Source of the DNA: a virus
Taxonomy: Duplodnaviria > Caudoviricetes
Strand: one strand, 5' to 3'
Length of the DNA stretch: 54,809 nucleotides
IMG/VR virus record: IMGVR_UViG_3300012985_000013
Location: 1-54,809 of that record
The position numbers and the translations under genes are program-made. Shown here piece after piece: positions 1 to 54,809 of the stretch. Under the pieces are notes generated by a model. The model searched no databases. It was not told the DNA's origin and worked only from the letters and a program-made list of their open reading frames with translations. Numbering within the stretch: position 1 is the stretch's first letter; each line of letters starts with the position of its first letter.

Positions 1-918
1 AGAGCCCGCGACCTCGGCCCAGTCGAAGTAGAAGCCGTCCTCGGCGAACTGCAGCGAGGACCACAGCGCGCCCTCACGGTCGTCGATCATCTCGCCGTAG
101 ATCTCCTGCTTCTCGAAGAACGTGCCCTCGAACTGCGACAGGATCTCCTTGGCCACGTTCGGTGCCAGGTTGTGGATGTTGGCGTACGTCGACACGCCGA
201 TGGCCCGGGTGTTCTCCTTCGCGATCAGAGTGCGCATGAAGTCGTTCGGCAGCGGCGTCGTCGTGGCGAGCGCGTGCGGCCGCCGGCCGATGCGCAGCGT
301 CAGCAGCGCCTGCCGCCACGCCTCGTCGGGGTCGTCCCAGTGCGCAGGCTCGTCGCCCCAGAGGAAGCCGAAGTTGCCGCCTCGGATGCGCTGCGGCTCC
401 TCGGCCGACATGAGCGTGGCGACGGCGCCGGACGCGAACGTGAAGCGCTTCTTGGCGGGCTCGTACTTGTACGCCTCGCCCGCCTCGATGCAGGCGTGGA
501 TCAGCCCGGATGGGCCCTCGATCATGACGTCACGAATGGCCTGGAAGGTCGGGCCGATCAGCAGCAGGTACGGGATCTTCTTCGAGATGTAGCGGGTGTA
601 CTCCGAGCCCGTGCGCGTCTTGCCGGAGCCGCGGCCGCCGCGCAACAGCCATGTCAGCCAGTCCATGCCGGGCGGCGGGTACTGGTCGCCGCGGGCATGC
701 GGGTAGGGGAACTTCCCGTGCGGCTTGCCGTCGCACTCGCGGTCGCCGCAGAACCAGACCTTGCGGTCGCCAGAGAGTCGCGCGTTGACGCGCGAGACGA
801 TCTCATCGGCGGACTTCGGTGCGACCCGCTTGAGGTACTTCGCGATCTCGTCGGGCGAGGCATCCGGGTTGAACTGGGAGGCGTCCTCCAGCCACCGCTT
901 CTCAGCGCTCAGCGCCAT
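1..918 (-). CDS. terL: Terminase large subunit (partial, runs off window start)
   Basis: Manual translation from ATG 918 (MALSAEKRWLEDASQF...) gives WLLRGGRGSGKTRTGSEY (Walker A), RIRGGNFGFLWGDEPAHW (Walker B) and ATTTP coupling motif. Absent from the ORF track because it is open at the window edge. Confidence 0.93.
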   Translation of the reverse strand, partial: MALSAEKRWLEDASQFNPDASPDEIAKYLKRVAPKSADEIVSRVNARLSGDRKVWFCGDRECDGKPHGKFPYPHARGDQYPPPGMDWLTWLLRGGRGSGKTRTGSEYTRYISKKIPYLLLIGPTFQAIRDVMIEGPSGLIHACIEAGEAYKYEPAKKRFTFASGAVATLMSAEEPQRIRGGNFGFLWGDEPAHWDDPDEAWRQALLTLRIGRRPHALATTTPLPNDFMRTLIAKENTRAIGVSTYANIHNLAPNVAKEILSQFEGTFFEKQEIYGEMIDDREGALWSSLQFAEDGFYFDWAEVAGS

Positions 919-1273
919 CCGGCTCACCCCGCAGGTGCTCGATCTCCCACGACCCGTATCTCGTGCCGTCTGGATCGCTCACGCCGAAGCCATTGTCGCG
1001 CGTGACGCGGGGATCGATCTCGAACGCGACCGTCACCGGGACGCCGAGGTCGTGGCAGGCCATGGCGTAGACGGCGCGGCGCACGTACGCCTGCACCGAC
1101 ATCCGCCGCTCGCGCGCGGCCTGCCGCACGATGCTGTAGGCCGCGAGGATGAAGTCGGTGTCCACCCGGGCGGCGCCGGCGCGCTCGTTGCGGCGCGACG
1201 CCGGGAGTGCATCGATGTCGGCGATCAGCGACGCGGCGCGCTCCTCCCGCGACAGCCCGCCGCGTCGGCTCAC
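902..1273 (-). CDS. Hypothetical protein, RHH-like segment
   Basis: ORF overlaps both neighbours; 'IVRQAARERRMSVQAYVRRAV' resembles ribbon-helix-helix helices. Confidence 0.65.
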   Translation of the reverse strand: MSRRGGLSREERAASLIADIDALPASRRNERAGAARVDTDFILAAYSIVRQAARERRMSVQAYVRRAVYAMACHDLGVPVTVAFEIDPRVTRDNGFGVSDPDGTRYGSWEIEHLRGEPDGAER

Positions 1274-1959
1274 CCGTACACCTCGTCTTCGTCGTCGTCG
1301 CCGGCCTCAATCGCGGGAATCTCGTCCAGCTGAATCACCTCGGCGTCCACGATGTCCTCGTGTCCGCTGCGGAGCACGATCGTATTGACGATCTTCTCCA
1401 GTTCGGCCTCGCTGGGCGTGAACTCCACCTTGGTCGGAGCCTTGGCCCCGGTGAGGGTAGCGATCATCATCAGGTCGTTGGACGCCTGCTGGTGCCATTG
1501 CAGCTTCCGTTCGTTCGGGATGCGGTTCCCGTCGTCGTCGACCAGGAAGTCGGCGTGACCCATGGCGACGGACTGCCTGAACTGCTCCTCGGCGCGCGCG
1601 ACGACGATCGCGCGCGTCAGGTCGAGTTCCTCCGGCGACAGCGTGGCGGCGACGGCGGCCTCGACAGCGCGCCGAGCGGCCGCTGCGTCGTCGAACTCGA
1701 GGATCTCGGCAATCTCCAGGTACGAGTGGCCCTTGACCTTGAGCTTGGCGGCCGCCTTGTTGCGGTCGGAGATGCCGCGGCGCACTTCGTCGCCCGTGAG
1801 CATCGGCTCGCGCGGCGGCAGCTGCGGGATGACGGCCGACTTCGGCTCGTCGCCCTCATCCTTCTCGCGGCGGCCACGCTTCGGCGCGTCGTCCCAGGGG
1901 TGCGTGCCCTTCTTCGGCGGATTGGGCTCCTCGAAGTCCATGTAGACCGCGTCAGTCAC
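1270..1959 (-). CDS. Probable terminase small subunit (HTH)
   Basis: HTH-like AAKLKVKGHSYLEIAEILEF, acidic C-terminal tail, two genes upstream of terL. Confidence 0.65.
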   Translation of the reverse strand: MTDAVYMDFEEPNPPKKGTHPWDDAPKRGRREKDEGDEPKSAVIPQLPPREPMLTGDEVRRGISDRNKAAAKLKVKGHSYLEIAEILEFDDAAAARRAVEAAVAATLSPEELDLTRAIVVARAEEQFRQSVAMGHADFLVDDDGNRIPNERKLQWHQQASNDLMMIATLTGAKAPTKVEFTPSEAELEKIVNTIVLRSGHEDIVDAEVIQLDEIPAIEAGDDDEDEVYG

Positions 1960-2126
1960 GTCCTGCCCGCCCTTACTGCGTCGCTCACCGCCCGTCGGAC
2001 GAAGTCGGAGCGCGTCTGGGTGCCCCGAGCCTGGTCGACGGCATTGATCTCGGTCGTGGAGAAGCGCACGACGACCGTCTTGCCGCGGCTCTCGCCGCTG
2101 ACAGGAGGTCTACCCGTGCTCGCCAT
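1956..2126 (-). CDS. Ribbon-helix-helix DNA-binding protein (56 aa)
   Basis: Manual translation MASTGRPPVSGESRGKTVVVRFSTTEINAVDQARGTQTRSDFVRRAVSDAVRAGRT. GRP + beta strand + RSDFVRRAV pattern; GTGA overlap with next gene. Too short for the ORF track. Confidence 0.75.
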   Translation of the reverse strand: MASTGRPPVSGESRGKTVVVRFSTTEINAVDQARGTQTRSDFVRRAVSDAVRAGRT

Positions 2127-2562
2127 GCGGGAAACGTATCACAGAAGTGCCCTCGCGCTCCGGCCGGTCGCGCTCGTCGGGCGGGTTGAGGGTCACGATC
2201 GGCGCCGACGGGCGCAGCAGGAGGTCGCCGTACTCCTCCAGCGCGATCTCGGCGTGGCGCAGGCGCGTGTCGTGCAGCCAGAGCAGCAGCCAGTGGCCTG
2301 GGAAGATGCGTCCCTCCCACTGCATGCCGTCGGCGTTGCGCAGGATCGTGATGTCGATGTAGTTCTCGCTGCCGCGGGTGCCGCTGATGGGCGCCTGGCG
2401 GTGGTTGTGCATCTCGATCAGCCGTGCGCCGCGCAGGGGAAGCTCGCGCTGCAGCGCCGCGACGCCGTCGATGCCGGACCTCGTGGTGCCGTCCCACTTC
2501 CAGCCGACGACCTGGAGCGTGGCGCGCTCCAGCGCCATGTCGAACATGCTCAGGTCAGACAT
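2110..2562 (-). CDS. Hypothetical protein
   Basis: MSDLSMFDMAL... with GGAGG upstream; overlaps upstream gene. Confidence 0.7.
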   Translation of the reverse strand: MSDLSMFDMALERATLQVVGWKWDGTTRSGIDGVAALQRELPLRGARLIEMHNHRQAPISGTRGSENYIDITILRNADGMQWEGRIFPGHWLLLWLHDTRLRHAEIALEEYGDLLLRPSAPIVTLNPPDERDRPEREGTSVIRFPHGEHG

Positions 2563-2824
2563 TGATGACCTCCGTGGTGAACTCGTTCTCGTGGTTGCGC
2601 TGACGTGCGATCTCGGCGTGCTCGTACCAGCGCTCGAAGTCGCGACCCTCGGCCTGGTACTCCGAGCGGACGAAGGCGATAGGACGCTCGCAGACCTTGA
2701 GCCAGCGCGCATGGTCGCCGGTGGCGAGGTAGACGTCGCTGGCCCGCAGCCGCCGGTCGCGCGCGAACTGACGCATCTGCACCCACGACGTGAAGCAGAG
2801 GTAGACCGGCGACTGCTCAACCAC
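2555..2824 (-). CDS. Hypothetical protein
   Basis: ORF preceded by GAAGGGAAC RBS. Confidence 0.7.
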   Translation of the reverse strand: MVEQSPVYLCFTSWVQMRQFARDRRLRASDVYLATGDHARWLKVCERPIAFVRSEYQAEGRDFERWYEHAEIARQRNHENEFTTEVINV

Positions 2825-2876
2825 GCTGTTCCCTTCGACTTATGTGATACAGAATAGCCTGCCCCAAGTTGGGGCG

Positions 2877-3056
2877 CTACCAGGGCAACGTCACGGGCTC
2901 GCGACGAACGTGCTCGGCGTCGAATGCGCGGCGTGCGAGATCGTGCGCCCAGTCCGGCAGGATGCCGACCTCGCCGCGGTAGCTGACCGCCGTGACGTAG
3001 TAGTCGGGCATCCGCTGGGGCGGGAACAGGCCCCGCCCCAGCGTGCACTCAGGCAT
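2877..3056 (-). CDS. Hypothetical protein (59 aa)
   Basis: Manual translation MPECTLGRGLFPPQRMPDYYV...PVTLPW; fills the gap, overlaps upstream stop. Confidence 0.55.
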   Translation of the reverse strand: MPECTLGRGLFPPQRMPDYYVTAVSYRGEVGILPDWAHDLARRAFDAEHVRREPVTLPW

Positions 3057-3528
3057 CCCGCAACTCCGGCCGCAGCCAGTACGTGATCGTCGCCCGGTTC
3101 GAGTCCCATTCGACCTGGTCGTCCATCTCGGTCACGGGGAACCATGCCATGCCCGCCGGCGGCTCCGGCAGCATGTCCAGCATTGCGGTCCACTCGACCA
3201 GCAGCTTCCGGTTGAACTCGTCGATCTGCTCACGGACCAGCCTGTCGAAGGGAGTCTCCTCGATGAAGAGCGCCGAGAATCGATCGTCGACCTCCCCCGC
3301 GTAGAGCTTGTCCAGCGAGATGATCTCGTCGACCCATGCGACCGGCGCGTCAGGCCCGCGCGCGGGCAGATGGAGCGTCGTCGGCACCGTGTTATGCAGC
3401 GTGGGGCGGCCGGCGGCGCGGATCCTGCCCATGACCTGCTCGTGGTGCATGGCCCGGACGCGCTCGTGCGCGCGGCGCAGGCCGCTGTCGCAGCCGCGCT
3501 CGGAGCAGAGGTGGTGCGTGTACGTCAT
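3049..3528 (-). CDS. Hypothetical protein
   Basis: MTYTHHLCSERGC..., ATGA overlap with upstream gene. Confidence 0.65.
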   Translation of the reverse strand: MTYTHHLCSERGCDSGLRRAHERVRAMHHEQVMGRIRAAGRPTLHNTVPTTLHLPARGPDAPVAWVDEIISLDKLYAGEVDDRFSALFIEETPFDRLVREQIDEFNRKLLVEWTAMLDMLPEPPAGMAWFPVTEMDDQVEWDSNRATITYWLRPELRDA

Positions 3529-3731
3529 CGGGTCCGTCCCATCTGGCGGTCGTACCCCGCCTGCCACTCGTCGTGCGACATCCGCCACGCTGACGGATCC
3601 TCGGGCTCGGCGCGCCGCGGCGCCTGCGAGCCCATCGCGGCCAGCGTCGCACGGCCGGCGGCCGCCGTCGGGCGCACGAACACGTCACGCAGCACGGCGC
3701 CGAGGAACGCCATGAAGCTGAGGAAGATCAC
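3525..3731 (-). CDS. Small membrane-anchored hypothetical protein
   Basis: Hydrophobic N-terminus, 4-bp overlaps on both sides. Confidence 0.6.
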   Translation of the reverse strand: MIFLSFMAFLGAVLRDVFVRPTAAAGRATLAAMGSQAPRRAEPEDPSAWRMSHDEWQAGYDRQMGRTR

Positions 3732-4108
3732 CGCGCCGCCTCCTCCACGGCGGCGATGAACGCCTCGGCGTCCTCGCGGAACAGCGTCACCGTCACCGGG
3801 ATGGTGACCTGCACGATGTCCTCCCGGAGACGTGCCATCCGCACCTCGGCGCCTTGCAGCATGATCGGGTCACCGATGCCGGCGTCGTGCTCCTTGAGGC
3901 CGAAGACGCGCGCGAGCGTCGACCACAGCCGGTTGGACTGGTCGCGGTTCAGTTCGTCGGTGCGCTGCACCGTCATCCGCGTGCGGTTCTCCTCGATCGT
4001 CTTCTCGGCGCGCTCGAGATCGACGAAGCTGTGACGCCACGGCGCGCGCACCATATCGTCCTCGATGCTGACAGCGCGCGTCTCGATGTGGCCGATGGTT
4101 TCAGGCAT
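3728..4108 (-). CDS. Hypothetical protein
   Basis: MPETIGHIE... after GAAGGA RBS. Confidence 0.7.
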   Translation of the reverse strand: MPETIGHIETRAVSIEDDMVRAPWRHSFVDLERAEKTIEENRTRMTVQRTDELNRDQSNRLWSTLARVFGLKEHDAGIGDPIMLQGAEVRMARLREDIVQVTIPVTVTLFREDAEAFIAAVEEAAR

Positions 4109-4265
4109 GGTCCTTCTCCTCGCTCTGGCCACGGTGCGTGCCGTGGCCCTGGTTGTTCTGGTGATCCGCCAGGATCTGCAGGCGGCGCTCGCGGCGGACG
4201 GTGCGCGCGACGGCGCGCGACCAGCCGCACGGGCAGGTGATGATGCGGACGGTGGACGGTGTCAT
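4101..4265 (-). CDS. Small hypothetical protein (CPCG...H motif)
   Basis: MTPSTVRIITCPCGWSR..., overlaps neighbours. Confidence 0.5.
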   Translation of the reverse strand: MTPSTVRIITCPCGWSRAVARTVRRERRLQILADHQNNQGHGTHRGQSEEKDHA

Positions 4266-4582
4266 GCGCGCTCCCGGGTGATGATGTGGACTAGGTGCTC
4301 GTCGACGAGGTCGGCACCCTCCACGAGGGCGACGCTCATGCCGCGCATACGCTCCTCGAGGAACCGCCGGTCGCCGTGCAGGTATGTGATGCGGCCGCCG
4401 CTCGGGAAGCGCAGCTGCATCGTCGGCTCGACCCGGCGCTCGACGTACTCGCCGAACCCGAGTTCGTGCATGAGCCACGTGTCGTCGTCCAGCTGATCGC
4501 GGGCGACGCTCCGCAGCGGGAACAGGCACAGGGCGCTGCGGCCCATCGTGGCGAGGGTCAGGCGCTGTGGCAGCACGCTCAT
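4262..4582 (-). CDS. Hypothetical protein
   Basis: MSVLPQRLTL..., ATGA overlap. Confidence 0.65.
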   Translation of the reverse strand: MSVLPQRLTLATMGRSALCLFPLRSVARDQLDDDTWLMHELGFGEYVERRVEPTMQLRFPSGGRITYLHGDRRFLEERMRGMSVALVEGADLVDEHLVHIITRERA

Positions 4583-5055
4583 GCCAGCTTCTCCACGAGA
4601 CGCAGCAGCCTCTTCATCTTGCGCCGCAGCTTGCGGGTGCGGCGGCGCTCCACGTTCAGCGCGCGCGTCAGTTCGTCGTTGCGCTTGTCCAGCCACTTCG
4701 CCCGGACGAGCAGTTCCTCGGGATCCAGTTCCTCCAGCTGCTTCGCCGGCGCCGTGAACTGAATGCCGCCGCGGCGCGTGGTGATCTCCCCGAACAGCGG
4801 GTAGGCGACGGCGGCTGGCGCGCGCCAGCCGCCGTCGGCGATGACCTGCAGGGGCACGTCGAGATTCTCGGCGAGCTTGCGGCGAGCCTCTTCGCGCGCG
4901 GTTTCGACGCCATCAGCCGGGCAGGTGCACTGGGCGGCGTCGATCGCCCGCCAGTAGCTGAACGTGTCATCCGGGGCGACCCAGTTACCGCGCAGGGACA
5001 GCAGACAGGGCGCGGGGTGCAGGAAGTGGTCGGGGACGGTGGTGGTATCGGTCAT
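4579..5055 (-). CDS. Hypothetical protein
   Basis: MTDTTTVPDH... after GAAGGGAAC RBS; basic coiled-coil C-terminus. Confidence 0.7.
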   Translation of the reverse strand: MTDTTTVPDHFLHPAPCLLSLRGNWVAPDDTFSYWRAIDAAQCTCPADGVETAREEARRKLAENLDVPLQVIADGGWRAPAAVAYPLFGEITTRRGGIQFTAPAKQLEELDPEELLVRAKWLDKRNDELTRALNVERRRTRKLRRKMKRLLRLVEKLA

Positions 5056-5384
5056 GAGGGGTTCCCTTCGGTGGTGGTGACAGGCATCTCGACGACGAGC
5101 CGCGACCACGGGATCTTCGGCTTCGAGGTGTCCTCGATGAAGTCGCCGTCCTCGTCCAGCACGGCCTCGCCGTTCTCGTCCTCGACCAGCGGGTACTCCT
5201 CGAAGTGCTCCCAGCGGTGCTCGGAGCGGAGGTTGCCGTCCTCGTCGGGGGCGAGGAGGTGGCCGGCGGCCTGCGCGCCGCGCATCGCCATGCCGATACC
5301 CATCTCCAGGACGCGGGCGCGGAGGTCGACGTTGTCGTAGGTGGCGCGCCCGACCGTGAAGGTCTGGCCGTAGGTGAGGATCAT
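5052..5384 (-). CDS. Hypothetical protein
   Basis: GAAGGGAAC RBS, 4-bp overlaps. Confidence 0.7.
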   Translation of the reverse strand: MILTYGQTFTVGRATYDNVDLRARVLEMGIGMAMRGAQAAGHLLAPDEDGNLRSEHRWEHFEEYPLVEDENGEAVLDEDGDFIEDTSKPKIPWSRLVVEMPVTTTEGNPS

Positions 5385-5599
5385 GCGCGGTTCCCTTCGA
5401 CGTGAATCTCGATCGTGGCGGTGACGCCCACGGTGTCTTCGAGGTGGCCTCGGCTGGCTTCGATCAGGCGCTGGACCATCTCGTCGCTGATGGTGGTGTC
5501 CAGCGGCAGCACGATGGTGGCATACGGCGCATTCAGGTCGTCACTGTCGGTCAGCGGCGCCCAGATGACGGTGCGGCTGTGGACCTTGCGGTCGCTCAT
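5381..5599 (-). CDS. Hypothetical protein
   Basis: ORF with 4-bp overlaps. Confidence 0.65.
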   Translation of the reverse strand: MSDRKVHSRTVIWAPLTDSDDLNAPYATIVLPLDTTISDEMVQRLIEASRGHLEDTVGVTATIEIHVEGNRA

Positions 5600-5738
5600 C
5601 GGGGTTCTCCAGTCTCGGGGTCGATCGGTCGGTTGTCGGCGGCCTCGTCCAGCAGCGCGAGGATCCGCGCCCGCTTGTCGGCGTAGGGCTCGAAGCCGGT
5701 GTTGCTCAGCACGACGGTGATGTCGGGCCCGCGGCGCA

Positions 5739-6224
5739 TCAGCGCACCTCGCCGGTGGCGAAGTCGACGGCGTCCATGAGGTCGGGATCGGCCTGCTCGC
5801 CGCGCCAGTCCGGCTGCGGGGTCTGCCGGCGCATCGCCGTCCACTCGCTGCGGGAGCCGCGCCACCCGTACCAGGGTGACACCTGCCAGCAGCGACCGGA
5901 GATGCGGTGGATCCAGCCGTCCTCGACGAGCTTCTTCATGGCGCGGTAGACGTTCTGCCGGCTGATGCCGGTGAGGCGGCCGATGTCGGCCTGGGTGAGC
6001 AGCGCGTATGGCGCGGAGACGCGGTACTCGGCGAGGATGGTGCCGAGGATGACCTGCTCGGTCTGCGTGAAGATCCGAGGGGCCTTCACGAGCACGTAGG
6101 TGTCGACCATGACGTATGCCGGTCCTTCCTGCTCTGAGGGCTTGCGCCGCTTCGCTTGCTTCACCTCGACGACGGTGCCGTCTTCGTACGTCTTCTGGAC
6201 CAGCGGCCCCTGGGTCTTGCTCAT
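5739..6224 (-). CDS. Winged HTH DNA-binding protein (RepL/MarR-like)
   Basis: LTQADIGRLTGISRQNVYRAMKKLVEDGWI HTH followed by wing WQVSPWYGWRG; GAGGAG RBS; first gene of the leftward operon. Confidence 0.8.
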   Translation of the reverse strand: MSKTQGPLVQKTYEDGTVVEVKQAKRRKPSEQEGPAYVMVDTYVLVKAPRIFTQTEQVILGTILAEYRVSAPYALLTQADIGRLTGISRQNVYRAMKKLVEDGWIHRISGRCWQVSPWYGWRGSRSEWTAMRRQTPQPDWRGEQADPDLMDAVDFATGEVR

Positions 6225-6537
6225 GGCCCTCCTCAGAGGCGTTTGGTGCTAGCAGAGACTACATTAGTATTCCCGCCAGACACCATGGGGCAGTCTGGGC
6301 AGACTACATGGCCGATCCGGGGTTTCCCCTACTCCCGACTGGCATCGGAGGGGTCTGGAGGAGGGTTCTTGTGTCTTATCTTCTTCTCCCATACCAGCCA
6401 CCTCGTCCTGGGCATCCCGTACTTCTGTAATACAGATATCCTACGGCCCGGCGGGGAATTCTGTATCACATATATCCCAGAAAATGGCGAGCATCCGGGG
6501 GAACGGAGAGCGAGCACCACCGCGCAACGGCGCGAAA

Positions 6538-6577
6538 CGGGCCCGGTCCCCCCTCAACAGGTAGGGCCGGGCCCGTA
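6538..6577 (-). terminator. Stem-loop downstream of the 296-aa gene
   Basis: acgggcccggtccc ... gggccgggcccgt inverted repeat ~20 nt after the stop at 6597. Confidence 0.55.
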
Positions 6578-6596
6578 TGCACGGTCCGTCACCGTG

Positions 6597-7487
6597 TCAA
6601 GCGGACACCGCCTCCCGCTTGCGGGGCGTCGCGGAACGCTTGCGTGCGGGGCGGGCGGGCGTGTCCTGCCCCTTGTCCTGCCCCTTGTCGGCATCGCCGT
6701 AGAGGCGCGTGACGGCCGCTTCGTCGGCGTCCGACTCGACGGATGCGAGCATCGATGCGAGCGCGTCGGGGTCAGCCGCGTTGACGGCCGCGAGGATTCG
6801 CGAGAGGGCGGATGCCGTGGCCGCATCCGCGAGGATCGATGCCGCGCCGCCCTTACGCGTGACGCGGTCGGCGATGACCTGGAGGAGGGTGAGCGTCCCG
6901 GCCGCGCTGAGGTCACGCTTACGGTCCGCGTCGGTGCGCCCATCGGCGGGGTCGGACTTAGGCGCGGCGGTCTTCCGGTCCGCCTCCGTTTCGGTCACGT
7001 CGGGCGTGCCGCCGACGGCGCGCGTTCCGCTCGCGGGCTTTGCGGTCAGCTCGCCGGTGCGCGCCTGGCGGAGTTCGTCGCGGACCGCCGCGACAGCCGC
7101 GTAGGCGGCATCGCCGTCGGTTGCCGCGTGCGCCATGTCAGCGGCGCGGGTGACGTCGGCCGCGCCGCCGTAGCTTGCGATGGTGTACAGCACGTGCACG
7201 ATTGCGTCGGACGCGTCCCCCACGTGGGACCAGTCGCGGGTGCCGATACGCGTGGCGACCGTGTGCAGACGCGACGCGTTGCCCTTACTGGTGCCCGTGT
7301 AGTACTCGACGGCGCGGGACGACATCCCGTGTTCGATGACCAGCACGTGCACGGCGCGGACCGCTGCCGCGATGCGCGACGCCGACGGCTCGAGTCCGGC
7401 GACGGCGCGGGCGGCGCGCTCGACGGCGCGGCGCACCTTGACGTCGAGGTCGGCGGCGGGAGCGATGGTGACGATTGCCTTAGGCAT
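6597..7487 (-). CDS. Ala-rich hypothetical protein with possible HTH; divergently transcribed early gene
   Basis: 296-aa ORF with its own sigma70-type promoter and downstream hairpin; GMSSRAVEYYTGTSKGNASRL is HTH-like. Confidence 0.75.
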   Translation of the reverse strand: MPKAIVTIAPAADLDVKVRRAVERAARAVAGLEPSASRIAAAVRAVHVLVIEHGMSSRAVEYYTGTSKGNASRLHTVATRIGTRDWSHVGDASDAIVHVLYTIASYGGAADVTRAADMAHAATDGDAAYAAVAAVRDELRQARTGELTAKPASGTRAVGGTPDVTETEADRKTAAPKSDPADGRTDADRKRDLSAAGTLTLLQVIADRVTRKGGAASILADAATASALSRILAAVNAADPDALASMLASVESDADEAAVTRLYGDADKGQDKGQDTPARPARKRSATPRKREAVSA

Positions 7488-7541
7488 TTCTTCGATCCTG
7501 TCTGCCCCGATTTGGGGCGGTTGGGTGCCGCTCCGTGTGAG

Positions 7542-7581
7542 CGACTAGGACAACAGTAAGTCCTAGTCGGCTACGTGTCAA
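7542..7581 (-). promoter_or_regulatory. Leftward sigma70/SigA-type promoter with -10 inside an inverted repeat
   Basis: Minus strand TTGACA (7581-7576), 17 bp, TACTGT (7558-7553); arms cgactaggac/gtcctagtcg. Confidence 0.8.
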
Positions 7582-7709
7582 GTGCGCGTCGGCGTGCCCC
7601 ACATTGGGGCGGCGGGCCCGCGCTAGGTGGCAGGAATGCTACGGGCGTAGGCATCGTGATGCCGGCGCGAGGGCCGCCCCAGGTTGGGGCGCGGGCACTG
7701 GTACAACGC

Positions 7710-7756
7710 TTGACACAACGGCTCAACTAGTGTAGAGTTGTTTACTAGTTGAGCCG
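7710..7756 (+). promoter_or_regulatory. Rightward sigma70/SigA-type promoter with -10 inside an inverted repeat
   Basis: TTGACA 7710-15, 17 bp, TAGAGT 7733-38; 13-bp arms cggctcaactagt/actagttgagccg. Confidence 0.85.
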
Positions 7757-7830
7757 CGGAATGTCGCGGATTTCGGGGCCGGTCGCGGCCTCATCGAGTG
7801 CCCCAGATTGGGGCGGAAAGGTGCGTCATC

Positions 7831-7950
7831 ATGGCACGCTACAGGCGGGTTGCACGGCTGAGGATCGCCCTGGCGCTATGGGCCCTGTCCGGCGGATACG
7901 GCATCGTCGGCGGCATCGCGGCGCGCCTGGCGGCAGGAGTGGATCGATGA
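7831..7950 (+). CDS. Small membrane peptide (39 aa)
   Basis: MARYRRVARLRIALALWALSGGYGIVGGIAARLAAGVDR after GAAAGG RBS. Confidence 0.55.
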   Translation: MARYRRVARLRIALALWALSGGYGIVGGIAARLAAGVDR

Positions 7951-8165
7951 CGCGCCGACAGAGCTACGTCACCCCGGCGCGCCAGACGCGCCTACGTATC
8001 ACCCCGCGTGGACTGGCGCTGGTCAATCTCGCATTGGCGCTCGCCCTCGCGGCGGCCGTGGGGTGCCTCGCCCTGGCGGCGGCAAGCCTCGCCACGGATG
8101 CGCCGCCGACGTGCGAGGGGCGGACCGTCGTCGACGCGGGACCGTGCGCGGGAGTGTCGCGATGA
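7947..8165 (+). CDS. Small membrane protein
   Basis: LALVNLALALALAAAVGCLALAAA hydrophobic stretch; ATGA overlap. Confidence 0.6.
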   Translation: MTRRQSYVTPARQTRLRITPRGLALVNLALALALAAAVGCLALAAASLATDAPPTCEGRTVVDAGPCAGVSR

Positions 8166-8305
8166 CGCGCCGCGCCTACGACAGGACCAGGTGGGACCGG
8201 CTGCAGGCGTGCGCGCTCACCGTGGGCATCGCCCTGAGCGGCACGGTCGCCGCGGGTGTCGCCCTCCTCCTGCCTGCCGCCGTCGCGATCGGACTGTTCC
8301 GATGA
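8162..8305 (+). CDS. Small membrane protein
   Basis: MTRRAYDRTRWDRLQACALTVGIALSGTVAAGVALLLPAAVAIGLFR; ATGA overlaps. Confidence 0.6.
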   Translation: MTRRAYDRTRWDRLQACALTVGIALSGTVAAGVALLLPAAVAIGLFR

Positions 8306-8544
8306 CCATCAACGAAGATCGCCCCAACCTGGGGCGCGCCGAGCTACCGACGTTCGTCCTGGCCCGCACGCCCAGCCGTCGACCGACGCTGCAGCACGTC
8401 TTCGTGCTCAACGAAGATGGGCGCGAGGCGTCGGCGTGCGGACTGGACCTGACCCAGTGGAGCCGCGCCTACCAGCCCGCTCCGATCCGCGCCATCCTGT
8501 GCATGAAGTGCGCTCGTATCACCCTCGATGGAGGTCTGTCATGA
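8302..8544 (+). CDS. Small putative Zn-binding protein
   Basis: H...CG...CMKC pattern. Confidence 0.65.
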   Translation: MTINEDRPNLGRAELPTFVLARTPSRRPTLQHVFVLNEDGREASACGLDLTQWSRAYQPAPIRAILCMKCARITLDGGLS

Positions 8545-8625
8545 CTCAGCAGTCCAGCGGTCCGCGCCCGCCGTTCGAGCCCGCGCCCCGCCCCCGCCCG
8601 CGTCCGCGCCAGACGGCGGCGTGAC

Positions 8626-8892
8626 GTGGCTGTCAACGAAGATCGCCCCATGTTGGGGCACGTCATCGCCGAGAGGTTCTCGACGCTGCGCGTGGCCAAC
8701 CTGGAACTGAACAGGTGGCAGCGCATGGTCGACCGCGGCATCGAGCGTCGCATCCCGCGCGAGATCCGCGAGGCAGCGCGCCTCGCGGACGAGGCGCTCG
8801 ATGCCCTGATGTTCGGGGTCACCGCGCACGAACTGCAGTGGGCGCACATGCCCGACGAGTGCCCGATCTGCAAGGGGGAGGTGCAGCTGTGA
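8626..8892 (+). CDS. Hypothetical protein
   Basis: ORF with C-terminal H..H...CPIC. Confidence 0.65.
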   Translation: MAVNEDRPMLGHVIAERFSTLRVANLELNRWQRMVDRGIERRIPREIREAARLADEALDALMFGVTAHELQWAHMPDECPICKGEVQL

Positions 8893-9086
8893 CCGTCAAC
8901 GAACGGCCGCGCGCCGAGATCCTCGACGCGCCGCACATGCGCGACAATCGCCTGTTCATCGCCGAGACGACGGACTACCCGATCTCGGGCGACAAGATCG
9001 CCGTGTTCCTCGACGACCCCGGGCACGGGCGCGTGCGTCGCATGGAACTCGGCGACCTGCTCTGGCCGCGGGTGCGCGGTGAGTGA
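8889..9086 (+). CDS. Hypothetical protein
   Basis: GTGA overlap; MTVNERPRAEIL... Confidence 0.6.
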   Translation: MTVNERPRAEILDAPHMRDNRLFIAETTDYPISGDKIAVFLDDPGHGRVRRMELGDLLWPRVRGE

Positions 9087-9314
9087 GGTCGAGCGCCCCA
9101 AGGTGGGGCAGACGTGGCTGCACGAGGCGAGCGGCTACTGGTATCGCTGCACCCGCGCGTGGCCGGCGATCGTCTTCCAGGGCTACGGTCGCACCCGCCG
9201 GCCGAGTGAGCGCGCCCTGGCCTCCGGCGCCTGGCGTCGGGTGCTGTGAGCACAGTCAATGAACATCATTGTCCCCTTGCGTGAGAGGCTCACTTGCTCC
9301 ACGCTGTGTCCTAG

Positions 9315-9355
9315 TTGACACAGGGGACTGACTAGGATACTGTTTTTCCTAGTCA
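9315..9355 (+). promoter_or_regulatory. Sigma70/SigA-type promoter with -10 inside an inverted repeat
   Basis: TTGACA 9315-20, 17 bp, TACTGT 9338-43; arms tgactagga/tcctagtca. Confidence 0.85.
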
Positions 9356-9412
9356 CGACAGCCTGGCTGGCTGTCAACGAACGCCCCAATCTGGGGCAGA
9401 AGGGAACCCGCC

Positions 9413-9706
9413 ATGCAGACCTACATCGCACGGCTCACCGACCGGGGATCGCTCAGCGAGCCCATCATCTGGCGCACCGAGTCCATCGCCGAGGCGCGCG
9501 AACTGCTCGCCAACGTCGGCAGCTGGCAGACCGCGCCCGACAGCGGCGACCAGATCCTGCTCAGCGACTCGGCGTTCGTCGACGTCTTCGACTACCCGAC
9601 GCACGCCAAGGATCCCGACCTGGCCCTCGTCATCGAGGACCAAATGCCCCGCCTCACGTTCTCCATCGGAGTGCGCGGCGGCATCCGGCGGGAGGCCCAC
9701 CGATGA
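9413..9706 (+). CDS. Hypothetical protein
   Basis: GAAGGGAAC RBS; C-terminal GVRGGIRRE. Confidence 0.75.
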   Translation: MQTYIARLTDRGSLSEPIIWRTESIAEARELLANVGSWQTAPDSGDQILLSDSAFVDVFDYPTHAKDPDLALVIEDQMPRLTFSIGVRGGIRREAHR

Positions 9707-9948
9707 CCGTCACAATCGAGCAGGTGTCGCTCGCTCTCAACATCTACGGCGAGCCGTACGTGAACGAAGGAGACTCACCTCGCTGGGCGCTGTACGCCGA
9801 CAGCGACTCGGGCGTGGTGACCGCCGCCACCCTGGCATCCGGCGATATGCCCAAGGATCACCCGCTGTATGGCGCGGAGGATGAGTGGCTGTACGGCGAC
9901 GACGTCCTCGAGTTCCTGGCACGAGAGGACGTGGTGGCAGATGTCTGA
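9703..9948 (+). CDS. Hypothetical acidic protein
   Basis: GGAGG RBS, ATGA overlap. Confidence 0.7.
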   Translation: MTVTIEQVSLALNIYGEPYVNEGDSPRWALYADSDSGVVTAATLASGDMPKDHPLYGAEDEWLYGDDVLEFLAREDVVADV

Positions 9949-10318
9949 CTCAGGCCGCCCCAACCTGGGGCACCTCGTCGGTCGGCAGGTCCGCCTCACC
10001 GGCGAGGCGTGGGACGGTGCGACCTACCCCTCGCGGTGGAGCGTCCACACCATCGTCCGCATCGACGACAACGGCATCCCGCGCATCCATCACGAGGGCC
10101 ACAACTGGCTCGTGATCCTGCCCGACACCAAGGAGTCGCCCGCCATGCGCCGAGACTGGTCGGCCGTGCTGACCGAGCCGAGCGACGCCGTCGCCCGGCT
10201 GCAGAAGTGGGCGCGCGACGTGGCGCAGCTGCTCGCCGTCGAGGGTCAGCGATGGACCGAAGAACTCGAGGCGCTGCGCGTCATCGAGAACGATCTGGAC
10301 CTGGAGGCACAGCGATGA
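9941..10318 (+). CDS. Hypothetical protein
   Basis: MSDSGRPNLGHLVGRQVRLTG... Confidence 0.7.
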   Translation: MSDSGRPNLGHLVGRQVRLTGEAWDGATYPSRWSVHTIVRIDDNGIPRIHHEGHNWLVILPDTKESPAMRRDWSAVLTEPSDAVARLQKWARDVAQLLAVEGQRWTEELEALRVIENDLDLEAQR

Positions 10319-10611
10319 TCCGCATTCTGCTGCACGCCGTGCAAGACGCCCGCCTGCTGGAGCAGGTCGCCGGCATCCTCGAGACGGCGGTCGAGGTCGA
10401 CCCTGACCACTGGGACAAGGTGAAGGATCAGCCCGGCATCGTCGACCACTACGGCCACCACACCGACACGCGATCGTCGACCGTGCTGGTCAAGGAGTCC
10501 TGGTCGCCCTGGTACTACCGGCTGACCATCCGCCCCGGCGAGAACGCGGTGTACGACAACCTCGCCGCCCTCATCGCATCCACCCTCGTCGCCACCCCGG
10601 CGACGGTCTGA
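10315..10611 (+). CDS. Hypothetical protein
   Basis: GGAGG RBS, ATGA overlap. Confidence 0.7.
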   Translation: MIRILLHAVQDARLLEQVAGILETAVEVDPDHWDKVKDQPGIVDHYGHHTDTRSSTVLVKESWSPWYYRLTIRPGENAVYDNLAALIASTLVATPATV

Positions 10612-10805
10612 CCGCCCCAACCTGGGGCAGAGAGAAGCACCACCATGGCCACCATGACCAACGAGCAGCGCCGCGTTCACCGTGCGCTCGGCAGCGCAGA
10701 GAAGCGCCTCATCCACCTCGTCGTGTTCGAGGCGGATCCGAAACAGATCGCCCGCACCGAGGCCACCGTGAAGCGGCTGACCTCTGCCTGGAAGGCGTGC
10801 CAGCG

Positions 10806-11267
10806 ATGACCGACCTCGTCGGCCGCAAGGTGCGCCTGACCGGCGCTGGCTACGCCAAGTACATGTTGGCGCAGAGCGTACGCACGGTCGCCGTGGATGA
10901 CTCTCGCGTCGACGGGACCGTCGGATGCCGGACGGGAGACGGCTTGCTTTGGACGTGGCTCAACGATCGCGACCACGAGTTCGCCGGTGTGCTGCTGCCC
11001 AAGCGTGTGCGCATCTGGGTCTACTCGTTCGCCGTCCCGGACTCACTCAGCGGGTTCGAGTGGGGCCCCGTCGACGACGATCCGATCGGGGCCGCACGAC
11101 TGCACGCTCTCTTCGACGAAGAGGCGGCGAACCCTATCGGGTACGGCGCTCTCGTCGAGATGCACCTCGCGCTCGACGGCGCGGCGAACATGACCGACTA
11201 CATCGACGGCGAACTGCAGGATGCAATCGCTCTCGGCCTGGTCGGCAAGATCATCGGGAGGTACTGA
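10806..11267 (+). CDS. Hypothetical protein
   Basis: MTDLVGRKVRLTG...; N-terminus resembles that of 9941..10318. Confidence 0.7.
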   Translation: MTDLVGRKVRLTGAGYAKYMLAQSVRTVAVDDSRVDGTVGCRTGDGLLWTWLNDRDHEFAGVLLPKRVRIWVYSFAVPDSLSGFEWGPVDDDPIGAARLHALFDEEAANPIGYGALVEMHLALDGAANMTDYIDGELQDAIALGLVGKIIGRY

Positions 11268-11554
11268 TGAGCGACCTCGACCTGCGGTCCATGTTCCCGG
11301 AGTGGCTCAGCTTCACCGGCGAGGACATGAAGCTGCGCCGCAAGCGGGAGGTGACCACGCCGTTCCGCAGGTGGGAGATCCTGCCGCGCTACGGCTCGGC
11401 CGAGTCCGACCGCTGGACCATCATCGGCGCGCCGGCGCCCGGCCCGAGCAACCCGGCCCGCGACTACGAGGACGGCCAGTACCCGTCGCTCGCCGCGGCG
11501 TACGACGCCCTCAACCAGTGCCTCGCGCACGACGACGGCACCAGCGAGAAGTGA
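11267..11554 (+). CDS. Hypothetical protein
   Basis: GGAGG RBS, TGATG overlap. Confidence 0.7.
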   Translation: MSDLDLRSMFPEWLSFTGEDMKLRRKREVTTPFRRWEILPRYGSAESDRWTIIGAPAPGPSNPARDYEDGQYPSLAAAYDALNQCLAHDDGTSEK

Positions 11555-11603
11555 GCAAATCGCTCAACCAACCGCCCCAGGTTGGGGCAGAAAGAGCAGG
11601 GAC

Positions 11604-12245
11604 ATGAGCAAGTTCCAGAACGCATACGACGAGCAGGCGTACAGCCTGTCGCTCGACGCGACCCAGGACTCGGACGGCGACCAGGCGTCGCCGCTCGGGT
11701 GGTTCGGGTGCCTCACGCTCGACGTCGACGCCGACGGCGAAGGGATCGTCGAGCACTACGGCACCCGCCACCTACTGGTGCACGAGTCGAGCGAGGGCTT
11801 CGTCACGGTGATGCCGTTCGCTGACGGCGACCTGCGCGACCGCCGGTTCAAGGATCTGCAGCAGGCGTACGAACTGTGGGAGGCGGGCGTCGCTGACGCC
11901 GAGATCAAGCTGGCGATCGACAACTACCTGCAGGCCGCCGTGTTCACGTCGAAGATCGTGGACCCGTCCGTGCCGTGGTCCGGCGAGGCCCAGGTGCAGG
12001 CGCGGGACGAGGTCATCGAGTTCGTGACCTCCAACATCCGGGAGATCCGCCAGTTCCAGGAGGCGACCGGCCATGGCTGGGAGCAGATCGGCATCGACTT
12101 CTGCCTGACCCGCAACCACGAGAGTGCTGGCTTCTGGATGCGCGACCACGCCGGGGCCGCCGGCAAGGCGCTGACCGACGCGGCCCGGATGTGGGACGAG
12201 GTCGACGTGGAGATCGACGACAACGGAGAGCAGGTGTTCGCATGA
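11604..12245 (+). CDS. Hypothetical acidic protein
   Basis: 213-aa ORF containing GIDFCLTRNHESAGFW. Confidence 0.8.
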   Translation: MSKFQNAYDEQAYSLSLDATQDSDGDQASPLGWFGCLTLDVDADGEGIVEHYGTRHLLVHESSEGFVTVMPFADGDLRDRRFKDLQQAYELWEAGVADAEIKLAIDNYLQAAVFTSKIVDPSVPWSGEAQVQARDEVIEFVTSNIREIRQFQEATGHGWEQIGIDFCLTRNHESAGFWMRDHAGAAGKALTDAARMWDEVDVEIDDNGEQVFA

Positions 12246-12634
12246 GCAAGATCGAGTGGATCACAGCGCCGCAGATCGAGGTCGGCGGCAGCGCGCGGCC
12301 GGACTCGGTGACCGACGAGCACGGCATCCAGAACAGCGTGGCGATCATCACGCTCACGAACCGGCACAGCGGCGACGCTGTCGTCATCGAGGGTCGGCCC
12401 GAGCATCTGCTCAACCTGGCCCGCGCGCAGCTGCGCGTCGCCGAGCAGATCGTCGAGGCGACGATGCGTGACCCGCAGCTGCGATCGATGTACGGGCTGA
12501 CCGCACACGTCGGAACGGTCGAGTTCATCGCCGAGGCGCGGGCTCTCGGGGCGGACGACGGGGCTGTCGCCAGGGTCATGCTCGATGAGCGAGCGCCCCA
12601 AGTTGGGGCGGTGGGGGAGGAGGACCGTGGCTGA
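12242..12634 (+). CDS. Hypothetical protein
   Basis: ATGA overlap; coding-like codon pattern. Confidence 0.7.
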   Translation: MSKIEWITAPQIEVGGSARPDSVTDEHGIQNSVAIITLTNRHSGDAVVIEGRPEHLLNLARAQLRVAEQIVEATMRDPQLRSMYGLTAHVGTVEFIAEARALGADDGAVARVMLDERAPQVGAVGEEDRG

Positions 12635-12929
12635 CCACCGCTTCGTCGTCACCGTCTCGGGATGCACGGCTGAGCAGGCCGAGCAGGTCATGAGCGAGCG
12701 CATCAACGTAGACGAGGACTACGGCTTCGAGTACACGATCGGCTGGGAGGGGACCGCGCCGACAGGGTATGTCGTCGGCGCACCGGACACCACGCCGAAT
12801 GGCGGGGGCTACTGCGGCGAGATGGACGACAACTTCGTCTGCACCCGCGAGCCCGACGGTCACTCGCAGCACGCCGCCGGCAATGGGTACACGATCGCTC
12901 ACGTGTGGGGAGAGCCCGATGCCTCGTGA
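12627..12929 (+). CDS. Hypothetical protein (C..C..H..H motif)
   Basis: GGAGGAGG RBS; CGE...CTREPDGHSQH. Confidence 0.7.
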   Translation: MADHRFVVTVSGCTAEQAEQVMSERINVDEDYGFEYTIGWEGTAPTGYVVGAPDTTPNGGGYCGEMDDNFVCTREPDGHSQHAAGNGYTIAHVWGEPDAS

Positions 12930-13185
12930 GCGGGGCGGGTGGCTCACGCCGGACGCCCTCAAGACGGCCGGCATCTGCGAGCAGTGGGCGCATGAGCAGT
13001 CTGACTTCCGCAACGAGGTGAGCCTGTGCCACGACGAGCGGCAGGGTGGCTACGTGGTGCAGCACGTGCACATCCGATTCACCGACGGCGTGCGCGAGGT
13101 GCACGCCTGGCAAGTAGGCGAGCGCATCCACCTGGCACGGCGCCAGTTCCGCAAGGTTGTCCAGTCCCTCGGAGGTCGGGCATGA
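12919..13185 (+). CDS. Hypothetical protein
   Basis: ORF overlapping both neighbours. Confidence 0.6.
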   Translation: MPRERGGWLTPDALKTAGICEQWAHEQSDFRNEVSLCHDERQGGYVVQHVHIRFTDGVREVHAWQVGERIHLARRQFRKVVQSLGGRA

Positions 13186-13373
13186 AGTGGGTCATCTACT
13201 GGTGCACGGTGCTCGCCATCATCCTGCTGTTCGCGCTGCATAGCAGTGAGGGCGTCGCGGACGATATGCCGCCCGCGGTGTTCGGCCTGCTCCATGGTGT
13301 CGCCGCCGTCCTGGTTGGCGTCGTCGTGCAGCAGTTCTACATCGCGATCACCAAGCGCGAGAAGGGGGATTGA
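13182..13373 (+). CDS. Small two-TM membrane protein
   Basis: MKWVIYWCTVLAIILLFAL...VFGLLHGVAAVLVGVVV. Confidence 0.65.
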   Translation: MKWVIYWCTVLAIILLFALHSSEGVADDMPPAVFGLLHGVAAVLVGVVVQQFYIAITKREKGD

Positions 13374-13411
13374 CACAAGGCGGTGACTAGGATAGAGTTC
13401 TTTCCTAGTCA
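13370..13411 (+). promoter_or_regulatory. Sigma70/SigA-type promoter with -10 inside an inverted repeat
   Basis: TTGACA 13370-75, 17 bp, TAGAGT 13393-98; arms tgactagga/tcctagtca. Confidence 0.85.
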
Positions 13412-13472
13412 AGAAGTGGAGCATCCGCTCCGACGAACCGCCCCAATCTGGGGCACCACGAAGGGAATCATC

Positions 13473-14498
13473 GTGACCATCACGGCAACCACCACCACCT
13501 CCACGCTCGCCGGCTTCATGGCCGGTCGCCACTGGATCGGCCACGCCGAAGCCGCCGAGAAGTTCGACGGCGCCGTGCCGCGGCAGGCTGCGCTCGACCT
13601 GCTCTCCTACCCGCTGGCCGAGGGCAACGTCAAGGTCGAGGTCATCACCGAGGATGGCGTGCTCGTCATCGACGACCCGAAGCGCAAGGCGATCGTCCGC
13701 GTCGACACCGGCAAGGTGTTCAACTACACGGCGCTCGGCTACAAGATCCACCAGCCTGACGAGTGGCTGCTCAAGCACATGGAACTCATCACCGACGGCG
13801 GCCTCGAGATCGGCACCGTCGCGGTGACCAAGGGCGGGGCGCTCGCCATGCTGCAGGCTGAACTGCCCGAGGCGCGCATCGCCACCGCGCCCGGCGCTGA
13901 GCCGGTGCCGCACCGCCCGCACTTCATCGCGGCCACCAGCCACGACTCGTCGATCGCCACCACCTACGGCGCGGGCACCAAGGTGCTCGTCTGCGAAAAC
14001 CAGCTGGGCGTCGCGTCGTTCATGAAGGGCGGACTCATGGACGTGTTCGTCAAGATCCGCCACTCGGCCAACTCGCTGGACCGGGTGTTCGAGATCCGCC
14101 AGCGCCTCGGCCTGGTGGTCGAGGAGATCGGCGACGCGTTCGACCTGGAGTTCCGCACCCTCGTCAGCCAGCACGTCAGCGACGCCCGGTTCTACGAGAT
14201 CGTGAAGGACTTCACGGGCGAGGACCGCGCGAAGGAGGGCCGGTCGAAGACCATCGCCACCAACAAGGGTGACGCGCTGCGCAACATGTGGAAGAACGAC
14301 CACCGCGTGGCGCCGTGGCGCAACTCGATGTACGGCGTGCTCGCCGCGTTCAACACGGCGTCGCACCACGACGGTGCGTTCGGCCGCGACGAGGAGAAGC
14401 GGATCGAGCGCAACACGGTGCGCACGATCGAGGGCGGGTGGGACGAGTTCGACACGAACGTCCTGCGCATGGCCGGCGCGAAGCTGCTGGTCGCCTGA
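13473..14498 (+). CDS. DUF932 / TIGR03299-like phage-plasmid protein
   Basis: Motifs YKIHQP, TSHDSS, VCENQL, YGVLAAFN match the family as recalled; GAAGGGA RBS before GTG. Confidence 0.75.
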   Translation: MTITATTTTSTLAGFMAGRHWIGHAEAAEKFDGAVPRQAALDLLSYPLAEGNVKVEVITEDGVLVIDDPKRKAIVRVDTGKVFNYTALGYKIHQPDEWLLKHMELITDGGLEIGTVAVTKGGALAMLQAELPEARIATAPGAEPVPHRPHFIAATSHDSSIATTYGAGTKVLVCENQLGVASFMKGGLMDVFVKIRHSANSLDRVFEIRQRLGLVVEEIGDAFDLEFRTLVSQHVSDARFYEIVKDFTGEDRAKEGRSKTIATNKGDALRNMWKNDHRVAPWRNSMYGVLAAFNTASHHDGAFGRDEEKRIERNTVRTIEGGWDEFDTNVLRMAGAKLLVA

Positions 14499-14512
14499 CC
14501 TGACTCATCACG

Positions 14513-14545
14513 GTGGGCGGGGGATGTAGACGGGCCCCCGCCCAC
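14513..14545 (+). terminator. Stem-loop after the DUF932 gene
   Basis: gtgggcgggg...ccccgcccac, no U-tract. Confidence 0.45.
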
Positions 14546-14582
14546 GACCACCGCCCCAGATTGGGGCATGAAGGGAACCGTA

Positions 14583-14948
14583 ATGCTGTACATGAACGAC
14601 TACGACGTCGAGATGGCGCGCCGCACAGCGGAGCGCGAGGGTTGGACGGTCACGCTCGATGCGATCGCCACGCTCAAGCGCCTCGTCGAGTGGGCTGACA
14701 CCCACTCCGACGGCTGGGCCTACTGGCCGAAGCCCGCTCGAGCCGCGAACCAGCTGATGCAGCGCATCCGGGAGCAGGAGAACAAGCTCTACTCCAGCCG
14801 CGAGGAATACGACATGACGTACAACGACCGTGATGCCGCACTCCGTCCGATCAAGGCTTTCCTCACCCGGCAGATCACCGCTGGGAATGCGACCGAGTCC
14901 GACCGCCTGTGGATCCTCGAGGGTCTGCGCTCCGAGGATGTGGTCTGA
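14583..14948 (+). CDS. Hypothetical protein
   Basis: GAAGGGAAC RBS; SDGWAYWPKPARAA motif. Confidence 0.75.
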   Translation: MLYMNDYDVEMARRTAEREGWTVTLDAIATLKRLVEWADTHSDGWAYWPKPARAANQLMQRIREQENKLYSSREEYDMTYNDRDAALRPIKAFLTRQITAGNATESDRLWILEGLRSEDVV

Positions 14949-14949
14949 G

Positions 14950-15558
14950 ATGAGTCCACTCACCCGACGCGCCACCATGGCGTACCGCGCCGCCACCGCC
15001 CACCAGATCGACGCCGGTCACCGCTGGTACGTCGACGCGCACACCGTCGCCGCCAGCCAGGCTGAGACGTACGGCACGACCATCGAGGTCGCCGCCGGCG
15101 TGCTCGCCGCGACCTCACCCCGCCTGGGGTGGGGGCCAAACGTCATGATCGCCGAGCGGATGCTGGCATCCGGCGGCACGCTGGAGCGCGGCGCACTCGG
15201 CCGCTCGCTGGCCACCGCCCGTGCGATCTGCGCCGGGGGCGACCCCGACAAGATCCTCCGCGGTCCGAAGACGAACGCGTTCTACCACGCGATCATCACC
15301 GCGGGCGGGTCGCCGACGCCGGTCATCGACCGTCACGCCTGGGACATGCTGGTCGGCCAGCGCCAGGCGCCGCCCCCCAATTTGGGGCAGTACCGGCAGG
15401 CCGCTTCCGTCATGGAGCGGGCTGCCGACATCCTCGCCGTCGGCGTGCACGAGGTCCAGGCTGTGACCTGGCTGGTGCAGCGTGCGAAGTTCTGGAACGA
15501 GGGCGCGTTCGACCTGACCGCCCGCAAGCCGATGCTCGAGGGAGCGGCAACATGGTGA
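14950..15558 (+). CDS. Conserved phage protein, possibly HhH-glycosylase-like fold
   Basis: WY...AATSP..W..N...GPKTNAF...VIDRHAW...QAVTW motif series. Confidence 0.6.
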   Translation: MSPLTRRATMAYRAATAHQIDAGHRWYVDAHTVAASQAETYGTTIEVAAGVLAATSPRLGWGPNVMIAERMLASGGTLERGALGRSLATARAICAGGDPDKILRGPKTNAFYHAIITAGGSPTPVIDRHAWDMLVGQRQAPPPNLGQYRQAASVMERAADILAVGVHEVQAVTWLVQRAKFWNEGAFDLTARKPMLEGAATW

Positions 15559-15902
15559 TGTTCAGCAGCGTGGTCCGCGAGGATGTCGAGCCGGACTGCC
15601 CCTACTACCAGCGCACGGGCAACCAGAAGTGCAACCGCGGGTGCTGGCAGGAGCCGTCATGCATCACGGATGAGCCGCTCGGCGGGTGGCTCAAGCCGCA
15701 GATCAACGAGCCGAACCCGATCCTGCTCTGGCATCGGGAGACGACACGAGAGGGCTGGTCACCCATCGCCGCCCGATACACGCTCGACCACTGGCCAGCC
15801 ACCATCGGTGCCCTGCCCGACCTGGGCATCATCACGTACACCCCCGAGCAGGAGGAGCATGCACGCCGCGTGCTCACTCGGCTCGCCAAGCTGGGAGCCT
15901 GA
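15552..15902 (+). CDS. Hypothetical Cys-rich protein
   Basis: CPY..CNRGCWQEPSC. Confidence 0.65.
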   Translation: MVMFSSVVREDVEPDCPYYQRTGNQKCNRGCWQEPSCITDEPLGGWLKPQINEPNPILLWHRETTREGWSPIAARYTLDHWPATIGALPDLGIITYTPEQEEHARRVLTRLAKLGA

Positions 15903-15903
15903 C

Positions 15904-16548
15904 ATGACAGAGACGAAGTACCCCGCCGGTCAGCGGCCGCGCATCCGACTGCAGGGTGTGACCGGCGTGCGCGAGCCCGTGCTCGTACGGATCAACAGCC
16001 GGTCGGCCTACTTCCGCAGTCGCTATGTCGTCGGCGAGATGGCGTGCAACGCGGACGAGGTCGAGATCATCCGCCACGCCGACGGCACGCCCGTCCTCGA
16101 GACGGAGCACTGGCCGCCGCTCACCCCGTACGACACGGGCCAGCGGCTGCAGCCCGAGGTCTGGGTGACGCCGGACCGGCGCCGCCCCGAGGAGCACGAC
16201 CCCGATCGCTACGGTCGGGTCGACTTCAACAACGACGAGAACGCCACCGACGTCACGGTCTGGGTGGAGCGCGGCGAGAGCGGCGGAACCGTCATCAACA
16301 TCGACGGGCACAGCGAGATCGAGCGCGTCGTCGTGAACGCGATGGACAACACGGTTGACCCGGTCATCGACCTCGGCAGCGACGTGCCCCAGGTTGGGGC
16401 ACTGACTGCCGAGCGGCTGGTCGAACTGCTGCGCAAGCACGGCGAGGGTGGCGACTGGATAGACACGGACGCCAGCCACAGCGACGTCGTGATCGACGGT
16501 CGCTTCGACCTGTCGGCGATCGTCGCCGCGATCAACGGGGAGGACTGA
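15904..16548 (+). CDS. Hypothetical protein
   Basis: GGGAG RBS, 214-aa ORF. Confidence 0.7.
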   Translation: MTETKYPAGQRPRIRLQGVTGVREPVLVRINSRSAYFRSRYVVGEMACNADEVEIIRHADGTPVLETEHWPPLTPYDTGQRLQPEVWVTPDRRRPEEHDPDRYGRVDFNNDENATDVTVWVERGESGGTVINIDGHSEIERVVVNAMDNTVDPVIDLGSDVPQVGALTAERLVELLRKHGEGGDWIDTDASHSDVVIDGRFDLSAIVAAINGED

Positions 16549-16549
16549 C

Positions 16550-16798
16550 GTGGGCGACATCGACTTCCCTGGCCACGTGCCGCAGCCGCAGCGCAAGCTC
16601 GTCATCGAGATCGCTCTGGGTGAAGGGATGGACACACCCGAACAGGTGCGCATGGCGGTCGACGACGCGATGTGGGTGCACGGAGGCATGGACCTGGCCG
16701 GCACCCGCGCGCGCTTCGACCTACTTCCACGCGCTCCGCACGGCGAACTCAGGAATGGATACGACCGCAAGGTCGGGGAGTGGAGGATCACCTCATGA
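16550..16798 (+). CDS. Hypothetical protein
   Basis: GGAGGA RBS. Confidence 0.6.
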   Translation: MGDIDFPGHVPQPQRKLVIEIALGEGMDTPEQVRMAVDDAMWVHGGMDLAGTRARFDLLPRAPHGELRNGYDRKVGEWRITS

Positions 16799-17169
16799 AG
16801 ACGAACACCGAGCGCCTGGCCGACGCCCTCAAGCAGGTCGACGACAGTAGCTACCAGCACATCGACGACTTCTCCCTGGTGGTCGACGGCTACTACGAAC
16901 GCGAGCCGCTCGACGGCGCGATCGACACGCACCTCGTGCCGCTGGCCAGCATCAGCAAGCGGCAGGAGCCCGACGCCCTGTTCCTCCGGGAGACGTGGGC
17001 TACAGGCACTACCGGCGACGGCCGTGAGTTCGAGATCAGCCGCACCGGCGTGACCCTGATCCTCGCGATCGGCAAGTTCGGCGCGGCCGAGCGCGAGACG
17101 CACACGATCACGCTCACCGACCTGGCGCCGGCGTGGCTGCGCGCCGTGGAGGCGGACGGCGATGAGTGA
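16795..17169 (+). CDS. Hypothetical protein
   Basis: GGAGG RBS, ATGA overlap. Confidence 0.7.
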   Translation: MKTNTERLADALKQVDDSSYQHIDDFSLVVDGYYEREPLDGAIDTHLVPLASISKRQEPDALFLRETWATGTTGDGREFEISRTGVTLILAIGKFGAAERETHTITLTDLAPAWLRAVEADGDE

Positions 17170-17398
17170 GTTCAGCGAGTTCCAGGGCGTGACGCCGCGC
17201 GGCTTTGGGTACTCCGAGTTCCCCACGAAGCGGGGCTACAACGGCGGTCCACTGCAGGTGCAGGAGTCCAGCCTCGCGTACGAGCGATGCCTGTGGGTCG
17301 GACAGGACGATCACCGTGCACACCTCGAGGAGGAGCAGGTGCGCCAGCTGCGCGACCTGCTCACCGCGTGGCTCGAGGAGGGGGAGGATCGTGGCTGA
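17162..17398 (+). CDS. Hypothetical protein
   Basis: VQESSLA...LWVG...RAHL motif. Confidence 0.7.
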   Translation: MSEFSEFQGVTPRGFGYSEFPTKRGYNGGPLQVQESSLAYERCLWVGQDDHRAHLEEEQVRQLRDLLTAWLEEGEDRG

Positions 17399-17738
17399 GC
17401 AGACCGCCAAGATGTACGTGCCCACCTCCGAACTCAAGGCGTGCATGCGCGTGTCGGTCCGGCCGAATGAGCCGCTGCGCGAGGTGCTCGACGTCATGCT
17501 GCTGACCTCGGACGGCGTGCGGCGCGTAACGTTCTCGGACCCAGTGCCGGGCCGGACGATCTCGAAGTCGTTCGCTGCGACGGAACTGCACGAGGTGCAC
17601 CTCACCCTCGACGAGGTGGTGGCAGAGCACAACAGGCTCAGCCGCGAGGAGACGGCCGCGTTCGAGCGCGGCCTTGACCTGGGCAAGCAGCGCACCAAGA
17701 TGGCCGCGCTGGCTCGGTCGCTGGGGCGGCGAGTATGA
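17391..17738 (+). CDS. Hypothetical protein
   Basis: GGAGG RBS before GTG. Confidence 0.65.
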   Translation: MAEQTAKMYVPTSELKACMRVSVRPNEPLREVLDVMLLTSDGVRRVTFSDPVPGRTISKSFAATELHEVHLTLDEVVAEHNRLSREETAAFERGLDLGKQRTKMAALARSLGRRV

Positions 17739-17917
17739 CCGGCCCGTACAAGATCCGGCACACCATGCAGTACAGCGAGATCGTCTACTACTCGGCGACC
17801 GGGGTTGAGGTCGAACGCGAGCGCGTGCATGACGACCACACGTATGACTCGGGGGAGCCGGAGCCACTCACCGAGCAGGAGATCGCTGACTGGATGCCGG
17901 ACGAGGAGGAGGGATGA
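17735..17917 (+). CDS. Hypothetical acidic protein
   Basis: ATGA overlaps. Confidence 0.6.
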   Translation: MTGPYKIRHTMQYSEIVYYSATGVEVERERVHDDHTYDSGEPEPLTEQEIADWMPDEEEG

Positions 17918-18132
17918 CCGTCGAGTTCACGCCGGACGACGGCAGCACCGATCGATTCGTGGTCGACGGCTATGGCCGCGAGGTCGGCATCGTCGACACG
18001 AAGACCAAGAGGTTCGCCGCGTTCCATGGCAAGGACGCGGTCGATCTCAAGCGCCGGCTGGAGTACGTGGTCAGCCGACTCAACGATGGAACGGACACCC
18101 CGACGGGGTACGTCTGGGAGGAGATGGAGTGA
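17914..18132 (+). CDS. Hypothetical protein
   Basis: GGAGGAGG RBS. Confidence 0.65.
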   Translation: MTVEFTPDDGSTDRFVVDGYGREVGIVDTKTKRFAAFHGKDAVDLKRRLEYVVSRLNDGTDTPTGYVWEEME

Positions 18133-18443
18133 CGACGCCGACACGGCTCAGCCGCAAGCGGCTGGAAGCGCTCATCGACTTCGCCGAGCGCGGCCTGGAG
18201 GATCAGGCGTACAACGTGCGCGAGGACGCGGGCATCGATCTCACCGAGACGGAGGCCGACCTCTCCACCCAGCTGCGCGAGATGGACGAGGACGACATCA
18301 TCTTCTACGAGAAGAGCGACCTGCGCGAGATGCACGAGCGGCGCAGGGCCGCGGAGGCGGCGATCGAGATTCTCAGTCGCCGCCTCCACCCGGAGTGGTA
18401 CGAGGCAGCGCCCCAATCTGGGGCAGGACAGGGGCAGTCATGA
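18129..18443 (+). CDS. Hypothetical protein
   Basis: GTGA overlap. Confidence 0.65.
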   Translation: MTTPTRLSRKRLEALIDFAERGLEDQAYNVREDAGIDLTETEADLSTQLREMDEDDIIFYEKSDLREMHERRRAAEAAIEILSRRLHPEWYEAAPQSGAGQGQS

Positions 18444-18512
18444 CCTGGAATCACCCCGACAACCCCGTGCCGGATGAGCACGACGAAGACCTCTGAGAGA
18501 ACAGGAGAATCC

Positions 18513-19847
18513 ATGCAGAGGATCATGAAGGGAGCCGTCGCGATCACCGCGGCGCTGCTCGTCGCCGCGCCCACCGCGGCGTTCGCCACCACGCAGCAGG
18601 ACGAGGCCGCGGCCGAGATCTGCTACGAGGACAGCACCAAGACCGAGATCACCTACGCGCTGCAGCGCAGCGACTGGGTAGCCGGAGTGCCGGAGGTTCC
18701 GGCGGTGCCTGAGTCGTACGCCCCGCAGGGGAACTACGGCGACACGCGATCGGCCGGCCACTACCAGGCCGAGTCGGGCGCGCTCCACATCTGGACCGAC
18801 GACGCATCATCGCAGGCGAAGGTCGCCGGCTACCTCGCGACGTCGATCCCGCTGGCCAGTGTGACGAGCGCGACTCTGGACTACACGCTCGTCAACGGCA
18901 TCACCCCGGGCACACAGCTGGTGGTCGACATCGACGGCGACGGCGCGGGCGACGGCATCCTCGTCGGCGAGCCGGTGTACGGCGGCGACTTCTGGCTGAG
19001 CAACAGCGCGAGCGCAGCGTTCAAGGCACTCGCCCCGCAGGTCGGCGGCGGCTTCGGCTCGGAGAACCACGGCCTGCTCACAGAGTGGGCGGCCGCGGCG
19101 CCGGATGCCACAGTCGTGGCCGTCGGCTTCTCGCTCGGCTCTGGCGTGCACGGCGAGGGCTACGTCAACGGCCTGGTCGTGGCGGGCACCACGTACTCGT
19201 TCGTCTCGTACAACGCCGGGACGCCTGGCGTGCCCGGAGTGCCCGAGCACTACACGGACTGGTACGAGGTGTCCACGGGCCAGGGCGAGACGCTGCCGGA
19301 TGATCGCGCCGACGGCGAGGAGTTCCAGACGGATGCCCTCTACCGCTACGTGGTGACTGGCGAGGTCGAGGTTCCGACCCGGACCGAGGTCGAGTGCCCG
19401 GCGCAGCCCGAGCCGCTGACGGGCGTGGACTACGAGTCGGCGCCCGGAGTGTGCATCGAGCCGCTCGATGGCACTGCGACCGTCGAGGTCTACGCCACCG
19501 CGTGGACCCAGGCGTACACGTGGGACACCGATGGTGAGGCATGGGTGCTGGGCGACAAGGTGTTCGAGCGTCAGGTCTTCGACCACGCCGAGGCTGTGCC
19601 GTCCGATGAGTGCGAGCCGGAGGTGGTCGTCGAGCCCACGCCGGATCCGACGCCGAGTGCGGAGCCCACGCCGACGGCAACACCGGAGCCCACCGTCCCG
19701 CCGCAGCCGACGGCTGGCGAGGACACCCTCGCCGCGACCGGTGGTGACAATGGCGCGGTCGCGCTGCTCACGGCGGGCGCGCTGCTCATCGCCGGCATCG
19801 CGATCACTGCGGTGCTGGAGATCCGCCGCCGCCGCACGGACCGGTAG
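18513..19847 (+). CDS. Secreted cell-wall-anchored surface protein with LAxTG sortase signal
   Basis: Sec signal peptide MQRIMKGAVAITAALLVAAPTAAFA; Pro/Thr-rich stalk; C-terminal LAATG + TM helix + RRRR tail; AGGAG RBS. Confidence 0.85.
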   Translation: MQRIMKGAVAITAALLVAAPTAAFATTQQDEAAAEICYEDSTKTEITYALQRSDWVAGVPEVPAVPESYAPQGNYGDTRSAGHYQAESGALHIWTDDASSQAKVAGYLATSIPLASVTSATLDYTLVNGITPGTQLVVDIDGDGAGDGILVGEPVYGGDFWLSNSASAAFKALAPQVGGGFGSENHGLLTEWAAAAPDATVVAVGFSLGSGVHGEGYVNGLVVAGTTYSFVSYNAGTPGVPGVPEHYTDWYEVSTGQGETLPDDRADGEEFQTDALYRYVVTGEVEVPTRTEVECPAQPEPLTGVDYESAPGVCIEPLDGTATVEVYATAWTQAYTWDTDGEAWVLGDKVFERQVFDHAEAVPSDECEPEVVVEPTPDPTPSAEPTPTATPEPTVPPQPTAGEDTLAATGGDNGAVALLTAGALLIAGIAITAVLEIRRRRTDR

Positions 19848-19853
19848 CAGAAC

Positions 19854-19886
19854 GGGAGGGCCGGACACCCGAAGTCCGGCCCTCCC
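19854..19886 (+). terminator. Stem-loop after the surface protein gene
   Basis: gggagggccggac-acccgaa-gtccggccctccc, 13-bp perfect stem. Confidence 0.65.
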
Positions 19887-20049
19887 TACCCCAAGGAGTA
19901 CATCATGCACGACGATGAACCGCTCGACCTCGGCGAGATCGAGCCCGGCCAGGTCGCACGGTGGAAGTCGCGCGACGGCAAGACGATCTTCGCCCCGGAC
20001 GGGGAGCACGCCGACGACTGCAGCTGTCGAGTCTGCGACCCGCATGCCC

Positions 20050-20304
20050 ATGAGTAGGCGTCGCATCCCCTGGTCCGAGGTCGCCGCGATGGCGCGGCAG
20101 GCCGATGGCGTCTGGCGCCTGCACCCCTCGCTCGCCACCGCCGACCCGCACCTGCTGCAGCACGCACGCCGGCGCGTCCGCGCGCTGCGCCCCACACCCA
20201 CCCACGTCTACGAGTTCGCTCGTGGCGAGGTCGGAGAGGACTCTCTCGGCCGCCCCCTGTTCGCCATCTACATCCGCTACGTCCCGAAGGGAACCGACCC
20301 GTGA
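20050..20304 (+). CDS. Hypothetical protein
   Basis: MSRRRIPWSEV... Confidence 0.6.
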   Translation: MSRRRIPWSEVAAMARQADGVWRLHPSLATADPHLLQHARRRVRALRPTPTHVYEFARGEVGEDSLGRPLFAIYIRYVPKGTDP

Positions 20305-20588
20305 CCGACACACTCAGCCTGCCTGACCCCGGCGAACACCGATACTGGGAGATCAAGCACCAGCCCCAGAAGAAGGCGACGCCACTGCGCCTCGAACTGC
20401 GCGAGCACACGCACAAGGACGGCGTGCGACACGTCGAGTCGTGGACCAGGCTGATCGGCTACGACGACACGGTCGCCCTGCCCAGCAAGGTCGCCGAGTC
20501 GGCCGAGAAGATCCTCGAGGTCGCCGGCCGCGTCGACGAGTTCGTCGGCATGCACCACAACAAGAGAAGGATCGAGGAGTCCGCATGA
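20301..20588 (+). CDS. Hypothetical protein
   Basis: GAAGGGAAC RBS. Confidence 0.7.
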   Translation: MTDTLSLPDPGEHRYWEIKHQPQKKATPLRLELREHTHKDGVRHVESWTRLIGYDDTVALPSKVAESAEKILEVAGRVDEFVGMHHNKRRIEESA

Positions 20589-20875
20589 GCACGCGAACCG
20601 AACTGCAGCCCCACATCCGCCCGGTCTACGTCGACCCACACCTGCACGAGGAGGTGAAGAAGTACGCCGATACTCACGGCACGAGCGTCTCCGAGGTGCT
20701 GCGCGACGCGATGGCCGGCTTCACGGCGGGCAGCTACCCGGCGCGTCGGCGCATCTTCAAGCGCGTGAACATCTGGGTGGAGCCCGAGGAGTACGCCGCC
20801 TTCGTGAAGAAGGCGAAGGAGTCGGGAGTGACAATCCGTCACGCCCTGGAGATCGCAATGGAGGAGACGCTGTGA
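20585..20875 (+). CDS. Tandem ribbon-helix-helix DNA-binding protein
   Basis: Two RHH units: VYVDPHLHEEVKKYADTHGTSVSEVLRDAM and VNIWVEPEEYAAFVKKAKESGVTIRHALEIAM. Confidence 0.8.
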   Translation: MSTRTELQPHIRPVYVDPHLHEEVKKYADTHGTSVSEVLRDAMAGFTAGSYPARRRIFKRVNIWVEPEEYAAFVKKAKESGVTIRHALEIAMEETL

Positions 20876-21168
20876 GCCAGATCTCGATCGAGATCACGCC
20901 GGGCCCGGACCCGGAGCACCCCGAGAACGGGGCGTCAGGGACGATCGACATCATCGATGCGTCCGAGCAGACCGCAGTGTCGCTGATCCTGATGTACCTC
21001 GAGAACTTCATCAGCCACGGCATCCGCGCCCAGCTGGATGAGGCGATGCCGATGGGCAACACGGAGGTGCTCGACGCGCTCACGATCCAGAATGCGCGCC
21101 TGTCGCTGCTGCACGAGGTGATGCATCTGCCCGCATCCGACACGGCATCCGTGCAATTCGACTACTGA
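20872..21168 (+). CDS. Hypothetical protein
   Basis: GAGGAG RBS, GTGA overlap. Confidence 0.65.
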   Translation: MSQISIEITPGPDPEHPENGASGTIDIIDASEQTAVSLILMYLENFISHGIRAQLDEAMPMGNTEVLDALTIQNARLSLLHEVMHLPASDTASVQFDY

Positions 21169-21193
21169 TCTGCCCCAGTTTGGGGCAGAAAGA

Positions 21194-21239
21194 CGTATCG
21201 CCCCCGCGGACCTTGAGGGTCAAACGCGGGGGCGATACG
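21194..21239 (+). terminator. Long stem-loop separating accessory and replication modules
   Basis: cgtatcgcccccgcg...cgcgggggcgatacg, 15-bp stem directly after a palindrome copy. Confidence 0.55.
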
Positions 21240-21315
21240 CTGAGACTCGTTCACTGACCCGAGGCCAGTATTCCTGGTCCTGGGTTCATGCGCAACCCAC
21301 GAAGGGATATTTGTC

Positions 21316-21591
21316 ATGCGTAATTCGCCCACTACATCTGGTGGCCAGTCGTCTTCCCTGCCCCAAGATGACGGACGAACACACGTGTTCGTGATCTTCC
21401 CGGACAACTCCGGCTACCAGGTGTCGTTCGGACACTGGCCCTTCCGCGCTGACGCCGAGCAGTTCAAGGCCGCCGTCGAATCCGACGGCACCGGGCGGCG
21501 CGTCGCGATCAACCCGGAGGGCGTCTGGGACAACGTCGTCTCGTGGACCGCAGGCGACAGCATCGCCGCGCGAGTGGCGGCAGTAGCGTGA
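21316..21591 (+). CDS. Hypothetical protein
   Basis: GAAGGGA RBS. Confidence 0.6.
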   Translation: MRNSPTTSGGQSSSLPQDDGRTHVFVIFPDNSGYQVSFGHWPFRADAEQFKAAVESDGTGRRVAINPEGVWDNVVSWTAGDSIAARVAAVA

Positions 21592-22439
21592 GCGTCGACG
21601 CTAGCCTGTTCGGCGACTCGGACTTCATCGCGGTGCGCGCTGCACTGATCGCCGAGGTCGGCGCGGTCGAGGCGATTGTCCTGACCCGCATCCACTTCCG
21701 CGCCAGCGAGTCCTACCGCCACGCCTATGAACGTGATGGCCAGTGGTGGTGGCGGGCGCCGGTTCCCACGATCTCGGAAGAGACGGGGCTCAGCGAGAAG
21801 CAGGTGCGACGGGCCCTCGATGTGCTCGCTGCGGCCGGCCACATCATCGCGGAGCAGCACCAGATCGAGGGTCGGTATGACCGCGCAAAGTCGGTGCGCG
21901 TCAGCCTTACTGGTGGGCAGATGCATCTGCCCCAGAGGGCCGATGAACATCTGCCCCAGGGGGCCGATGTTCCTTCTATGAAGAAAGTAGAAGACACTCC
22001 CCCTACCCCCTCAGCTGATGACGAGCACTTCATCGTCTCCGACTGGTTCGAGGAAGCCTGGAAGGCATGGCCTCGCAAGGACGGCAAGGCCGCCGCGAAG
22101 AAAGCGTGGCTCAAGGCGTCTCGCCTGCACGAGCGCGCCGTCCGTCACGGCGAGGTGCCCGGGGCCCAGGCCAACACCGCATCGTGGGGCATGCAGGCCC
22201 TGCTGCGCGACACCGTGAAGCGATTCGCGGCGGCGTATCAGCGCACGACCGCCCCGAAGTTCATCCCGCACCTGTCCTCCTGGCTCAACCAGGAGCGCTG
22301 GACCGACCCGCTGCCTGTCGACCAGACTCGCGGCGCGTACAAGCCGGAGCCACAGCAGCCGGCCACGCCCAAGATCCCGTTCGGCCACCGCCCCGTGTGG
22401 AAGGACGGCTACATCGTCGGATCGGAGCCCATCGAATGA
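21588..22439 (+). CDS. Replication initiator protein (N-terminal HTH, lambda O-like organisation)
   Basis: HTH ISEETGLSEKQVRRALDVL; C-terminal FEEAWKAWPRKDGKAAAKKAW...FIPHLSSWLNQERW; internal iterons; upstream of DnaB. Confidence 0.8.
   Translation: MSVDASLFGDSDFIAVRAALIAEVGAVEAIVLTRIHFRASESYRHAYERDGQWWWRAPVPTISEETGLSEKQVRRALDVLAAAGHIIAEQHQIEGRYDRAKSVRVSLTGGQMHLPQRADEHLPQGADVPSMKKVEDTPPTPSADDEHFIVSDWFEEAWKAWPRKDGKAAAKKAWLKASRLHERAVRHGEVPGAQANTASWGMQALLRDTVKRFAAAYQRTTAPKFIPHLSSWLNQERWTDPLPVDQTRGAYKPEPQQPATPKIPFGHRPVWKDGYIVGSEPIE
21915..21995. repeat. Putative origin: palindrome + two 22-bp iterons + AT-rich tract
   Basis: gggcagatgcatctgccc (21915-32); catctgccccagRgggccgatg at 21924 and 21948; then ttccttctatgaagaaagtagaaga. 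Confidence 0.7.
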
Positions 22440-22777
22440 CCTCGTTCGTCCCCCTCACGCACATCTTCGTCGTCAATGCCGACGGGTCCGGCCACCTCGC
22501 CGCTGTCGGTCACACCCTCGAAGATGCTGTGTACATCTCCAGCGCACTCGAGGACGCCTACCCGGGTAGCACCGTCGTAATCGACCCCCCCACGTTCGGT
22601 CTGATGCAGAACATTCTCAAGTGGAGCCCGCGCGGCTTCACGGATGCCGCCAGGGCCGTCCCGTGGCGCGACTTCCTCGTGGAGCGTGCCAAGCATGACT
22701 CTCTCCGCGAGACATTCGCCGCCCTCTACCAACACGTCGAGACGCCCAACGGCTACGACCGATGGGAGATGCGGTGA
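22436..22777 (+). CDS. Hypothetical protein
   Basis: ATGA overlap with initiator. Confidence 0.6.
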   Translation: MTSFVPLTHIFVVNADGSGHLAAVGHTLEDAVYISSALEDAYPGSTVVIDPPTFGLMQNILKWSPRGFTDAARAVPWRDFLVERAKHDSLRETFAALYQHVETPNGYDRWEMR

Positions 22778-22880
22778 TCTGGCACAAGCTGTTCCACCGC
22801 GTGACCATGCTCCAGATGACGAGCCTGTCCCGGCCGCGGCTCTGGCTGTGCTCCTGCGGGAAGAAGTGGAACCCGTCGCT

Positions 22881-24170
22881 GTGAGCGCACAGACCGACGT
22901 GATGGCCGCCGAGCAGTCCACGCTCGGTGGCATGATGCTCAAGCGCAGCGTGTGCGAGGACGTCATGGAGACGCTGTACGCCAGCGACTTCCAGGCGCCG
23001 CGGCACGAGGTCATCTACGAGACGATCGTGCGCCTGTTCAACGGCGGACACCCGACCGACACCGTCGCCGTCACCGACGCGCTCATCACCGCAGGGCTGC
23101 TGCAGCAGGCGGGCGGTGCTGACTACCTGCACACGCTCACCTCCGTCGTCCCCGTCGCCGTGCAAGCGCCGTACTACGCGGCCATCGTGCACGACGCGGC
23201 CGTGCTGCGGCGGATGGGGGAACTCGGCGCGAGCATGCAGCAGTGGGCGCAGCGCGGCGGCGATCCGACGACGATGGTCGAGACGGCGCGGGCGAAGATG
23301 GACGACGTGCTCGGGATGCGCAAGCAGTCGCTCGTCTACGTCGGCGACCTGATCGACGAGATCGTCGCCGACGCCGAGCGACCGCGCCGCGTCTACCCCT
23401 CGCCGTGGTCGTCGCTCGACCCGACTCTCGGCGGCGGCTTCCGCCCCGGCGCGCTGTACGTCCTGGCCGCGCGGCCCGGCATCGGCAAGACGGCCATCGC
23501 GCTGCAGATCGCGTCGGCGCTCGCGGATGCCGGACCCGTGGCGTTCTCCTCGCTGGAGATGCCGCGCGAGGAACTCGTGCGACGCATCATCGCGCAGGGT
23601 GCGGAGATGCCGCACCACCTCCTCGAGGCGGGCCGGCCGATGCCCGAGTTCTTCAAGGCGAAGATCGAGCAGTGGCAGCTGATGGCGCCGCACGCCGTCG
23701 CGATCGACGACCGCGGCACCGTCACGGTCGGCGACATCCGGGCGCACGCCCGCGCCGTGAAGCGGCCCGCCGGCAAGCTCGCTGGCGTGGTCGTTGACTA
23801 CCTGCAGCTGATGGGCGGCCCCGCCGGCGTCAACCGCCAGGAGGTCGTGGCCGAGAACGCCCGCCAGATGAAGCTGATGGCGCGCGAACTCGACTGCCCT
23901 GTGGTCCTGCTGAGCCAGCTGAACCGCGACCCGGAGAAGCGCATGGACAAGCGCCCGCAGCTGTCGGATCTGCGCGAGTCTGGCGCGATCGAGCAGGACG
24001 CCGACGTCGTCATGATGCTGTACCGCGACCCCGATTTCGAGCAGGCGGGGGGCAACGAGGTTCCGCTGCCGATTCCGCTCGAACTCGCCGTGGCGAAGAA
24101 CCGCCACGGCGCACCGATGACCCACACCCTGATGTGGGAGGGCTCGCAGATGCGGGCGTACGACCGATGA
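22881..24170 (+). CDS. dnaB: DnaB-like replicative helicase
   Basis: AEQSTLG, AARPGIGKT, SLEM, VVDYLQL, LSQLNR, RPQLSDLRESGAIEQDADVV, KNRHG motifs. Confidence 0.96.
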   Translation: MSAQTDVMAAEQSTLGGMMLKRSVCEDVMETLYASDFQAPRHEVIYETIVRLFNGGHPTDTVAVTDALITAGLLQQAGGADYLHTLTSVVPVAVQAPYYAAIVHDAAVLRRMGELGASMQQWAQRGGDPTTMVETARAKMDDVLGMRKQSLVYVGDLIDEIVADAERPRRVYPSPWSSLDPTLGGGFRPGALYVLAARPGIGKTAIALQIASALADAGPVAFSSLEMPREELVRRIIAQGAEMPHHLLEAGRPMPEFFKAKIEQWQLMAPHAVAIDDRGTVTVGDIRAHARAVKRPAGKLAGVVVDYLQLMGGPAGVNRQEVVAENARQMKLMARELDCPVVLLSQLNRDPEKRMDKRPQLSDLRESGAIEQDADVVMMLYRDPDFEQAGGNEVPLPIPLELAVAKNRHGAPMTHTLMWEGSQMRAYDR

Positions 24171-24448
24171 AGGAGATGGAGATGGAGCAGAACGACCCCA
24201 TGCCCGCGACGGACGCCGTTGCGATCATCGCGGAGACGGACGAGCCGGAGCCGATGCGGCCCGGGAAGACGTACTACGTCAACGCGAACGGCGTGCTGAC
24301 GGAACTCCCGCCGGCCGCGCCGGCGCCGACGTGGCGACGCGCGAACCGTGGTGAACTGGCGATCTGGTTCGCACTCGGGATGGGCGCGATGGTCGTCCTT
24401 ACGGTGATCGCGGCGGCGGTCTGGACGATCGTGGCGGTGGCGCTGTGA
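24167..24448 (+). CDS. Membrane protein
   Basis: C-terminal TM segment. Confidence 0.65.
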   Translation: MKEMEMEQNDPMPATDAVAIIAETDEPEPMRPGKTYYVNANGVLTELPPAAPAPTWRRANRGELAIWFALGMGAMVVLTVIAAAVWTIVAVAL

Positions 24449-24750
24449 CGTTCTACAAGCCGATCCTCGCGACCAGCCGTCCACTCAGCAAGGGTCGCGC
24501 CTGTCCGCGCTGCGGCGGCGTGATGAGCGACCGCCACCCCTCGCTCCAATGCGCGGACTGCAACGACATCGTCCGCCTGGAGAAGTCGTACGCCCGATGG
24601 GGCGTCGACCTCCTGCTCATGACCGAACTCGAGTTCCTCGAACTGGAGGAGGCATCAGCGCACAACCGCAAACACATCCTTCGCCGCATCGGCAAGAAGC
24701 ACCAGGCCATGAACGCACACCCCAGCATGCAAGGAAAGGCAGCAGCGTGA
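24445..24750 (+). CDS. Zn-ribbon protein
   Basis: CPRC...CADC. Confidence 0.65.
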   Translation: MTFYKPILATSRPLSKGRACPRCGGVMSDRHPSLQCADCNDIVRLEKSYARWGVDLLLMTELEFLELEEASAHNRKHILRRIGKKHQAMNAHPSMQGKAAA

Positions 24751-25244
24751 GCACACTCGAACTGACCCGACGGGTCGAACAGATCACGAGCGAGATCGGA
24801 CTCGCCGATAACTTCGCCGTCCGCATCGGCTACAACGAGGCTGACATGCTGTTCGTCCAGATCCGGTGCTGGCGCAAGGACATCATCACCGGCGAGATGG
24901 GCGCCGGCTACGGCGGCAAGGCGTACATCTCCGAGCACGCCACGGACTCCGAGATCGTGCAGACGGTGTTCGGCCTATACAAGGGGTACTACGAGCACGA
25001 GGCGCGCGAGTCGTTCCAGTGGCGCGGCCGCCGGGTGTTCGGCCCGCACATCGCGACCGAGGCGCTGTGGGATGTCGCGCGCCGCGTCGACGTGCGGTCG
25101 GCACGGCATGTCGAAGACGCCGGCCCGTGGCTGCAGCCGGATGCCGCCGAGAAGCTGGCAGCCTGGCGCGCCGAGGATCCCGAGGCCCGCGCCACGATGT
25201 TCCCGTCGCGCGAATGGCGCGACTTCGCGGCGGCGAGCGTGTGA
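24747..25244 (+). CDS. Conserved hypothetical phage protein
   Basis: EHEARESFQWRGRRVFGPH motif; GAAAGG RBS. Confidence 0.75.
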   Translation: MSTLELTRRVEQITSEIGLADNFAVRIGYNEADMLFVQIRCWRKDIITGEMGAGYGGKAYISEHATDSEIVQTVFGLYKGYYEHEARESFQWRGRRVFGPHIATEALWDVARRVDVRSARHVEDAGPWLQPDAAEKLAAWRAEDPEARATMFPSREWRDFAAASV

Positions 25245-25344
25245 TGGACGACGAGGAGGATCGGGTCGGTGCTCTCACCCTGATCCATCAGCAGTACGGC
25301 ATCCCGGACGCGCGGCCGGAGTGGCTGCGCGTGAGCACCGTCGA

Positions 25345-25384
25345 TTGACGCAAGGAGTGAAAGGGAGTAATCTGTATCACATAA
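25345..25384 (+). promoter_or_regulatory. Sigma70-type promoter with downstream CTGTATCACATAA motif
   Basis: TTGACG 25345-50, 17 bp, TAATCT 25368-73. Confidence 0.75.
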
Positions 25385-25406
25385 CTCGCAGCGAAGGGAA
25401 CACCGC

Positions 25407-25619
25407 ATGACAGCTGGTGAAGCACGAGTCCGACAGGCCAAGTTCGTCGTCTTCCAGGACGCGCCGACCGACGAGGAGCGGCTGGCCGCCGTGCTCGTGA
25501 CACGCGACCCCGACACCGGCGCGACCAAGGTCTACACCAAGGACGTCCCCGGACGACCGCAGCCCGACCCCGAGATCGTCGCCATGCTCGCGCAGAGCGT
25601 CGCTCTCCAGAACCTGTAG
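25407..25619 (+). CDS. Hypothetical protein
   Basis: GAAGGGAAC RBS. Confidence 0.65.
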   Translation: MTAGEARVRQAKFVVFQDAPTDEERLAAVLVTRDPDTGATKVYTKDVPGRPQPDPEIVAMLAQSVALQNL

Positions 25620-25627
25620 GAGCACAC

Positions 25628-25933
25628 ATGCGACGAGGAACCACACTCCTGCCGACGCCTGACGGCACCCGGCACCAGACCGTCGAGGTCATCCACCTCC
25701 AGACGAGCCAGGACATCATCGACCTGCGCGAGGACGAGGCATTCCACGAGGGCGCGATGAGCGTCCTTCGATTCAAGACGGCGCCCGCCCAGGGCTTCAT
25801 CTCGCACGACGGCCCGCCCCGTGCATTCAGTGGCATCCGGTTCATGCCGGGTGCCTACATCACCAAGGACGAGGCGGGAAACTTCTCCTTCCTCCGAGAC
25901 GAGAACGCGTTCCGGGAGGGCGCCACCGCATGA
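25628..25933 (+). CDS. Hypothetical protein
   Basis: AGGAG RBS. Confidence 0.7.
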   Translation: MRRGTTLLPTPDGTRHQTVEVIHLQTSQDIIDLREDEAFHEGAMSVLRFKTAPAQGFISHDGPPRAFSGIRFMPGAYITKDEAGNFSFLRDENAFREGATA

Positions 25934-26580
25934 CCATCAGCATTCGCATCAGCCGTAGCGAACCCCCCGTCGAACGCCCTGTCGGCGGCCTCGTCGGCGC
26001 GTTCGTCGGCGGCACGCAGTACATCCAGCAGGGATCGACCGACGTCGAGATCACCGCTGATGAGGCAGCATTCGAGACGGCCGGCGAACTGGCCGGCTGG
26101 GTCGAGGAGGTCGCGCCCGTCGCAGCATCCACGTTCCGCCACGCGGCGCTGGGCGAGATCGTCGCGTTATTCACCGACGAGGCGGCCGGTCCGAACGTTG
26201 CCGACCTGCGCACCACGACCGAGGCGGAAGCGGATGCCAACGCCGAGGGTTACGTGGGCAACGGGGATGCCGACGACTTCGTGGACGAGGATGCCGAGTA
26301 CGGCATCGTCATGCCGTTCACGATCGTGCAGAGCAAGGGTGGCCCCCACGAGGACAGCGCTTTCACCTCCGGCTACCGGATGGGCACGGCTGACATGACG
26401 CTCAGCACCCTCAACCACCTCGGGGCGCTGGCGTGGGACTACTTCGCCCGGGTCGAGGAGCACGACCAACTCGATCTGATCGCGATGCGTCACGGCTACT
26501 CGGTCACGATGGTGGAACTCACGGACGGGTGGGCAACGTTCGACTTCCGACGTGTCGTGCCAACGAGACAGGCCGAATGA
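25930..26580 (+). CDS. Hypothetical acidic protein
   Basis: GGAGG RBS, ATGA overlap. Confidence 0.7.
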   Translation: MTISIRISRSEPPVERPVGGLVGAFVGGTQYIQQGSTDVEITADEAAFETAGELAGWVEEVAPVAASTFRHAALGEIVALFTDEAAGPNVADLRTTTEAEADANAEGYVGNGDADDFVDEDAEYGIVMPFTIVQSKGGPHEDSAFTSGYRMGTADMTLSTLNHLGALAWDYFARVEEHDQLDLIAMRHGYSVTMVELTDGWATFDFRRVVPTRQAE

Positions 26581-26751
26581 TGCGCGGGGCCATTGAGGCG
26601 GTGTCGACCGAGGATCGCTACTGGGACAAGGTGGATCGCTCCGGTGGCCCCACCGCTTGCTGGCCGTGACATACCAGAGAACACTCGCATCCAGGTGCGA
26701 ACTAACACCGAGTCTCGCAAGTGCCGCACGTGCGAGAGAGAGAAGGGCTGA
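26577..26751 (+). pseudogene. Internally deleted HNH homing endonuclease relic
   Basis: N-terminal RYWDKVDRSGGPTACWP then stop, followed in another frame by PENTRIQ...RKCRTCEREKG*; HNH core absent. Confidence 0.65.
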
Positions 26752-26754
26752 ACC

Positions 26755-27330
26755 ATCGCCGGAGAGACAATCGTGACTGTGGTCGGAAACTTGACTGCAG
26801 ATCCAGAGATCAGGTACACGCAGAACGGCCTGCCCGTCGCGAACTTCACGATCGCGTCGACGCCGCGCCACTTCGACCGTCAGAGCAACGAGTGGAAGGA
26901 CGACGAGGCGCTGTTCCTGCGGGCGAGCGTGTGGCGCGACTTTGCCGAGAACGTCGCGACGTCGCTGACCAAGGGCATGCGGGTCATCGCGACCGGCCGC
27001 CTCAAGCAGCGCTCGTACGAGGACCGCGAGGGCAACAAGCGCACCGCGATCGAACTCGAGATCGACGAGATCGGCCCATCGCTGCGCTACGCCCAGGCTG
27101 TCGTGCAGAAGATCCAGCGTGACGGCATGACGCGCCAGCAGCCGAGCGCCCACCAGCAGGCGCAGGACGAGGCGTGGGCGACGCCGCCGGCCGAGCAGTA
27201 CCAGGAGCCGTGGGCGACCCCCGGGTCAAGCCAGGCTGCCCAGCAGCAGCCGCTCGACGGCGTCGGGCTCAGCGGCTCGCAGGATGCCTGGGCGACGCCG
27301 AACGACTACGGCGACGACACCCCGTTCTGA
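26755..27330 (+). CDS. ssb: Single-stranded DNA-binding protein
   Basis: (I/M)[24 protein letters not shown]...GRLKQRSYE...DDTPF acidic tail; start is ATC 26755 or GTG 26773. Confidence 0.95.
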
Positions 27331-27414
27331 CAGACCGAGGGGCGGTGCGTTACGCGAAGCCCTTGGTGGATCAAGCCTCTGTCCACCGCCCCTCCCCACC
27401 CCGAAGGGAATGAC

Positions 27415-27597
27415 ATGGCACTTCTCGTGCTGGACGGCTCGGGCGACACGCTCGGCCAGATCGAATCTCTCGACGAACTCGACAAGGCGCCCGACTGGGA
27501 GAACGCCCTCGGTCGAACCGTCCGTCAGATCGCCAACGCGAACGACGGCTACATCGAAGACGAAGACGGCAGCGTCGTCTGGGACGGGGCGGAGTAG
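27415..27597 (+). CDS. Small acidic hypothetical protein
   Basis: GAAGGGA RBS. Confidence 0.65.
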   Translation: MALLVLDGSGDTLGQIESLDELDKAPDWENALGRTVRQIANANDGYIEDEDGSVVWDGAE

Positions 27598-28157
27598 TGG
27601 GGCGCTACGTTGGCATCGACGTCTCCCTCACCGCGACCGGCATCGCCGTCGTCGACCGCAACGCACACTCGGTGGTGCACACGGTCAGGAGCAAGGGGGC
27701 GAGGGGTGCCACGCTCCCGCAGCGCGGTTCCCGCCTCCGGGATCTCCAGCGGGCCATCGTCTCCCACCCGCGCGCGGCGCTCGCCACGGTGGTCGCCGTC
27801 GAGACGCCCGCCTACAACCAGACCGGCGGCTCGCACCACGACCGCTCCGGGCTGTGGTGGCTGATCGTCGACGACCTGCAGGAACTCGGCTACGACGTCG
27901 TCGAGATCAGCACCACGACGGTGAAGAAGTACGCCACTGGGAAGGGTAACGCCAGCAAGGACGAGGTGCTCGCCGCCGTCGTCCGGCGCTACCCGAACAT
28001 CGCGGTGACCAACAACAACGAGGCCGACGCGCTCATCCTCGCCGCGATCGTCGCTCGCCTGTACGGCGAGCCGATCGAGGAGAACCTGCCGCAGTCGCAC
28101 CTCGTGGCGATGGACGTCCTGCGCCCCAATGTGGGGCAGGAGGTCGATCCGGCATGA
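27597..28157 (+). CDS. ruvC: RuvC-like Holliday junction resolvase
   Basis: VGIDVSLTATG, AVE, VKKYATGKGNASKDEV, NEADAL. Confidence 0.88.
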   Translation: MGRYVGIDVSLTATGIAVVDRNAHSVVHTVRSKGARGATLPQRGSRLRDLQRAIVSHPRAALATVVAVETPAYNQTGGSHHDRSGLWWLIVDDLQELGYDVVEISTTTVKKYATGKGNASKDEVLAAVVRRYPNIAVTNNNEADALILAAIVARLYGEPIEENLPQSHLVAMDVLRPNVGQEVDPA

Positions 28158-28672
28158 GGTACACGCCCGAGATCGAGCAGGCCATCCACGCGCAGATCGC
28201 GGCAACGCCTGACGCCGAGGTGATCCTGCCGGACTGGGCGTACTGGAAGGGCATCGACCAGCCCTGGATCTACTACGAGTCGATGCCCATCCCCCTGGTG
28301 AAGGTGCTGTACGCCGACCTCATCGGACCCATACCCAAAGGGTCCGGGCTGCAGCCCCGCCCGGGGACCAGCCGCCGCAGCGTGAACCCGCACCTGTGGC
28401 AGCTGGTCCCCACCCCGAAGTCCCGCGCCGAATGCCCGAACCACCACCCCTACACGGAGGACGACTACATCCCCGGTGTCGGACACCGGTGCTTGACTTG
28501 CCGCGCAGCCAAGCTGCTCGGCACCGAGAGCCCGATCGACAAGAACCGCGAGAAGACCACCTGCCCGAAGGGGCACAAGCTCGTGAGGCGCAAGAACGGG
28601 CGGCGACGCTGCCTCGAATGCCCACGTGAACAGACGGCCCGCTGGCGGGCCAAGCAGAAGGGAACCGCATGA
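28154..28672 (+). CDS. HNH-derived Zn-finger protein (catalytic motif degenerate)
   Basis: GPIPKG...SVNPHL, CPNHHPY...CLTC, CPKGH...CLEC. Confidence 0.7.
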   Translation: MRYTPEIEQAIHAQIAATPDAEVILPDWAYWKGIDQPWIYYESMPIPLVKVLYADLIGPIPKGSGLQPRPGTSRRSVNPHLWQLVPTPKSRAECPNHHPYTEDDYIPGVGHRCLTCRAAKLLGTESPIDKNREKTTCPKGHKLVRRKNGRRRCLECPREQTARWRAKQKGTA

Positions 28673-28929
28673 GAGCACGGCAGTACGGCTACGCCTACAA
28701 CGTCGCCAGCCTTGACGAGGGGAAGCCCGAGGCTCTCAAGAGCCTCGACACCTACATCCGCAAGCACAGCATGGCGAACGTCGATCCAAAGCCGGGGGAA
28801 CCGAGCCGGCTCCCTCCCCTCCCTGACGGGGTGGCGATCGACGAGACGCAGGTTCAGTGGTTCCCCTACAAGCACGGCGGCCAGCACCTACAGGCCGTGT
28901 ACGAGTTCGATTACCCGGAGGCATCATGA
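28669..28929 (+). CDS. Hypothetical protein
   Basis: GAAGGGAAC RBS. Confidence 0.65.
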   Translation: MRARQYGYAYNVASLDEGKPEALKSLDTYIRKHSMANVDPKPGEPSRLPPLPDGVAIDETQVQWFPYKHGGQHLQAVYEFDYPEAS

Positions 28930-30038
28930 CCACCACGCTCACCGACGAACGTCCCATCCCGGGGCCGGTCTGGGACAAGAGCAAGCCCGAGACGCGCCAG
29001 CCGTGGCTCGACTTCCGTGCCCCCGGTATCACGGCGACGCAGATCCGCGACTGGGGCAATGCCTCGAAGCGCCGGAAGATCATCGACGAGAAGGTCAGCG
29101 GCGTGTTCGAGGATCTCTCGCACCTGCCCTACGTCGCGCACGGCAACCGTCGCGAGCCCGTCATCGCCGAGTGGGCGCAGGGCCGGTTCGGCATCACCCC
29201 CTGCGAGAACACGTTCGCCCGCCCTGACAATCCGCGGCACCTCGCCTCGCCGGATGGCATCTCACTGGACCCGTTCACGCGAGAGCTTCTCATCGGCGCC
29301 GACGCCGTGGTCATGGAGATCAAGACGTCGAAGAACGACCTGACCCCGGGCCTCATGGACGAGGGGCGCCACCTCATCGAGGTCGGCGTCGGCTCGCCGT
29401 TCGACCGGGCTGGCTACTACATCCAGATCCAGTGGCAGATGTACGTGATGAACGCCACGGCGACGCTGTTCGTCTACGAGCAGCACGACGACATCGTCAA
29501 CCCGGAGACGGGCACGTTCACGCCGCTGGGCCCGCCGGAGTACGCGTGGATCCAGCGCGACGACGCGCTCATCCAGGTGCTCGTCGACACCGTCGCGCCG
29601 CGGGCGCTCGCGGAGATCGACGCGGCGCGCGTCGCCCTCAAGCCGGATGACCTTCCGCCGGCCAGCACCTTCCCCAGCGAGGACGCCGTGCTCGTGCAGG
29701 AGGTTGTGCTCGCCCGCACCGCGGCGTCGACCGCTGAGACGTCCCGCGAGCGCGCCTGGAACACACTGCAGGAGAAGTACGTCGGCGAGGGCAAGCCCGA
29801 CATCGAGAAGCTGGACCTCGGCTTCGCGTGGTTCACCGTCTCGACAAGCACGCCGGCGCCGAAGGTCACCCGTCGCGTCGAGACGGACTGGAGCGCGGTG
29901 AAGGCCGGACTGACCCCGCTGCAGGTGAAGAAGCTGGATGCGCTGATCGAGAAGCACACCAAGGAGGTCGTCACGACGACGCCCGGCAAGCCCACCCAGA
30001 AGATGACCATCACCGAGAAGAAGGGCAAGAGCGCGTGA
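28926..30038 (+). CDS. YqaJ/RecE-like exonuclease
   Basis: WLDFRAPGITAT, GNRREP, ASPDG, EIKT, YYIQIQWQM. Confidence 0.9.
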   Translation: MTTTLTDERPIPGPVWDKSKPETRQPWLDFRAPGITATQIRDWGNASKRRKIIDEKVSGVFEDLSHLPYVAHGNRREPVIAEWAQGRFGITPCENTFARPDNPRHLASPDGISLDPFTRELLIGADAVVMEIKTSKNDLTPGLMDEGRHLIEVGVGSPFDRAGYYIQIQWQMYVMNATATLFVYEQHDDIVNPETGTFTPLGPPEYAWIQRDDALIQVLVDTVAPRALAEIDAARVALKPDDLPPASTFPSEDAVLVQEVVLARTAASTAETSRERAWNTLQEKYVGEGKPDIEKLDLGFAWFTVSTSTPAPKVTRRVETDWSAVKAGLTPLQVKKLDALIEKHTKEVVTTTPGKPTQKMTITEKKGKSA

Positions 30039-30358
30039 ACGCAGGAACCGCAGTCACCAAGCCCATCCAGAAGCAGTTCATGCGGTGGGAGGGCGGCGCC
30101 GCGGCGGCCACACCGATCATCGACTGGGTGCTCGCGAACGGCGGCACGGTTCGCTATCACGAGCCGACACCTCACGACCTCTACAAGGGGACCGCGCTCG
30201 AGACGGTCGAGCCGGAGCACCTCGTGATCGACACGCTTGAGGGCATCATGCGCGCCGACGTCGGCGACGTCATCATCCGCGGCGTGCGCGGCGAGTTCTA
30301 CCCGTGCAAGCCCGACGTCTTCGAGCGCACCTACGACGTGTTCGAGGAGCCCGCATGA
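30035..30358 (+). CDS. Conserved phage protein
   Basis: IDTLEG.MRADVGDVIIRGVRGEFYPCKPDVFERTY, a widespread phage motif. Confidence 0.8.
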   Translation: MNAGTAVTKPIQKQFMRWEGGAAAATPIIDWVLANGGTVRYHEPTPHDLYKGTALETVEPEHLVIDTLEGIMRADVGDVIIRGVRGEFYPCKPDVFERTYDVFEEPA

Positions 30359-30729
30359 TCCGCCACATCATCATCGGCGGCCGCCAGGTCGGCAAGACGC
30401 AGCGCGTCCTGGAGCACATGCTCGAGAACAGCGACACCGTCTACGTCGCCCACACCGCGCACGCCGCGCAGGTCGCCTACGACCGCGTCATCGACTCGCT
30501 CGAAGAGCGCGGCACGACGTGGGACGACAGCGTCAAGCGCCGCTTCCGCGAGCGCTTCATGTCCTGGGAGCAGGCCGCCGACCCGCGCCGGTTCGGCCGA
30601 CCGCGCCCGGTCGTGATCGACAACGCCGACCTCATGCTCCAGGCCATCTTCGGGCGCATCGACATCATGACGATGGGCGCCCCGCTCGACCTCCAGATCC
30701 TCAGCTACGAAGGGAACCCCGATGACTGA
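30355..30729 (+). CDS. Small P-loop protein
   Basis: IIIGGRQVGKT and VVIDNAD. Confidence 0.7.
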   Translation: MIRHIIIGGRQVGKTQRVLEHMLENSDTVYVAHTAHAAQVAYDRVIDSLEERGTTWDDSVKRRFRERFMSWEQAADPRRFGRPRPVVIDNADLMLQAIFGRIDIMTMGAPLDLQILSYEGNPDD

Positions 30730-31759
30730 CCAGCCCAGCAAGGAGATCGCGCGCGTCGGCACGTACGCGACGACGTCACTCAGCGAGCGCCAGCGCTACG
30801 CACTCGCCCTCTCCGAGGCGGGCGACCTCGTCCCGAAGAACTTCTGGACGAAGCCCGCACCGGCGCCCGGGGGCGGCCTCATCCCGGCGCACCCCAACCC
30901 GGGTGCGATCCTCTACATGCTCGAAGTCGCCGCGATGCTCGGCGTGAACCCGATGGTCGGGCTTACGAACATCCACATCATCGAGGGGAAGCCGAGTCTG
31001 TCGGCCAACCTGCAGGCTGCGCTCGTGCGCGAGGCTGGCCACAAGATGCGGATCACCGTACAGGGTGAGGGCGAGAATGCCGTCGCAATCGTCCAGATCA
31101 TCCGTTCTGACGACCCCGACTTCACCTTCGAGGTCCGCTGGGGCCGCGCCGAGGCCACCGCCGCCGGCGTGCTGAACAAGGACAACTGGAAGAAGTACTA
31201 CCGCGCCATGCTCAAGGCCCGCGCGATCACCGAGTGTATCCGCGAGGCGTGCCCCGAGGTGCTCATGGGTGCGACGTACTCGCCGGACGAACTCGGCGCG
31301 GCGACCGACGACCAGGGCGAGCCGGTCGACCTCCAGCAGGTGCCGACGCACGACAGCATGTCGAGCGGCGCACCCGCCGGCGCGCCGCGGCCGGAGACGC
31401 CGATCGTCGACACGCGCCCCACCGACGCGGCCGCGGCCGCATCCGACAGCGACAGCCCACGCGACTGGGGCAAAGCGATCACCGACCTCACCAGCAAGGC
31501 CGAGGCGCAGGCGCTGTATCGCGAAGCGCGCGCCGGCGGGCTCCTGGAGACTCCGGTGAAGATCGGACGACGCAAGCCTCGCCCACTCGGCGAGATCATC
31601 ACCGAGGTTGGTCAGGCGTTCGCCGAAGCTGAGGCCGCCAGCGAGCAGCCCGAGCAGCAGGAGGATGTCGTGCACGCCGAGGTCGACGGCGACGAGGGCG
31701 CACCGGCCGTGCTCGGCGACGACGACCCGAACGTCCAGGATGCCGAGATCATCGGCTGA
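30722..31759 (+). CDS. recT: RecT-like ssDNA annealing protein
   Basis: LGVNPM...IHIIEGKP...NWKKYYRAMLKARA...ACPEVLMG.YSPDE; near the exonuclease. Confidence 0.8.
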   Translation: MTDQPSKEIARVGTYATTSLSERQRYALALSEAGDLVPKNFWTKPAPAPGGGLIPAHPNPGAILYMLEVAAMLGVNPMVGLTNIHIIEGKPSLSANLQAALVREAGHKMRITVQGEGENAVAIVQIIRSDDPDFTFEVRWGRAEATAAGVLNKDNWKKYYRAMLKARAITECIREACPEVLMGATYSPDELGAATDDQGEPVDLQQVPTHDSMSSGAPAGAPRPETPIVDTRPTDAAAAASDSDSPRDWGKAITDLTSKAEAQALYREARAGGLLETPVKIGRRKPRPLGEIITEVGQAFAEAEAASEQPEQQEDVVHAEVDGDEGAPAVLGDDDPNVQDAEIIG

Positions 31760-31864
31760 CCTCGCGACGCTGTACGGCGATCTGCGGGCCTAGAAATCTC
31801 GCCAGCGCCGGTTGGACCAGGGGGGCTCCAATCGGCGTTGGCGGGCTAACGTCGCGAGGATGGC

Positions 31865-32083
31865 GTGGGAAACGGAGGGAACGTGTCGACCATCAGATGG
31901 GTCGAAGTGATCGACGATGGCCTCATGCGCGAGATGACGCGTAGTCAGGTCGAGCACCTCGCTCGCCAAGCGAAACGCGAGGAGTTCGATCGCAGGCACC
32001 CACGATGCGATGTCTGCGGTCAATTCCTCGGGGGCACGTCGCATTTCTACCAGGACTACTGGGGGGAGTGGGATCACGTATGA
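31865..32083 (+). CDS. Hypothetical protein (CDVC); start uncertain
   Basis: ORF track; ATGA overlap with next gene. Confidence 0.55.
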   Translation: MGNGGNVSTIRWVEVIDDGLMREMTRSQVEHLARQAKREEFDRRHPRCDVCGQFLGGTSHFYQDYWGEWDHV

Positions 32084-32352
32084 GCAAGTACAAGTTCTAC
32101 GAACCCGACCCGGGGACACTGCCGGAGATCGACGGCGTCATCACCGCCGACGGCCTCGTCGCGAAGGGTCCGAAGTACGCACGGAAGATCAACGGCAAGG
32201 TCCAGATCACCGCCGAGGGGCACGCCCTGCTCGGCGACCAGCTGCGGGCGCGAGCCCGCGAGAACGAAGGGAAATGGCATGGAGTCACAGGAGTCCACGA
32301 CACAGCACCACCCCAGCCTGGGATTCGAGAGCTACCACGGGACGCGCGGTGA
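32080..32352 (+). CDS. Hypothetical protein
   Basis: MSKYKFYEPD... Confidence 0.6.
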   Translation: MSKYKFYEPDPGTLPEIDGVITADGLVAKGPKYARKINGKVQITAEGHALLGDQLRARARENEGKWHGVTGVHDTAPPQPGIRELPRDAR

Positions 32353-32821
32353 CAGCGGGTCGGCCGCCAGCCGCGAGGCGGCGCAGGCCGACTACGACAA
32401 CGGCGTGACGAACCGGCTGCAGCTGCAGATCCTCGACGCCGCTCTCGCCCGCGGCCGCCGCGGTGTCACCGCCGCCGAGATGCGCGAGTTCACGCAGGAG
32501 CACCACGGTCGCGTGTCGAGCGCGATCACGAAGCTGCATATTGCCGGCAAGCTCGTCGCCTTGACGGAGCGCCGCGGCCACGGCGGCATCTACGTCACGC
32601 CCGAGAATGTCGACGGTCGCGAGACGCGCCCGTACAAGCGGCAGCGGAAGGAGCCGAGCGAGGAGGAGATCGTCGGCGTCATCCTGGCCCACCCGCAGAC
32701 CATCCCCCTGCGCGGTAATCGCGACTTCTTCTGGCATTGCGGGTGCGGCTGGGCGTCCAAGCTGGGCCAGCAGGACCACCGCCACCACGTCGCCGAGAAG
32801 ATCGCGGAGGCGCTGTCATGA
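32279..32821 (+). CDS. Winged-HTH-like protein with C-terminal CGCG motif
   Basis: GVTAAEMREFTQEHHGRVSSAITKL; GAAGGGA RBS. Confidence 0.7.
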   Translation: MESQESTTQHHPSLGFESYHGTRGDSGSAASREAAQADYDNGVTNRLQLQILDAALARGRRGVTAAEMREFTQEHHGRVSSAITKLHIAGKLVALTERRGHGGIYVTPENVDGRETRPYKRQRKEPSEEEIVGVILAHPQTIPLRGNRDFFWHCGCGWASKLGQQDHRHHVAEKIAEALS

Positions 32822-33087
32822 GCCAGCTGGACGACAAGATCCGTGAGATCGAGAAGTACGCCGGCAGTGAGGGCCCGTACTGGGCCCGCCTCCTCGAGGT
32901 CTGCCACGGCGACGTGCGCAGCGCGGCGATGCTCGACCTCGCGCACGACGGCGACACGTGGTGGCCCGACATGCGGCGTCGGCCGTTCGCCGGCGACGAG
33001 GAACTCAAGATGCTCTACCGCGAGATGGCGCAGGCGCAGACCCGTCTGCGCCAGGCGATCATGAAGAGGCTCTGGGGGGACCGATGA
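32818..33087 (+). CDS. Hypothetical protein
   Basis: GGAGG RBS, ATGA overlap. Confidence 0.65.
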   Translation: MSQLDDKIREIEKYAGSEGPYWARLLEVCHGDVRSAAMLDLAHDGDTWWPDMRRRPFAGDEELKMLYREMAQAQTRLRQAIMKRLWGDR

Positions 33088-33395
33088 CCGACCAGCTACT
33101 CGCGCAGCTACGCGAACTGCACCACGATGCGCCGAAGATGCGCTGCGGCGCCCGCAAGACTGAGACGGTCGAGCACCAGTTCAGCGGTCGCATCTCCACC
33201 GCGCTGCTCGTCTGCACGCTCGACGTCGGCCATGACGGCGACGAGCACAAGGACGCGATCTGCTGCTGGCGATTCCACACCTTCACTGGTGCCGACCCGA
33301 TGCCCGAGGATGTGTGGCGCGGGGAAAGCTGTTCCTGCGGCTCGCTGAGTTGCAAGACGCGAGCCCTGCTCGACGAGGCCGGCGTCCCTGGGTAG
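33084..33395 (+). CDS. Cys/His-rich hypothetical protein
   Basis: C...CTLDVGHDGDEH motif; last rightward gene. Confidence 0.65.
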   Translation: MTDQLLAQLRELHHDAPKMRCGARKTETVEHQFSGRISTALLVCTLDVGHDGDEHKDAICCWRFHTFTGADPMPEDVWRGESCSCGSLSCKTRALLDEAGVPG

Positions 33396-33419
33396 CCGCC
33401 CCAATCTGGGGCACGAGAA

Positions 33420-33450
33420 GACCCCCCGAGGGCATCGCTCTCGGGGGGTC
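33420..33450. terminator. Stem-loop at the convergence of the two arms
   Basis: gaccccccgagggc-atc-gctctcggggggtc between convergent genes. Confidence 0.7.
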
Positions 33451-33478
33451 TGATGCGAAGGGAATCCGCGCGGCCAGT

Positions 33479-33943
33479 CTACTCGAGGCGGTCCGGCGTA
33501 CGGGTCACGTCAGCAGGGTTTGTGGGCACCGCGCCGGTCACGGCGTCGTGCACGACCTGCTGGGCGACGGCCGAGGCCACGGGCACCGCGGCATCCGCGA
33601 TTGCTGCCTGCTTCTCCTCGGCCTCCATGGCTGCCTTCGCGGCGGCGCCGCGCTGCAGATTGGGTGCGACCTGCTTCCAGAAGTTCTGGTACGAGGTGAT
33701 CGACACGACGAGGATGAGCAGGATCGTCGACACGATCGACAGGCCCTCGAACGCACCGGTGATCCAGGCGGTCACGATGCCGGCCACCGCGGCGAACGCG
33801 AACGCAACGAGCGACTTCGCCCACTTCGGCCACGTCGCGTTGACAATGAGGTTCAGCACCAGAGGTGCCAGGAAGCCGATGATGAGCGCGAGCATCGCCG
33901 CGTCGGTCATACCCTCGGGGATCTCGATGTTCATGGTGCCCAT
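33479..33943 (-). CDS. Holin
   Basis: Three TM segments, downstream of the endolysin. Confidence 0.7.
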   Translation of the reverse strand: MGTMNIEIPEGMTDAAMLALIIGFLAPLVLNLIVNATWPKWAKSLVAFAFAAVAGIVTAWITGAFEGLSIVSTILLILVVSITSYQNFWKQVAPNLQRGAAAKAAMEAEEKQAAIADAAVPVASAVAQQVVHDAVTGAVPTNPADVTRTPDRLE

Positions 33944-33949
33944 TCTCTC

Positions 33950-34351
33950 TTAGACGTCCTCGTTGATGGTAACGGGCGGCTGCGGTGCCGTCTGCTCCAG
34001 TTCGTCCGGCATGAAGCGGTGGATCCACATCAGCAGCGTGCGGATGTACGAGATCGCCGCCCAGTACTGCCGGTTGCGGCGGTCCAGTGAGGCCTGCAGT
34101 TCGGCGACCGTCGTCTCCAGTTCGCCGAGACGTCGCTGCATCGGCTCGAGAAGCACCTTCGTCTGCGTCTCGATGATCGACTGCCAGCGCTTGGCCTCGG
34201 CGTCGTCCTCTGCGATCTCGGTAGTCTGCACGCCGATCTTCTTGTCGTGCTGCAGCCGGCGCCACGCGACGATGCCGCCCGTGCCGAACAGGCCAACAAC
34301 GATAACGCCCGCGAATGTCCAGACCGGTGACCAGTCAAACATCCCCCGCAT
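33950..34351 (-). CDS. Membrane protein, lysis cassette (TM + coiled coil)
   Basis: N-terminal TM, heptad region; exact start uncertain. Confidence 0.7.
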   Translation of the reverse strand: MRGMFDWSPVWTFAGVIVVGLFGTGGIVAWRRLQHDKKIGVQTTEIAEDDAEAKRWQSIIETQTKVLLEPMQRRLGELETTVAELQASLDRRNRQYWAAISYIRTLLMWIHRFMPDELEQTAPQPPVTINEDV

Positions 34352-34751
34352 CCCCCCGAGTCGCTTCGTGCTGCTCCCTCAACTTAGCGGCGTGCGCGGC
34401 GCACAGCAGCGCACGCGCGCAGAAGGATGCGGCAAGAGCGGCCAGGAGGATCGTTCCTGGGAGCGCTTGGATGTTCCGGTAGCTAGCGGCTACCGACATC
34501 AAGACGAAGGGGGTGAGCGATGCCGCGGCGAACCATGCCGCGATCCACTCCCACCGGAAGCGGTTCCATGCCGCACCAGCACCAGCGACCCCCGATGTCG
34601 CTACCACCGCCGCCCCGAACACATCACCGAGGATGTTGCTCGGGTCATTCACCACGATGCTCGCGATTCCCCCCAGCGTCACCAGCCACCACGCGGTCGC
34701 GAGGGCCGCGCGGACGATCAGCCGCTGACGAGGGGGGAGCCACGAGTACAT
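34335..34751 (-). CDS. Four-TM membrane protein, lysis cassette
   Basis: Hydrophobic ORF right after the endolysin. Confidence 0.7.
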   Translation of the reverse strand: MYSWLPPRQRLIVRAALATAWWLVTLGGIASIVVNDPSNILGDVFGAAVVATSGVAGAGAAWNRFRWEWIAAWFAAASLTPFVLMSVAASYRNIQALPGTILLAALAASFCARALLCAAHAAKLREQHEATRGDAGDV

Positions 34752-34757
34752 CTGGGG

Positions 34758-35600
34758 CTAGCTGCCTGTCTTGCTGGGCGCCTTGAGGATCGCGAGGATC
34801 TCGTCGGACTTCGCCACCGCCTCGCGGCGGCGCGACCAGACTCCGTTCGCCTCCAGCTTCCCCGTTTCCGGGTTGAGCACCTGGCCCGTGGTCGTGTTGA
34901 CCACGTTGCGCGGGATGCCCATACCGTCGAGGTAGTCCAGGAACGACGCCGTGTTGAGCTTGTGCAGTTCGTCTGTGGCCGAGTTCACCATGCGGGTGAT
35001 GTCGGCCTGCGCCTGCGTGGCGTTGTGGCTGATGAACTCCTCGCCGATGGCGTAGAAGTGCTTTCCGTTGAGCAGGATCGACTGCGTCATCCCGTCCTCC
35101 TTGTTCTTGCCGCCGTCGCTCGGCGGGGTCTTCCAGACGTTCTTCACCTTGAAGTGCCAGCCCTCGCCGAAGCCATCACCCTCGGCGACGAGGTCGAACT
35201 CGGCGGCGTGCGCACGGATCCATCGCCCGCGCGTCGACGACGCCGTCATGACGCCGGCATCCGCGCCGGTGTCGCGGATGTCGACCGCGCCGTTGCTGCC
35301 CTGGATCTGGTGGTTGGCCTGCGGCGAGTTCGGCGCGGCCACCGTGCCGAGCGGCGAGATCCGATACCAGAGCACGCCGTTCCACCAGCGCGTGTCGTAG
35401 ACACGGCGGCCGTTGACGTTGCCGGCGGTCACGTAGCGCGCGCGGAAGATGGCCTCCTGTTCCGCCTCCAGGCGCACGCCGGATGAGACGATCACTCGCA
35501 CGCCGAAGTTCCTGAACAGCGCGTCGTTCAGCCGCTCGATCTGGTAGGCCATCCACGGCGTCAGGCGCGCGCCGTCGCGCCACACCCACTGCTCAGCCAT
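34758..35600 (-). CDS. Endolysin, M15-type Zn peptidase
   Basis: SSGVR..EQ, NH...GAVDI, EGWH motifs. Confidence 0.85.
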   Translation of the reverse strand: MAEQWVWRDGARLTPWMAYQIERLNDALFRNFGVRVIVSSGVRLEAEQEAIFRARYVTAGNVNGRRVYDTRWWNGVLWYRISPLGTVAAPNSPQANHQIQGSNGAVDIRDTGADAGVMTASSTRGRWIRAHAAEFDLVAEGDGFGEGWHFKVKNVWKTPPSDGGKNKEDGMTQSILLNGKHFYAIGEEFISHNATQAQADITRMVNSATDELHKLNTASFLDYLDGMGIPRNVVNTTTGQVLNPETGKLEANGVWSRRREAVAKSDEILAILKAPSKTGS

Positions 35601-35874
35601 CGCTCGGCTCCTCCCGGTCCGTCTCCAGGCCGCCGCCGGTCGACTGCGACACGGTGTACTCGATCGGCGTCGCCGTGACGATCACCAGCCGGTCGTCCTC
35701 GCCGAGTGCAAAGGCGTCAGCCAGACCGTCCTCGTCGATGTCGCCGATGTCGATCGGGATCTGCGGATCCCGCACGCCGCTCTTGCGCCACGCGAGCAGC
35801 GCGGCGACCGTGACTTCCTTCTCCTCGTCGCTCATGCGCGCAAGGAACTCGTCGGCACGCTCTGTGTCCGTCAT
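35593..35874 (-). CDS. Hypothetical acidic protein
   Basis: GAGAGGGG RBS; DIDEDGLAD motif. Confidence 0.7.
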   Translation of the reverse strand: MTDTERADEFLARMSDEEKEVTVAALLAWRKSGVRDPQIPIDIGDIDEDGLADAFALGEDDRLVIVTATPIEYTVSQSTGGGLETDREEPSDG

Positions 35875-35903
35875 GGATTTCCCCTCTCAGTCGATCGATT
35901 CTC

Positions 35904-36158
35904 TCAGTCCATCGGCTGAATCGCTGCGCGAATGTCCGCGTCGGAGATCACGCCGGTGTCGCGACCGGGGTCCGCGATGTTGCCAGCGATGGCGCTGTCC
36001 CACTTCTCGGCCCACCCGGGCGAGGCCGCGATCCTCCAGATGCGCTCATCGACCCAGCCCGGGTAGGGCTCATCCTTCTCCTGCTCTGCGGCGCAGGCGA
36101 TGAGGCGCGACCGGAATGAATTGCTGGCGACGATGGCGGCCATGCTCAGGTAGGACAC
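35904..36158 (-). CDS. Hypothetical protein (tail-fibre associated)
   Basis: AAGGAG RBS; ISDADIRAAIQ. Confidence 0.7.
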   Translation of the reverse strand: MSYLSMAAIVASNSFRSRLIACAAEQEKDEPYPGWVDERIWRIAASPGWAEKWDSAIAGNIADPGRDTGVISDADIRAAIQPMD

Positions 36159-36179
36159 GAGGAAACTCCTTGGGTGGGG

Positions 36180-37262
36180 CTACAGCGGGGTCTTGATGGT
36201 GGGGAGGATCACGGAGTTCTGGACGCCGCCGCCGATTGCGATGGTGCCGCTTGCGACGTAGGGGGAGAACTGGATAGTGCCGGACGTGTTGATGCGCCAC
36301 TGGCATGCCCCGAGGGTGCCGGCTACGCCGATCGCACCTGCGTCGCCGACACCCGCGGACGGGCGGAAGCCAGAGGGCAGCGTGCCGATGGTATAGAGCG
36401 TGCCCGCCGCCACGGCCAGCGCGCTCGTGCGGATCAGGATGGAGCCAGAGATCTCCAGGACGCCGCCCTGCAGGCGGTACTGGACGTTCATGAAGCCGGA
36501 TTCTGTAGCCCACCCCGATGCCAGCGTGAGTGTCGCCCACCCGCTGCCCAGGTTCGCCGGCGTCACCGCGCGGGTCGTGTCGGATCCCGCCTGCGCCTCG
36601 GCATCGGTAGCGAGTTCGACCAGGCCAGAGCGGGAGGTTGTCGCGGTGACAGAGGCCAGGCCCGCGGGCGTCACGGCGCGCACCGCATCCGTACCAGTCT
36701 GAGTCTCAGCGTTGGTCGCCAGTTCCACAACGCCGGACGCGCTGGTCGTCGCGGCCCCGGGGAGCGCGGCAGCCAGACCGGCTGGCGTCACGGCTCGAGT
36801 GGCGTCGGTCCCGGTCTGCGTCTCAGCCGTCGTGGCGAGTTCCACGATGCCCTGCAGGGCCGTGGTTGCCACCGGAAGATCGGCAGCTACGCCGATGATC
36901 TGCACCCAGTCAGTCCAGGTGCCGTTGTAATAGGAGCGCCGGTACTGCTTGCCGTTGAGGTAGTCGGTGTACACCTGCAGCACGAAGTCATTGGCGTACG
37001 TGGACCCGGAGACTTCCAGGTGGCCGGCACGGCTGGCCACCGGATAGTTCAGCGCCAGCGTGGCGTTGGCGTTGCTGCCCTGCAGATACCAGCCGGTCGC
37101 GGTGATGGTATTCAGGTCAATGCCCGCGCCGAGCGATGACAGGTCGGCGGCGAGACGGCTGGGGAGGCTGAACGTCTTCGCGAGCCTCGCCTCGAGCGCG
37201 TCGAGGCGCTGACGCATCCGATCGAAGACGCCCTGCGGCGTGCGGCCCCATGCGTCGCTCAT
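36180..37262 (-). CDS. Tail fibre / minor tail protein
   Basis: Three GxVELATxAExQxGxDxxRAVTPA repeats; DLNTITATGWY and IGTLPSGFRP fibre motifs. Confidence 0.85.
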   Translation of the reverse strand: MSDAWGRTPQGVFDRMRQRLDALEARLAKTFSLPSRLAADLSSLGAGIDLNTITATGWYLQGSNANATLALNYPVASRAGHLEVSGSTYANDFVLQVYTDYLNGKQYRRSYYNGTWTDWVQIIGVAADLPVATTALQGIVELATTAETQTGTDATRAVTPAGLAAALPGAATTSASGVVELATNAETQTGTDAVRAVTPAGLASVTATTSRSGLVELATDAEAQAGSDTTRAVTPANLGSGWATLTLASGWATESGFMNVQYRLQGGVLEISGSILIRTSALAVAAGTLYTIGTLPSGFRPSAGVGDAGAIGVAGTLGACQWRINTSGTIQFSPYVASGTIAIGGGVQNSVILPTIKTPL

Positions 37263-37263
37263 C

Positions 37264-38514
37264 TCACTCCTCGTCCGAGTCGGGCTTGGTCGCCGGAGTC
37301 AGCGTGACCTGGATGTTCTCGCCCTCTTCGCCCGTCTCCGTCACAGTCACGATGTCGATCTTCTGCATCTGCGCGATCTCGCGGTAGTTCAGCGAGGCGC
37401 GCAGCGGAACCTGCACACCCGGGACCAGCGAGTTCAGGCCGACGCCGTCGGGCAGGATGATCGTCGAGTTGTCGGGGATGCGCACCTCGATCGGTGCCGG
37501 CGTGCGCCCGGACGTGTTGCGGCGCGCCTGCGAGTCGAGGTCCGCCTGCGATGGGGCATCCGTGGCGCTCTCGTCATAGAGCGTGTACATCGTCGTCCAC
37601 GGGCCGTAGTACGCCAGATTCTTGAGCGACAGCGCTGAGCCGTACGCGCCGTCCTGGCCGACCGAGTAGGCCGCCTGGTTGTGGTCCGCACCGTACTCGG
37701 TCACCATGACGTCGTCGGTGAAGCTGGAACTGGTCATCGTCTGCAGCACGCCGAGATTGCGCGACGTGTCCCAGATGATGATCCGCCGGCCGACGGCGGT
37801 GAAGTCGATGCCGCGCTGGCGCGCGAGATCCTGCAGATGGGTGCCCACGGTCATCTGGAACGGCAGCGTGTCCATCGTCGTGCGCGCCTCGTTCGGGAAG
37901 TGACGGACATCCAGGTACGGCAGGATGTTCGTCGACGGCCAGATGGAGTCGTCCTCGAACGCGGGGATCGTGATGGCCCAGCCGCCCGTCGTCTCCGTCG
38001 CGACACCGCCCGCGTCTCGCCATGCCTGCACGTCAGCAGCAGCATCCGGCATCGTGGTTGGGTAGAACATCGAGCGGCCATGGCTCATCTCGTACTGGAT
38101 GATGTTGCCGATGCGCGTCGTCACCTCGGTCGATCGCGAGACGCCGCCGAGTGTCGAGTTCTGCCACGCCTGCGTGAGCGGCTGGGCGAAGAGGTACTGC
38201 GTGACGTCCTTCGCGTAGAACTCGGCGAAGTCGACACCGGTCGCGATGCGGTGCAGCGGACCCTCCCAGACCCGCTCCTGCTCGCGGAAGATCACGAGTT
38301 CATGCCGGTGCGCCCGCGCCTCTGCGAGCAGCTTCCTATTTTCACTGAGGTCGCAGTTGCCGCCATCGATGCGGATCATGCCCTCGGACGTGTTGTCGCG
38401 GACGCGCTGGTAGTTGACCTTCGAGAGGTTCAGCGCGGGCCCGAGGGGTCGCGACCCGCCGCGGTCGAAGATCTGCGCCGAGTGACGCTGAACGCACGGC
38501 GTGCTGTGTGACAT
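37264..38514 (-). CDS. Minor tail protein (baseplate hub-like)
   Basis: Position; HELVIFR..RVWEGP motif. Confidence 0.75.
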   Translation of the reverse strand: MSHSTPCVQRHSAQIFDRGGSRPLGPALNLSKVNYQRVRDNTSEGMIRIDGGNCDLSENRKLLAEARAHRHELVIFREQERVWEGPLHRIATGVDFAEFYAKDVTQYLFAQPLTQAWQNSTLGGVSRSTEVTTRIGNIIQYEMSHGRSMFYPTTMPDAAADVQAWRDAGGVATETTGGWAITIPAFEDDSIWPSTNILPYLDVRHFPNEARTTMDTLPFQMTVGTHLQDLARQRGIDFTAVGRRIIIWDTSRNLGVLQTMTSSSFTDDVMVTEYGADHNQAAYSVGQDGAYGSALSLKNLAYYGPWTTMYTLYDESATDAPSQADLDSQARRNTSGRTPAPIEVRIPDNSTIILPDGVGLNSLVPGVQVPLRASLNYREIAQMQKIDIVTVTETGEEGENIQVTLTPATKPDSDEE

Positions 38515-38524
38515 CGGCTTCCCC

Positions 38525-41146
38525 CTACATGCGCTGCGTCACCACGACGCGCGCATCCAGGTTACCGGCGGGCGCCTCGAGCGGGACGTCCATCGTCACC
38601 ACGTACCCGATCCCGCAGCTGAGTTCCGGCCAGGTCGCCGGGACGCCGCCGGTGCCGTAGAGCAGGCGGTTCGCGGGGATCGAGGCCGCGCCGTTCACCG
38701 ACGCCGACACGCGCTGCGTCACGCCATCCAGTGTGATCTCTGTGTTCGGCGGGATGTAGGTGAGGATCTGCTCAGCCTCCCATTCATCCTCGGTCACGAG
38801 TTCCGGGTCCAGATTGCTCGGGTTCGAGTAGTAACGGATGCGCACTTGACGCTCGGCATTCGCCTGCGTCGACAGCACGAGCGTCGGCAGCGTGGACGCC
38901 CACTGGCGCACCTCCGTGGCCGGGATCAGCAGCGTGTAGCGCCGCCAGACGCCGACCTCGTCGATGCAGTCGACTGCGATCGTAGGTAGGGCCGGCGGCG
39001 TCGGCAGCGGCGGGCAGTCCGGGTCCGCCAGCGGATCCGTCGGCGCGACGGTGCGCTCATAGCGCGCCGACACCGAGGCATTCGGCGTGCCGAGCCACTG
39101 GTAGTCGTAGCTCAGCGTGTCGGTCGTGCCACCGGAGAACCAGTCGAACAGCGAGGCCAGGGTAATCATCGCCGAGTCGGCGTCCAGCCACTCGCCCGAC
39201 AGCCACGGCGAGAAGCCGGTTCCCGACACATCCCGCGCGCGCACGGCAGCCGTGACCGCGCCCGCCGGCGCCGTGCCGGAGGCGATCAGGCGCGTCCAGC
39301 TGGTGGTGCTGGTGACCACGACCTCGTCGCCCGCGCCGCGCGGGGTGACCTCCGCGCCCGCGGCGTCGAACCACAGGATCTCGGCGTAGAGGCGCTGACT
39401 CCGCGACGGCTTCACGTAGATCGAGCCGACGTAGAGCGCATCCGCCTGCACGGCGGCACGCTTGGATCCGGCGGAGCCGGAAGACGTCATGCCCAGCACC
39501 TTGCCCGGTCCCGTCGCGTCCGCGATGACGTTCATCCGAGCGGCGTACGAGTTGTTGCGACCGCCCGAAACACGCTGCAGTCGCACCGCGCCACCGCCAG
39601 CCGGCACGCCAGCGTCCCAGCCATTCACATTGAAGCCGTTGGCCAGGCTGGTCGAGTTGCTCGCCGTCCCCGTCCACGAGAACGTCAGGTCATCGCGGGC
39701 CGCCGTCGAGCCGTCGAAGTAGTCGCCCGGGTTGGTGTTCGGGTTCGGCTGGAAGACGGTGATCCAGTTCGAGAAGGGCGACTGGTAGGTGCCGAACCAT
39801 GCCGACGCGCGCCACTGGTACGAGGTGCCCGGAGTGAGCCCCGACACCGACAGCGTGTTACTCGTGGTGTCGGTGCTGGTAGCGGTGCCCGTGCCGATGC
39901 GCCGCTCCACCGTGTACTTCGTCACGCCGGTCGCGCCGCCGGGCGATGTGAGCGAGACTGTCGCGCTCTGACCCGAGGCGCTTGGCGAGACAGTGATGCC
40001 GGGCGCGCCATCGGGCAGCGTCGTCGCGGTGACGACGTTAGACCACGCGGCCGTGGCGTCTGCCGTCTTCGGGCGTACGCGGAACCAGTACGCGGTCTTC
40101 GCCGTCAGGCCTGTGATCGTCCTGAAGAGGCCCGTCACCGACAGCGTCGTCGCACCCGAGAACGAGGAGTTGGTCGCGTACTGCAGGTCGAAGTCGCTCG
40201 TGCCCTCGCTCGCAGTCCAGTTCGCGTACACCGAGGTGGGCTGCACCGTGTTGATGACCAGCGTGACCGCGGGCAGCGTCGTCACAGCCTGGGTCACAGA
40301 CGACCATGCCCCCGCGCCGGACGCCGTCTTGGCGCGGACGCGGAGGTAGTACCTCTCGCCGGACTTGAGGTTGCTCAGGGTGTACGTCTGGGCCGTTGTG
40401 GCAATCGTCGTCGCGCTGGAGAATGAAGAGTTGGTGGCGTACTGCAGGTCATACCCGGTGACGGCGTCGCCATTGCCGGTGTCCGACCACGCCGACTTGA
40501 TCGCGTCCTTCGTGATCGACGAGACGACAGGTGCACCCGGGGCGACTGGCAGGGTGGGCGAGAAGAGTTCGGCCGACTTGGGCCCGTAACCATTGGCGTT
40601 GTGCGCGTAGACGACCCAGTAGAACTTCTGGCCCGGGGCCATATCGTTGACCTGGCGCGAGGTGACGTTCCCGGCATTCGGGATGTCGAAGTACCCCGAG
40701 CTGTCGGCGGGCGACTTCGTGTTGACGCGCAGGAGCATCTGGTCGATGGCCGCCCCGCCGTTGCTGGGGATCGTCCATGACAGCGTCTGCGTGTTCGGGC
40801 CGATAGCCGAAGCGCTGGGCTTCCCAGGCTGACCCGGTGTCGTCGAGCGGTTCACCGATGCGGACAGCGATGCCGCACCACCGAGGCCCGACGTGCCGGT
40901 GGCTGCCTGGTTGAACGTCACCGTCTGGTTCGTGGTGACCGTCCACGTGCCCAGGACGCGGTAACCGAAGCCTGCGGGCAGCGAGACGGTGCCGCCCACC
41001 GAGGAGCCGTTCACGGTGCCCGACCAGTTGTACTGGCCGACGTTCGTCGCCGGGTCCGTGCACTGGATGATGAACTGGATGGTCGACCCGTTGTCACGGA
41101 TAATCATCGTGCCGGCGGTGCCGACGGAGCGCGTGGTGTCTGCCAT
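38525..41146 (-). CDS. Minor tail protein with fibronectin type III repeats and CBM-like domain
   Basis: Four FN3-like units (W...Y.LQY...L..G..Y..RVRA...WS). Confidence 0.85.
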   Translation of the reverse strand: MADTTRSVGTAGTMIIRDNGSTIQFIIQCTDPATNVGQYNWSGTVNGSSVGGTVSLPAGFGYRVLGTWTVTTNQTVTFNQAATGTSGLGGAASLSASVNRSTTPGQPGKPSASAIGPNTQTLSWTIPSNGGAAIDQMLLRVNTKSPADSSGYFDIPNAGNVTSRQVNDMAPGQKFYWVVYAHNANGYGPKSAELFSPTLPVAPGAPVVSSITKDAIKSAWSDTGNGDAVTGYDLQYATNSSFSSATTIATTAQTYTLSNLKSGERYYLRVRAKTASGAGAWSSVTQAVTTLPAVTLVINTVQPTSVYANWTASEGTSDFDLQYATNSSFSGATTLSVTGLFRTITGLTAKTAYWFRVRPKTADATAAWSNVVTATTLPDGAPGITVSPSASGQSATVSLTSPGGATGVTKYTVERRIGTGTATSTDTTSNTLSVSGLTPGTSYQWRASAWFGTYQSPFSNWITVFQPNPNTNPGDYFDGSTAARDDLTFSWTGTASNSTSLANGFNVNGWDAGVPAGGGAVRLQRVSGGRNNSYAARMNVIADATGPGKVLGMTSSGSAGSKRAAVQADALYVGSIYVKPSRSQRLYAEILWFDAAGAEVTPRGAGDEVVVTSTTSWTRLIASGTAPAGAVTAAVRARDVSGTGFSPWLSGEWLDADSAMITLASLFDWFSGGTTDTLSYDYQWLGTPNASVSARYERTVAPTDPLADPDCPPLPTPPALPTIAVDCIDEVGVWRRYTLLIPATEVRQWASTLPTLVLSTQANAERQVRIRYYSNPSNLDPELVTEDEWEAEQILTYIPPNTEITLDGVTQRVSASVNGAASIPANRLLYGTGGVPATWPELSCGIGYVVTMDVPLEAPAGNLDARVVVTQRM

Positions 41147-41159
41147 GGTGATCGCCTCC

Positions 41160-43616
41160 TTACGGGACCGTGACGGCCAGGGTGTCGGCGTAGAGGCGCA
41201 CGACAGCGGCGCTCGCCCAGGACGTCACCGCCAGTTCTGCGCGGACGATGACGTTGGTCGCGCCGGCGGGCGGAACGAGGCTCGGCACCGACATCGACCC
41301 CCCGGAGGAGCCCTGTGATCCGAGAGCGTCCGTGCGCAGGACCGCATTGCTTCCATCTCGCCAGATGGCGAAGTAGCTGATGCTGCCGATCGACGCTGTG
41401 CCGCTGCCAACGCTGGCCGTCGCCCACAGGTTCACCGAGTAGCGCGCCCCTGCAGGGCCGCCGAGCGTGACGGCCTGCTCGATGCGCAGCTTGCCGTTGG
41501 TCCCCGCGGCCGTGGCGGTGAACTGAGCGAGGGCGCTCGCTACGCCGACCAGGGCGATAGCCGTGCTGCGCGTCGCCGCGGCGACCGTTCCACCCGCCGT
41601 GAGCACGGCATCCCCGCCCGAAGTCCAGCCCGTGATGTTCGTCTCCACCGACGGGTTGGTCGAGTAGTTCGTGGCCACGACGATGGCCGCCGCCGCATCC
41701 GTGCCGTTCATGATGAACCGGATGTCAGAAGGGGTGCCGCCGGTCGGACCCGTGTTCCAGAGCAGGTCGTACTCGATCAGGATGCGGGCGGTGACGGCGC
41801 CGGTCGGCTTCGTGGTCGTGACCGCGTACTTGACGCCAGCCTTCATCGTTGCCGACGAGGTTGTCGTCCCCATGACGACATCCGAGCCGACCTGCGTGCC
41901 ACCGCTGTTGAGCCAGCGCAGCGTCGCCTTCATCTGCTGGGCGTCAGCGGCCTCGCCGGTGGTCAGAGTGAAGCGGCCGAACGTACGTGCGTTGACGACA
42001 GCGAGATCAGCGACGGATGATGCGTCGATGTCGTGGTACAGCGTGGCGCGCGCGGTCCCGAACGCATCTGATCCACCGGCGGTTCCGAGCACGCGGCCCT
42101 GGAATGCCTTCCCTGAGCCGTAGTCCACCCGGCTCGTCGTGAAGTACGAGGCCGGGGCTGCGCCCGAGAGCGCGGCGATGCTGCCCGTCCAGCCGGACGT
42201 GTTCGTAGCGAGGTCGGGGTTCGCTGACAGCCCGCCGTCCAGTTCTGCGCTCGGGTACGGCGCCAGGTTGTAGGCGATGTCCTGCACCACCGTCGGCGTC
42301 AGCGGCGGGACTTCGATCTCCTTGGGTAGGCCGTAGACCCACGGCACGCCGGCGAGCAGCGTGAACTCGACGAGGCGGCCGACGTGCACACCGTCGCTGG
42401 ACTCCGCATCCTGGACCACGAACGGGCCGGAGACGCAGCGTACGCTGTGCAGGAAGCGACGGAAGGTGTCGACGTAGGGGATGTACGTGTCGTCCCCTTC
42501 GGGCACCTCGTAGGTCGTGCGCGTGGCCCGGTTGCTGGGCGCGTCGTTGACCGTTCCCGTCCAGGAGTAGTCGATGAGGTCCGTGCCTTCGGTGTCGCCG
42601 TCGAAGTAGTCGCCACTGTCCAGGCCCACCGAGAAGCGCGAGCCAGAGATCCACGAGCCCGCCTGCAGTTCATCGTCGGTGGCGTACAGCCAGACCTTCA
42701 CCTTGGTCGCCGTGGCGGGGGCGACGGGGGATGCCGACACGCGGGTGGGTGCGGCAGTGTTCGTCGACACGACGACGTCGGGGGACTGGCCGGTGCCGAC
42801 ACTGACGTCGGAGGCGTTGAGGAAGTCCCAGCGCAGATGCACCGTGACGCCCGACGTCGCCGCAGCGTCGACCGCGATGGGCGCGACCTGGCCACCGACG
42901 ATGGGCGCCGCCTGTGCGTTCGTGCCCGCGATGGCGATGCCGGCCGACGCCGTTGGCGCGGTGGTCCACGAGACGCGGCGGGCGGGCACGCCGCCGAGGC
43001 CGGTCACCAGCGACGCCAGGCCGGTGCCGCCGCCGAACACCGCAGTCCAGGAGGCATCCGCGATCGGGTTGCGCGCACGGTTCACCGCGACGGTCGTCCA
43101 GTCTGTGTACTCCGTCGTCGTGCGGCGCGCGGGCGGGCAGTCCACGAAGAACGCGGCATCCGCCTCGCCGCAGACGCCGCCGTGCTGCCCGCAGGCGTTG
43201 GGCTCGAGCACATTCCGCAGCCAGGTCATGCCGAGTTCCAGCGCATCGTCGCCGAGCGCCGTCATCCACGCGCGCACGCGCACCTCGCGCGCGGCGTGCC
43301 GGTAGCCGGTCACCGTCGCGCCGTCGCCGTTCAGCTGCACGACGTTCGCCTGCCGCGTCGAATCGCTCAGGCCCAGGATGTCGATGCCGAGCAGTCCGTA
43401 GAAGCGGCTCGACGTGTCCGGGTCGTCCGCGTCGTACCACGGGGCCTCGTCGATGTTCGCGTAGGTGTATGGCCCGTTGTCCTCGACATCACCCAGGGTG
43501 TGGCACTCCGGGTCGATCAGCCAGTCGACGGCGCAGTCGGCCGTCGAGGCGTAGCCGTAGGCTCGCGACGAGTTCACGACCTCGTTGCCGCCGACGGCCA
43601 GGTAGTGGTCGAGCAC
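41160..43616 (-). CDS. Minor tail protein (distal-tail-like with CBM-like insertions)
   Basis: Directly after the tape measure gene; repeated NP...W beta-sandwich units. Confidence 0.8.
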   Translation of the reverse strand: MLDHYLAVGGNEVVNSSRAYGYASTADCAVDWLIDPECHTLGDVEDNGPYTYANIDEAPWYDADDPDTSSRFYGLLGIDILGLSDSTRQANVVQLNGDGATVTGYRHAAREVRVRAWMTALGDDALELGMTWLRNVLEPNACGQHGGVCGEADAAFFVDCPPARRTTTEYTDWTTVAVNRARNPIADASWTAVFGGGTGLASLVTGLGGVPARRVSWTTAPTASAGIAIAGTNAQAAPIVGGQVAPIAVDAAATSGVTVHLRWDFLNASDVSVGTGQSPDVVVSTNTAAPTRVSASPVAPATATKVKVWLYATDDELQAGSWISGSRFSVGLDSGDYFDGDTEGTDLIDYSWTGTVNDAPSNRATRTTYEVPEGDDTYIPYVDTFRRFLHSVRCVSGPFVVQDAESSDGVHVGRLVEFTLLAGVPWVYGLPKEIEVPPLTPTVVQDIAYNLAPYPSAELDGGLSANPDLATNTSGWTGSIAALSGAAPASYFTTSRVDYGSGKAFQGRVLGTAGGSDAFGTARATLYHDIDASSVADLAVVNARTFGRFTLTTGEAADAQQMKATLRWLNSGGTQVGSDVVMGTTTSSATMKAGVKYAVTTTKPTGAVTARILIEYDLLWNTGPTGGTPSDIRFIMNGTDAAAAIVVATNYSTNPSVETNITGWTSGGDAVLTAGGTVAAATRSTAIALVGVASALAQFTATAAGTNGKLRIEQAVTLGGPAGARYSVNLWATASVGSGTASIGSISYFAIWRDGSNAVLRTDALGSQGSSGGSMSVPSLVPPAGATNVIVRAELAVTSWASAAVVRLYADTLAVTVP

Positions 43617-43625
43617 CGCGATCTC

Positions 43626-46600
43626 CTATCCTGCGACCTGCTCGGCGAGGCGCTGCAGCACTTCCTGCGCACTGCGGCGCGGGTCGCCCGCTTCCTCGAT
43701 CACGATAGCGCGTTCGGAGATGGTGACCTGCTTGCCGCCACCGACCGTGCCGCCGCTCGCCATGGCAGGGGTCGCCGTCTTGCCCTGCGCGATCGCCGAC
43801 AGCCAGCGTACCGACTCGTCGACCTGCGACAGCGGTCGGTTCAGCGGGACGATGGCCTCGGGGCCGGCCTCGCCGGCGAGGATCGTCGTAGGCCCGTACA
43901 GCGTGCCACCAGAGGCGTACGCCTGCAGGCCGCCCGGCGTGCGCGCGCCGACGTTGACCCAGAGGTTCTTGCCGTTCCAGTCCTGGTAGAAGCCATTGAC
44001 GACGCGCCGCGCCTGCGAGTCGTCGGCGTTGATGTACGTCGTGATGTTGTCGGGGATGAGCCCGAGTTCGTCGGCGTACTTCTCCGCAGCTTCCTGCGTG
44101 AATCCCAGCTGCTTCATCTGGTTGATGAGCGCGTCGCGGCCCTTGTTGATCGCGTCGCGGGCGGCGTTCTGGTCGCCCGTCTGGTCGTACAGCGCGCCGG
44201 CGTAGTCGAGCGTCGACTGCGCGAGGTCATCGACGGCCGCCTGGTTATCGCGCCCGGCCTCCGTGTTCAGGTCGAACTCGGTCCGCGTGTCGTTGAGCGC
44301 CGCCCCGTTGTCGGTGATGGCCTGCGTGAGGTCGTCGACGGCGGACTCGAACTCGCGCTCAGCAGAGCGGGTGTCCAGGGCTGTCTCGCCGAAGCCGGTG
44401 ATGGCGTCCGACAGCCCGTCGATGGCGTCCTTGCTCTCTTCGCTCTTGCCCTTGAGCGAGTCGAGCGCCGTCGTGGTGTCCTCAGACGCCTTCCTGGCAG
44501 CCTCCTGCTTCGGTGTCTGCCCCTCCAGCGCCAGAGCTATGAGGTTCTGGTTCGTGGCGACCTCGCCGGCGGCCGTGGCCTGCAGCTGCAGCTGCTCCTT
44601 GAACTTGGGCATCGAGTCGAGCATCGCGAGGATCTCGTCGTTCGACGCGCCCGCCTCCTTGGCCCACGCGGAGAACTGCTCCGAGGCGGCCGGCAGGTTC
44701 TCCGTCGCCAGGGATGCCAGGGGGCCGTCGAGTTCGCCCAGCGTGGCTCGCAGGTCGTGCGCAGCGTCGTCGGCGTCGCTCGCGCCCAGGGTCCAGCCCG
44801 ACCAGATCTCCCCGCCGTTGGCGTTCTGCTCCGTGATGCGCTGCAGCGCCTCGCCGAGGTTGTCGGCAGTCAGCTTCGTGCCCTCGAACTGCTTGCCCAT
44901 GTAGGAGAACTCGTCGTAGACGGTCTTCGACGACTCGGCGAGCCCCTGGTTCGCGCCGACGGCCTCGGTCGCCTTGCCCTCCCAATCGTTCATGTCGCGG
45001 ATGGCGTTATGGATCGCCTCAGAGACGGCCACGATGCCCGTGATCGCGATCCCGGCCATGCCCGCCTTGCCCAGCGCGCCCTTGAGACTGCCGCCGAGCT
45101 TGGACGCGGCTCCACCAGCGATGTCAGCCGCTCCGGCGAGCCCCGCCAGCTGCGACGTGAGCCCGATCAGCTTGAGTCCGCCGATGGCCGAGCCGACGGC
45201 GATGAGCCCGCCGGCGATCAGCTGCAGGGACTCCGGCGGGATGGCGCCGATGATGTCGGCGAGCGCCTGCACGACAGGCGTCGCGGCCGTCACGACAGCG
45301 CCGAGCGCGGTCGCGACCACCGGCAGGATGTCGGAGGCCACCCCGGACAGTTCGGTCGCGAGATCGTCGAGCGCGGGCAGCAGCGGCGACAGGGCGTCCC
45401 CCGCTTCGGCGAGCGCCTGGGCGATGAGGCCGAAGGGGTTGGCTGCGCCGAGGATCTCCAGGATGTCACCGAGCACGGGCATGAACTGCCCGAGGTCGTC
45501 GAGCAGATCGGTGGTGCGCTGCACGGATTCCGGTGTGACGAGGTCGTTGAGCGCCCGTCCGGTGGCGTCCAGCAGGGGGCCGAGGTGGGAGAACACGGCG
45601 TCCGTGTTCTTCATCCACTGCTCGAAGCCGTTCGATCGGGTGAAGTCGTCGAACCGCTGCACGAGGGTGCCGATGTAGTCGACGGTCTTCTGTACCAGGG
45701 GATTCGCTTCGTTGAATGCCCGGATGAGTGCGAGCCCGAGGGTGCCCGCGGACCGCGCGACACCGTCGATCAGGGGCACGCTATTGCCGATGAGCCGGTT
45801 GATCTCCTCGAACCCCTCCGTCCCCGGCGCGACGGCCCGGGTGAAGTCGTCGATCAGGGATCCGAGTTCGCGACCGACGTCCTCCATCGCTGGCGTGATG
45901 TCCTCGAGCGTGCCCTGCAGTCGGGAGAAGGATCCCTCCATCTCGCCGAAGGCAGCCGTCGCGACGGCGTCGTTGAAGTCGCCCACAGCGTTGCGCAGAT
46001 CGACGAATTCGCCGATCACGGGCCGCATCTGCTCCGGGGCCTTGTCGAGATCCTGGAAGAGGTTCACGAGGATGGACCCCGCACCCGCGATGCCCGGGAT
46101 GAGCCCGGCCAGTACGCCGCCGAGCGCGATCAGCCCGCCGCCGGCGGCCGACCCGAGCGCCGCGATGTCCTCCGCGCCGGCGGCGATGGCGCCGATGATG
46201 AGGGTCCACTGTCGCGCGTTGTGCGACATGTCGCCCCAGCCGAGGAACGAGTCGTGCGCCTCGTCGGCCGACTTCTTGACCCGCTTCGTGGAGTCGTTGA
46301 GGTTGTCCATGTCGATGATCGAGTTGCGCACACCCTTGTGGATGGCGTCTTCGATCTGCTTCGCCACGGCACCGAGTCGCTCGCGCTCGGCGCGCTCGTT
46401 CTGCAGCGTCTTCTCGCGCTCGATGCCATCGAGCTTCATATCCAGTGCGGCCTCATGGCTGCGCCGGGACTGCTCGTCGATGGCGTCCGCGAGGTTGTTG
46501 GTGTCGATGGCGGCTGAGCGCTGCGACAGCGCCCACTCGTCGACCTGGCGCTTGGCCGCGTTGAACTGCGTTCCGGTGATCTCGTTCTCATCGCGCAGCG

Positions 46601-46970
46601 TGCGCAGCTGCTTCTGCAGTTCGCCGGCGGCCAGGCCGGCGTCATCGTACTTCTTGACGAAGACGTCCAGGAAGCCCGGATCCAGCCGGAGCCCCTCGAA
46701 GTTCGACCGCGCCTTCTTGAGGAAGGACTCGAGGCGGCTCGACAGCGCCGTGCCGTAGGCGGTGCCGTCCTTGCGACCGTTCTTCGTCCAGGTGTCGTAG
46801 GAGCGCTGGCCGGACTTCGACAGCGTGTCGCGAAACGACTTGTTCCACTCCTTGTCGTAGCCGTCGCCGGCGGCGGCTCCGGCCTTGCGGCCGATGTTCT
46901 CGGCCTCCTGCGGCGTGCGACGACCGTCGAGCGTGGCCGTGAAGTCCACCCGACCGATCGTGTTCGACAC
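43626..46970 (-). CDS. Tape measure protein
   Basis: 1114 aa, Ala/Gly-rich helical; C-terminal YASGG...AGEAGPEAIVPL; follows the tail chaperone. Confidence 0.93.
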   Translation of the reverse strand: MSNTIGRVDFTATLDGRRTPQEAENIGRKAGAAAGDGYDKEWNKSFRDTLSKSGQRSYDTWTKNGRKDGTAYGTALSSRLESFLKKARSNFEGLRLDPGFLDVFVKKYDDAGLAAGELQKQLRTLRDENEITGTQFNAAKRQVDEWALSQRSAAIDTNNLADAIDEQSRRSHEAALDMKLDGIEREKTLQNERAERERLGAVAKQIEDAIHKGVRNSIIDMDNLNDSTKRVKKSADEAHDSFLGWGDMSHNARQWTLIIGAIAAGAEDIAALGSAAGGGLIALGGVLAGLIPGIAGAGSILVNLFQDLDKAPEQMRPVIGEFVDLRNAVGDFNDAVATAAFGEMEGSFSRLQGTLEDITPAMEDVGRELGSLIDDFTRAVAPGTEGFEEINRLIGNSVPLIDGVARSAGTLGLALIRAFNEANPLVQKTVDYIGTLVQRFDDFTRSNGFEQWMKNTDAVFSHLGPLLDATGRALNDLVTPESVQRTTDLLDDLGQFMPVLGDILEILGAANPFGLIAQALAEAGDALSPLLPALDDLATELSGVASDILPVVATALGAVVTAATPVVQALADIIGAIPPESLQLIAGGLIAVGSAIGGLKLIGLTSQLAGLAGAADIAGGAASKLGGSLKGALGKAGMAGIAITGIVAVSEAIHNAIRDMNDWEGKATEAVGANQGLAESSKTVYDEFSYMGKQFEGTKLTADNLGEALQRITEQNANGGEIWSGWTLGASDADDAAHDLRATLGELDGPLASLATENLPAASEQFSAWAKEAGASNDEILAMLDSMPKFKEQLQLQATAAGEVATNQNLIALALEGQTPKQEAARKASEDTTTALDSLKGKSEESKDAIDGLSDAITGFGETALDTRSAEREFESAVDDLTQAITDNGAALNDTRTEFDLNTEAGRDNQAAVDDLAQSTLDYAGALYDQTGDQNAARDAINKGRDALINQMKQLGFTQEAAEKYADELGLIPDNITTYINADDSQARRVVNGFYQDWNGKNLWVNVGARTPGGLQAYASGGTLYGPTTILAGEAGPEAIVPLNRPLSQVDESVRWLSAIAQGKTATPAMASGGTVGGGKQVTISERAIVIEEAGDPRRSAQEVLQRLAEQVAG

Positions 46971-46984
46971 GTCGCCTCCTCTGG

Positions 46985-47284
46985 CTACCCTCCGGGCTGG
47001 AGTTTCTGCTGCGCGGCGCGGAACATGCGCATCTCTTCCTCGACCACTTTACGGCTTGGCCGCGAGTCCGTGGGGAACAGAGGCTCTTCGATCTCGGCGA
47101 GCCATAGCTCGCGCGTCGGATAGACCTCGGGATCGAGTCGCTCCAGGGCCCAACTCTGGATGAAGTTCAGGAATCGGTGGAGGGGGAGCTTGATCGGGTC
47201 GATCCCTTCCCGGGCGTACGCGCCGTCGATCTCCGTCCACCAGTGCTCTGCGATCGAGAGGAGCCGGTGGACGGCGCCGTAGGG
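46985..47284 (-). CDS. Tail assembly chaperone -1 frameshift extension
   Basis: Frame without a usable start PYGAVHRLLSIAEHWWTEIDG...LPLHRFLNFIQSW...QPGG* entered at CGC CCT AC. Confidence 0.75.
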   Translation of the reverse strand, partial: PYGAVHRLLSIAEHWWTEIDGAYAREGIDPIKLPLHRFLNFIQSWALERLDPEVYPTRELWLAEIEEPLFPTDSRPSRKVVEEEMRMFRAAQQKLQPGG

Positions 47285-47619
47285 CGTCCGGTGAACTGGG
47301 CGATCAGCTGGTCCAGCAGCCCCTGCTCGTTGCGGCCCTCGTCGTTCTCGCCCCAGCCGCCGATGAGGTCGTTGCGATCGATCGCACCCTTCATCAGCAG
47401 GTCGTAGAGGTACTCGCGCACGTCGCTGCCCATGAACGCCTCGATCATGTCGAGTGCGCCGAGGGTCGGGTACTGGCGGATGCGCGAGGCGAGGATCTCG
47501 GCCTGCGCCGAGGTGATCCGGCGGGCCTCGACGACGCCGAGTTCGCCGCCCATGTCGACTTCGACGACGTCCTCCTCGCCGCGCTCTGCGGCGGCCGCGA
47601 CCCTGAATTCGATGCCCAT
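47167..47619 (-). CDS. Tail assembly chaperone (short form)
   Basis: Position before the tape measure gene; AAAGGGG RBS; RPT then Ser/Thr-rich tail. Confidence 0.8.
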   Translation of the reverse strand: MGIEFRVAAAAERGEEDVVEVDMGGELGVVEARRITSAQAEILASRIRQYPTLGALDMIEAFMGSDVREYLYDLLMKGAIDRNDLIGGWGENDEGRNEQGLLDQLIAQFTGRPTAPSTGSSRSQSTGGRRSTARTPGKGSTRSSSPSTDS

Positions 47620-47677
47620 GGACACCCCTTTCGTCGTGAGAAATGTATCACGTAATAGCGCCACAACTTGGGGCAGA

Positions 47678-48091
47678 TCAGAACGCGCCGTTGCGGCGCG
47701 CGACGCGCTGGCAGGCGCGGTCCATCCACGGGTTCGCGGCCTGCCCCTTCACGCTCGTGCGCTTCACGCGGGCGGTCGATCCGCGCCGCCGCGGCACCCA
47801 CAGGTAGTCGCCGTGCGGGAAGATGCGCCCAGCGACGCCCTCATGCACCCACTCGGCGTGCTCTGCCGTATTCCAGATGGTCGCCTCTGCGCGGTAGCCG
47901 CCGCCGCGCGCGCCAGACAGGAAGGACTCGTGCGATCCCTTGAGGTCGCCGGAGCGTGACGGCGCCTCGCGTACGCAGGCGCGGTGCATGGCGAGCCGCA
48001 GCTTGTCCAGCCAGATGCCGCCCTGGCCGCCCTTCTGGAACTGCCGCTGCAGGTTCGCGCGGTAGACGGTGACGCGGTACGCGAATGCCAT
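47678..48091 (-). CDS. HK97 gp10-like neck/tail completion protein
   Basis: APSRSGDLKGS, AEWVHEG, VKGQAANPWM. Confidence 0.8.
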   Translation of the reverse strand: MAFAYRVTVYRANLQRQFQKGGQGGIWLDKLRLAMHRACVREAPSRSGDLKGSHESFLSGARGGGYRAEATIWNTAEHAEWVHEGVAGRIFPHGDYLWVPRRRGSTARVKRTSVKGQAANPWMDRACQRVARRNGAF

Positions 48092-48092
48092 G

Positions 48093-48629
48093 TCACGCCC
48101 AGCCGATGAAGCCCTGCCACATGCCGCCCGACTTGCCGGCGGCGTTCTCGAGCGGCTGGAACGCCCCGAGCCGCACGAGGATATCCCGCCGCGGCGTCGC
48201 GCCCGCCTGGACCTTCGGCAGGCAGCACAGCAGCGCACGCTTGGCGGCGTGCATGTCGCTCGCGTAGAGGCGCTGCGCGTCGAAGAGGGCCTGCTTGTCG
48301 GGGAACATCGCCCGCGCCTCCGCGCGCGGCGCAGGACGGGCGACGCCGATCTCCACCTCGTATGCGATCGGGGTCGCGCACGTCGAGACACCGTCGTCGG
48401 GCAGCGGGAAGACGGGTGACGGATAGGCCGTGACCAGACGGACCCACGCCACGCCGGTGTCGCACCCCTCGCCCCCGATGCCGAGCGGCGGCGGCTGCGC
48501 GCCGACCCACAGGCCGCAGTAGCAGAGGCCGGGGCCCTTCGCGGCGGCCAGTTCGGAGCACAGGCAGTCCGAGAGCCGGGCGATCACCTCGAAGATCGGG
48601 TCGTCGACGAGTTCGGGGTCCAGGTTCAT
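48093..48629 (-). CDS. Tail terminator-like protein
   Basis: Position; Cys-rich virion protein. Confidence 0.6.
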   Translation of the reverse strand: MNLDPELVDDPIFEVIARLSDCLCSELAAAKGPGLCYCGLWVGAQPPPLGIGGEGCDTGVAWVRLVTAYPSPVFPLPDDGVSTCATPIAYEVEIGVARPAPRAEARAMFPDKQALFDAQRLYASDMHAAKRALLCCLPKVQAGATPRRDILVRLGAFQPLENAAGKSGGMWQGFIGWA

Positions 48630-49450
48630 GCCGTCCTCGTCGGGGTGCGGTAGACGTCGGGGGACGCCACGATGACGGGCGTCTTGAGCCCGGCCGGATT
48701 GTAGATGCGCACGACGGCCTGGACCTCCGGGATGGCCGGGATGGCGTCGGCGAGCGCCTGCGGGTCGAGGTCGTACGACTCGCCCGAGCGCGTCATGCTG
48801 GTCACGTACAGCGGCAGCCGGCAGTCATTCGAGTTGGCGCATGCCAGCAGGTACTCATTCGCGAGCACGCCGGCAGCGACGTTCGTGAGCATGTTCGGGC
48901 GCGCGCCGCGGTAGTAGGTGACCGAGAAGCCGGCGTCATCCGCGAGCGCCATGTCCTGGCAGACCGGCCACTCCTCGCCGTCGGTGCGCACCAGGCGGTT
49001 GCCGTTCATGACCTTGTAGGCCGACGGCGCCAGTACGACGCCGTCCACGCGCACCTCGACGATGCCGCCGACGGGCCCCGGGAGTTCGACGGCCGACAGC
49101 GTGTCGCACTCGCAGCCGCCCGGGCGGCAGCCGCAGGCGTTGTACCACTGGCCGCCGGAGACGTACGGGTTCAGCATGCCGATCTGCGGTGCCGCGCCGA
49201 CGTTGCCGCCGCGCGCGATGGCGGTGCGGTACGTGCGACCGACGGGCATGCAGCGCTCCGCGCACGGGCGCACCGTGATCGGACAGGTGCCGATGCGGTA
49301 GAGCGTCCACGCTGCCAGCAGCGACCACGCGAACGCCTCGGCCACCTCGATCTTGGGGCCCATGTCGGGGTCGGCTCGCTGAGCAGCGAGTTCGACCGCG
49401 GTCCACCTGCAGGACCAGTCCGTCGATGGGGGGTAGCAGATGTCGGCCAC
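48626..49450 (-). CDS. Head-to-tail adaptor
   Basis: Position; VELPGPV..IVEVRVDG...WPVCQDM. Confidence 0.7.
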   Translation of the reverse strand: MADICYPPSTDWSCRWTAVELAAQRADPDMGPKIEVAEAFAWSLLAAWTLYRIGTCPITVRPCAERCMPVGRTYRTAIARGGNVGAAPQIGMLNPYVSGGQWYNACGCRPGGCECDTLSAVELPGPVGGIVEVRVDGVVLAPSAYKVMNGNRLVRTDGEEWPVCQDMALADDAGFSVTYYRGARPNMLTNVAAGVLANEYLLACANSNDCRLPLYVTSMTRSGESYDLDPQALADAIPAIPEVQAVVRIYNPAGLKTPVIVASPDVYRTPTRTA

Positions 49451-49481
49451 AGCGACTCCTCTCCTCGCTCAGGATACGGCA

Positions 49482-49512
49482 GGAGGGGTGCCCCAGGTTG
49501 GGGCACCCCTCC
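49482..49512 (-). repeat. 14-bp perfect stem-loop built on the GCCCCA-N3-TGGGGC palindrome, after the major tail gene
   Basis: ggaggggtgcccca-ggt-tggggcacccctcc. Confidence 0.8.
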
Positions 49513-49524
49513 GTGGCGCGCCGA

Positions 49525-50478
49525 TCAGGCGAACGGTACCGTGACCGTGGTCGAGGCCCAGGTCACGCCGTTCTGGCTCGCGAGCACCGTGTAGGTGCCA
49601 GCCTCCTCGTAGACGTGCGACCCGGCACCCGGCACGGCGACGTAGTCCCAGCCGCCGTCCCCGAAGTCGTACCAGACCGGGCCGGTCGACACCGGCGCGA
49701 CGACGAAGTCCGCCGTCATGCCCGTGGTGTCGCCGGTGTCCTCGGTGGCCGTGACGCTCGTGAGAGCGGGCAGGGTCGGGTTGAGGACCGGGCGGGCGCC
49801 GATGGCCTCGGTGGGCGGGGCGACCGTGGTCGTCTGCATGCGCAGCGCCGCGGTGCGCGACACCGGCTGGAACAGCGGGCCGGCGACGCCAAGCTCGTCA
49901 AGCTCGACGGCGTACGGGCCGTTGCCCCACTGGTTGCCCTCGCGGGTGGAGGCGCCGGTGATCTGGAAGTTGATCGCGCCGTTCTCCACCGAGAGGTCGC
50001 CGACGATGCCGCCGACCAGGCGGGGCAGCAGGAGGTAGCCGTACTCGCCCTGGGCGTTCGGGTCGTCGCAGACGTCCGCGCCCTGCGAGCCGACCCAGAC
50101 CTCCAGCGCGAAGCCCTCGTCGTCCAGCTTGATCTTCGTGTCGATCTCGAGGCCGACCACCGTGCCGTTCGCGTCGAGCACGAGCGTCTGCTTGGTCATG
50201 ATCTCGAAGTACTCGAAGTCCACGCGGCAGAACGTGACGTCGATCCCGTAGCCGGCAAGCTCGGTGACCGACGGCTCGTACACGCAGCGCTTGCCGCCGA
50301 AGTTCGGGACGTTGATCTCGTCGGTGTCGACCGTGTTGGCGGTGAACGCCACAGTGACGATCCCCTCCGAGACGGCCTGGTTGTACTCGCCGGCGACGAT
50401 GCGGCCGCAGTTGTCGAGGCGCGTGACGCGCGTCGACCGGCCGCGAACCGGCGTCAGAGTGCGAGAGGTACGGGGCAT
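49525..50478 (-). CDS. Major tail protein with C-terminal PKD/Ig-like domain
   Basis: RVTRLDNCG N-terminus; YDFGDG...HVYEEAGTYTV PKD motif. Confidence 0.85.
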   Translation of the reverse strand: MPRTSRTLTPVRGRSTRVTRLDNCGRIVAGEYNQAVSEGIVTVAFTANTVDTDEINVPNFGGKRCVYEPSVTELAGYGIDVTFCRVDFEYFEIMTKQTLVLDANGTVVGLEIDTKIKLDDEGFALEVWVGSQGADVCDDPNAQGEYGYLLLPRLVGGIVGDLSVENGAINFQITGASTREGNQWGNGPYAVELDELGVAGPLFQPVSRTAALRMQTTTVAPPTEAIGARPVLNPTLPALTSVTATEDTGDTTGMTADFVVAPVSTGPVWYDFGDGGWDYVAVPGAGSHVYEEAGTYTVLASQNGVTWASTTVTVPFA

Positions 50479-50481
50479 GGC

Positions 50482-50922
50482 TCAGTCCTCCTTCGGGACG
50501 TCGTCGCCGGCGGGCTCGCCGGACTCATCGGTGAGCGCCGGTGCGGCGTCGAGCACCGCCTGCATCTGCTCGACCTTCTCGGCCTTGGTGCCTTCGAGGG
50601 TCAGGCCCGGGAAGTGCTCGGCGCCGAACGCGTCGATGTCTGCCACGGTCGCCTTGTCGGGGTCGGGCAGTTCCGGGATCGCGGTGGCTTCGAGGTGGAT
50701 GGGCTCGCCATCCGCGCTCTCGCTCACGATCTCATCGGCCTCCTCCGACTCGACGACGGAGTCGCCCAGCGGGATCAGGAAGCCGCCGAGGGCGGTGCTG
50801 GTGAGGACGGCGCTGGCGTCCAGCCCGCGCTCCTCTGCGAGTGCGAGCGCCTTAGCGGCGTTCTCACGTCCGCGTCCCGAGAGCAGTTCGTAGCCCTCGG
50901 GGATCTCGACCTTGGGGGTCAT
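50482..50922 (-). CDS. Hypothetical acidic protein
   Basis: ORF in the structural operon. Confidence 0.7.
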   Translation of the reverse strand: MTPKVEIPEGYELLSGRGRENAAKALALAEERGLDASAVLTSTALGGFLIPLGDSVVESEEADEIVSESADGEPIHLEATAIPELPDPDKATVADIDAFGAEHFPGLTLEGTKAEKVEQMQAVLDAAPALTDESGEPAGDDVPKED

Positions 50923-50937
50923 CTCTCTGTCCTCTCG

Positions 50938-51705
50938 TTACGGGGTCGTGTCGACGTCGACCGCATAGCGGAAGTCGCAGTCCACACCGATGGCGTAGAC
51001 GCGCTCCGCGATGGCGGCGCCGAGGTTCTCGTGGAGCAGCATGGCCGCCGCGCGCACCTCGGAAGAGGCGTACACGGCGAGCCCGCCGATGGCGATGATG
51101 CGGGTGTTCTGGTCGTCGACCGCGGATCCGGTTGCCAGTACCCAGTTCCCGTTCGCGGTGACGAGGCGGCCGTCCTCGCGCTCCAGCACGCCCTCGGCGT
51201 ATGCCAGGTCGGCGGCGACGCGCGACATCAGGATGATCGGGGCGCCGACGTAGTTCACGTCTGCGTGGTCTTCGACCTTGCCGATGGCCTCGGCGTACGT
51301 GGCACCCGTACCAGGCGTGGGGGCGGCGGCCGCCCAGTTCCACAGCACGGACTCGATCGACCGGTCCTCGCCCTGATCGAGCAGGGTCCGCGCCTGGTCG
51401 AGGTAGGACTCCTCGTCGTCGCCACCGAGGTAGCACTCGACGCCGGCGTATCGCGCGAACGGATCACCGATGGTCGTGAACTGCGAGATGCCGTCGAACG
51501 TCTTCGGGGCGTCCCCGATGACGTCGTCGTAGCAGCCTGCGCGCGTCGTCTTCGGAAGACCGCAGCCCGAGCTTTCCCAGGCCAGCCCCCCGGCCTGGTT
51601 GACGACCGCGAGCCGGTCGACGGGAATGAAGGCGCCGCCCTCGATGACCGTCTTGATGCCGCCCTGGCGGGGACGCCGGGTCGGTGCCTGTACCTGCAGG
51701 GCCAT
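50938..51705 (-). CDS. Second capsid protein (pentamer-type)
   Basis: Directly after the major capsid gene; GAGGAG RBS; arrangement as in Rosebush-like actinophages. Confidence 0.65.
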   Translation of the reverse strand: MALQVQAPTRRPRQGGIKTVIEGGAFIPVDRLAVVNQAGGLAWESSGCGLPKTTRAGCYDDVIGDAPKTFDGISQFTTIGDPFARYAGVECYLGGDDEESYLDQARTLLDQGEDRSIESVLWNWAAAAPTPGTGATYAEAIGKVEDHADVNYVGAPIILMSRVAADLAYAEGVLEREDGRLVTANGNWVLATGSAVDDQNTRIIAIGGLAVYASSEVRAAAMLLHENLGAAIAERVYAIGVDCDFRYAVDVDTTP

Positions 51706-51727
51706 AACCCACTCCTCTCAGGTTGGT

Positions 51728-51758
51728 GCCGGGGTGCCCCAGGTTGGGGCACCCCGGC
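51728..51758 (-). repeat. 14-bp perfect stem-loop built on the GCCCCA-N3-TGGGGC palindrome, after the major capsid gene
   Basis: gccggggtgcccca-ggt-tggggcaccccggc. Confidence 0.8.
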
Positions 51759-51765
51759 TAGACGG

Positions 51766-53469
51766 TTACGCGGCGGCCGGTGCGCCGATCGACGGGTAGC
51801 CCGAAGCACCGAGGTACTTGAGGCCGACCGTGACCTTGACGCCGAAGCCGCGGGTGTTCGCGACCGCGATGCCCTCCTCCATGAAGGCCGCCGTGTACTC
51901 GTTCTGCGTGAGCAGATCGTGGTCATACACCGCGGTGAGGTTCACGACGTCGTGCGAGAGGCGCGTGAACGCGCCCGCCGGCCACATCGCGAACTCGGCC
52001 TGCGCCGGGTACTCGGTCCAGTTGTTCGTGCCGCCGACCGTGCTGGTCGCGCCGGAGTTGAGCATCTGGTAGTCGTACACGTACTGGAACCGGATGCCAC
52101 GGATGGCGAACCAGTTGTCGATGTCGGCGTCCGTGATGTTGAACGGGTCGGTCAGGCCCAGGCGGCGCGACAGGTCGTTGCGGAAGACCGAGCGGAACCA
52201 GTAGGGGGCGAGGCCCTCCATGGTCGCGTTCGGGTCCATGGCCAGCGCCTGGCGGATCCGGTTCGCCTGCAGTTCGGCCGCCGCGAGGGCGTCCGCCAGC
52301 GGCGAGTTGTTGGTGCCGATCTCGACCCAGTTCACCGAGTTGGTGATGAGGGCGAGGATGCGCGTGATGGTCGATGCGCTCTTGCGGCGCTGGTGGCCGA
52401 GGTTGAGCAGCGACAGCACGCGCGACACCAGCTCGGGGTACGCGGCCTCGGTCAGCAGCGGCGCCGTGGCGCAGAAGCCGACCGCATCCAGGCGCACTTC
52501 CTGGAAGGGCGGGCACTCCAGGGCGTAGCACGGCTTCACCGCGCCGGCCTCGACCTGCGTCTCCGTCAGGATGAACCCGGCGTCGGCGTCGGCGAAGATG
52601 GTCATGAAGTCGGGGCCCTTGGTGAACTGGATGCCACCACGGCGAGCGGTCACCTCGGGGACGTCGATCAGGCCAGCGGCCGTCTCGTAGCCCGAGAGGG
52701 TGTAGTCGATCTCCGAGGGGGCGCACCAGCCGCCGGCCGCGATGAGCGACTGGCCCAGGTTCGACTCCTTGCCCGCGCTGTAGATGATGTCCATCTGCTG
52801 CTCGAGCGACATCTCCTTGTTGACCTCGTAGTCGCGGGCCTCCCGCTTGAACGTGGCCACGCCGAACTTCTGGGCGCGGGGCGACATCTGGTAGACGCCG
52901 GCCTTCATGTCGGACGGGTTCGAGCCGTTGAACGACCCGACGCGGGCGAGGAATGCCTCGGCCAGCTGCTCGCGCGACGTGATGGCCGAGCCCGAGTCGA
53001 TCCCGGGGACGTTCGCCGAGGCGGTGATCGAGAACGGGCTCTTGGGCTCGACGTCCTTCTTGATGATGACCTCCGGAGCCTTGCGCGACGCGGCGCGCGC
53101 GACAGGGCGCTTGGTGCCGGATGCCACGACGACCTCGGGCTCGGCCTCGACTTCGGCTTCGACCACGGCGGCGGGCTCCTCGGCGGGCGCGGCGTCGACG
53201 TCGGCGACGGATCCGGCGCGCTCCTGCAGCGCCGCGATGCGGTCTGCGCGGGAGGTCGCGGCCTCGTCGATCTCGCTGACGCGGGCGTCGATCCCGTCCA
53301 CGTGGGACAGGACGGCCTCGAGGGTGTCGAGTTCCTCGTCCGACGCCTCGGCGCCGAGCGCGTTGAGGCGGTCGATCTCCGAGCGGGCGCGGACGCGGGC
53401 TTCGAGAAGGGCGTCGCGGTCGAGGTCGGCGATGTCCGGCACCTCGAACTTGGGGGCTTCGTCAGCCAT
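51766..53469 (-). CDS. Major capsid protein (hexamer-type) with N-terminal scaffold-like region
   Basis: Acidic coiled-coil N-terminus; AAGGWCAPSE motif; AAGGAG RBS. Confidence 0.9.
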   Translation of the reverse strand: MADEAPKFEVPDIADLDRDALLEARVRARSEIDRLNALGAEASDEELDTLEAVLSHVDGIDARVSEIDEAATSRADRIAALQERAGSVADVDAAPAEEPAAVVEAEVEAEPEVVVASGTKRPVARAASRKAPEVIIKKDVEPKSPFSITASANVPGIDSGSAITSREQLAEAFLARVGSFNGSNPSDMKAGVYQMSPRAQKFGVATFKREARDYEVNKEMSLEQQMDIIYSAGKESNLGQSLIAAGGWCAPSEIDYTLSGYETAAGLIDVPEVTARRGGIQFTKGPDFMTIFADADAGFILTETQVEAGAVKPCYALECPPFQEVRLDAVGFCATAPLLTEAAYPELVSRVLSLLNLGHQRRKSASTITRILALITNSVNWVEIGTNNSPLADALAAAELQANRIRQALAMDPNATMEGLAPYWFRSVFRNDLSRRLGLTDPFNITDADIDNWFAIRGIRFQYVYDYQMLNSGATSTVGGTNNWTEYPAQAEFAMWPAGAFTRLSHDVVNLTAVYDHDLLTQNEYTAAFMEEGIAVANTRGFGVKVTVGLKYLGASGYPSIGAPAAA

Positions 53470-53696
53470 GATGTTGCTCCTTGGTAGCAGGGTGGGCGGG
53501 GTCGGAAAGACTGAACTGAATCCGTGAACGGATGAGTCTCCGGCGGCCTACGGCTACCAGTGGTACAACTTCTGAGCAGATCGTCGCACACGGACCGAGC
53601 AGAATGCAACACGCGCGCGCGACACGCCGTGCGCTAGGCTGACCCTGCCGGCCTCGGGAACCTCCGGGGCGAGGAACCCCGCCCGGGCCGGCTCCA

Positions 53697-53768
53697 TGCC
53701 CCGTGGCGCAATGGCAGCGCGGCGTCCTGTTAAGACGAGGGTTCCAGGTTCGAGTCCTGGCGAGGCAG
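53697..53768 (+). tRNA. tRNA-Asn(GTT)
   Basis: Acceptor TGCCCCG/CGAGGCA (one mismatch); D arm GCGC-AATGGCA-GCGC; anticodon loop CTGTTAA in CGTC/GACG stem; T arm CCAGG-TTCGAGT-CCTGG; discriminator G; no encoded CCA. Confidence 0.85.
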
Positions 53769-53834
53769 CAAGGTCGGTCGCCAGATGGGATCGCAGCCTT
53801 CTCCGCACGTTCATCGACATGCCGAGGAGGCATC

Positions 53835-54110
53835 ATGTCCAACCAGGTCCGCGCCCGCTTCTGGGTCCAGACGATCACGAAGCAGGCCGTCTCGAAGGGC
53901 AACGTCGCGACGCACGTCGGCCTCGCGCCTGTCGTCCGCGGCACCGGCCAGCCCGGCTACGACCCCGAGGCGAACACCGACTGGTCGAAGTACACGCCGT
54001 CGGGCGAGATCCGCCTCACCATCACGAACGAGGCCGCGGCCGCGGAGTTCGAGGCCAATCTCGGCCGCGATGTCGCGATCACGTTCGACTTCGTCGACCA
54101 GCCGGAGTAG
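53835..54110 (+). CDS. Conserved small phage protein, antisense to the head operon
   Basis: GAGGAGG RBS; VRARF...N.DWSKYTPSGEIRLTITN. Confidence 0.8.
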   Translation: MSNQVRARFWVQTITKQAVSKGNVATHVGLAPVVRGTGQPGYDPEANTDWSKYTPSGEIRLTITNEAAAAEFEANLGRDVAITFDFVDQPE

Positions 54111-54144
54111 GGTGGCAGGCTCACGCACAGGTCGCCCCCGGCCG

Positions 54145-54188
54145 CCACGAAGCCCCCGGCTCTTTCTGCTCTCCGGGGGCTTCGTGGT
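54145..54188. terminator. Stem-loop between convergent genes
   Basis: ccacgaagcccccgg...ccgggggcttcgtgg. Confidence 0.7.
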
Positions 54189-54200
54189 TCTCGACAGTGG

Positions 54201-54362
54201 TCAGGCCGGACGAACCCGCGTCCCGGGCTGCTTGGATGCCGCCATGCGGGCATCCGTTTCCGTCGAGTAAACCTGGATCACCCGACCGTCGGTGCCGACG
54301 TGCTGGTAGGTCTGGCTGCCAGCGGACTTCTTGCTCCCGCCGCATCCGCATGAGCGTGGCAT
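54201..54362 (-). CDS. Small CGCG-motif protein downstream of the protease
   Basis: MPRSCGCGGSKKSAGSQTYQHVG...; GAGG RBS; TGATG overlap. Confidence 0.7.
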   Translation of the reverse strand: MPRSCGCGGSKKSAGSQTYQHVGTDGRVIQVYSTETDARMAASKQPGTRVRPA

Positions 54363-54809
54363 CAGTGGATCCTCTCGATTCGGGCCTGGGCATCCGCCAG
54401 GCGCAGGCTTCTGGTCCGTGCATGCAGGGCCTCCACGCGCTGCTCGCGACGGAACTGCGCGCGGACCTGCTCGGCGACGCGGGCGACGAACTGTTCGTGC
54501 GTCTCGCCGCCGTGCTCGATCTCCGGCTCGACGATGCCGAGGCCCAGCGCCGACATCTGCAGGTCGCCGTGGCCCTCCCACGCTTCGCCGGCGGATGCCG
54601 CGAGCGAGTAGCCCGGCGTGTTCACCGACACCGCGGCCACGAGGTCGAGGCCGTAGCGCGGGAAGCGCCGCCAGTCGCCGGAGAGTGCGCCGATCGCGCG
54701 GATGTCGTCGATGACGTCGTCCGCGACCCCGGCGCGCAGCACGCCCGAGTACCAGATGCCGTGCGCGTCCTCGCCGACGTTGACGAACGCGAACACGGCA
54801 TCGGTCTGG
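54362..54809 (-). CDS. Capsid maturation protease, C-terminal part (partial)
   Basis: GEDAHGIWYSG...ALSGDWRR...LVAAVSVNTPG; open at the window end. Confidence 0.75.
   Translation of the reverse strand, partial: QTDAVFAFVNVGEDAHGIWYSGVLRAGVADDVIDDIRAIGALSGDWRRFPRYGLDLVAAVSVNTPGYSLAASAGEAWEGHGDLQMSALGLGIVEPEIEHGGETHEQFVARVAEQVRAQFRREQRVEALHARTRSLRLADAQARIERIH

Follow-up and report, generated by a model that had tools for sequence, protein, structure and literature searches.

A genome-wide array of palindromes

The 24 palindromes of the form GCCCCA-N3-TGGGGC described here are real features of a lytic phage and are under selection as a nucleic-acid element. The array that they form is new in sequence, but repeats of this kind have been reported before from related Microbacterium and Mycobacterium phages. 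The window, which is the whole 54,809 nt stretch of IMG/VR record IMGVR_UViG_3300012985_000013 that was analysed, is incomplete and comes from an uncultivated phage that is probably a relative of the Microbacterium Cluster EG phages. Its major capsid protein is ~40 % identical to those of Cluster EG phages, with which the window also shares its gene order and many structural genes; no nucleotide similarity of the window to these phages was found. The record is ~91 % complete and, by synteny, the absent part is the terminase/portal/MuF region. The first-pass annotation had seen no integrase, and likewise a domain search found no tyrosine or serine integrase domain in this ~91 % complete record.

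A motif scan identified 21 perfect sites (GCCCCANNNTGGGGC) in the window, all where the first-pass annotation had placed them, and the three single-mismatch copies that it had also reported (7504, 15374, and 47660). This is far above chance, as had been estimated, with no perfect site in 100 dinucleotide-preserving shuffles of the window, and 24 sites observed at up to one mismatch versus 0.31 expected. At up to two mismatches there are just 26 sites versus 5.2 expected; the two additional matches are at chance level and the palindrome family is therefore all-or-none. No other palindrome is as over-represented in the window.

The arms are invariant and the centre is variable. Palindrome edges are sharp, 14 of the 21 window sites having no additional flanking pair. 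All 24 central triplets begin with A or end with T, as had been noted previously; the per-site chance of this is ~0.29 by our own arithmetic. Expressed as a half-site, the full 7 bp GCCCCAA is present on at least one side of every one of the 24 sites, a strand-symmetric rule. Both orientations of the centre are present in the plus arm and none is consistent in the window.

It may be, and this is the reading tentatively adopted here from the sequence data, that the palindromes are operators through which a dimeric DNA-binding protein of the phage controls the early genes; protein binding, action on DNA rather than RNA, the identity of the protein, and repression are what we infer within it. One sequence-specific, two-fold symmetric phage protein, made from the early arm, would recognize the 15 bp palindromes on double-stranded DNA and occupy ~20 of them, next to the pair of divergent early promoters, in the four promoter leaders, and at the 5′ edges of many small early genes. 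The bound protein would block RNA polymerase, so that early-gene expression would be damped or shut off as infection proceeds, a roadblock with stoperator-like logic that would be orientation-free and act in a lytic phage. As the first-pass annotation had suggested, the symmetry of the palindrome fits a dimeric DNA-binding protein, and the all-or-none family and sharp edges point to a specific sequence, not just a structure.

Location of the sites relative to genes

Within 7504–21186 lie 18 of the 24 sites, and four (7504, 7596, 7676, and 7800) surround the divergent promoters, both as previously described. Five contexts can be distinguished: 15–18 nt before a start, 16–19 nt after a start, the divergent promoters, operon ends, and two late hairpins. 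Approximately 14 of the 24 sites are closely linked to translation starts, and 11 of the 21 perfect sites are 12–22 nt from a called start, versus 3.7 % of random placements.

Nine sites are 15–18 nt 5′ of a start. Three of these are in the early region before 10 kb: 7504–7518, in the P_L leader, with ATG 7487 on the minus strand 16 nt downstream; 7800–7814, in the P_R1 leader, with ATG 7831 (a 39-codon ORF found by eye) 16 nt downstream; and 9383–9397, in the P_R2 leader, with ATG 9413 15 nt downstream. The others are 10614–10628 (2 nt past a stop, with ATG 10645 16 nt downstream), 11574–11588 (ATG 11604 15 nt downstream), 12595–12609 (within the last 25 nt of gene 12242–12634, with GTG 12627 17 nt downstream), 13440–13454 (P_R3 leader, with GTG 13473 of a DUF932 gene 18 nt downstream), 14553–14567 (ATG 14583 15 nt downstream), and 28123–28137 (within the final 20 nt of the RuvC gene, with ATG 28154 16 nt downstream). 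Site 18410–18424, within the final 19 nt of gene 18129–18443, is a doubtful tenth, since ATG 18440, 15 nt downstream, opens only ~18 codons. Four sites are instead 16–19 nt 3′ of a start: 8321–8335, 19 nt past ATG 8302 and coding R-P-N-L-G; 8645–8659, 19 nt past GTG 8626 and coding R-P-M-L-G; and 9095–9109 and 9957–9971, each 8 nt past an upstream stop and 16 nt past GTG 9079 and ATG 9941, respectively.

About nine sites had been reported to lie in coding sequence, in different frames, and nine were counted here, based on our own codon-usage gene calls and reading. Four are in N-terminal codons (8321, 8645, 9095, and 9957), three in the last 19–25 nt of the upstream gene (12595, 18410, and 28123), and two are gene-internal, at 15374–15388 in the DUF7178 gene 14977–15558 and at 16386–16400 in gene 15904–16548. 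The coding sites are read in two frames, R-P-x-x-G and x-P-Q-x-G-A, and therefore selection is on the nucleic acid and not the peptide, as had been argued.

The fixed position relative to start codons, absent from the first-pass annotation, is the dominant feature of the sites, and a pure roadblock model does not need such a position. Under the operator reading, the distance would be fixed because a site must sit at the gene boundary without touching the Shine–Dalgarno (SD) and start region, and thus would abut the 5′ side of the SD or fall just past a coupled-gene overlap. A role in RNA or translation would account for so close a link to start codons no less well. In that case the transcribed palindrome would be a 6 bp, 3 nt-loop hairpin just 5′ of the SD or 3′ of the ribosome footprint. 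An RNA-binding protein or endoribonuclease with sequence specificity would recognize this hairpin and so govern each cistron's translation, processing, or stability within the polycistronic early transcripts, similar to the translational repressors T4 RegA and MS2 coat protein or the T7 intercistronic processing sites. We consider this possible but unlikely. In its favour are the two fixed distances, the spacing being kept even where a site intrudes into the 3′ end of the upstream gene, and the predicted folds, in which the local palindrome hairpin forms and the SD, which is in the purine-rich sense-strand flank of the sites, is mostly unpaired; at 28123 the stem reaches into the SD. On the other side, stem extension is not general, an Rfam search gave no family match, and the 7 bp half-site rule is strand-symmetric and covers bases that are unable to pair in a 3–4 nt hairpin loop, which supports operators.

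Sites 49490–49504 and 51736–51750, in the late arm, are at the tips of 14 bp-stem hairpins right after the major tail protein and major capsid genes, respectively. These long hairpins (z −5.7 and −4.7) indicate selection for single-strand structure, which argues for the RNA element and against operators. At the operon ends, site 21172–21186 is 3 nt past the stop of 20872–21168, with AGAAAG and a long hairpin rather than a gene behind it, and site 33398–33412 is 2 nt past the final stop codon of the plus arm, with a convergent terminator hairpin right after it. Intrinsic terminators do not account for the palindromes, since a scan of 7000–22000 flagged only 8321 and 8645, and these on the antisense strand only. 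In the late (minus) arm, GTG 2824 lies 36 nt downstream of site 2861–2875, which has a GTATCAC/TATTCT motif next to it on the minus strand, and the start 47619 lies 40 nt downstream of site 47660–47674, with GTGATAC next on the minus strand.

Promoters

Four sigma-70-like promoters were identified, each with a palindrome site in its leader and a CTAG-containing inverted repeat, distinct from the GCCCCA palindrome, at its −10 box. P_L (7553–7581, minus strand; TTGACA-17-TACTGT) has the repeat GACTAGGAC/GTCCTAGTC at 7543–7568 over the −10, and P_R1 (7710–7738, plus strand; TTGACA-17-TAGAGT) has GGCTCAACTAGT/ACTAGTTGAGCC at 7720–7755 over the −10. The repeat TGACTAGGA/TCCTAGTCA is found over the −10 of P_R2 (9315–9343, plus strand; TTGACA-17-TACTGT) at 9329–9355 and around the −10 of P_R3 (13370–13398, plus strand; TTGACA-17-TAGAGT). 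Because the promoters carry this different repeat, the GCCCCA sites are not the promoter operators themselves, which counts against the operator reading. Of the first-pass interpretation, the concentration of sites in the early arm and around the divergent promoters is supported.

Two perfect sites, 7596–7610 (14 nt upstream of the P_L −35) and 7676–7690 (19 nt upstream of the P_R1 −35), are transcribed from neither divergent promoter. Two relatives, G002 and G003, share this arrangement. Sites upstream of both promoters are not expected of an RNA element and support operators on DNA.

Conservation in related phages

The window motif is present in none of four genomes, the three IMG/VR relatives (G001, G002, and G003) and phage OneinaGillian. 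Each IMG/VR relative has its own over-represented palindrome in an array of the same layout: GTCCCA-N4-TGGGAC in G001 (15 copies) and G003 (16 copies), and GTCCCA-N3-TGGGAC in G002 (27 copies). These versions are new here. The half-site is GTCCCAA on at least one side in 15 out of 15 sites of G001 and 16 out of 16 of G003, and GTCCCAG in 26 out of 27 of G002; zero extra flanking pairs are present in 9 of 15, 13 of 16, and 16 of 27 sites, respectively.

Sites are conserved in position before orthologues in these relatives, in the relatives' own motif versions. The orthologues of 11604–12245 and 13473–14498 are preceded by a site in all three, and several further orthologues in one or two of the three, for example the G003 orthologue of the gene at ATG 9413. 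The G002 orthologue of the 8626 gene has its own motif variant at the same place as site 8645, the position of site 21172 is shared with G001 and G002, and both of these also carry a site at the orthologous place of 47660. At synonymous positions, which the first-pass annotation had proposed for study, the motif switch in the conserved N-terminus M-x-(V/I)-N-E-D-R-P-x-L-G is on third positions, CGC to CGT and GGG to GGA.

This positional conservation and the concerted change across all copies support operators. The protein and its sites would have co-evolved, related phages having exchanged GCCCCA/TGGGGC for GTCCCA/TGGGAC, and N3 for N4, in all copies together. The N3 versus N4 difference between close relatives is easier for a hairpin loop, for which it is trivial, than for a dimer. 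The centre is also orientation-biased in G002, with ~17 C-rich versus 3 G-rich on the sense strand of the plus arm by our own reading, which again favours RNA over operators; no consistent orientation was found in the window, G001, or G003. Among the transition-type single mismatches of the four genomes, G.U pairing is kept five times on the sense strand and five times on the antisense strand, so there is no RNA-strand bias, in support of operators and against an RNA element.

A different explanation for the conserved gene-boundary position is that a site together with its adjacent SD is the conserved 5′ edge of a small gene cassette and mainly provides short homology for the shuffling of early genes between related phages, as in the promoter-stem-loop cassettes of T4-type phages. 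A collinear 13.8–15 kb contig of a closer relative, from two metagenomes, can be aligned to the window as blocks that start at 7710, 8630, 9370, 10608, 11562, 13321, and 14951, of which four are 6–15 nt upstream of a site and two are at or just before promoters. Among the joints listed (15 of 40), 7 of 30 endpoints are within 15 nt of a site, where ~2 would be expected by our own arithmetic from the share of sequence covered, and in run X8 the stretch 12495–12774 is swapped for 34 letters that still hold a perfect site. Loose ends at 10629 and 11595 were discounted as breakpoints, since they turned out to be cross-matches to the flanks of two other copies, 47660 and 21172. The gene complements of the window and G001–G003 differ cassette by cassette, and a YqaJ exonuclease and a RecT protein are among the proteins encoded by the phage. 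However, 15 bp is short for homologous exchange, and the untranscribed promoter-flanking sites, all-or-none conservation, and concerted switch are left unexplained. Since the mosaic junctions of most phages are at gene boundaries, overlap with start-associated sites is partly automatic. Such a linker role is improbable.

Comparison with known repeat systems

The first-pass annotation gave stoperators as the known analogy. Cluster A stoperators (L5 gp71) are asymmetric 13 bp sites, oriented with transcription and recognized by a temperate phage's immunity repressor. There are likenesses, in that both systems have two dozen or more short genome-wide sites, most of them at gene boundaries in short intergenic gaps, with a proposed action of blocking elongating RNA polymerase. 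The window sites differ in being symmetric and orientation-free, in a phage without an integrase. They do not match Cluster A stoperators, the site being palindromic with no consistent centre orientation in the window and no integrase domain being found in the ~91 % complete record. The lambda boxB/nut element is a 15 nt GC-rich hairpin read by a phage protein, present approximately twice per genome together with boxA and N protein; no protein like N was seen in the window. In RK2, approximately a dozen identical O_B palindromes over the replicon are read by the global repressor KorB, a ParB-family protein. A ParB/KorB-type array was rejected, as there is no ParB_N domain in the window (record ~91 % complete).

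The element has precedents, as published arrays of the same organisation are found in Cluster EG phages, the nearest cultured relatives, and in Cluster O phages. For Microbacterium phages, a check of the literature on repeats, which had been suggested, led to matching arrays in Cluster EG, where 8–10 copies of the 18 bp inverted repeat GATCAACCNNGGTTGATC are reported to precede start codons by 14–22 bp (Jacobs-Sera et al., 2020; PMC7302621). The available text of that paper gives no function and likens the repeats to the 17 bp palindromes of Cluster O. In our own scan the 14 bp core, TCAACC-N2-GGTTGA, has 12 copies in OneinaGillian and 14 in RubyRalph, in which a purine-rich SD also directly follows the repeats; the exact EG motif was not found in the window group, the core being in these two phages only. 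As far as the published description goes, EG and window repeats share invariant arms with a variable 2–4 bp centre, many copies among early non-structural genes, and a position upstream of starts (nine window sites at 15–18 nt, plus the doubtful 18410), and neither EG phages nor the window have an integrase or repressor. They differ in the arms and centre (6–7 bp and N3 in the window, 8 bp and N2 in EG) and in number (24 versus the 8–10 reported), and the window alone adds divergent-promoter, N-terminal-codon, operon-end, and late-hairpin sites.

The lytic Cluster O mycobacteriophages, which lack an integrase, have more than 30 copies of the 17 bp palindrome TGTTCGGNNNCCGAACA, with 7 bp invariant arms and a 3 bp variable centre, the asymmetry of which is independent of transcription (Cresawn et al., 2015; PMC4351075). 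These are denser in the non-structural arm, approximately one-third are coding, many are near gene 5′ ends, and in the text available they have no assigned function. The window is alike in having 6 bp arms (7 bp on at least one side) around N3, 24 copies, and both centre orientations. The sequence and phage group are unrelated, the nearest phages to the window being Microbacterium phages, and the Cluster O sites are, according to their authors, not closely start-linked (PMC4351075), versus ~14 of 24 in the window. The SAS/ESAS repeats of Clusters K and EF are likewise tied to the translation starts of a subset of genes, but as described they are an asymmetric 13 bp motif occupying the ribosome-binding site (PMC7302621), whereas the window palindrome is just 5′ of an ordinary SD.

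Candidate binding proteins

Three genes encode candidate binding proteins and all are present in all four genomes, consistent with the operator reading. Two had been proposed in the first-pass annotation and were matched to DNA-binding families: 5739–6224 (minus strand), in the P_L operon, is predicted to encode a 161 aa MarR-like winged helix-turn-helix (HTH) protein, and 20585–20875 (plus strand), found in all three relatives, a 96 aa tandem ribbon-helix-helix (RHH) protein. For the third proposed gene, 6597–7487, the domain search gave no family match. Overall, the first-pass interpretation is partly supported. The best guess for the palindrome-binding protein, inferred from sequence, is instead the 180 aa ArsR/SmtB-like winged HTH protein encoded by 32279–32821 (plus strand). 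Its recognition helix is invariant in 19 homologues, unchanged even between GCCCCA and GTCCCA genomes. G001 and G003 have the same motif, yet their RHH strands and 5739–6224 recognition helix are different. For none of the candidates do the DNA-reading residues follow the motif variants cleanly, which counts against operators.

The failure to link any phage protein to the palindromes would fit sites that are bound by a host protein or that mimic host regulatory sites, as would the identity of the Cluster EG motif in diverged phages. In that case the variants of the relatives would reflect different hosts. The EG motif is, however, the same on two host species, M. foliorum (OneinaGillian) and M. 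paraoxydans (RubyRalph), and such a host factor is very improbable. A relic palindrome site was also observed at 32303–32317, inside the 32279–32821 gene.

The palindromic array and its genome

Scanning the window with GCCCCANNNTGGGGC returned 21 perfect matches, and none were found in 100 dinucleotide-preserving shuffles, which rules out a chance origin of the array. With one mismatch allowed there are 24 sites against 0.31 expected, the additions being those at 7504, 15374, and 47660 (sites are named by their first coordinate). A tolerance of two mismatches brings in just two further matches (26 against 5.2 expected), therefore the site family is all-or-none. Eighteen of the 24 sites are within 7504-21186, and the central triplet has A first or T last in every one. 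Every checkable particular of the first-pass annotation was upheld: its 21 perfect copies were all reproduced in place by the pattern scan, its three single-mismatch copies complete the total of 24, and both the clustering and the triplet rule hold.

The window is an entire, linear IMG/VR virus record, approximately 91 % complete, which opens inside the terminase gene (1-918), cut by the window start, and closes inside a MuF-like gene (54362-54808); the portal gene and the greater part of the MuF-like gene belong to the missing sequence. A protein identical to the product of 11604-12245 is present on a record from a 60,773-bp contig, so a more complete version of the genome is likely to exist. 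No named phage is a near match at the DNA level. The 567-aa protein encoded at 51766-53469 has approximately 40 % identity to the major capsid proteins of the Microbacterium Cluster EG phages (e.g. OneinaGillian), and tblastn of the gene set found structural genes in common with Cluster EG, in the same order: terminase, major capsid, major tail (49525-50478), tape measure, and minor tail. Based on codon-usage gene calls, the minus-strand genes at 1-7487 and 33479-54808 are late or structural, and the plus strand from approximately 7831 to 33395 carries small early genes followed by those for a replication initiator, DnaB, SSB, RuvC, HNH, YqaJ exonuclease, and RecT. A tRNA-Asn (GTT) gene (53697-53769, plus strand) lies between the major capsid and MuF-like genes, antisense to its neighbours. 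Domain searches of this approximately 91 % complete record found neither a tyrosine nor a serine integrase, in agreement with the first-pass annotation, and no ParB_N domain was found in the window.

Four near-identical sigma-70-like promoters (TTGACAC...TASWGT) are present where none are expected by chance: P_L (7581-7553, minus strand) and, on the plus strand, P_R1 (7710-7738), P_R2 (9315-9343), and P_R3 (13370-13398). A separate scan returned two of the four as well. The −10 box of each is spanned by a CTAG-containing inverted repeat (7543-7568, 7720-7755, 9329-9355, and 13384-13411) of the form (T)GACTAGGA/TCCTAGTC(A), or GGCTCAACTAGT/ACTAGTTGAGCC in P_R1. This is a second, distinct operator-like element. 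Since a separate repeat lies on the −10 boxes, the GCCCCA palindromes are not the promoter-occluding operators. Similar CCTAGT motifs are seen near promoters in the relatives.

Placement of the sites

The 24 sites were grouped by position. In the first class, the palindrome is immediately 5′ of the Shine-Dalgarno (SD) sequence and ends 15-18 nt before the start codon (7504 on the minus strand, 7800, 9383, 10614, 11574, 12595, 13440, 14553, and 28123); the leaders of all four promoters each hold one such site. Site 18410 is a doubtful member, as its ATG opens just 18 or so codons. This reading frame (18440-18496), starting 15 nt past the site, overlaps the upstream stop (ATGA), and the long ORF beyond it uses a different frame; the ATG may be that of a leader peptide, a mis-called start, or the result of a sequencing frameshift. 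Sites 12595, 18410, and 28123 keep this spacing by occupying the final 19-25 nt of the preceding gene.

In the second class (8321, 8645, 9095, and 9957), the site is 16-19 nt past the start codon and reads R-P-x-x-G; in all four genes the start overlaps or abuts the upstream stop. The region 8302-9270 contains small tandem genes (starts at 8302, 8626, and 8889) with a common N-terminus, M-x-(V/I)-N-E-(D)-R-P, and the DNA word GTCAAYGAA recurs here, upstream of 9383, and in the three relatives described below. On the antisense strand this word is a T-rich tail, therefore 8321 and 8645 are flagged as terminator-like on that strand. Intrinsic terminators were rejected as an explanation of the array, the sense strand of the sites being without a T run.

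The third class is 7596 and 7676, which are 14 nt and 19 nt upstream of the divergent −35 boxes. The fourth marks operon ends: at 21172 and 33398, 2-3 nt past a stop codon, the site leads into a purine-rich stretch and then a long hairpin, with no gene. These hairpins, directly after 33398 and 21172 (33420-33452 and 21194-21240; stems of 15-20 bp; z of −3.1 and −6.4 for the stretches), are probably terminators of the plus-arm operons, and the one at 33420, at a convergent junction, could act both ways. In the late arm, the fifth class, 49490 and 51736 are each at the tip of a hairpin with a 14-bp stem, directly after the major tail gene (z −5.7) and the major capsid gene (z −4.7), respectively, and 2861 and 47660 precede starts by 36-40 nt, each with a GTGATAC-type motif after it. 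This GTGATAC/GTATCAC motif, with a TGnTAnnnT-like extended −10, is at 2820-2860 and 47620-47660 (minus strand) and also follows late-arm sites in the relatives (approximately 7200-7244 in G001, 59126-59166 in G002, and 8160-8200 in G003); it is possibly a late promoter or the site of a second regulator. The remaining sites, 15374 and 16386, are intragenic.

Using automatic codon-usage gene calls, 11 of the 21 perfect sites are 12-22 nt from a start, compared with 3.7 % of 20,000 random placements. Sites within coding sequence are read in two frames, therefore the constraint is on the nucleic acid, as had been proposed, rather than on the peptide.

Motif variants in related phages

Searching with the capsid protein identified three IMG/VR relatives, G001, G002, and G003 (61, 55, and 52 % identity), and a 4.9-kb fragment, L008 (48 %). 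Motif scans covered the three relatives and the Cluster EG phages OneinaGillian and RubyRalph. An unbiased de novo scan of each genome for over-represented palindromes found GTCCCA-N4-TGGGAC in G001 (15 copies) and G003 (16 copies), GTCCCA-N3-TGGGAC in G002 (27 copies), and TCAACC-N2-GGTTGA in OneinaGillian (12 copies); this Cluster EG core is also in RubyRalph, from another host species (14 copies). In all genomes scanned the layout is constant, running site, one purine, SD sequence, and start, and the start-proximal fractions (6 out of 15 in G001, 9 out of 27 in G002, and 7 out of 16 in G003) compare with approximately 3 % at random.

Sites are kept at orthologous positions despite the changed sequence. 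The orthologues of 11604-12245 and 13473-14498 are preceded by a site in all three relatives, and several further orthologues are so preceded in one or two of the three. In G002, a site is retained within the conserved N-terminus M-x-(V/I)-N-E-D-R-P-x-L-G, where the C-to-T and G-to-A differences from the window are on synonymous third positions. The positional conservation in relatives that the first-pass annotation asked for is thus seen at several orthologues; the window's own motif is absent from all four records (G001-G003 and OneinaGillian). Sites 28123, 49490, and 51736 are conserved in none of the three relatives, and the gene at 18410 has a homologue in G002 only, without a nearby site. 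Querying with the DUF7178 protein, and with an alignment of it, brought up no IMG/VR records beyond these three, with distant matches only among named phages, and a genome-contig search using the DnaB helicase gave three MAGs that are unrelated.

Possible roles: DNA operators, RNA elements, or cassette joints

Across the four related genomes the motif has thus switched in concert and in a compensatory manner, with positions held. On the basis of these sequence comparisons, the sites could well be DNA operators of a dimeric phage protein. The arm sequence does not vary and the palindrome stops abruptly: no additional flanking pair occurs in 14 of 21, 9 of 15, 16 of 27, and 13 of 16 sites (window, G001, G002, and G003, respectively). 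Every site of the window (24), G001 (15), and G003 (16) has one or more complete 7-bp half-sites, as do 26 of 27 in G002. That all copies changed together between genomes favours a sequence-specific reader of double-stranded DNA.

It is less likely, though possible, that the sites act as an RNA element. Their tight tie to start codons would suit this, as would the two sites capping long hairpins, the stem of one site extending into the SD sequence, the orientation-biased centre in G002, and the N3/N4 difference between sister phages. Against it, and in favour of double-stranded DNA, the rule for the arm-adjacent (seventh) base is strand-symmetric, at positions unable to pair in a 3-4-nt loop; two sites are upstream of both divergent promoters in the window, and likewise in G002 and G003; and single transitions keeping G.U pairing show no sense-strand excess (five sense and five antisense in the four genomes). 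Among known RNA families, the tRNA is the only match in the window.

What likelihood is left is divided between sites for a host factor and module linkers, that is, joints of early gene cassettes. A collinear contig of a closer relative, found in two metagenomes, matches the window block by block in a pattern compatible with site-plus-gene cassettes: four of the seven block starts are 6-15 nt upstream of a site, two are at or just before promoters, and another variant swaps 12495-12774 for 34 letters in which a perfect site is preserved. However, junctions at gene boundaries are expected regardless. Loose ends at 10629 and 11595 were rejected as breakpoints; the sequence past them is identical or similar to the flanks of 47660 and 21172, two sites outside the aligned stretch, therefore they are cross-matches between site copies and were discarded. 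The read alignment also leaves a loose end at 16402.

Published repeats of the same type

[quoted passage not shown] The Cluster O mycobacteriophage Corndog has 34 copies of TGTTCGGNNNCCGAACA, with invariant arms, an unoriented centre, and approximately one-third in coding sequence; the description gives no function, and its authors explicitly set the Cluster O repeats apart from stoperators and SAS (Cresawn et al., 2015; PMC4351075). Two or more lytic actinobacteriophage groups are on record as having gene-start palindromes, with no function assigned in these descriptions (PMC7302621; PMC4351075). A literature search found no later functional assignment for either repeat, and nothing usable on the 'conserved inverted repeat' operators of phiC31. 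Because the Cluster EG and Cluster O repeats are published and no later function was found, the window array is a new sequence version of an already described, unexplained repeat type.

The likeness to Cluster A stoperators drawn in the first-pass annotation fails, as the array is symmetric and orientation-free and the window has no integrase or other temperate sign. A repressor of the lytic phage D29 binds GC-rich direct repeats (PMC12266134), a kinship in spirit only. The first-pass interpretation is supported in part: an array of protein operators is the best reading, but is unproven.

Candidate reader proteins

Three DNA-binding proteins are common to all four genomes: a MarR-like winged helix-turn-helix (HTH) protein (5739-6224), a tandem ribbon-helix-helix (RHH) protein (20585-20875), and a 180-aa winged-helix protein (32279-32821). 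The first two had been proposed previously; for the third earlier candidate, 6597-7487, no family matched and only G002 has a homologue. The model of the 32279-32821 product has pLDDT >90 across residues 50-120 and resembles ArsR/SmtB-type winged-helix repressors (best E 4e-4, probability 1.0, target-normalised TM 0.65-0.71), and the recognition helix is the same in all of 19 homologues. The G001 orthologue has a site 19 nt past its own start, and the window gene has a degenerate site relic at 32303-32317. Comparing the motif variants with the reading residues in the RHH and winged-HTH candidates gave no clean correlation in any of the three, and assigning the reader among them is a guess.

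A broader and unlikely reading is genome-wide, orientation-free silencing in a lytic phage lineage. In this, a dimeric ArsR-like winged-helix protein, produced from the end of the early arm, would bind some 20 identical palindromes at the first base pairs of each early cistron and beside the early promoters, turning the early programme off. Protein and sites would re-tune jointly between sister phages (GCCCCA, GTCCCA, N3, N4), giving every phage a private regulatory code, and the same sites would double as exchange joints of early gene cassettes. If true, the Cluster EG and Cluster O repeats would be the same kind of system. The comparative set, which yields the evidence for a sequence-specific reader, a symmetry rule favouring double-stranded DNA, and a short list of candidate proteins, makes a small old puzzle testable, turning an annotation curiosity into a regulatory hypothesis for which the cultivable Cluster EG phages are best suited. 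Should it be silencing or translational control in lytic phages, it would be relevant to actinobacteriophage engineering and to reading early-gene programmes.

The small early proteins gave no informative match to Pfam or PHROGs. The PHROG label 'RNase E' was rejected for 1270-1959, for which the model has a mean pLDDT of 76, there is no PDB sequence match, and the best weak fold matches are small terminases (E 0.36 and worse); based on the model, it is read as resembling a small terminase, encoded next to the terminase gene, and not as an RNase. Within the late gene 36180-37262 (minus strand), three tandem 80-nt copies (36547-36851; spacing 108-117 nt, 69-75 % alike) suggest that a tail-associated protein contains a repeated domain.
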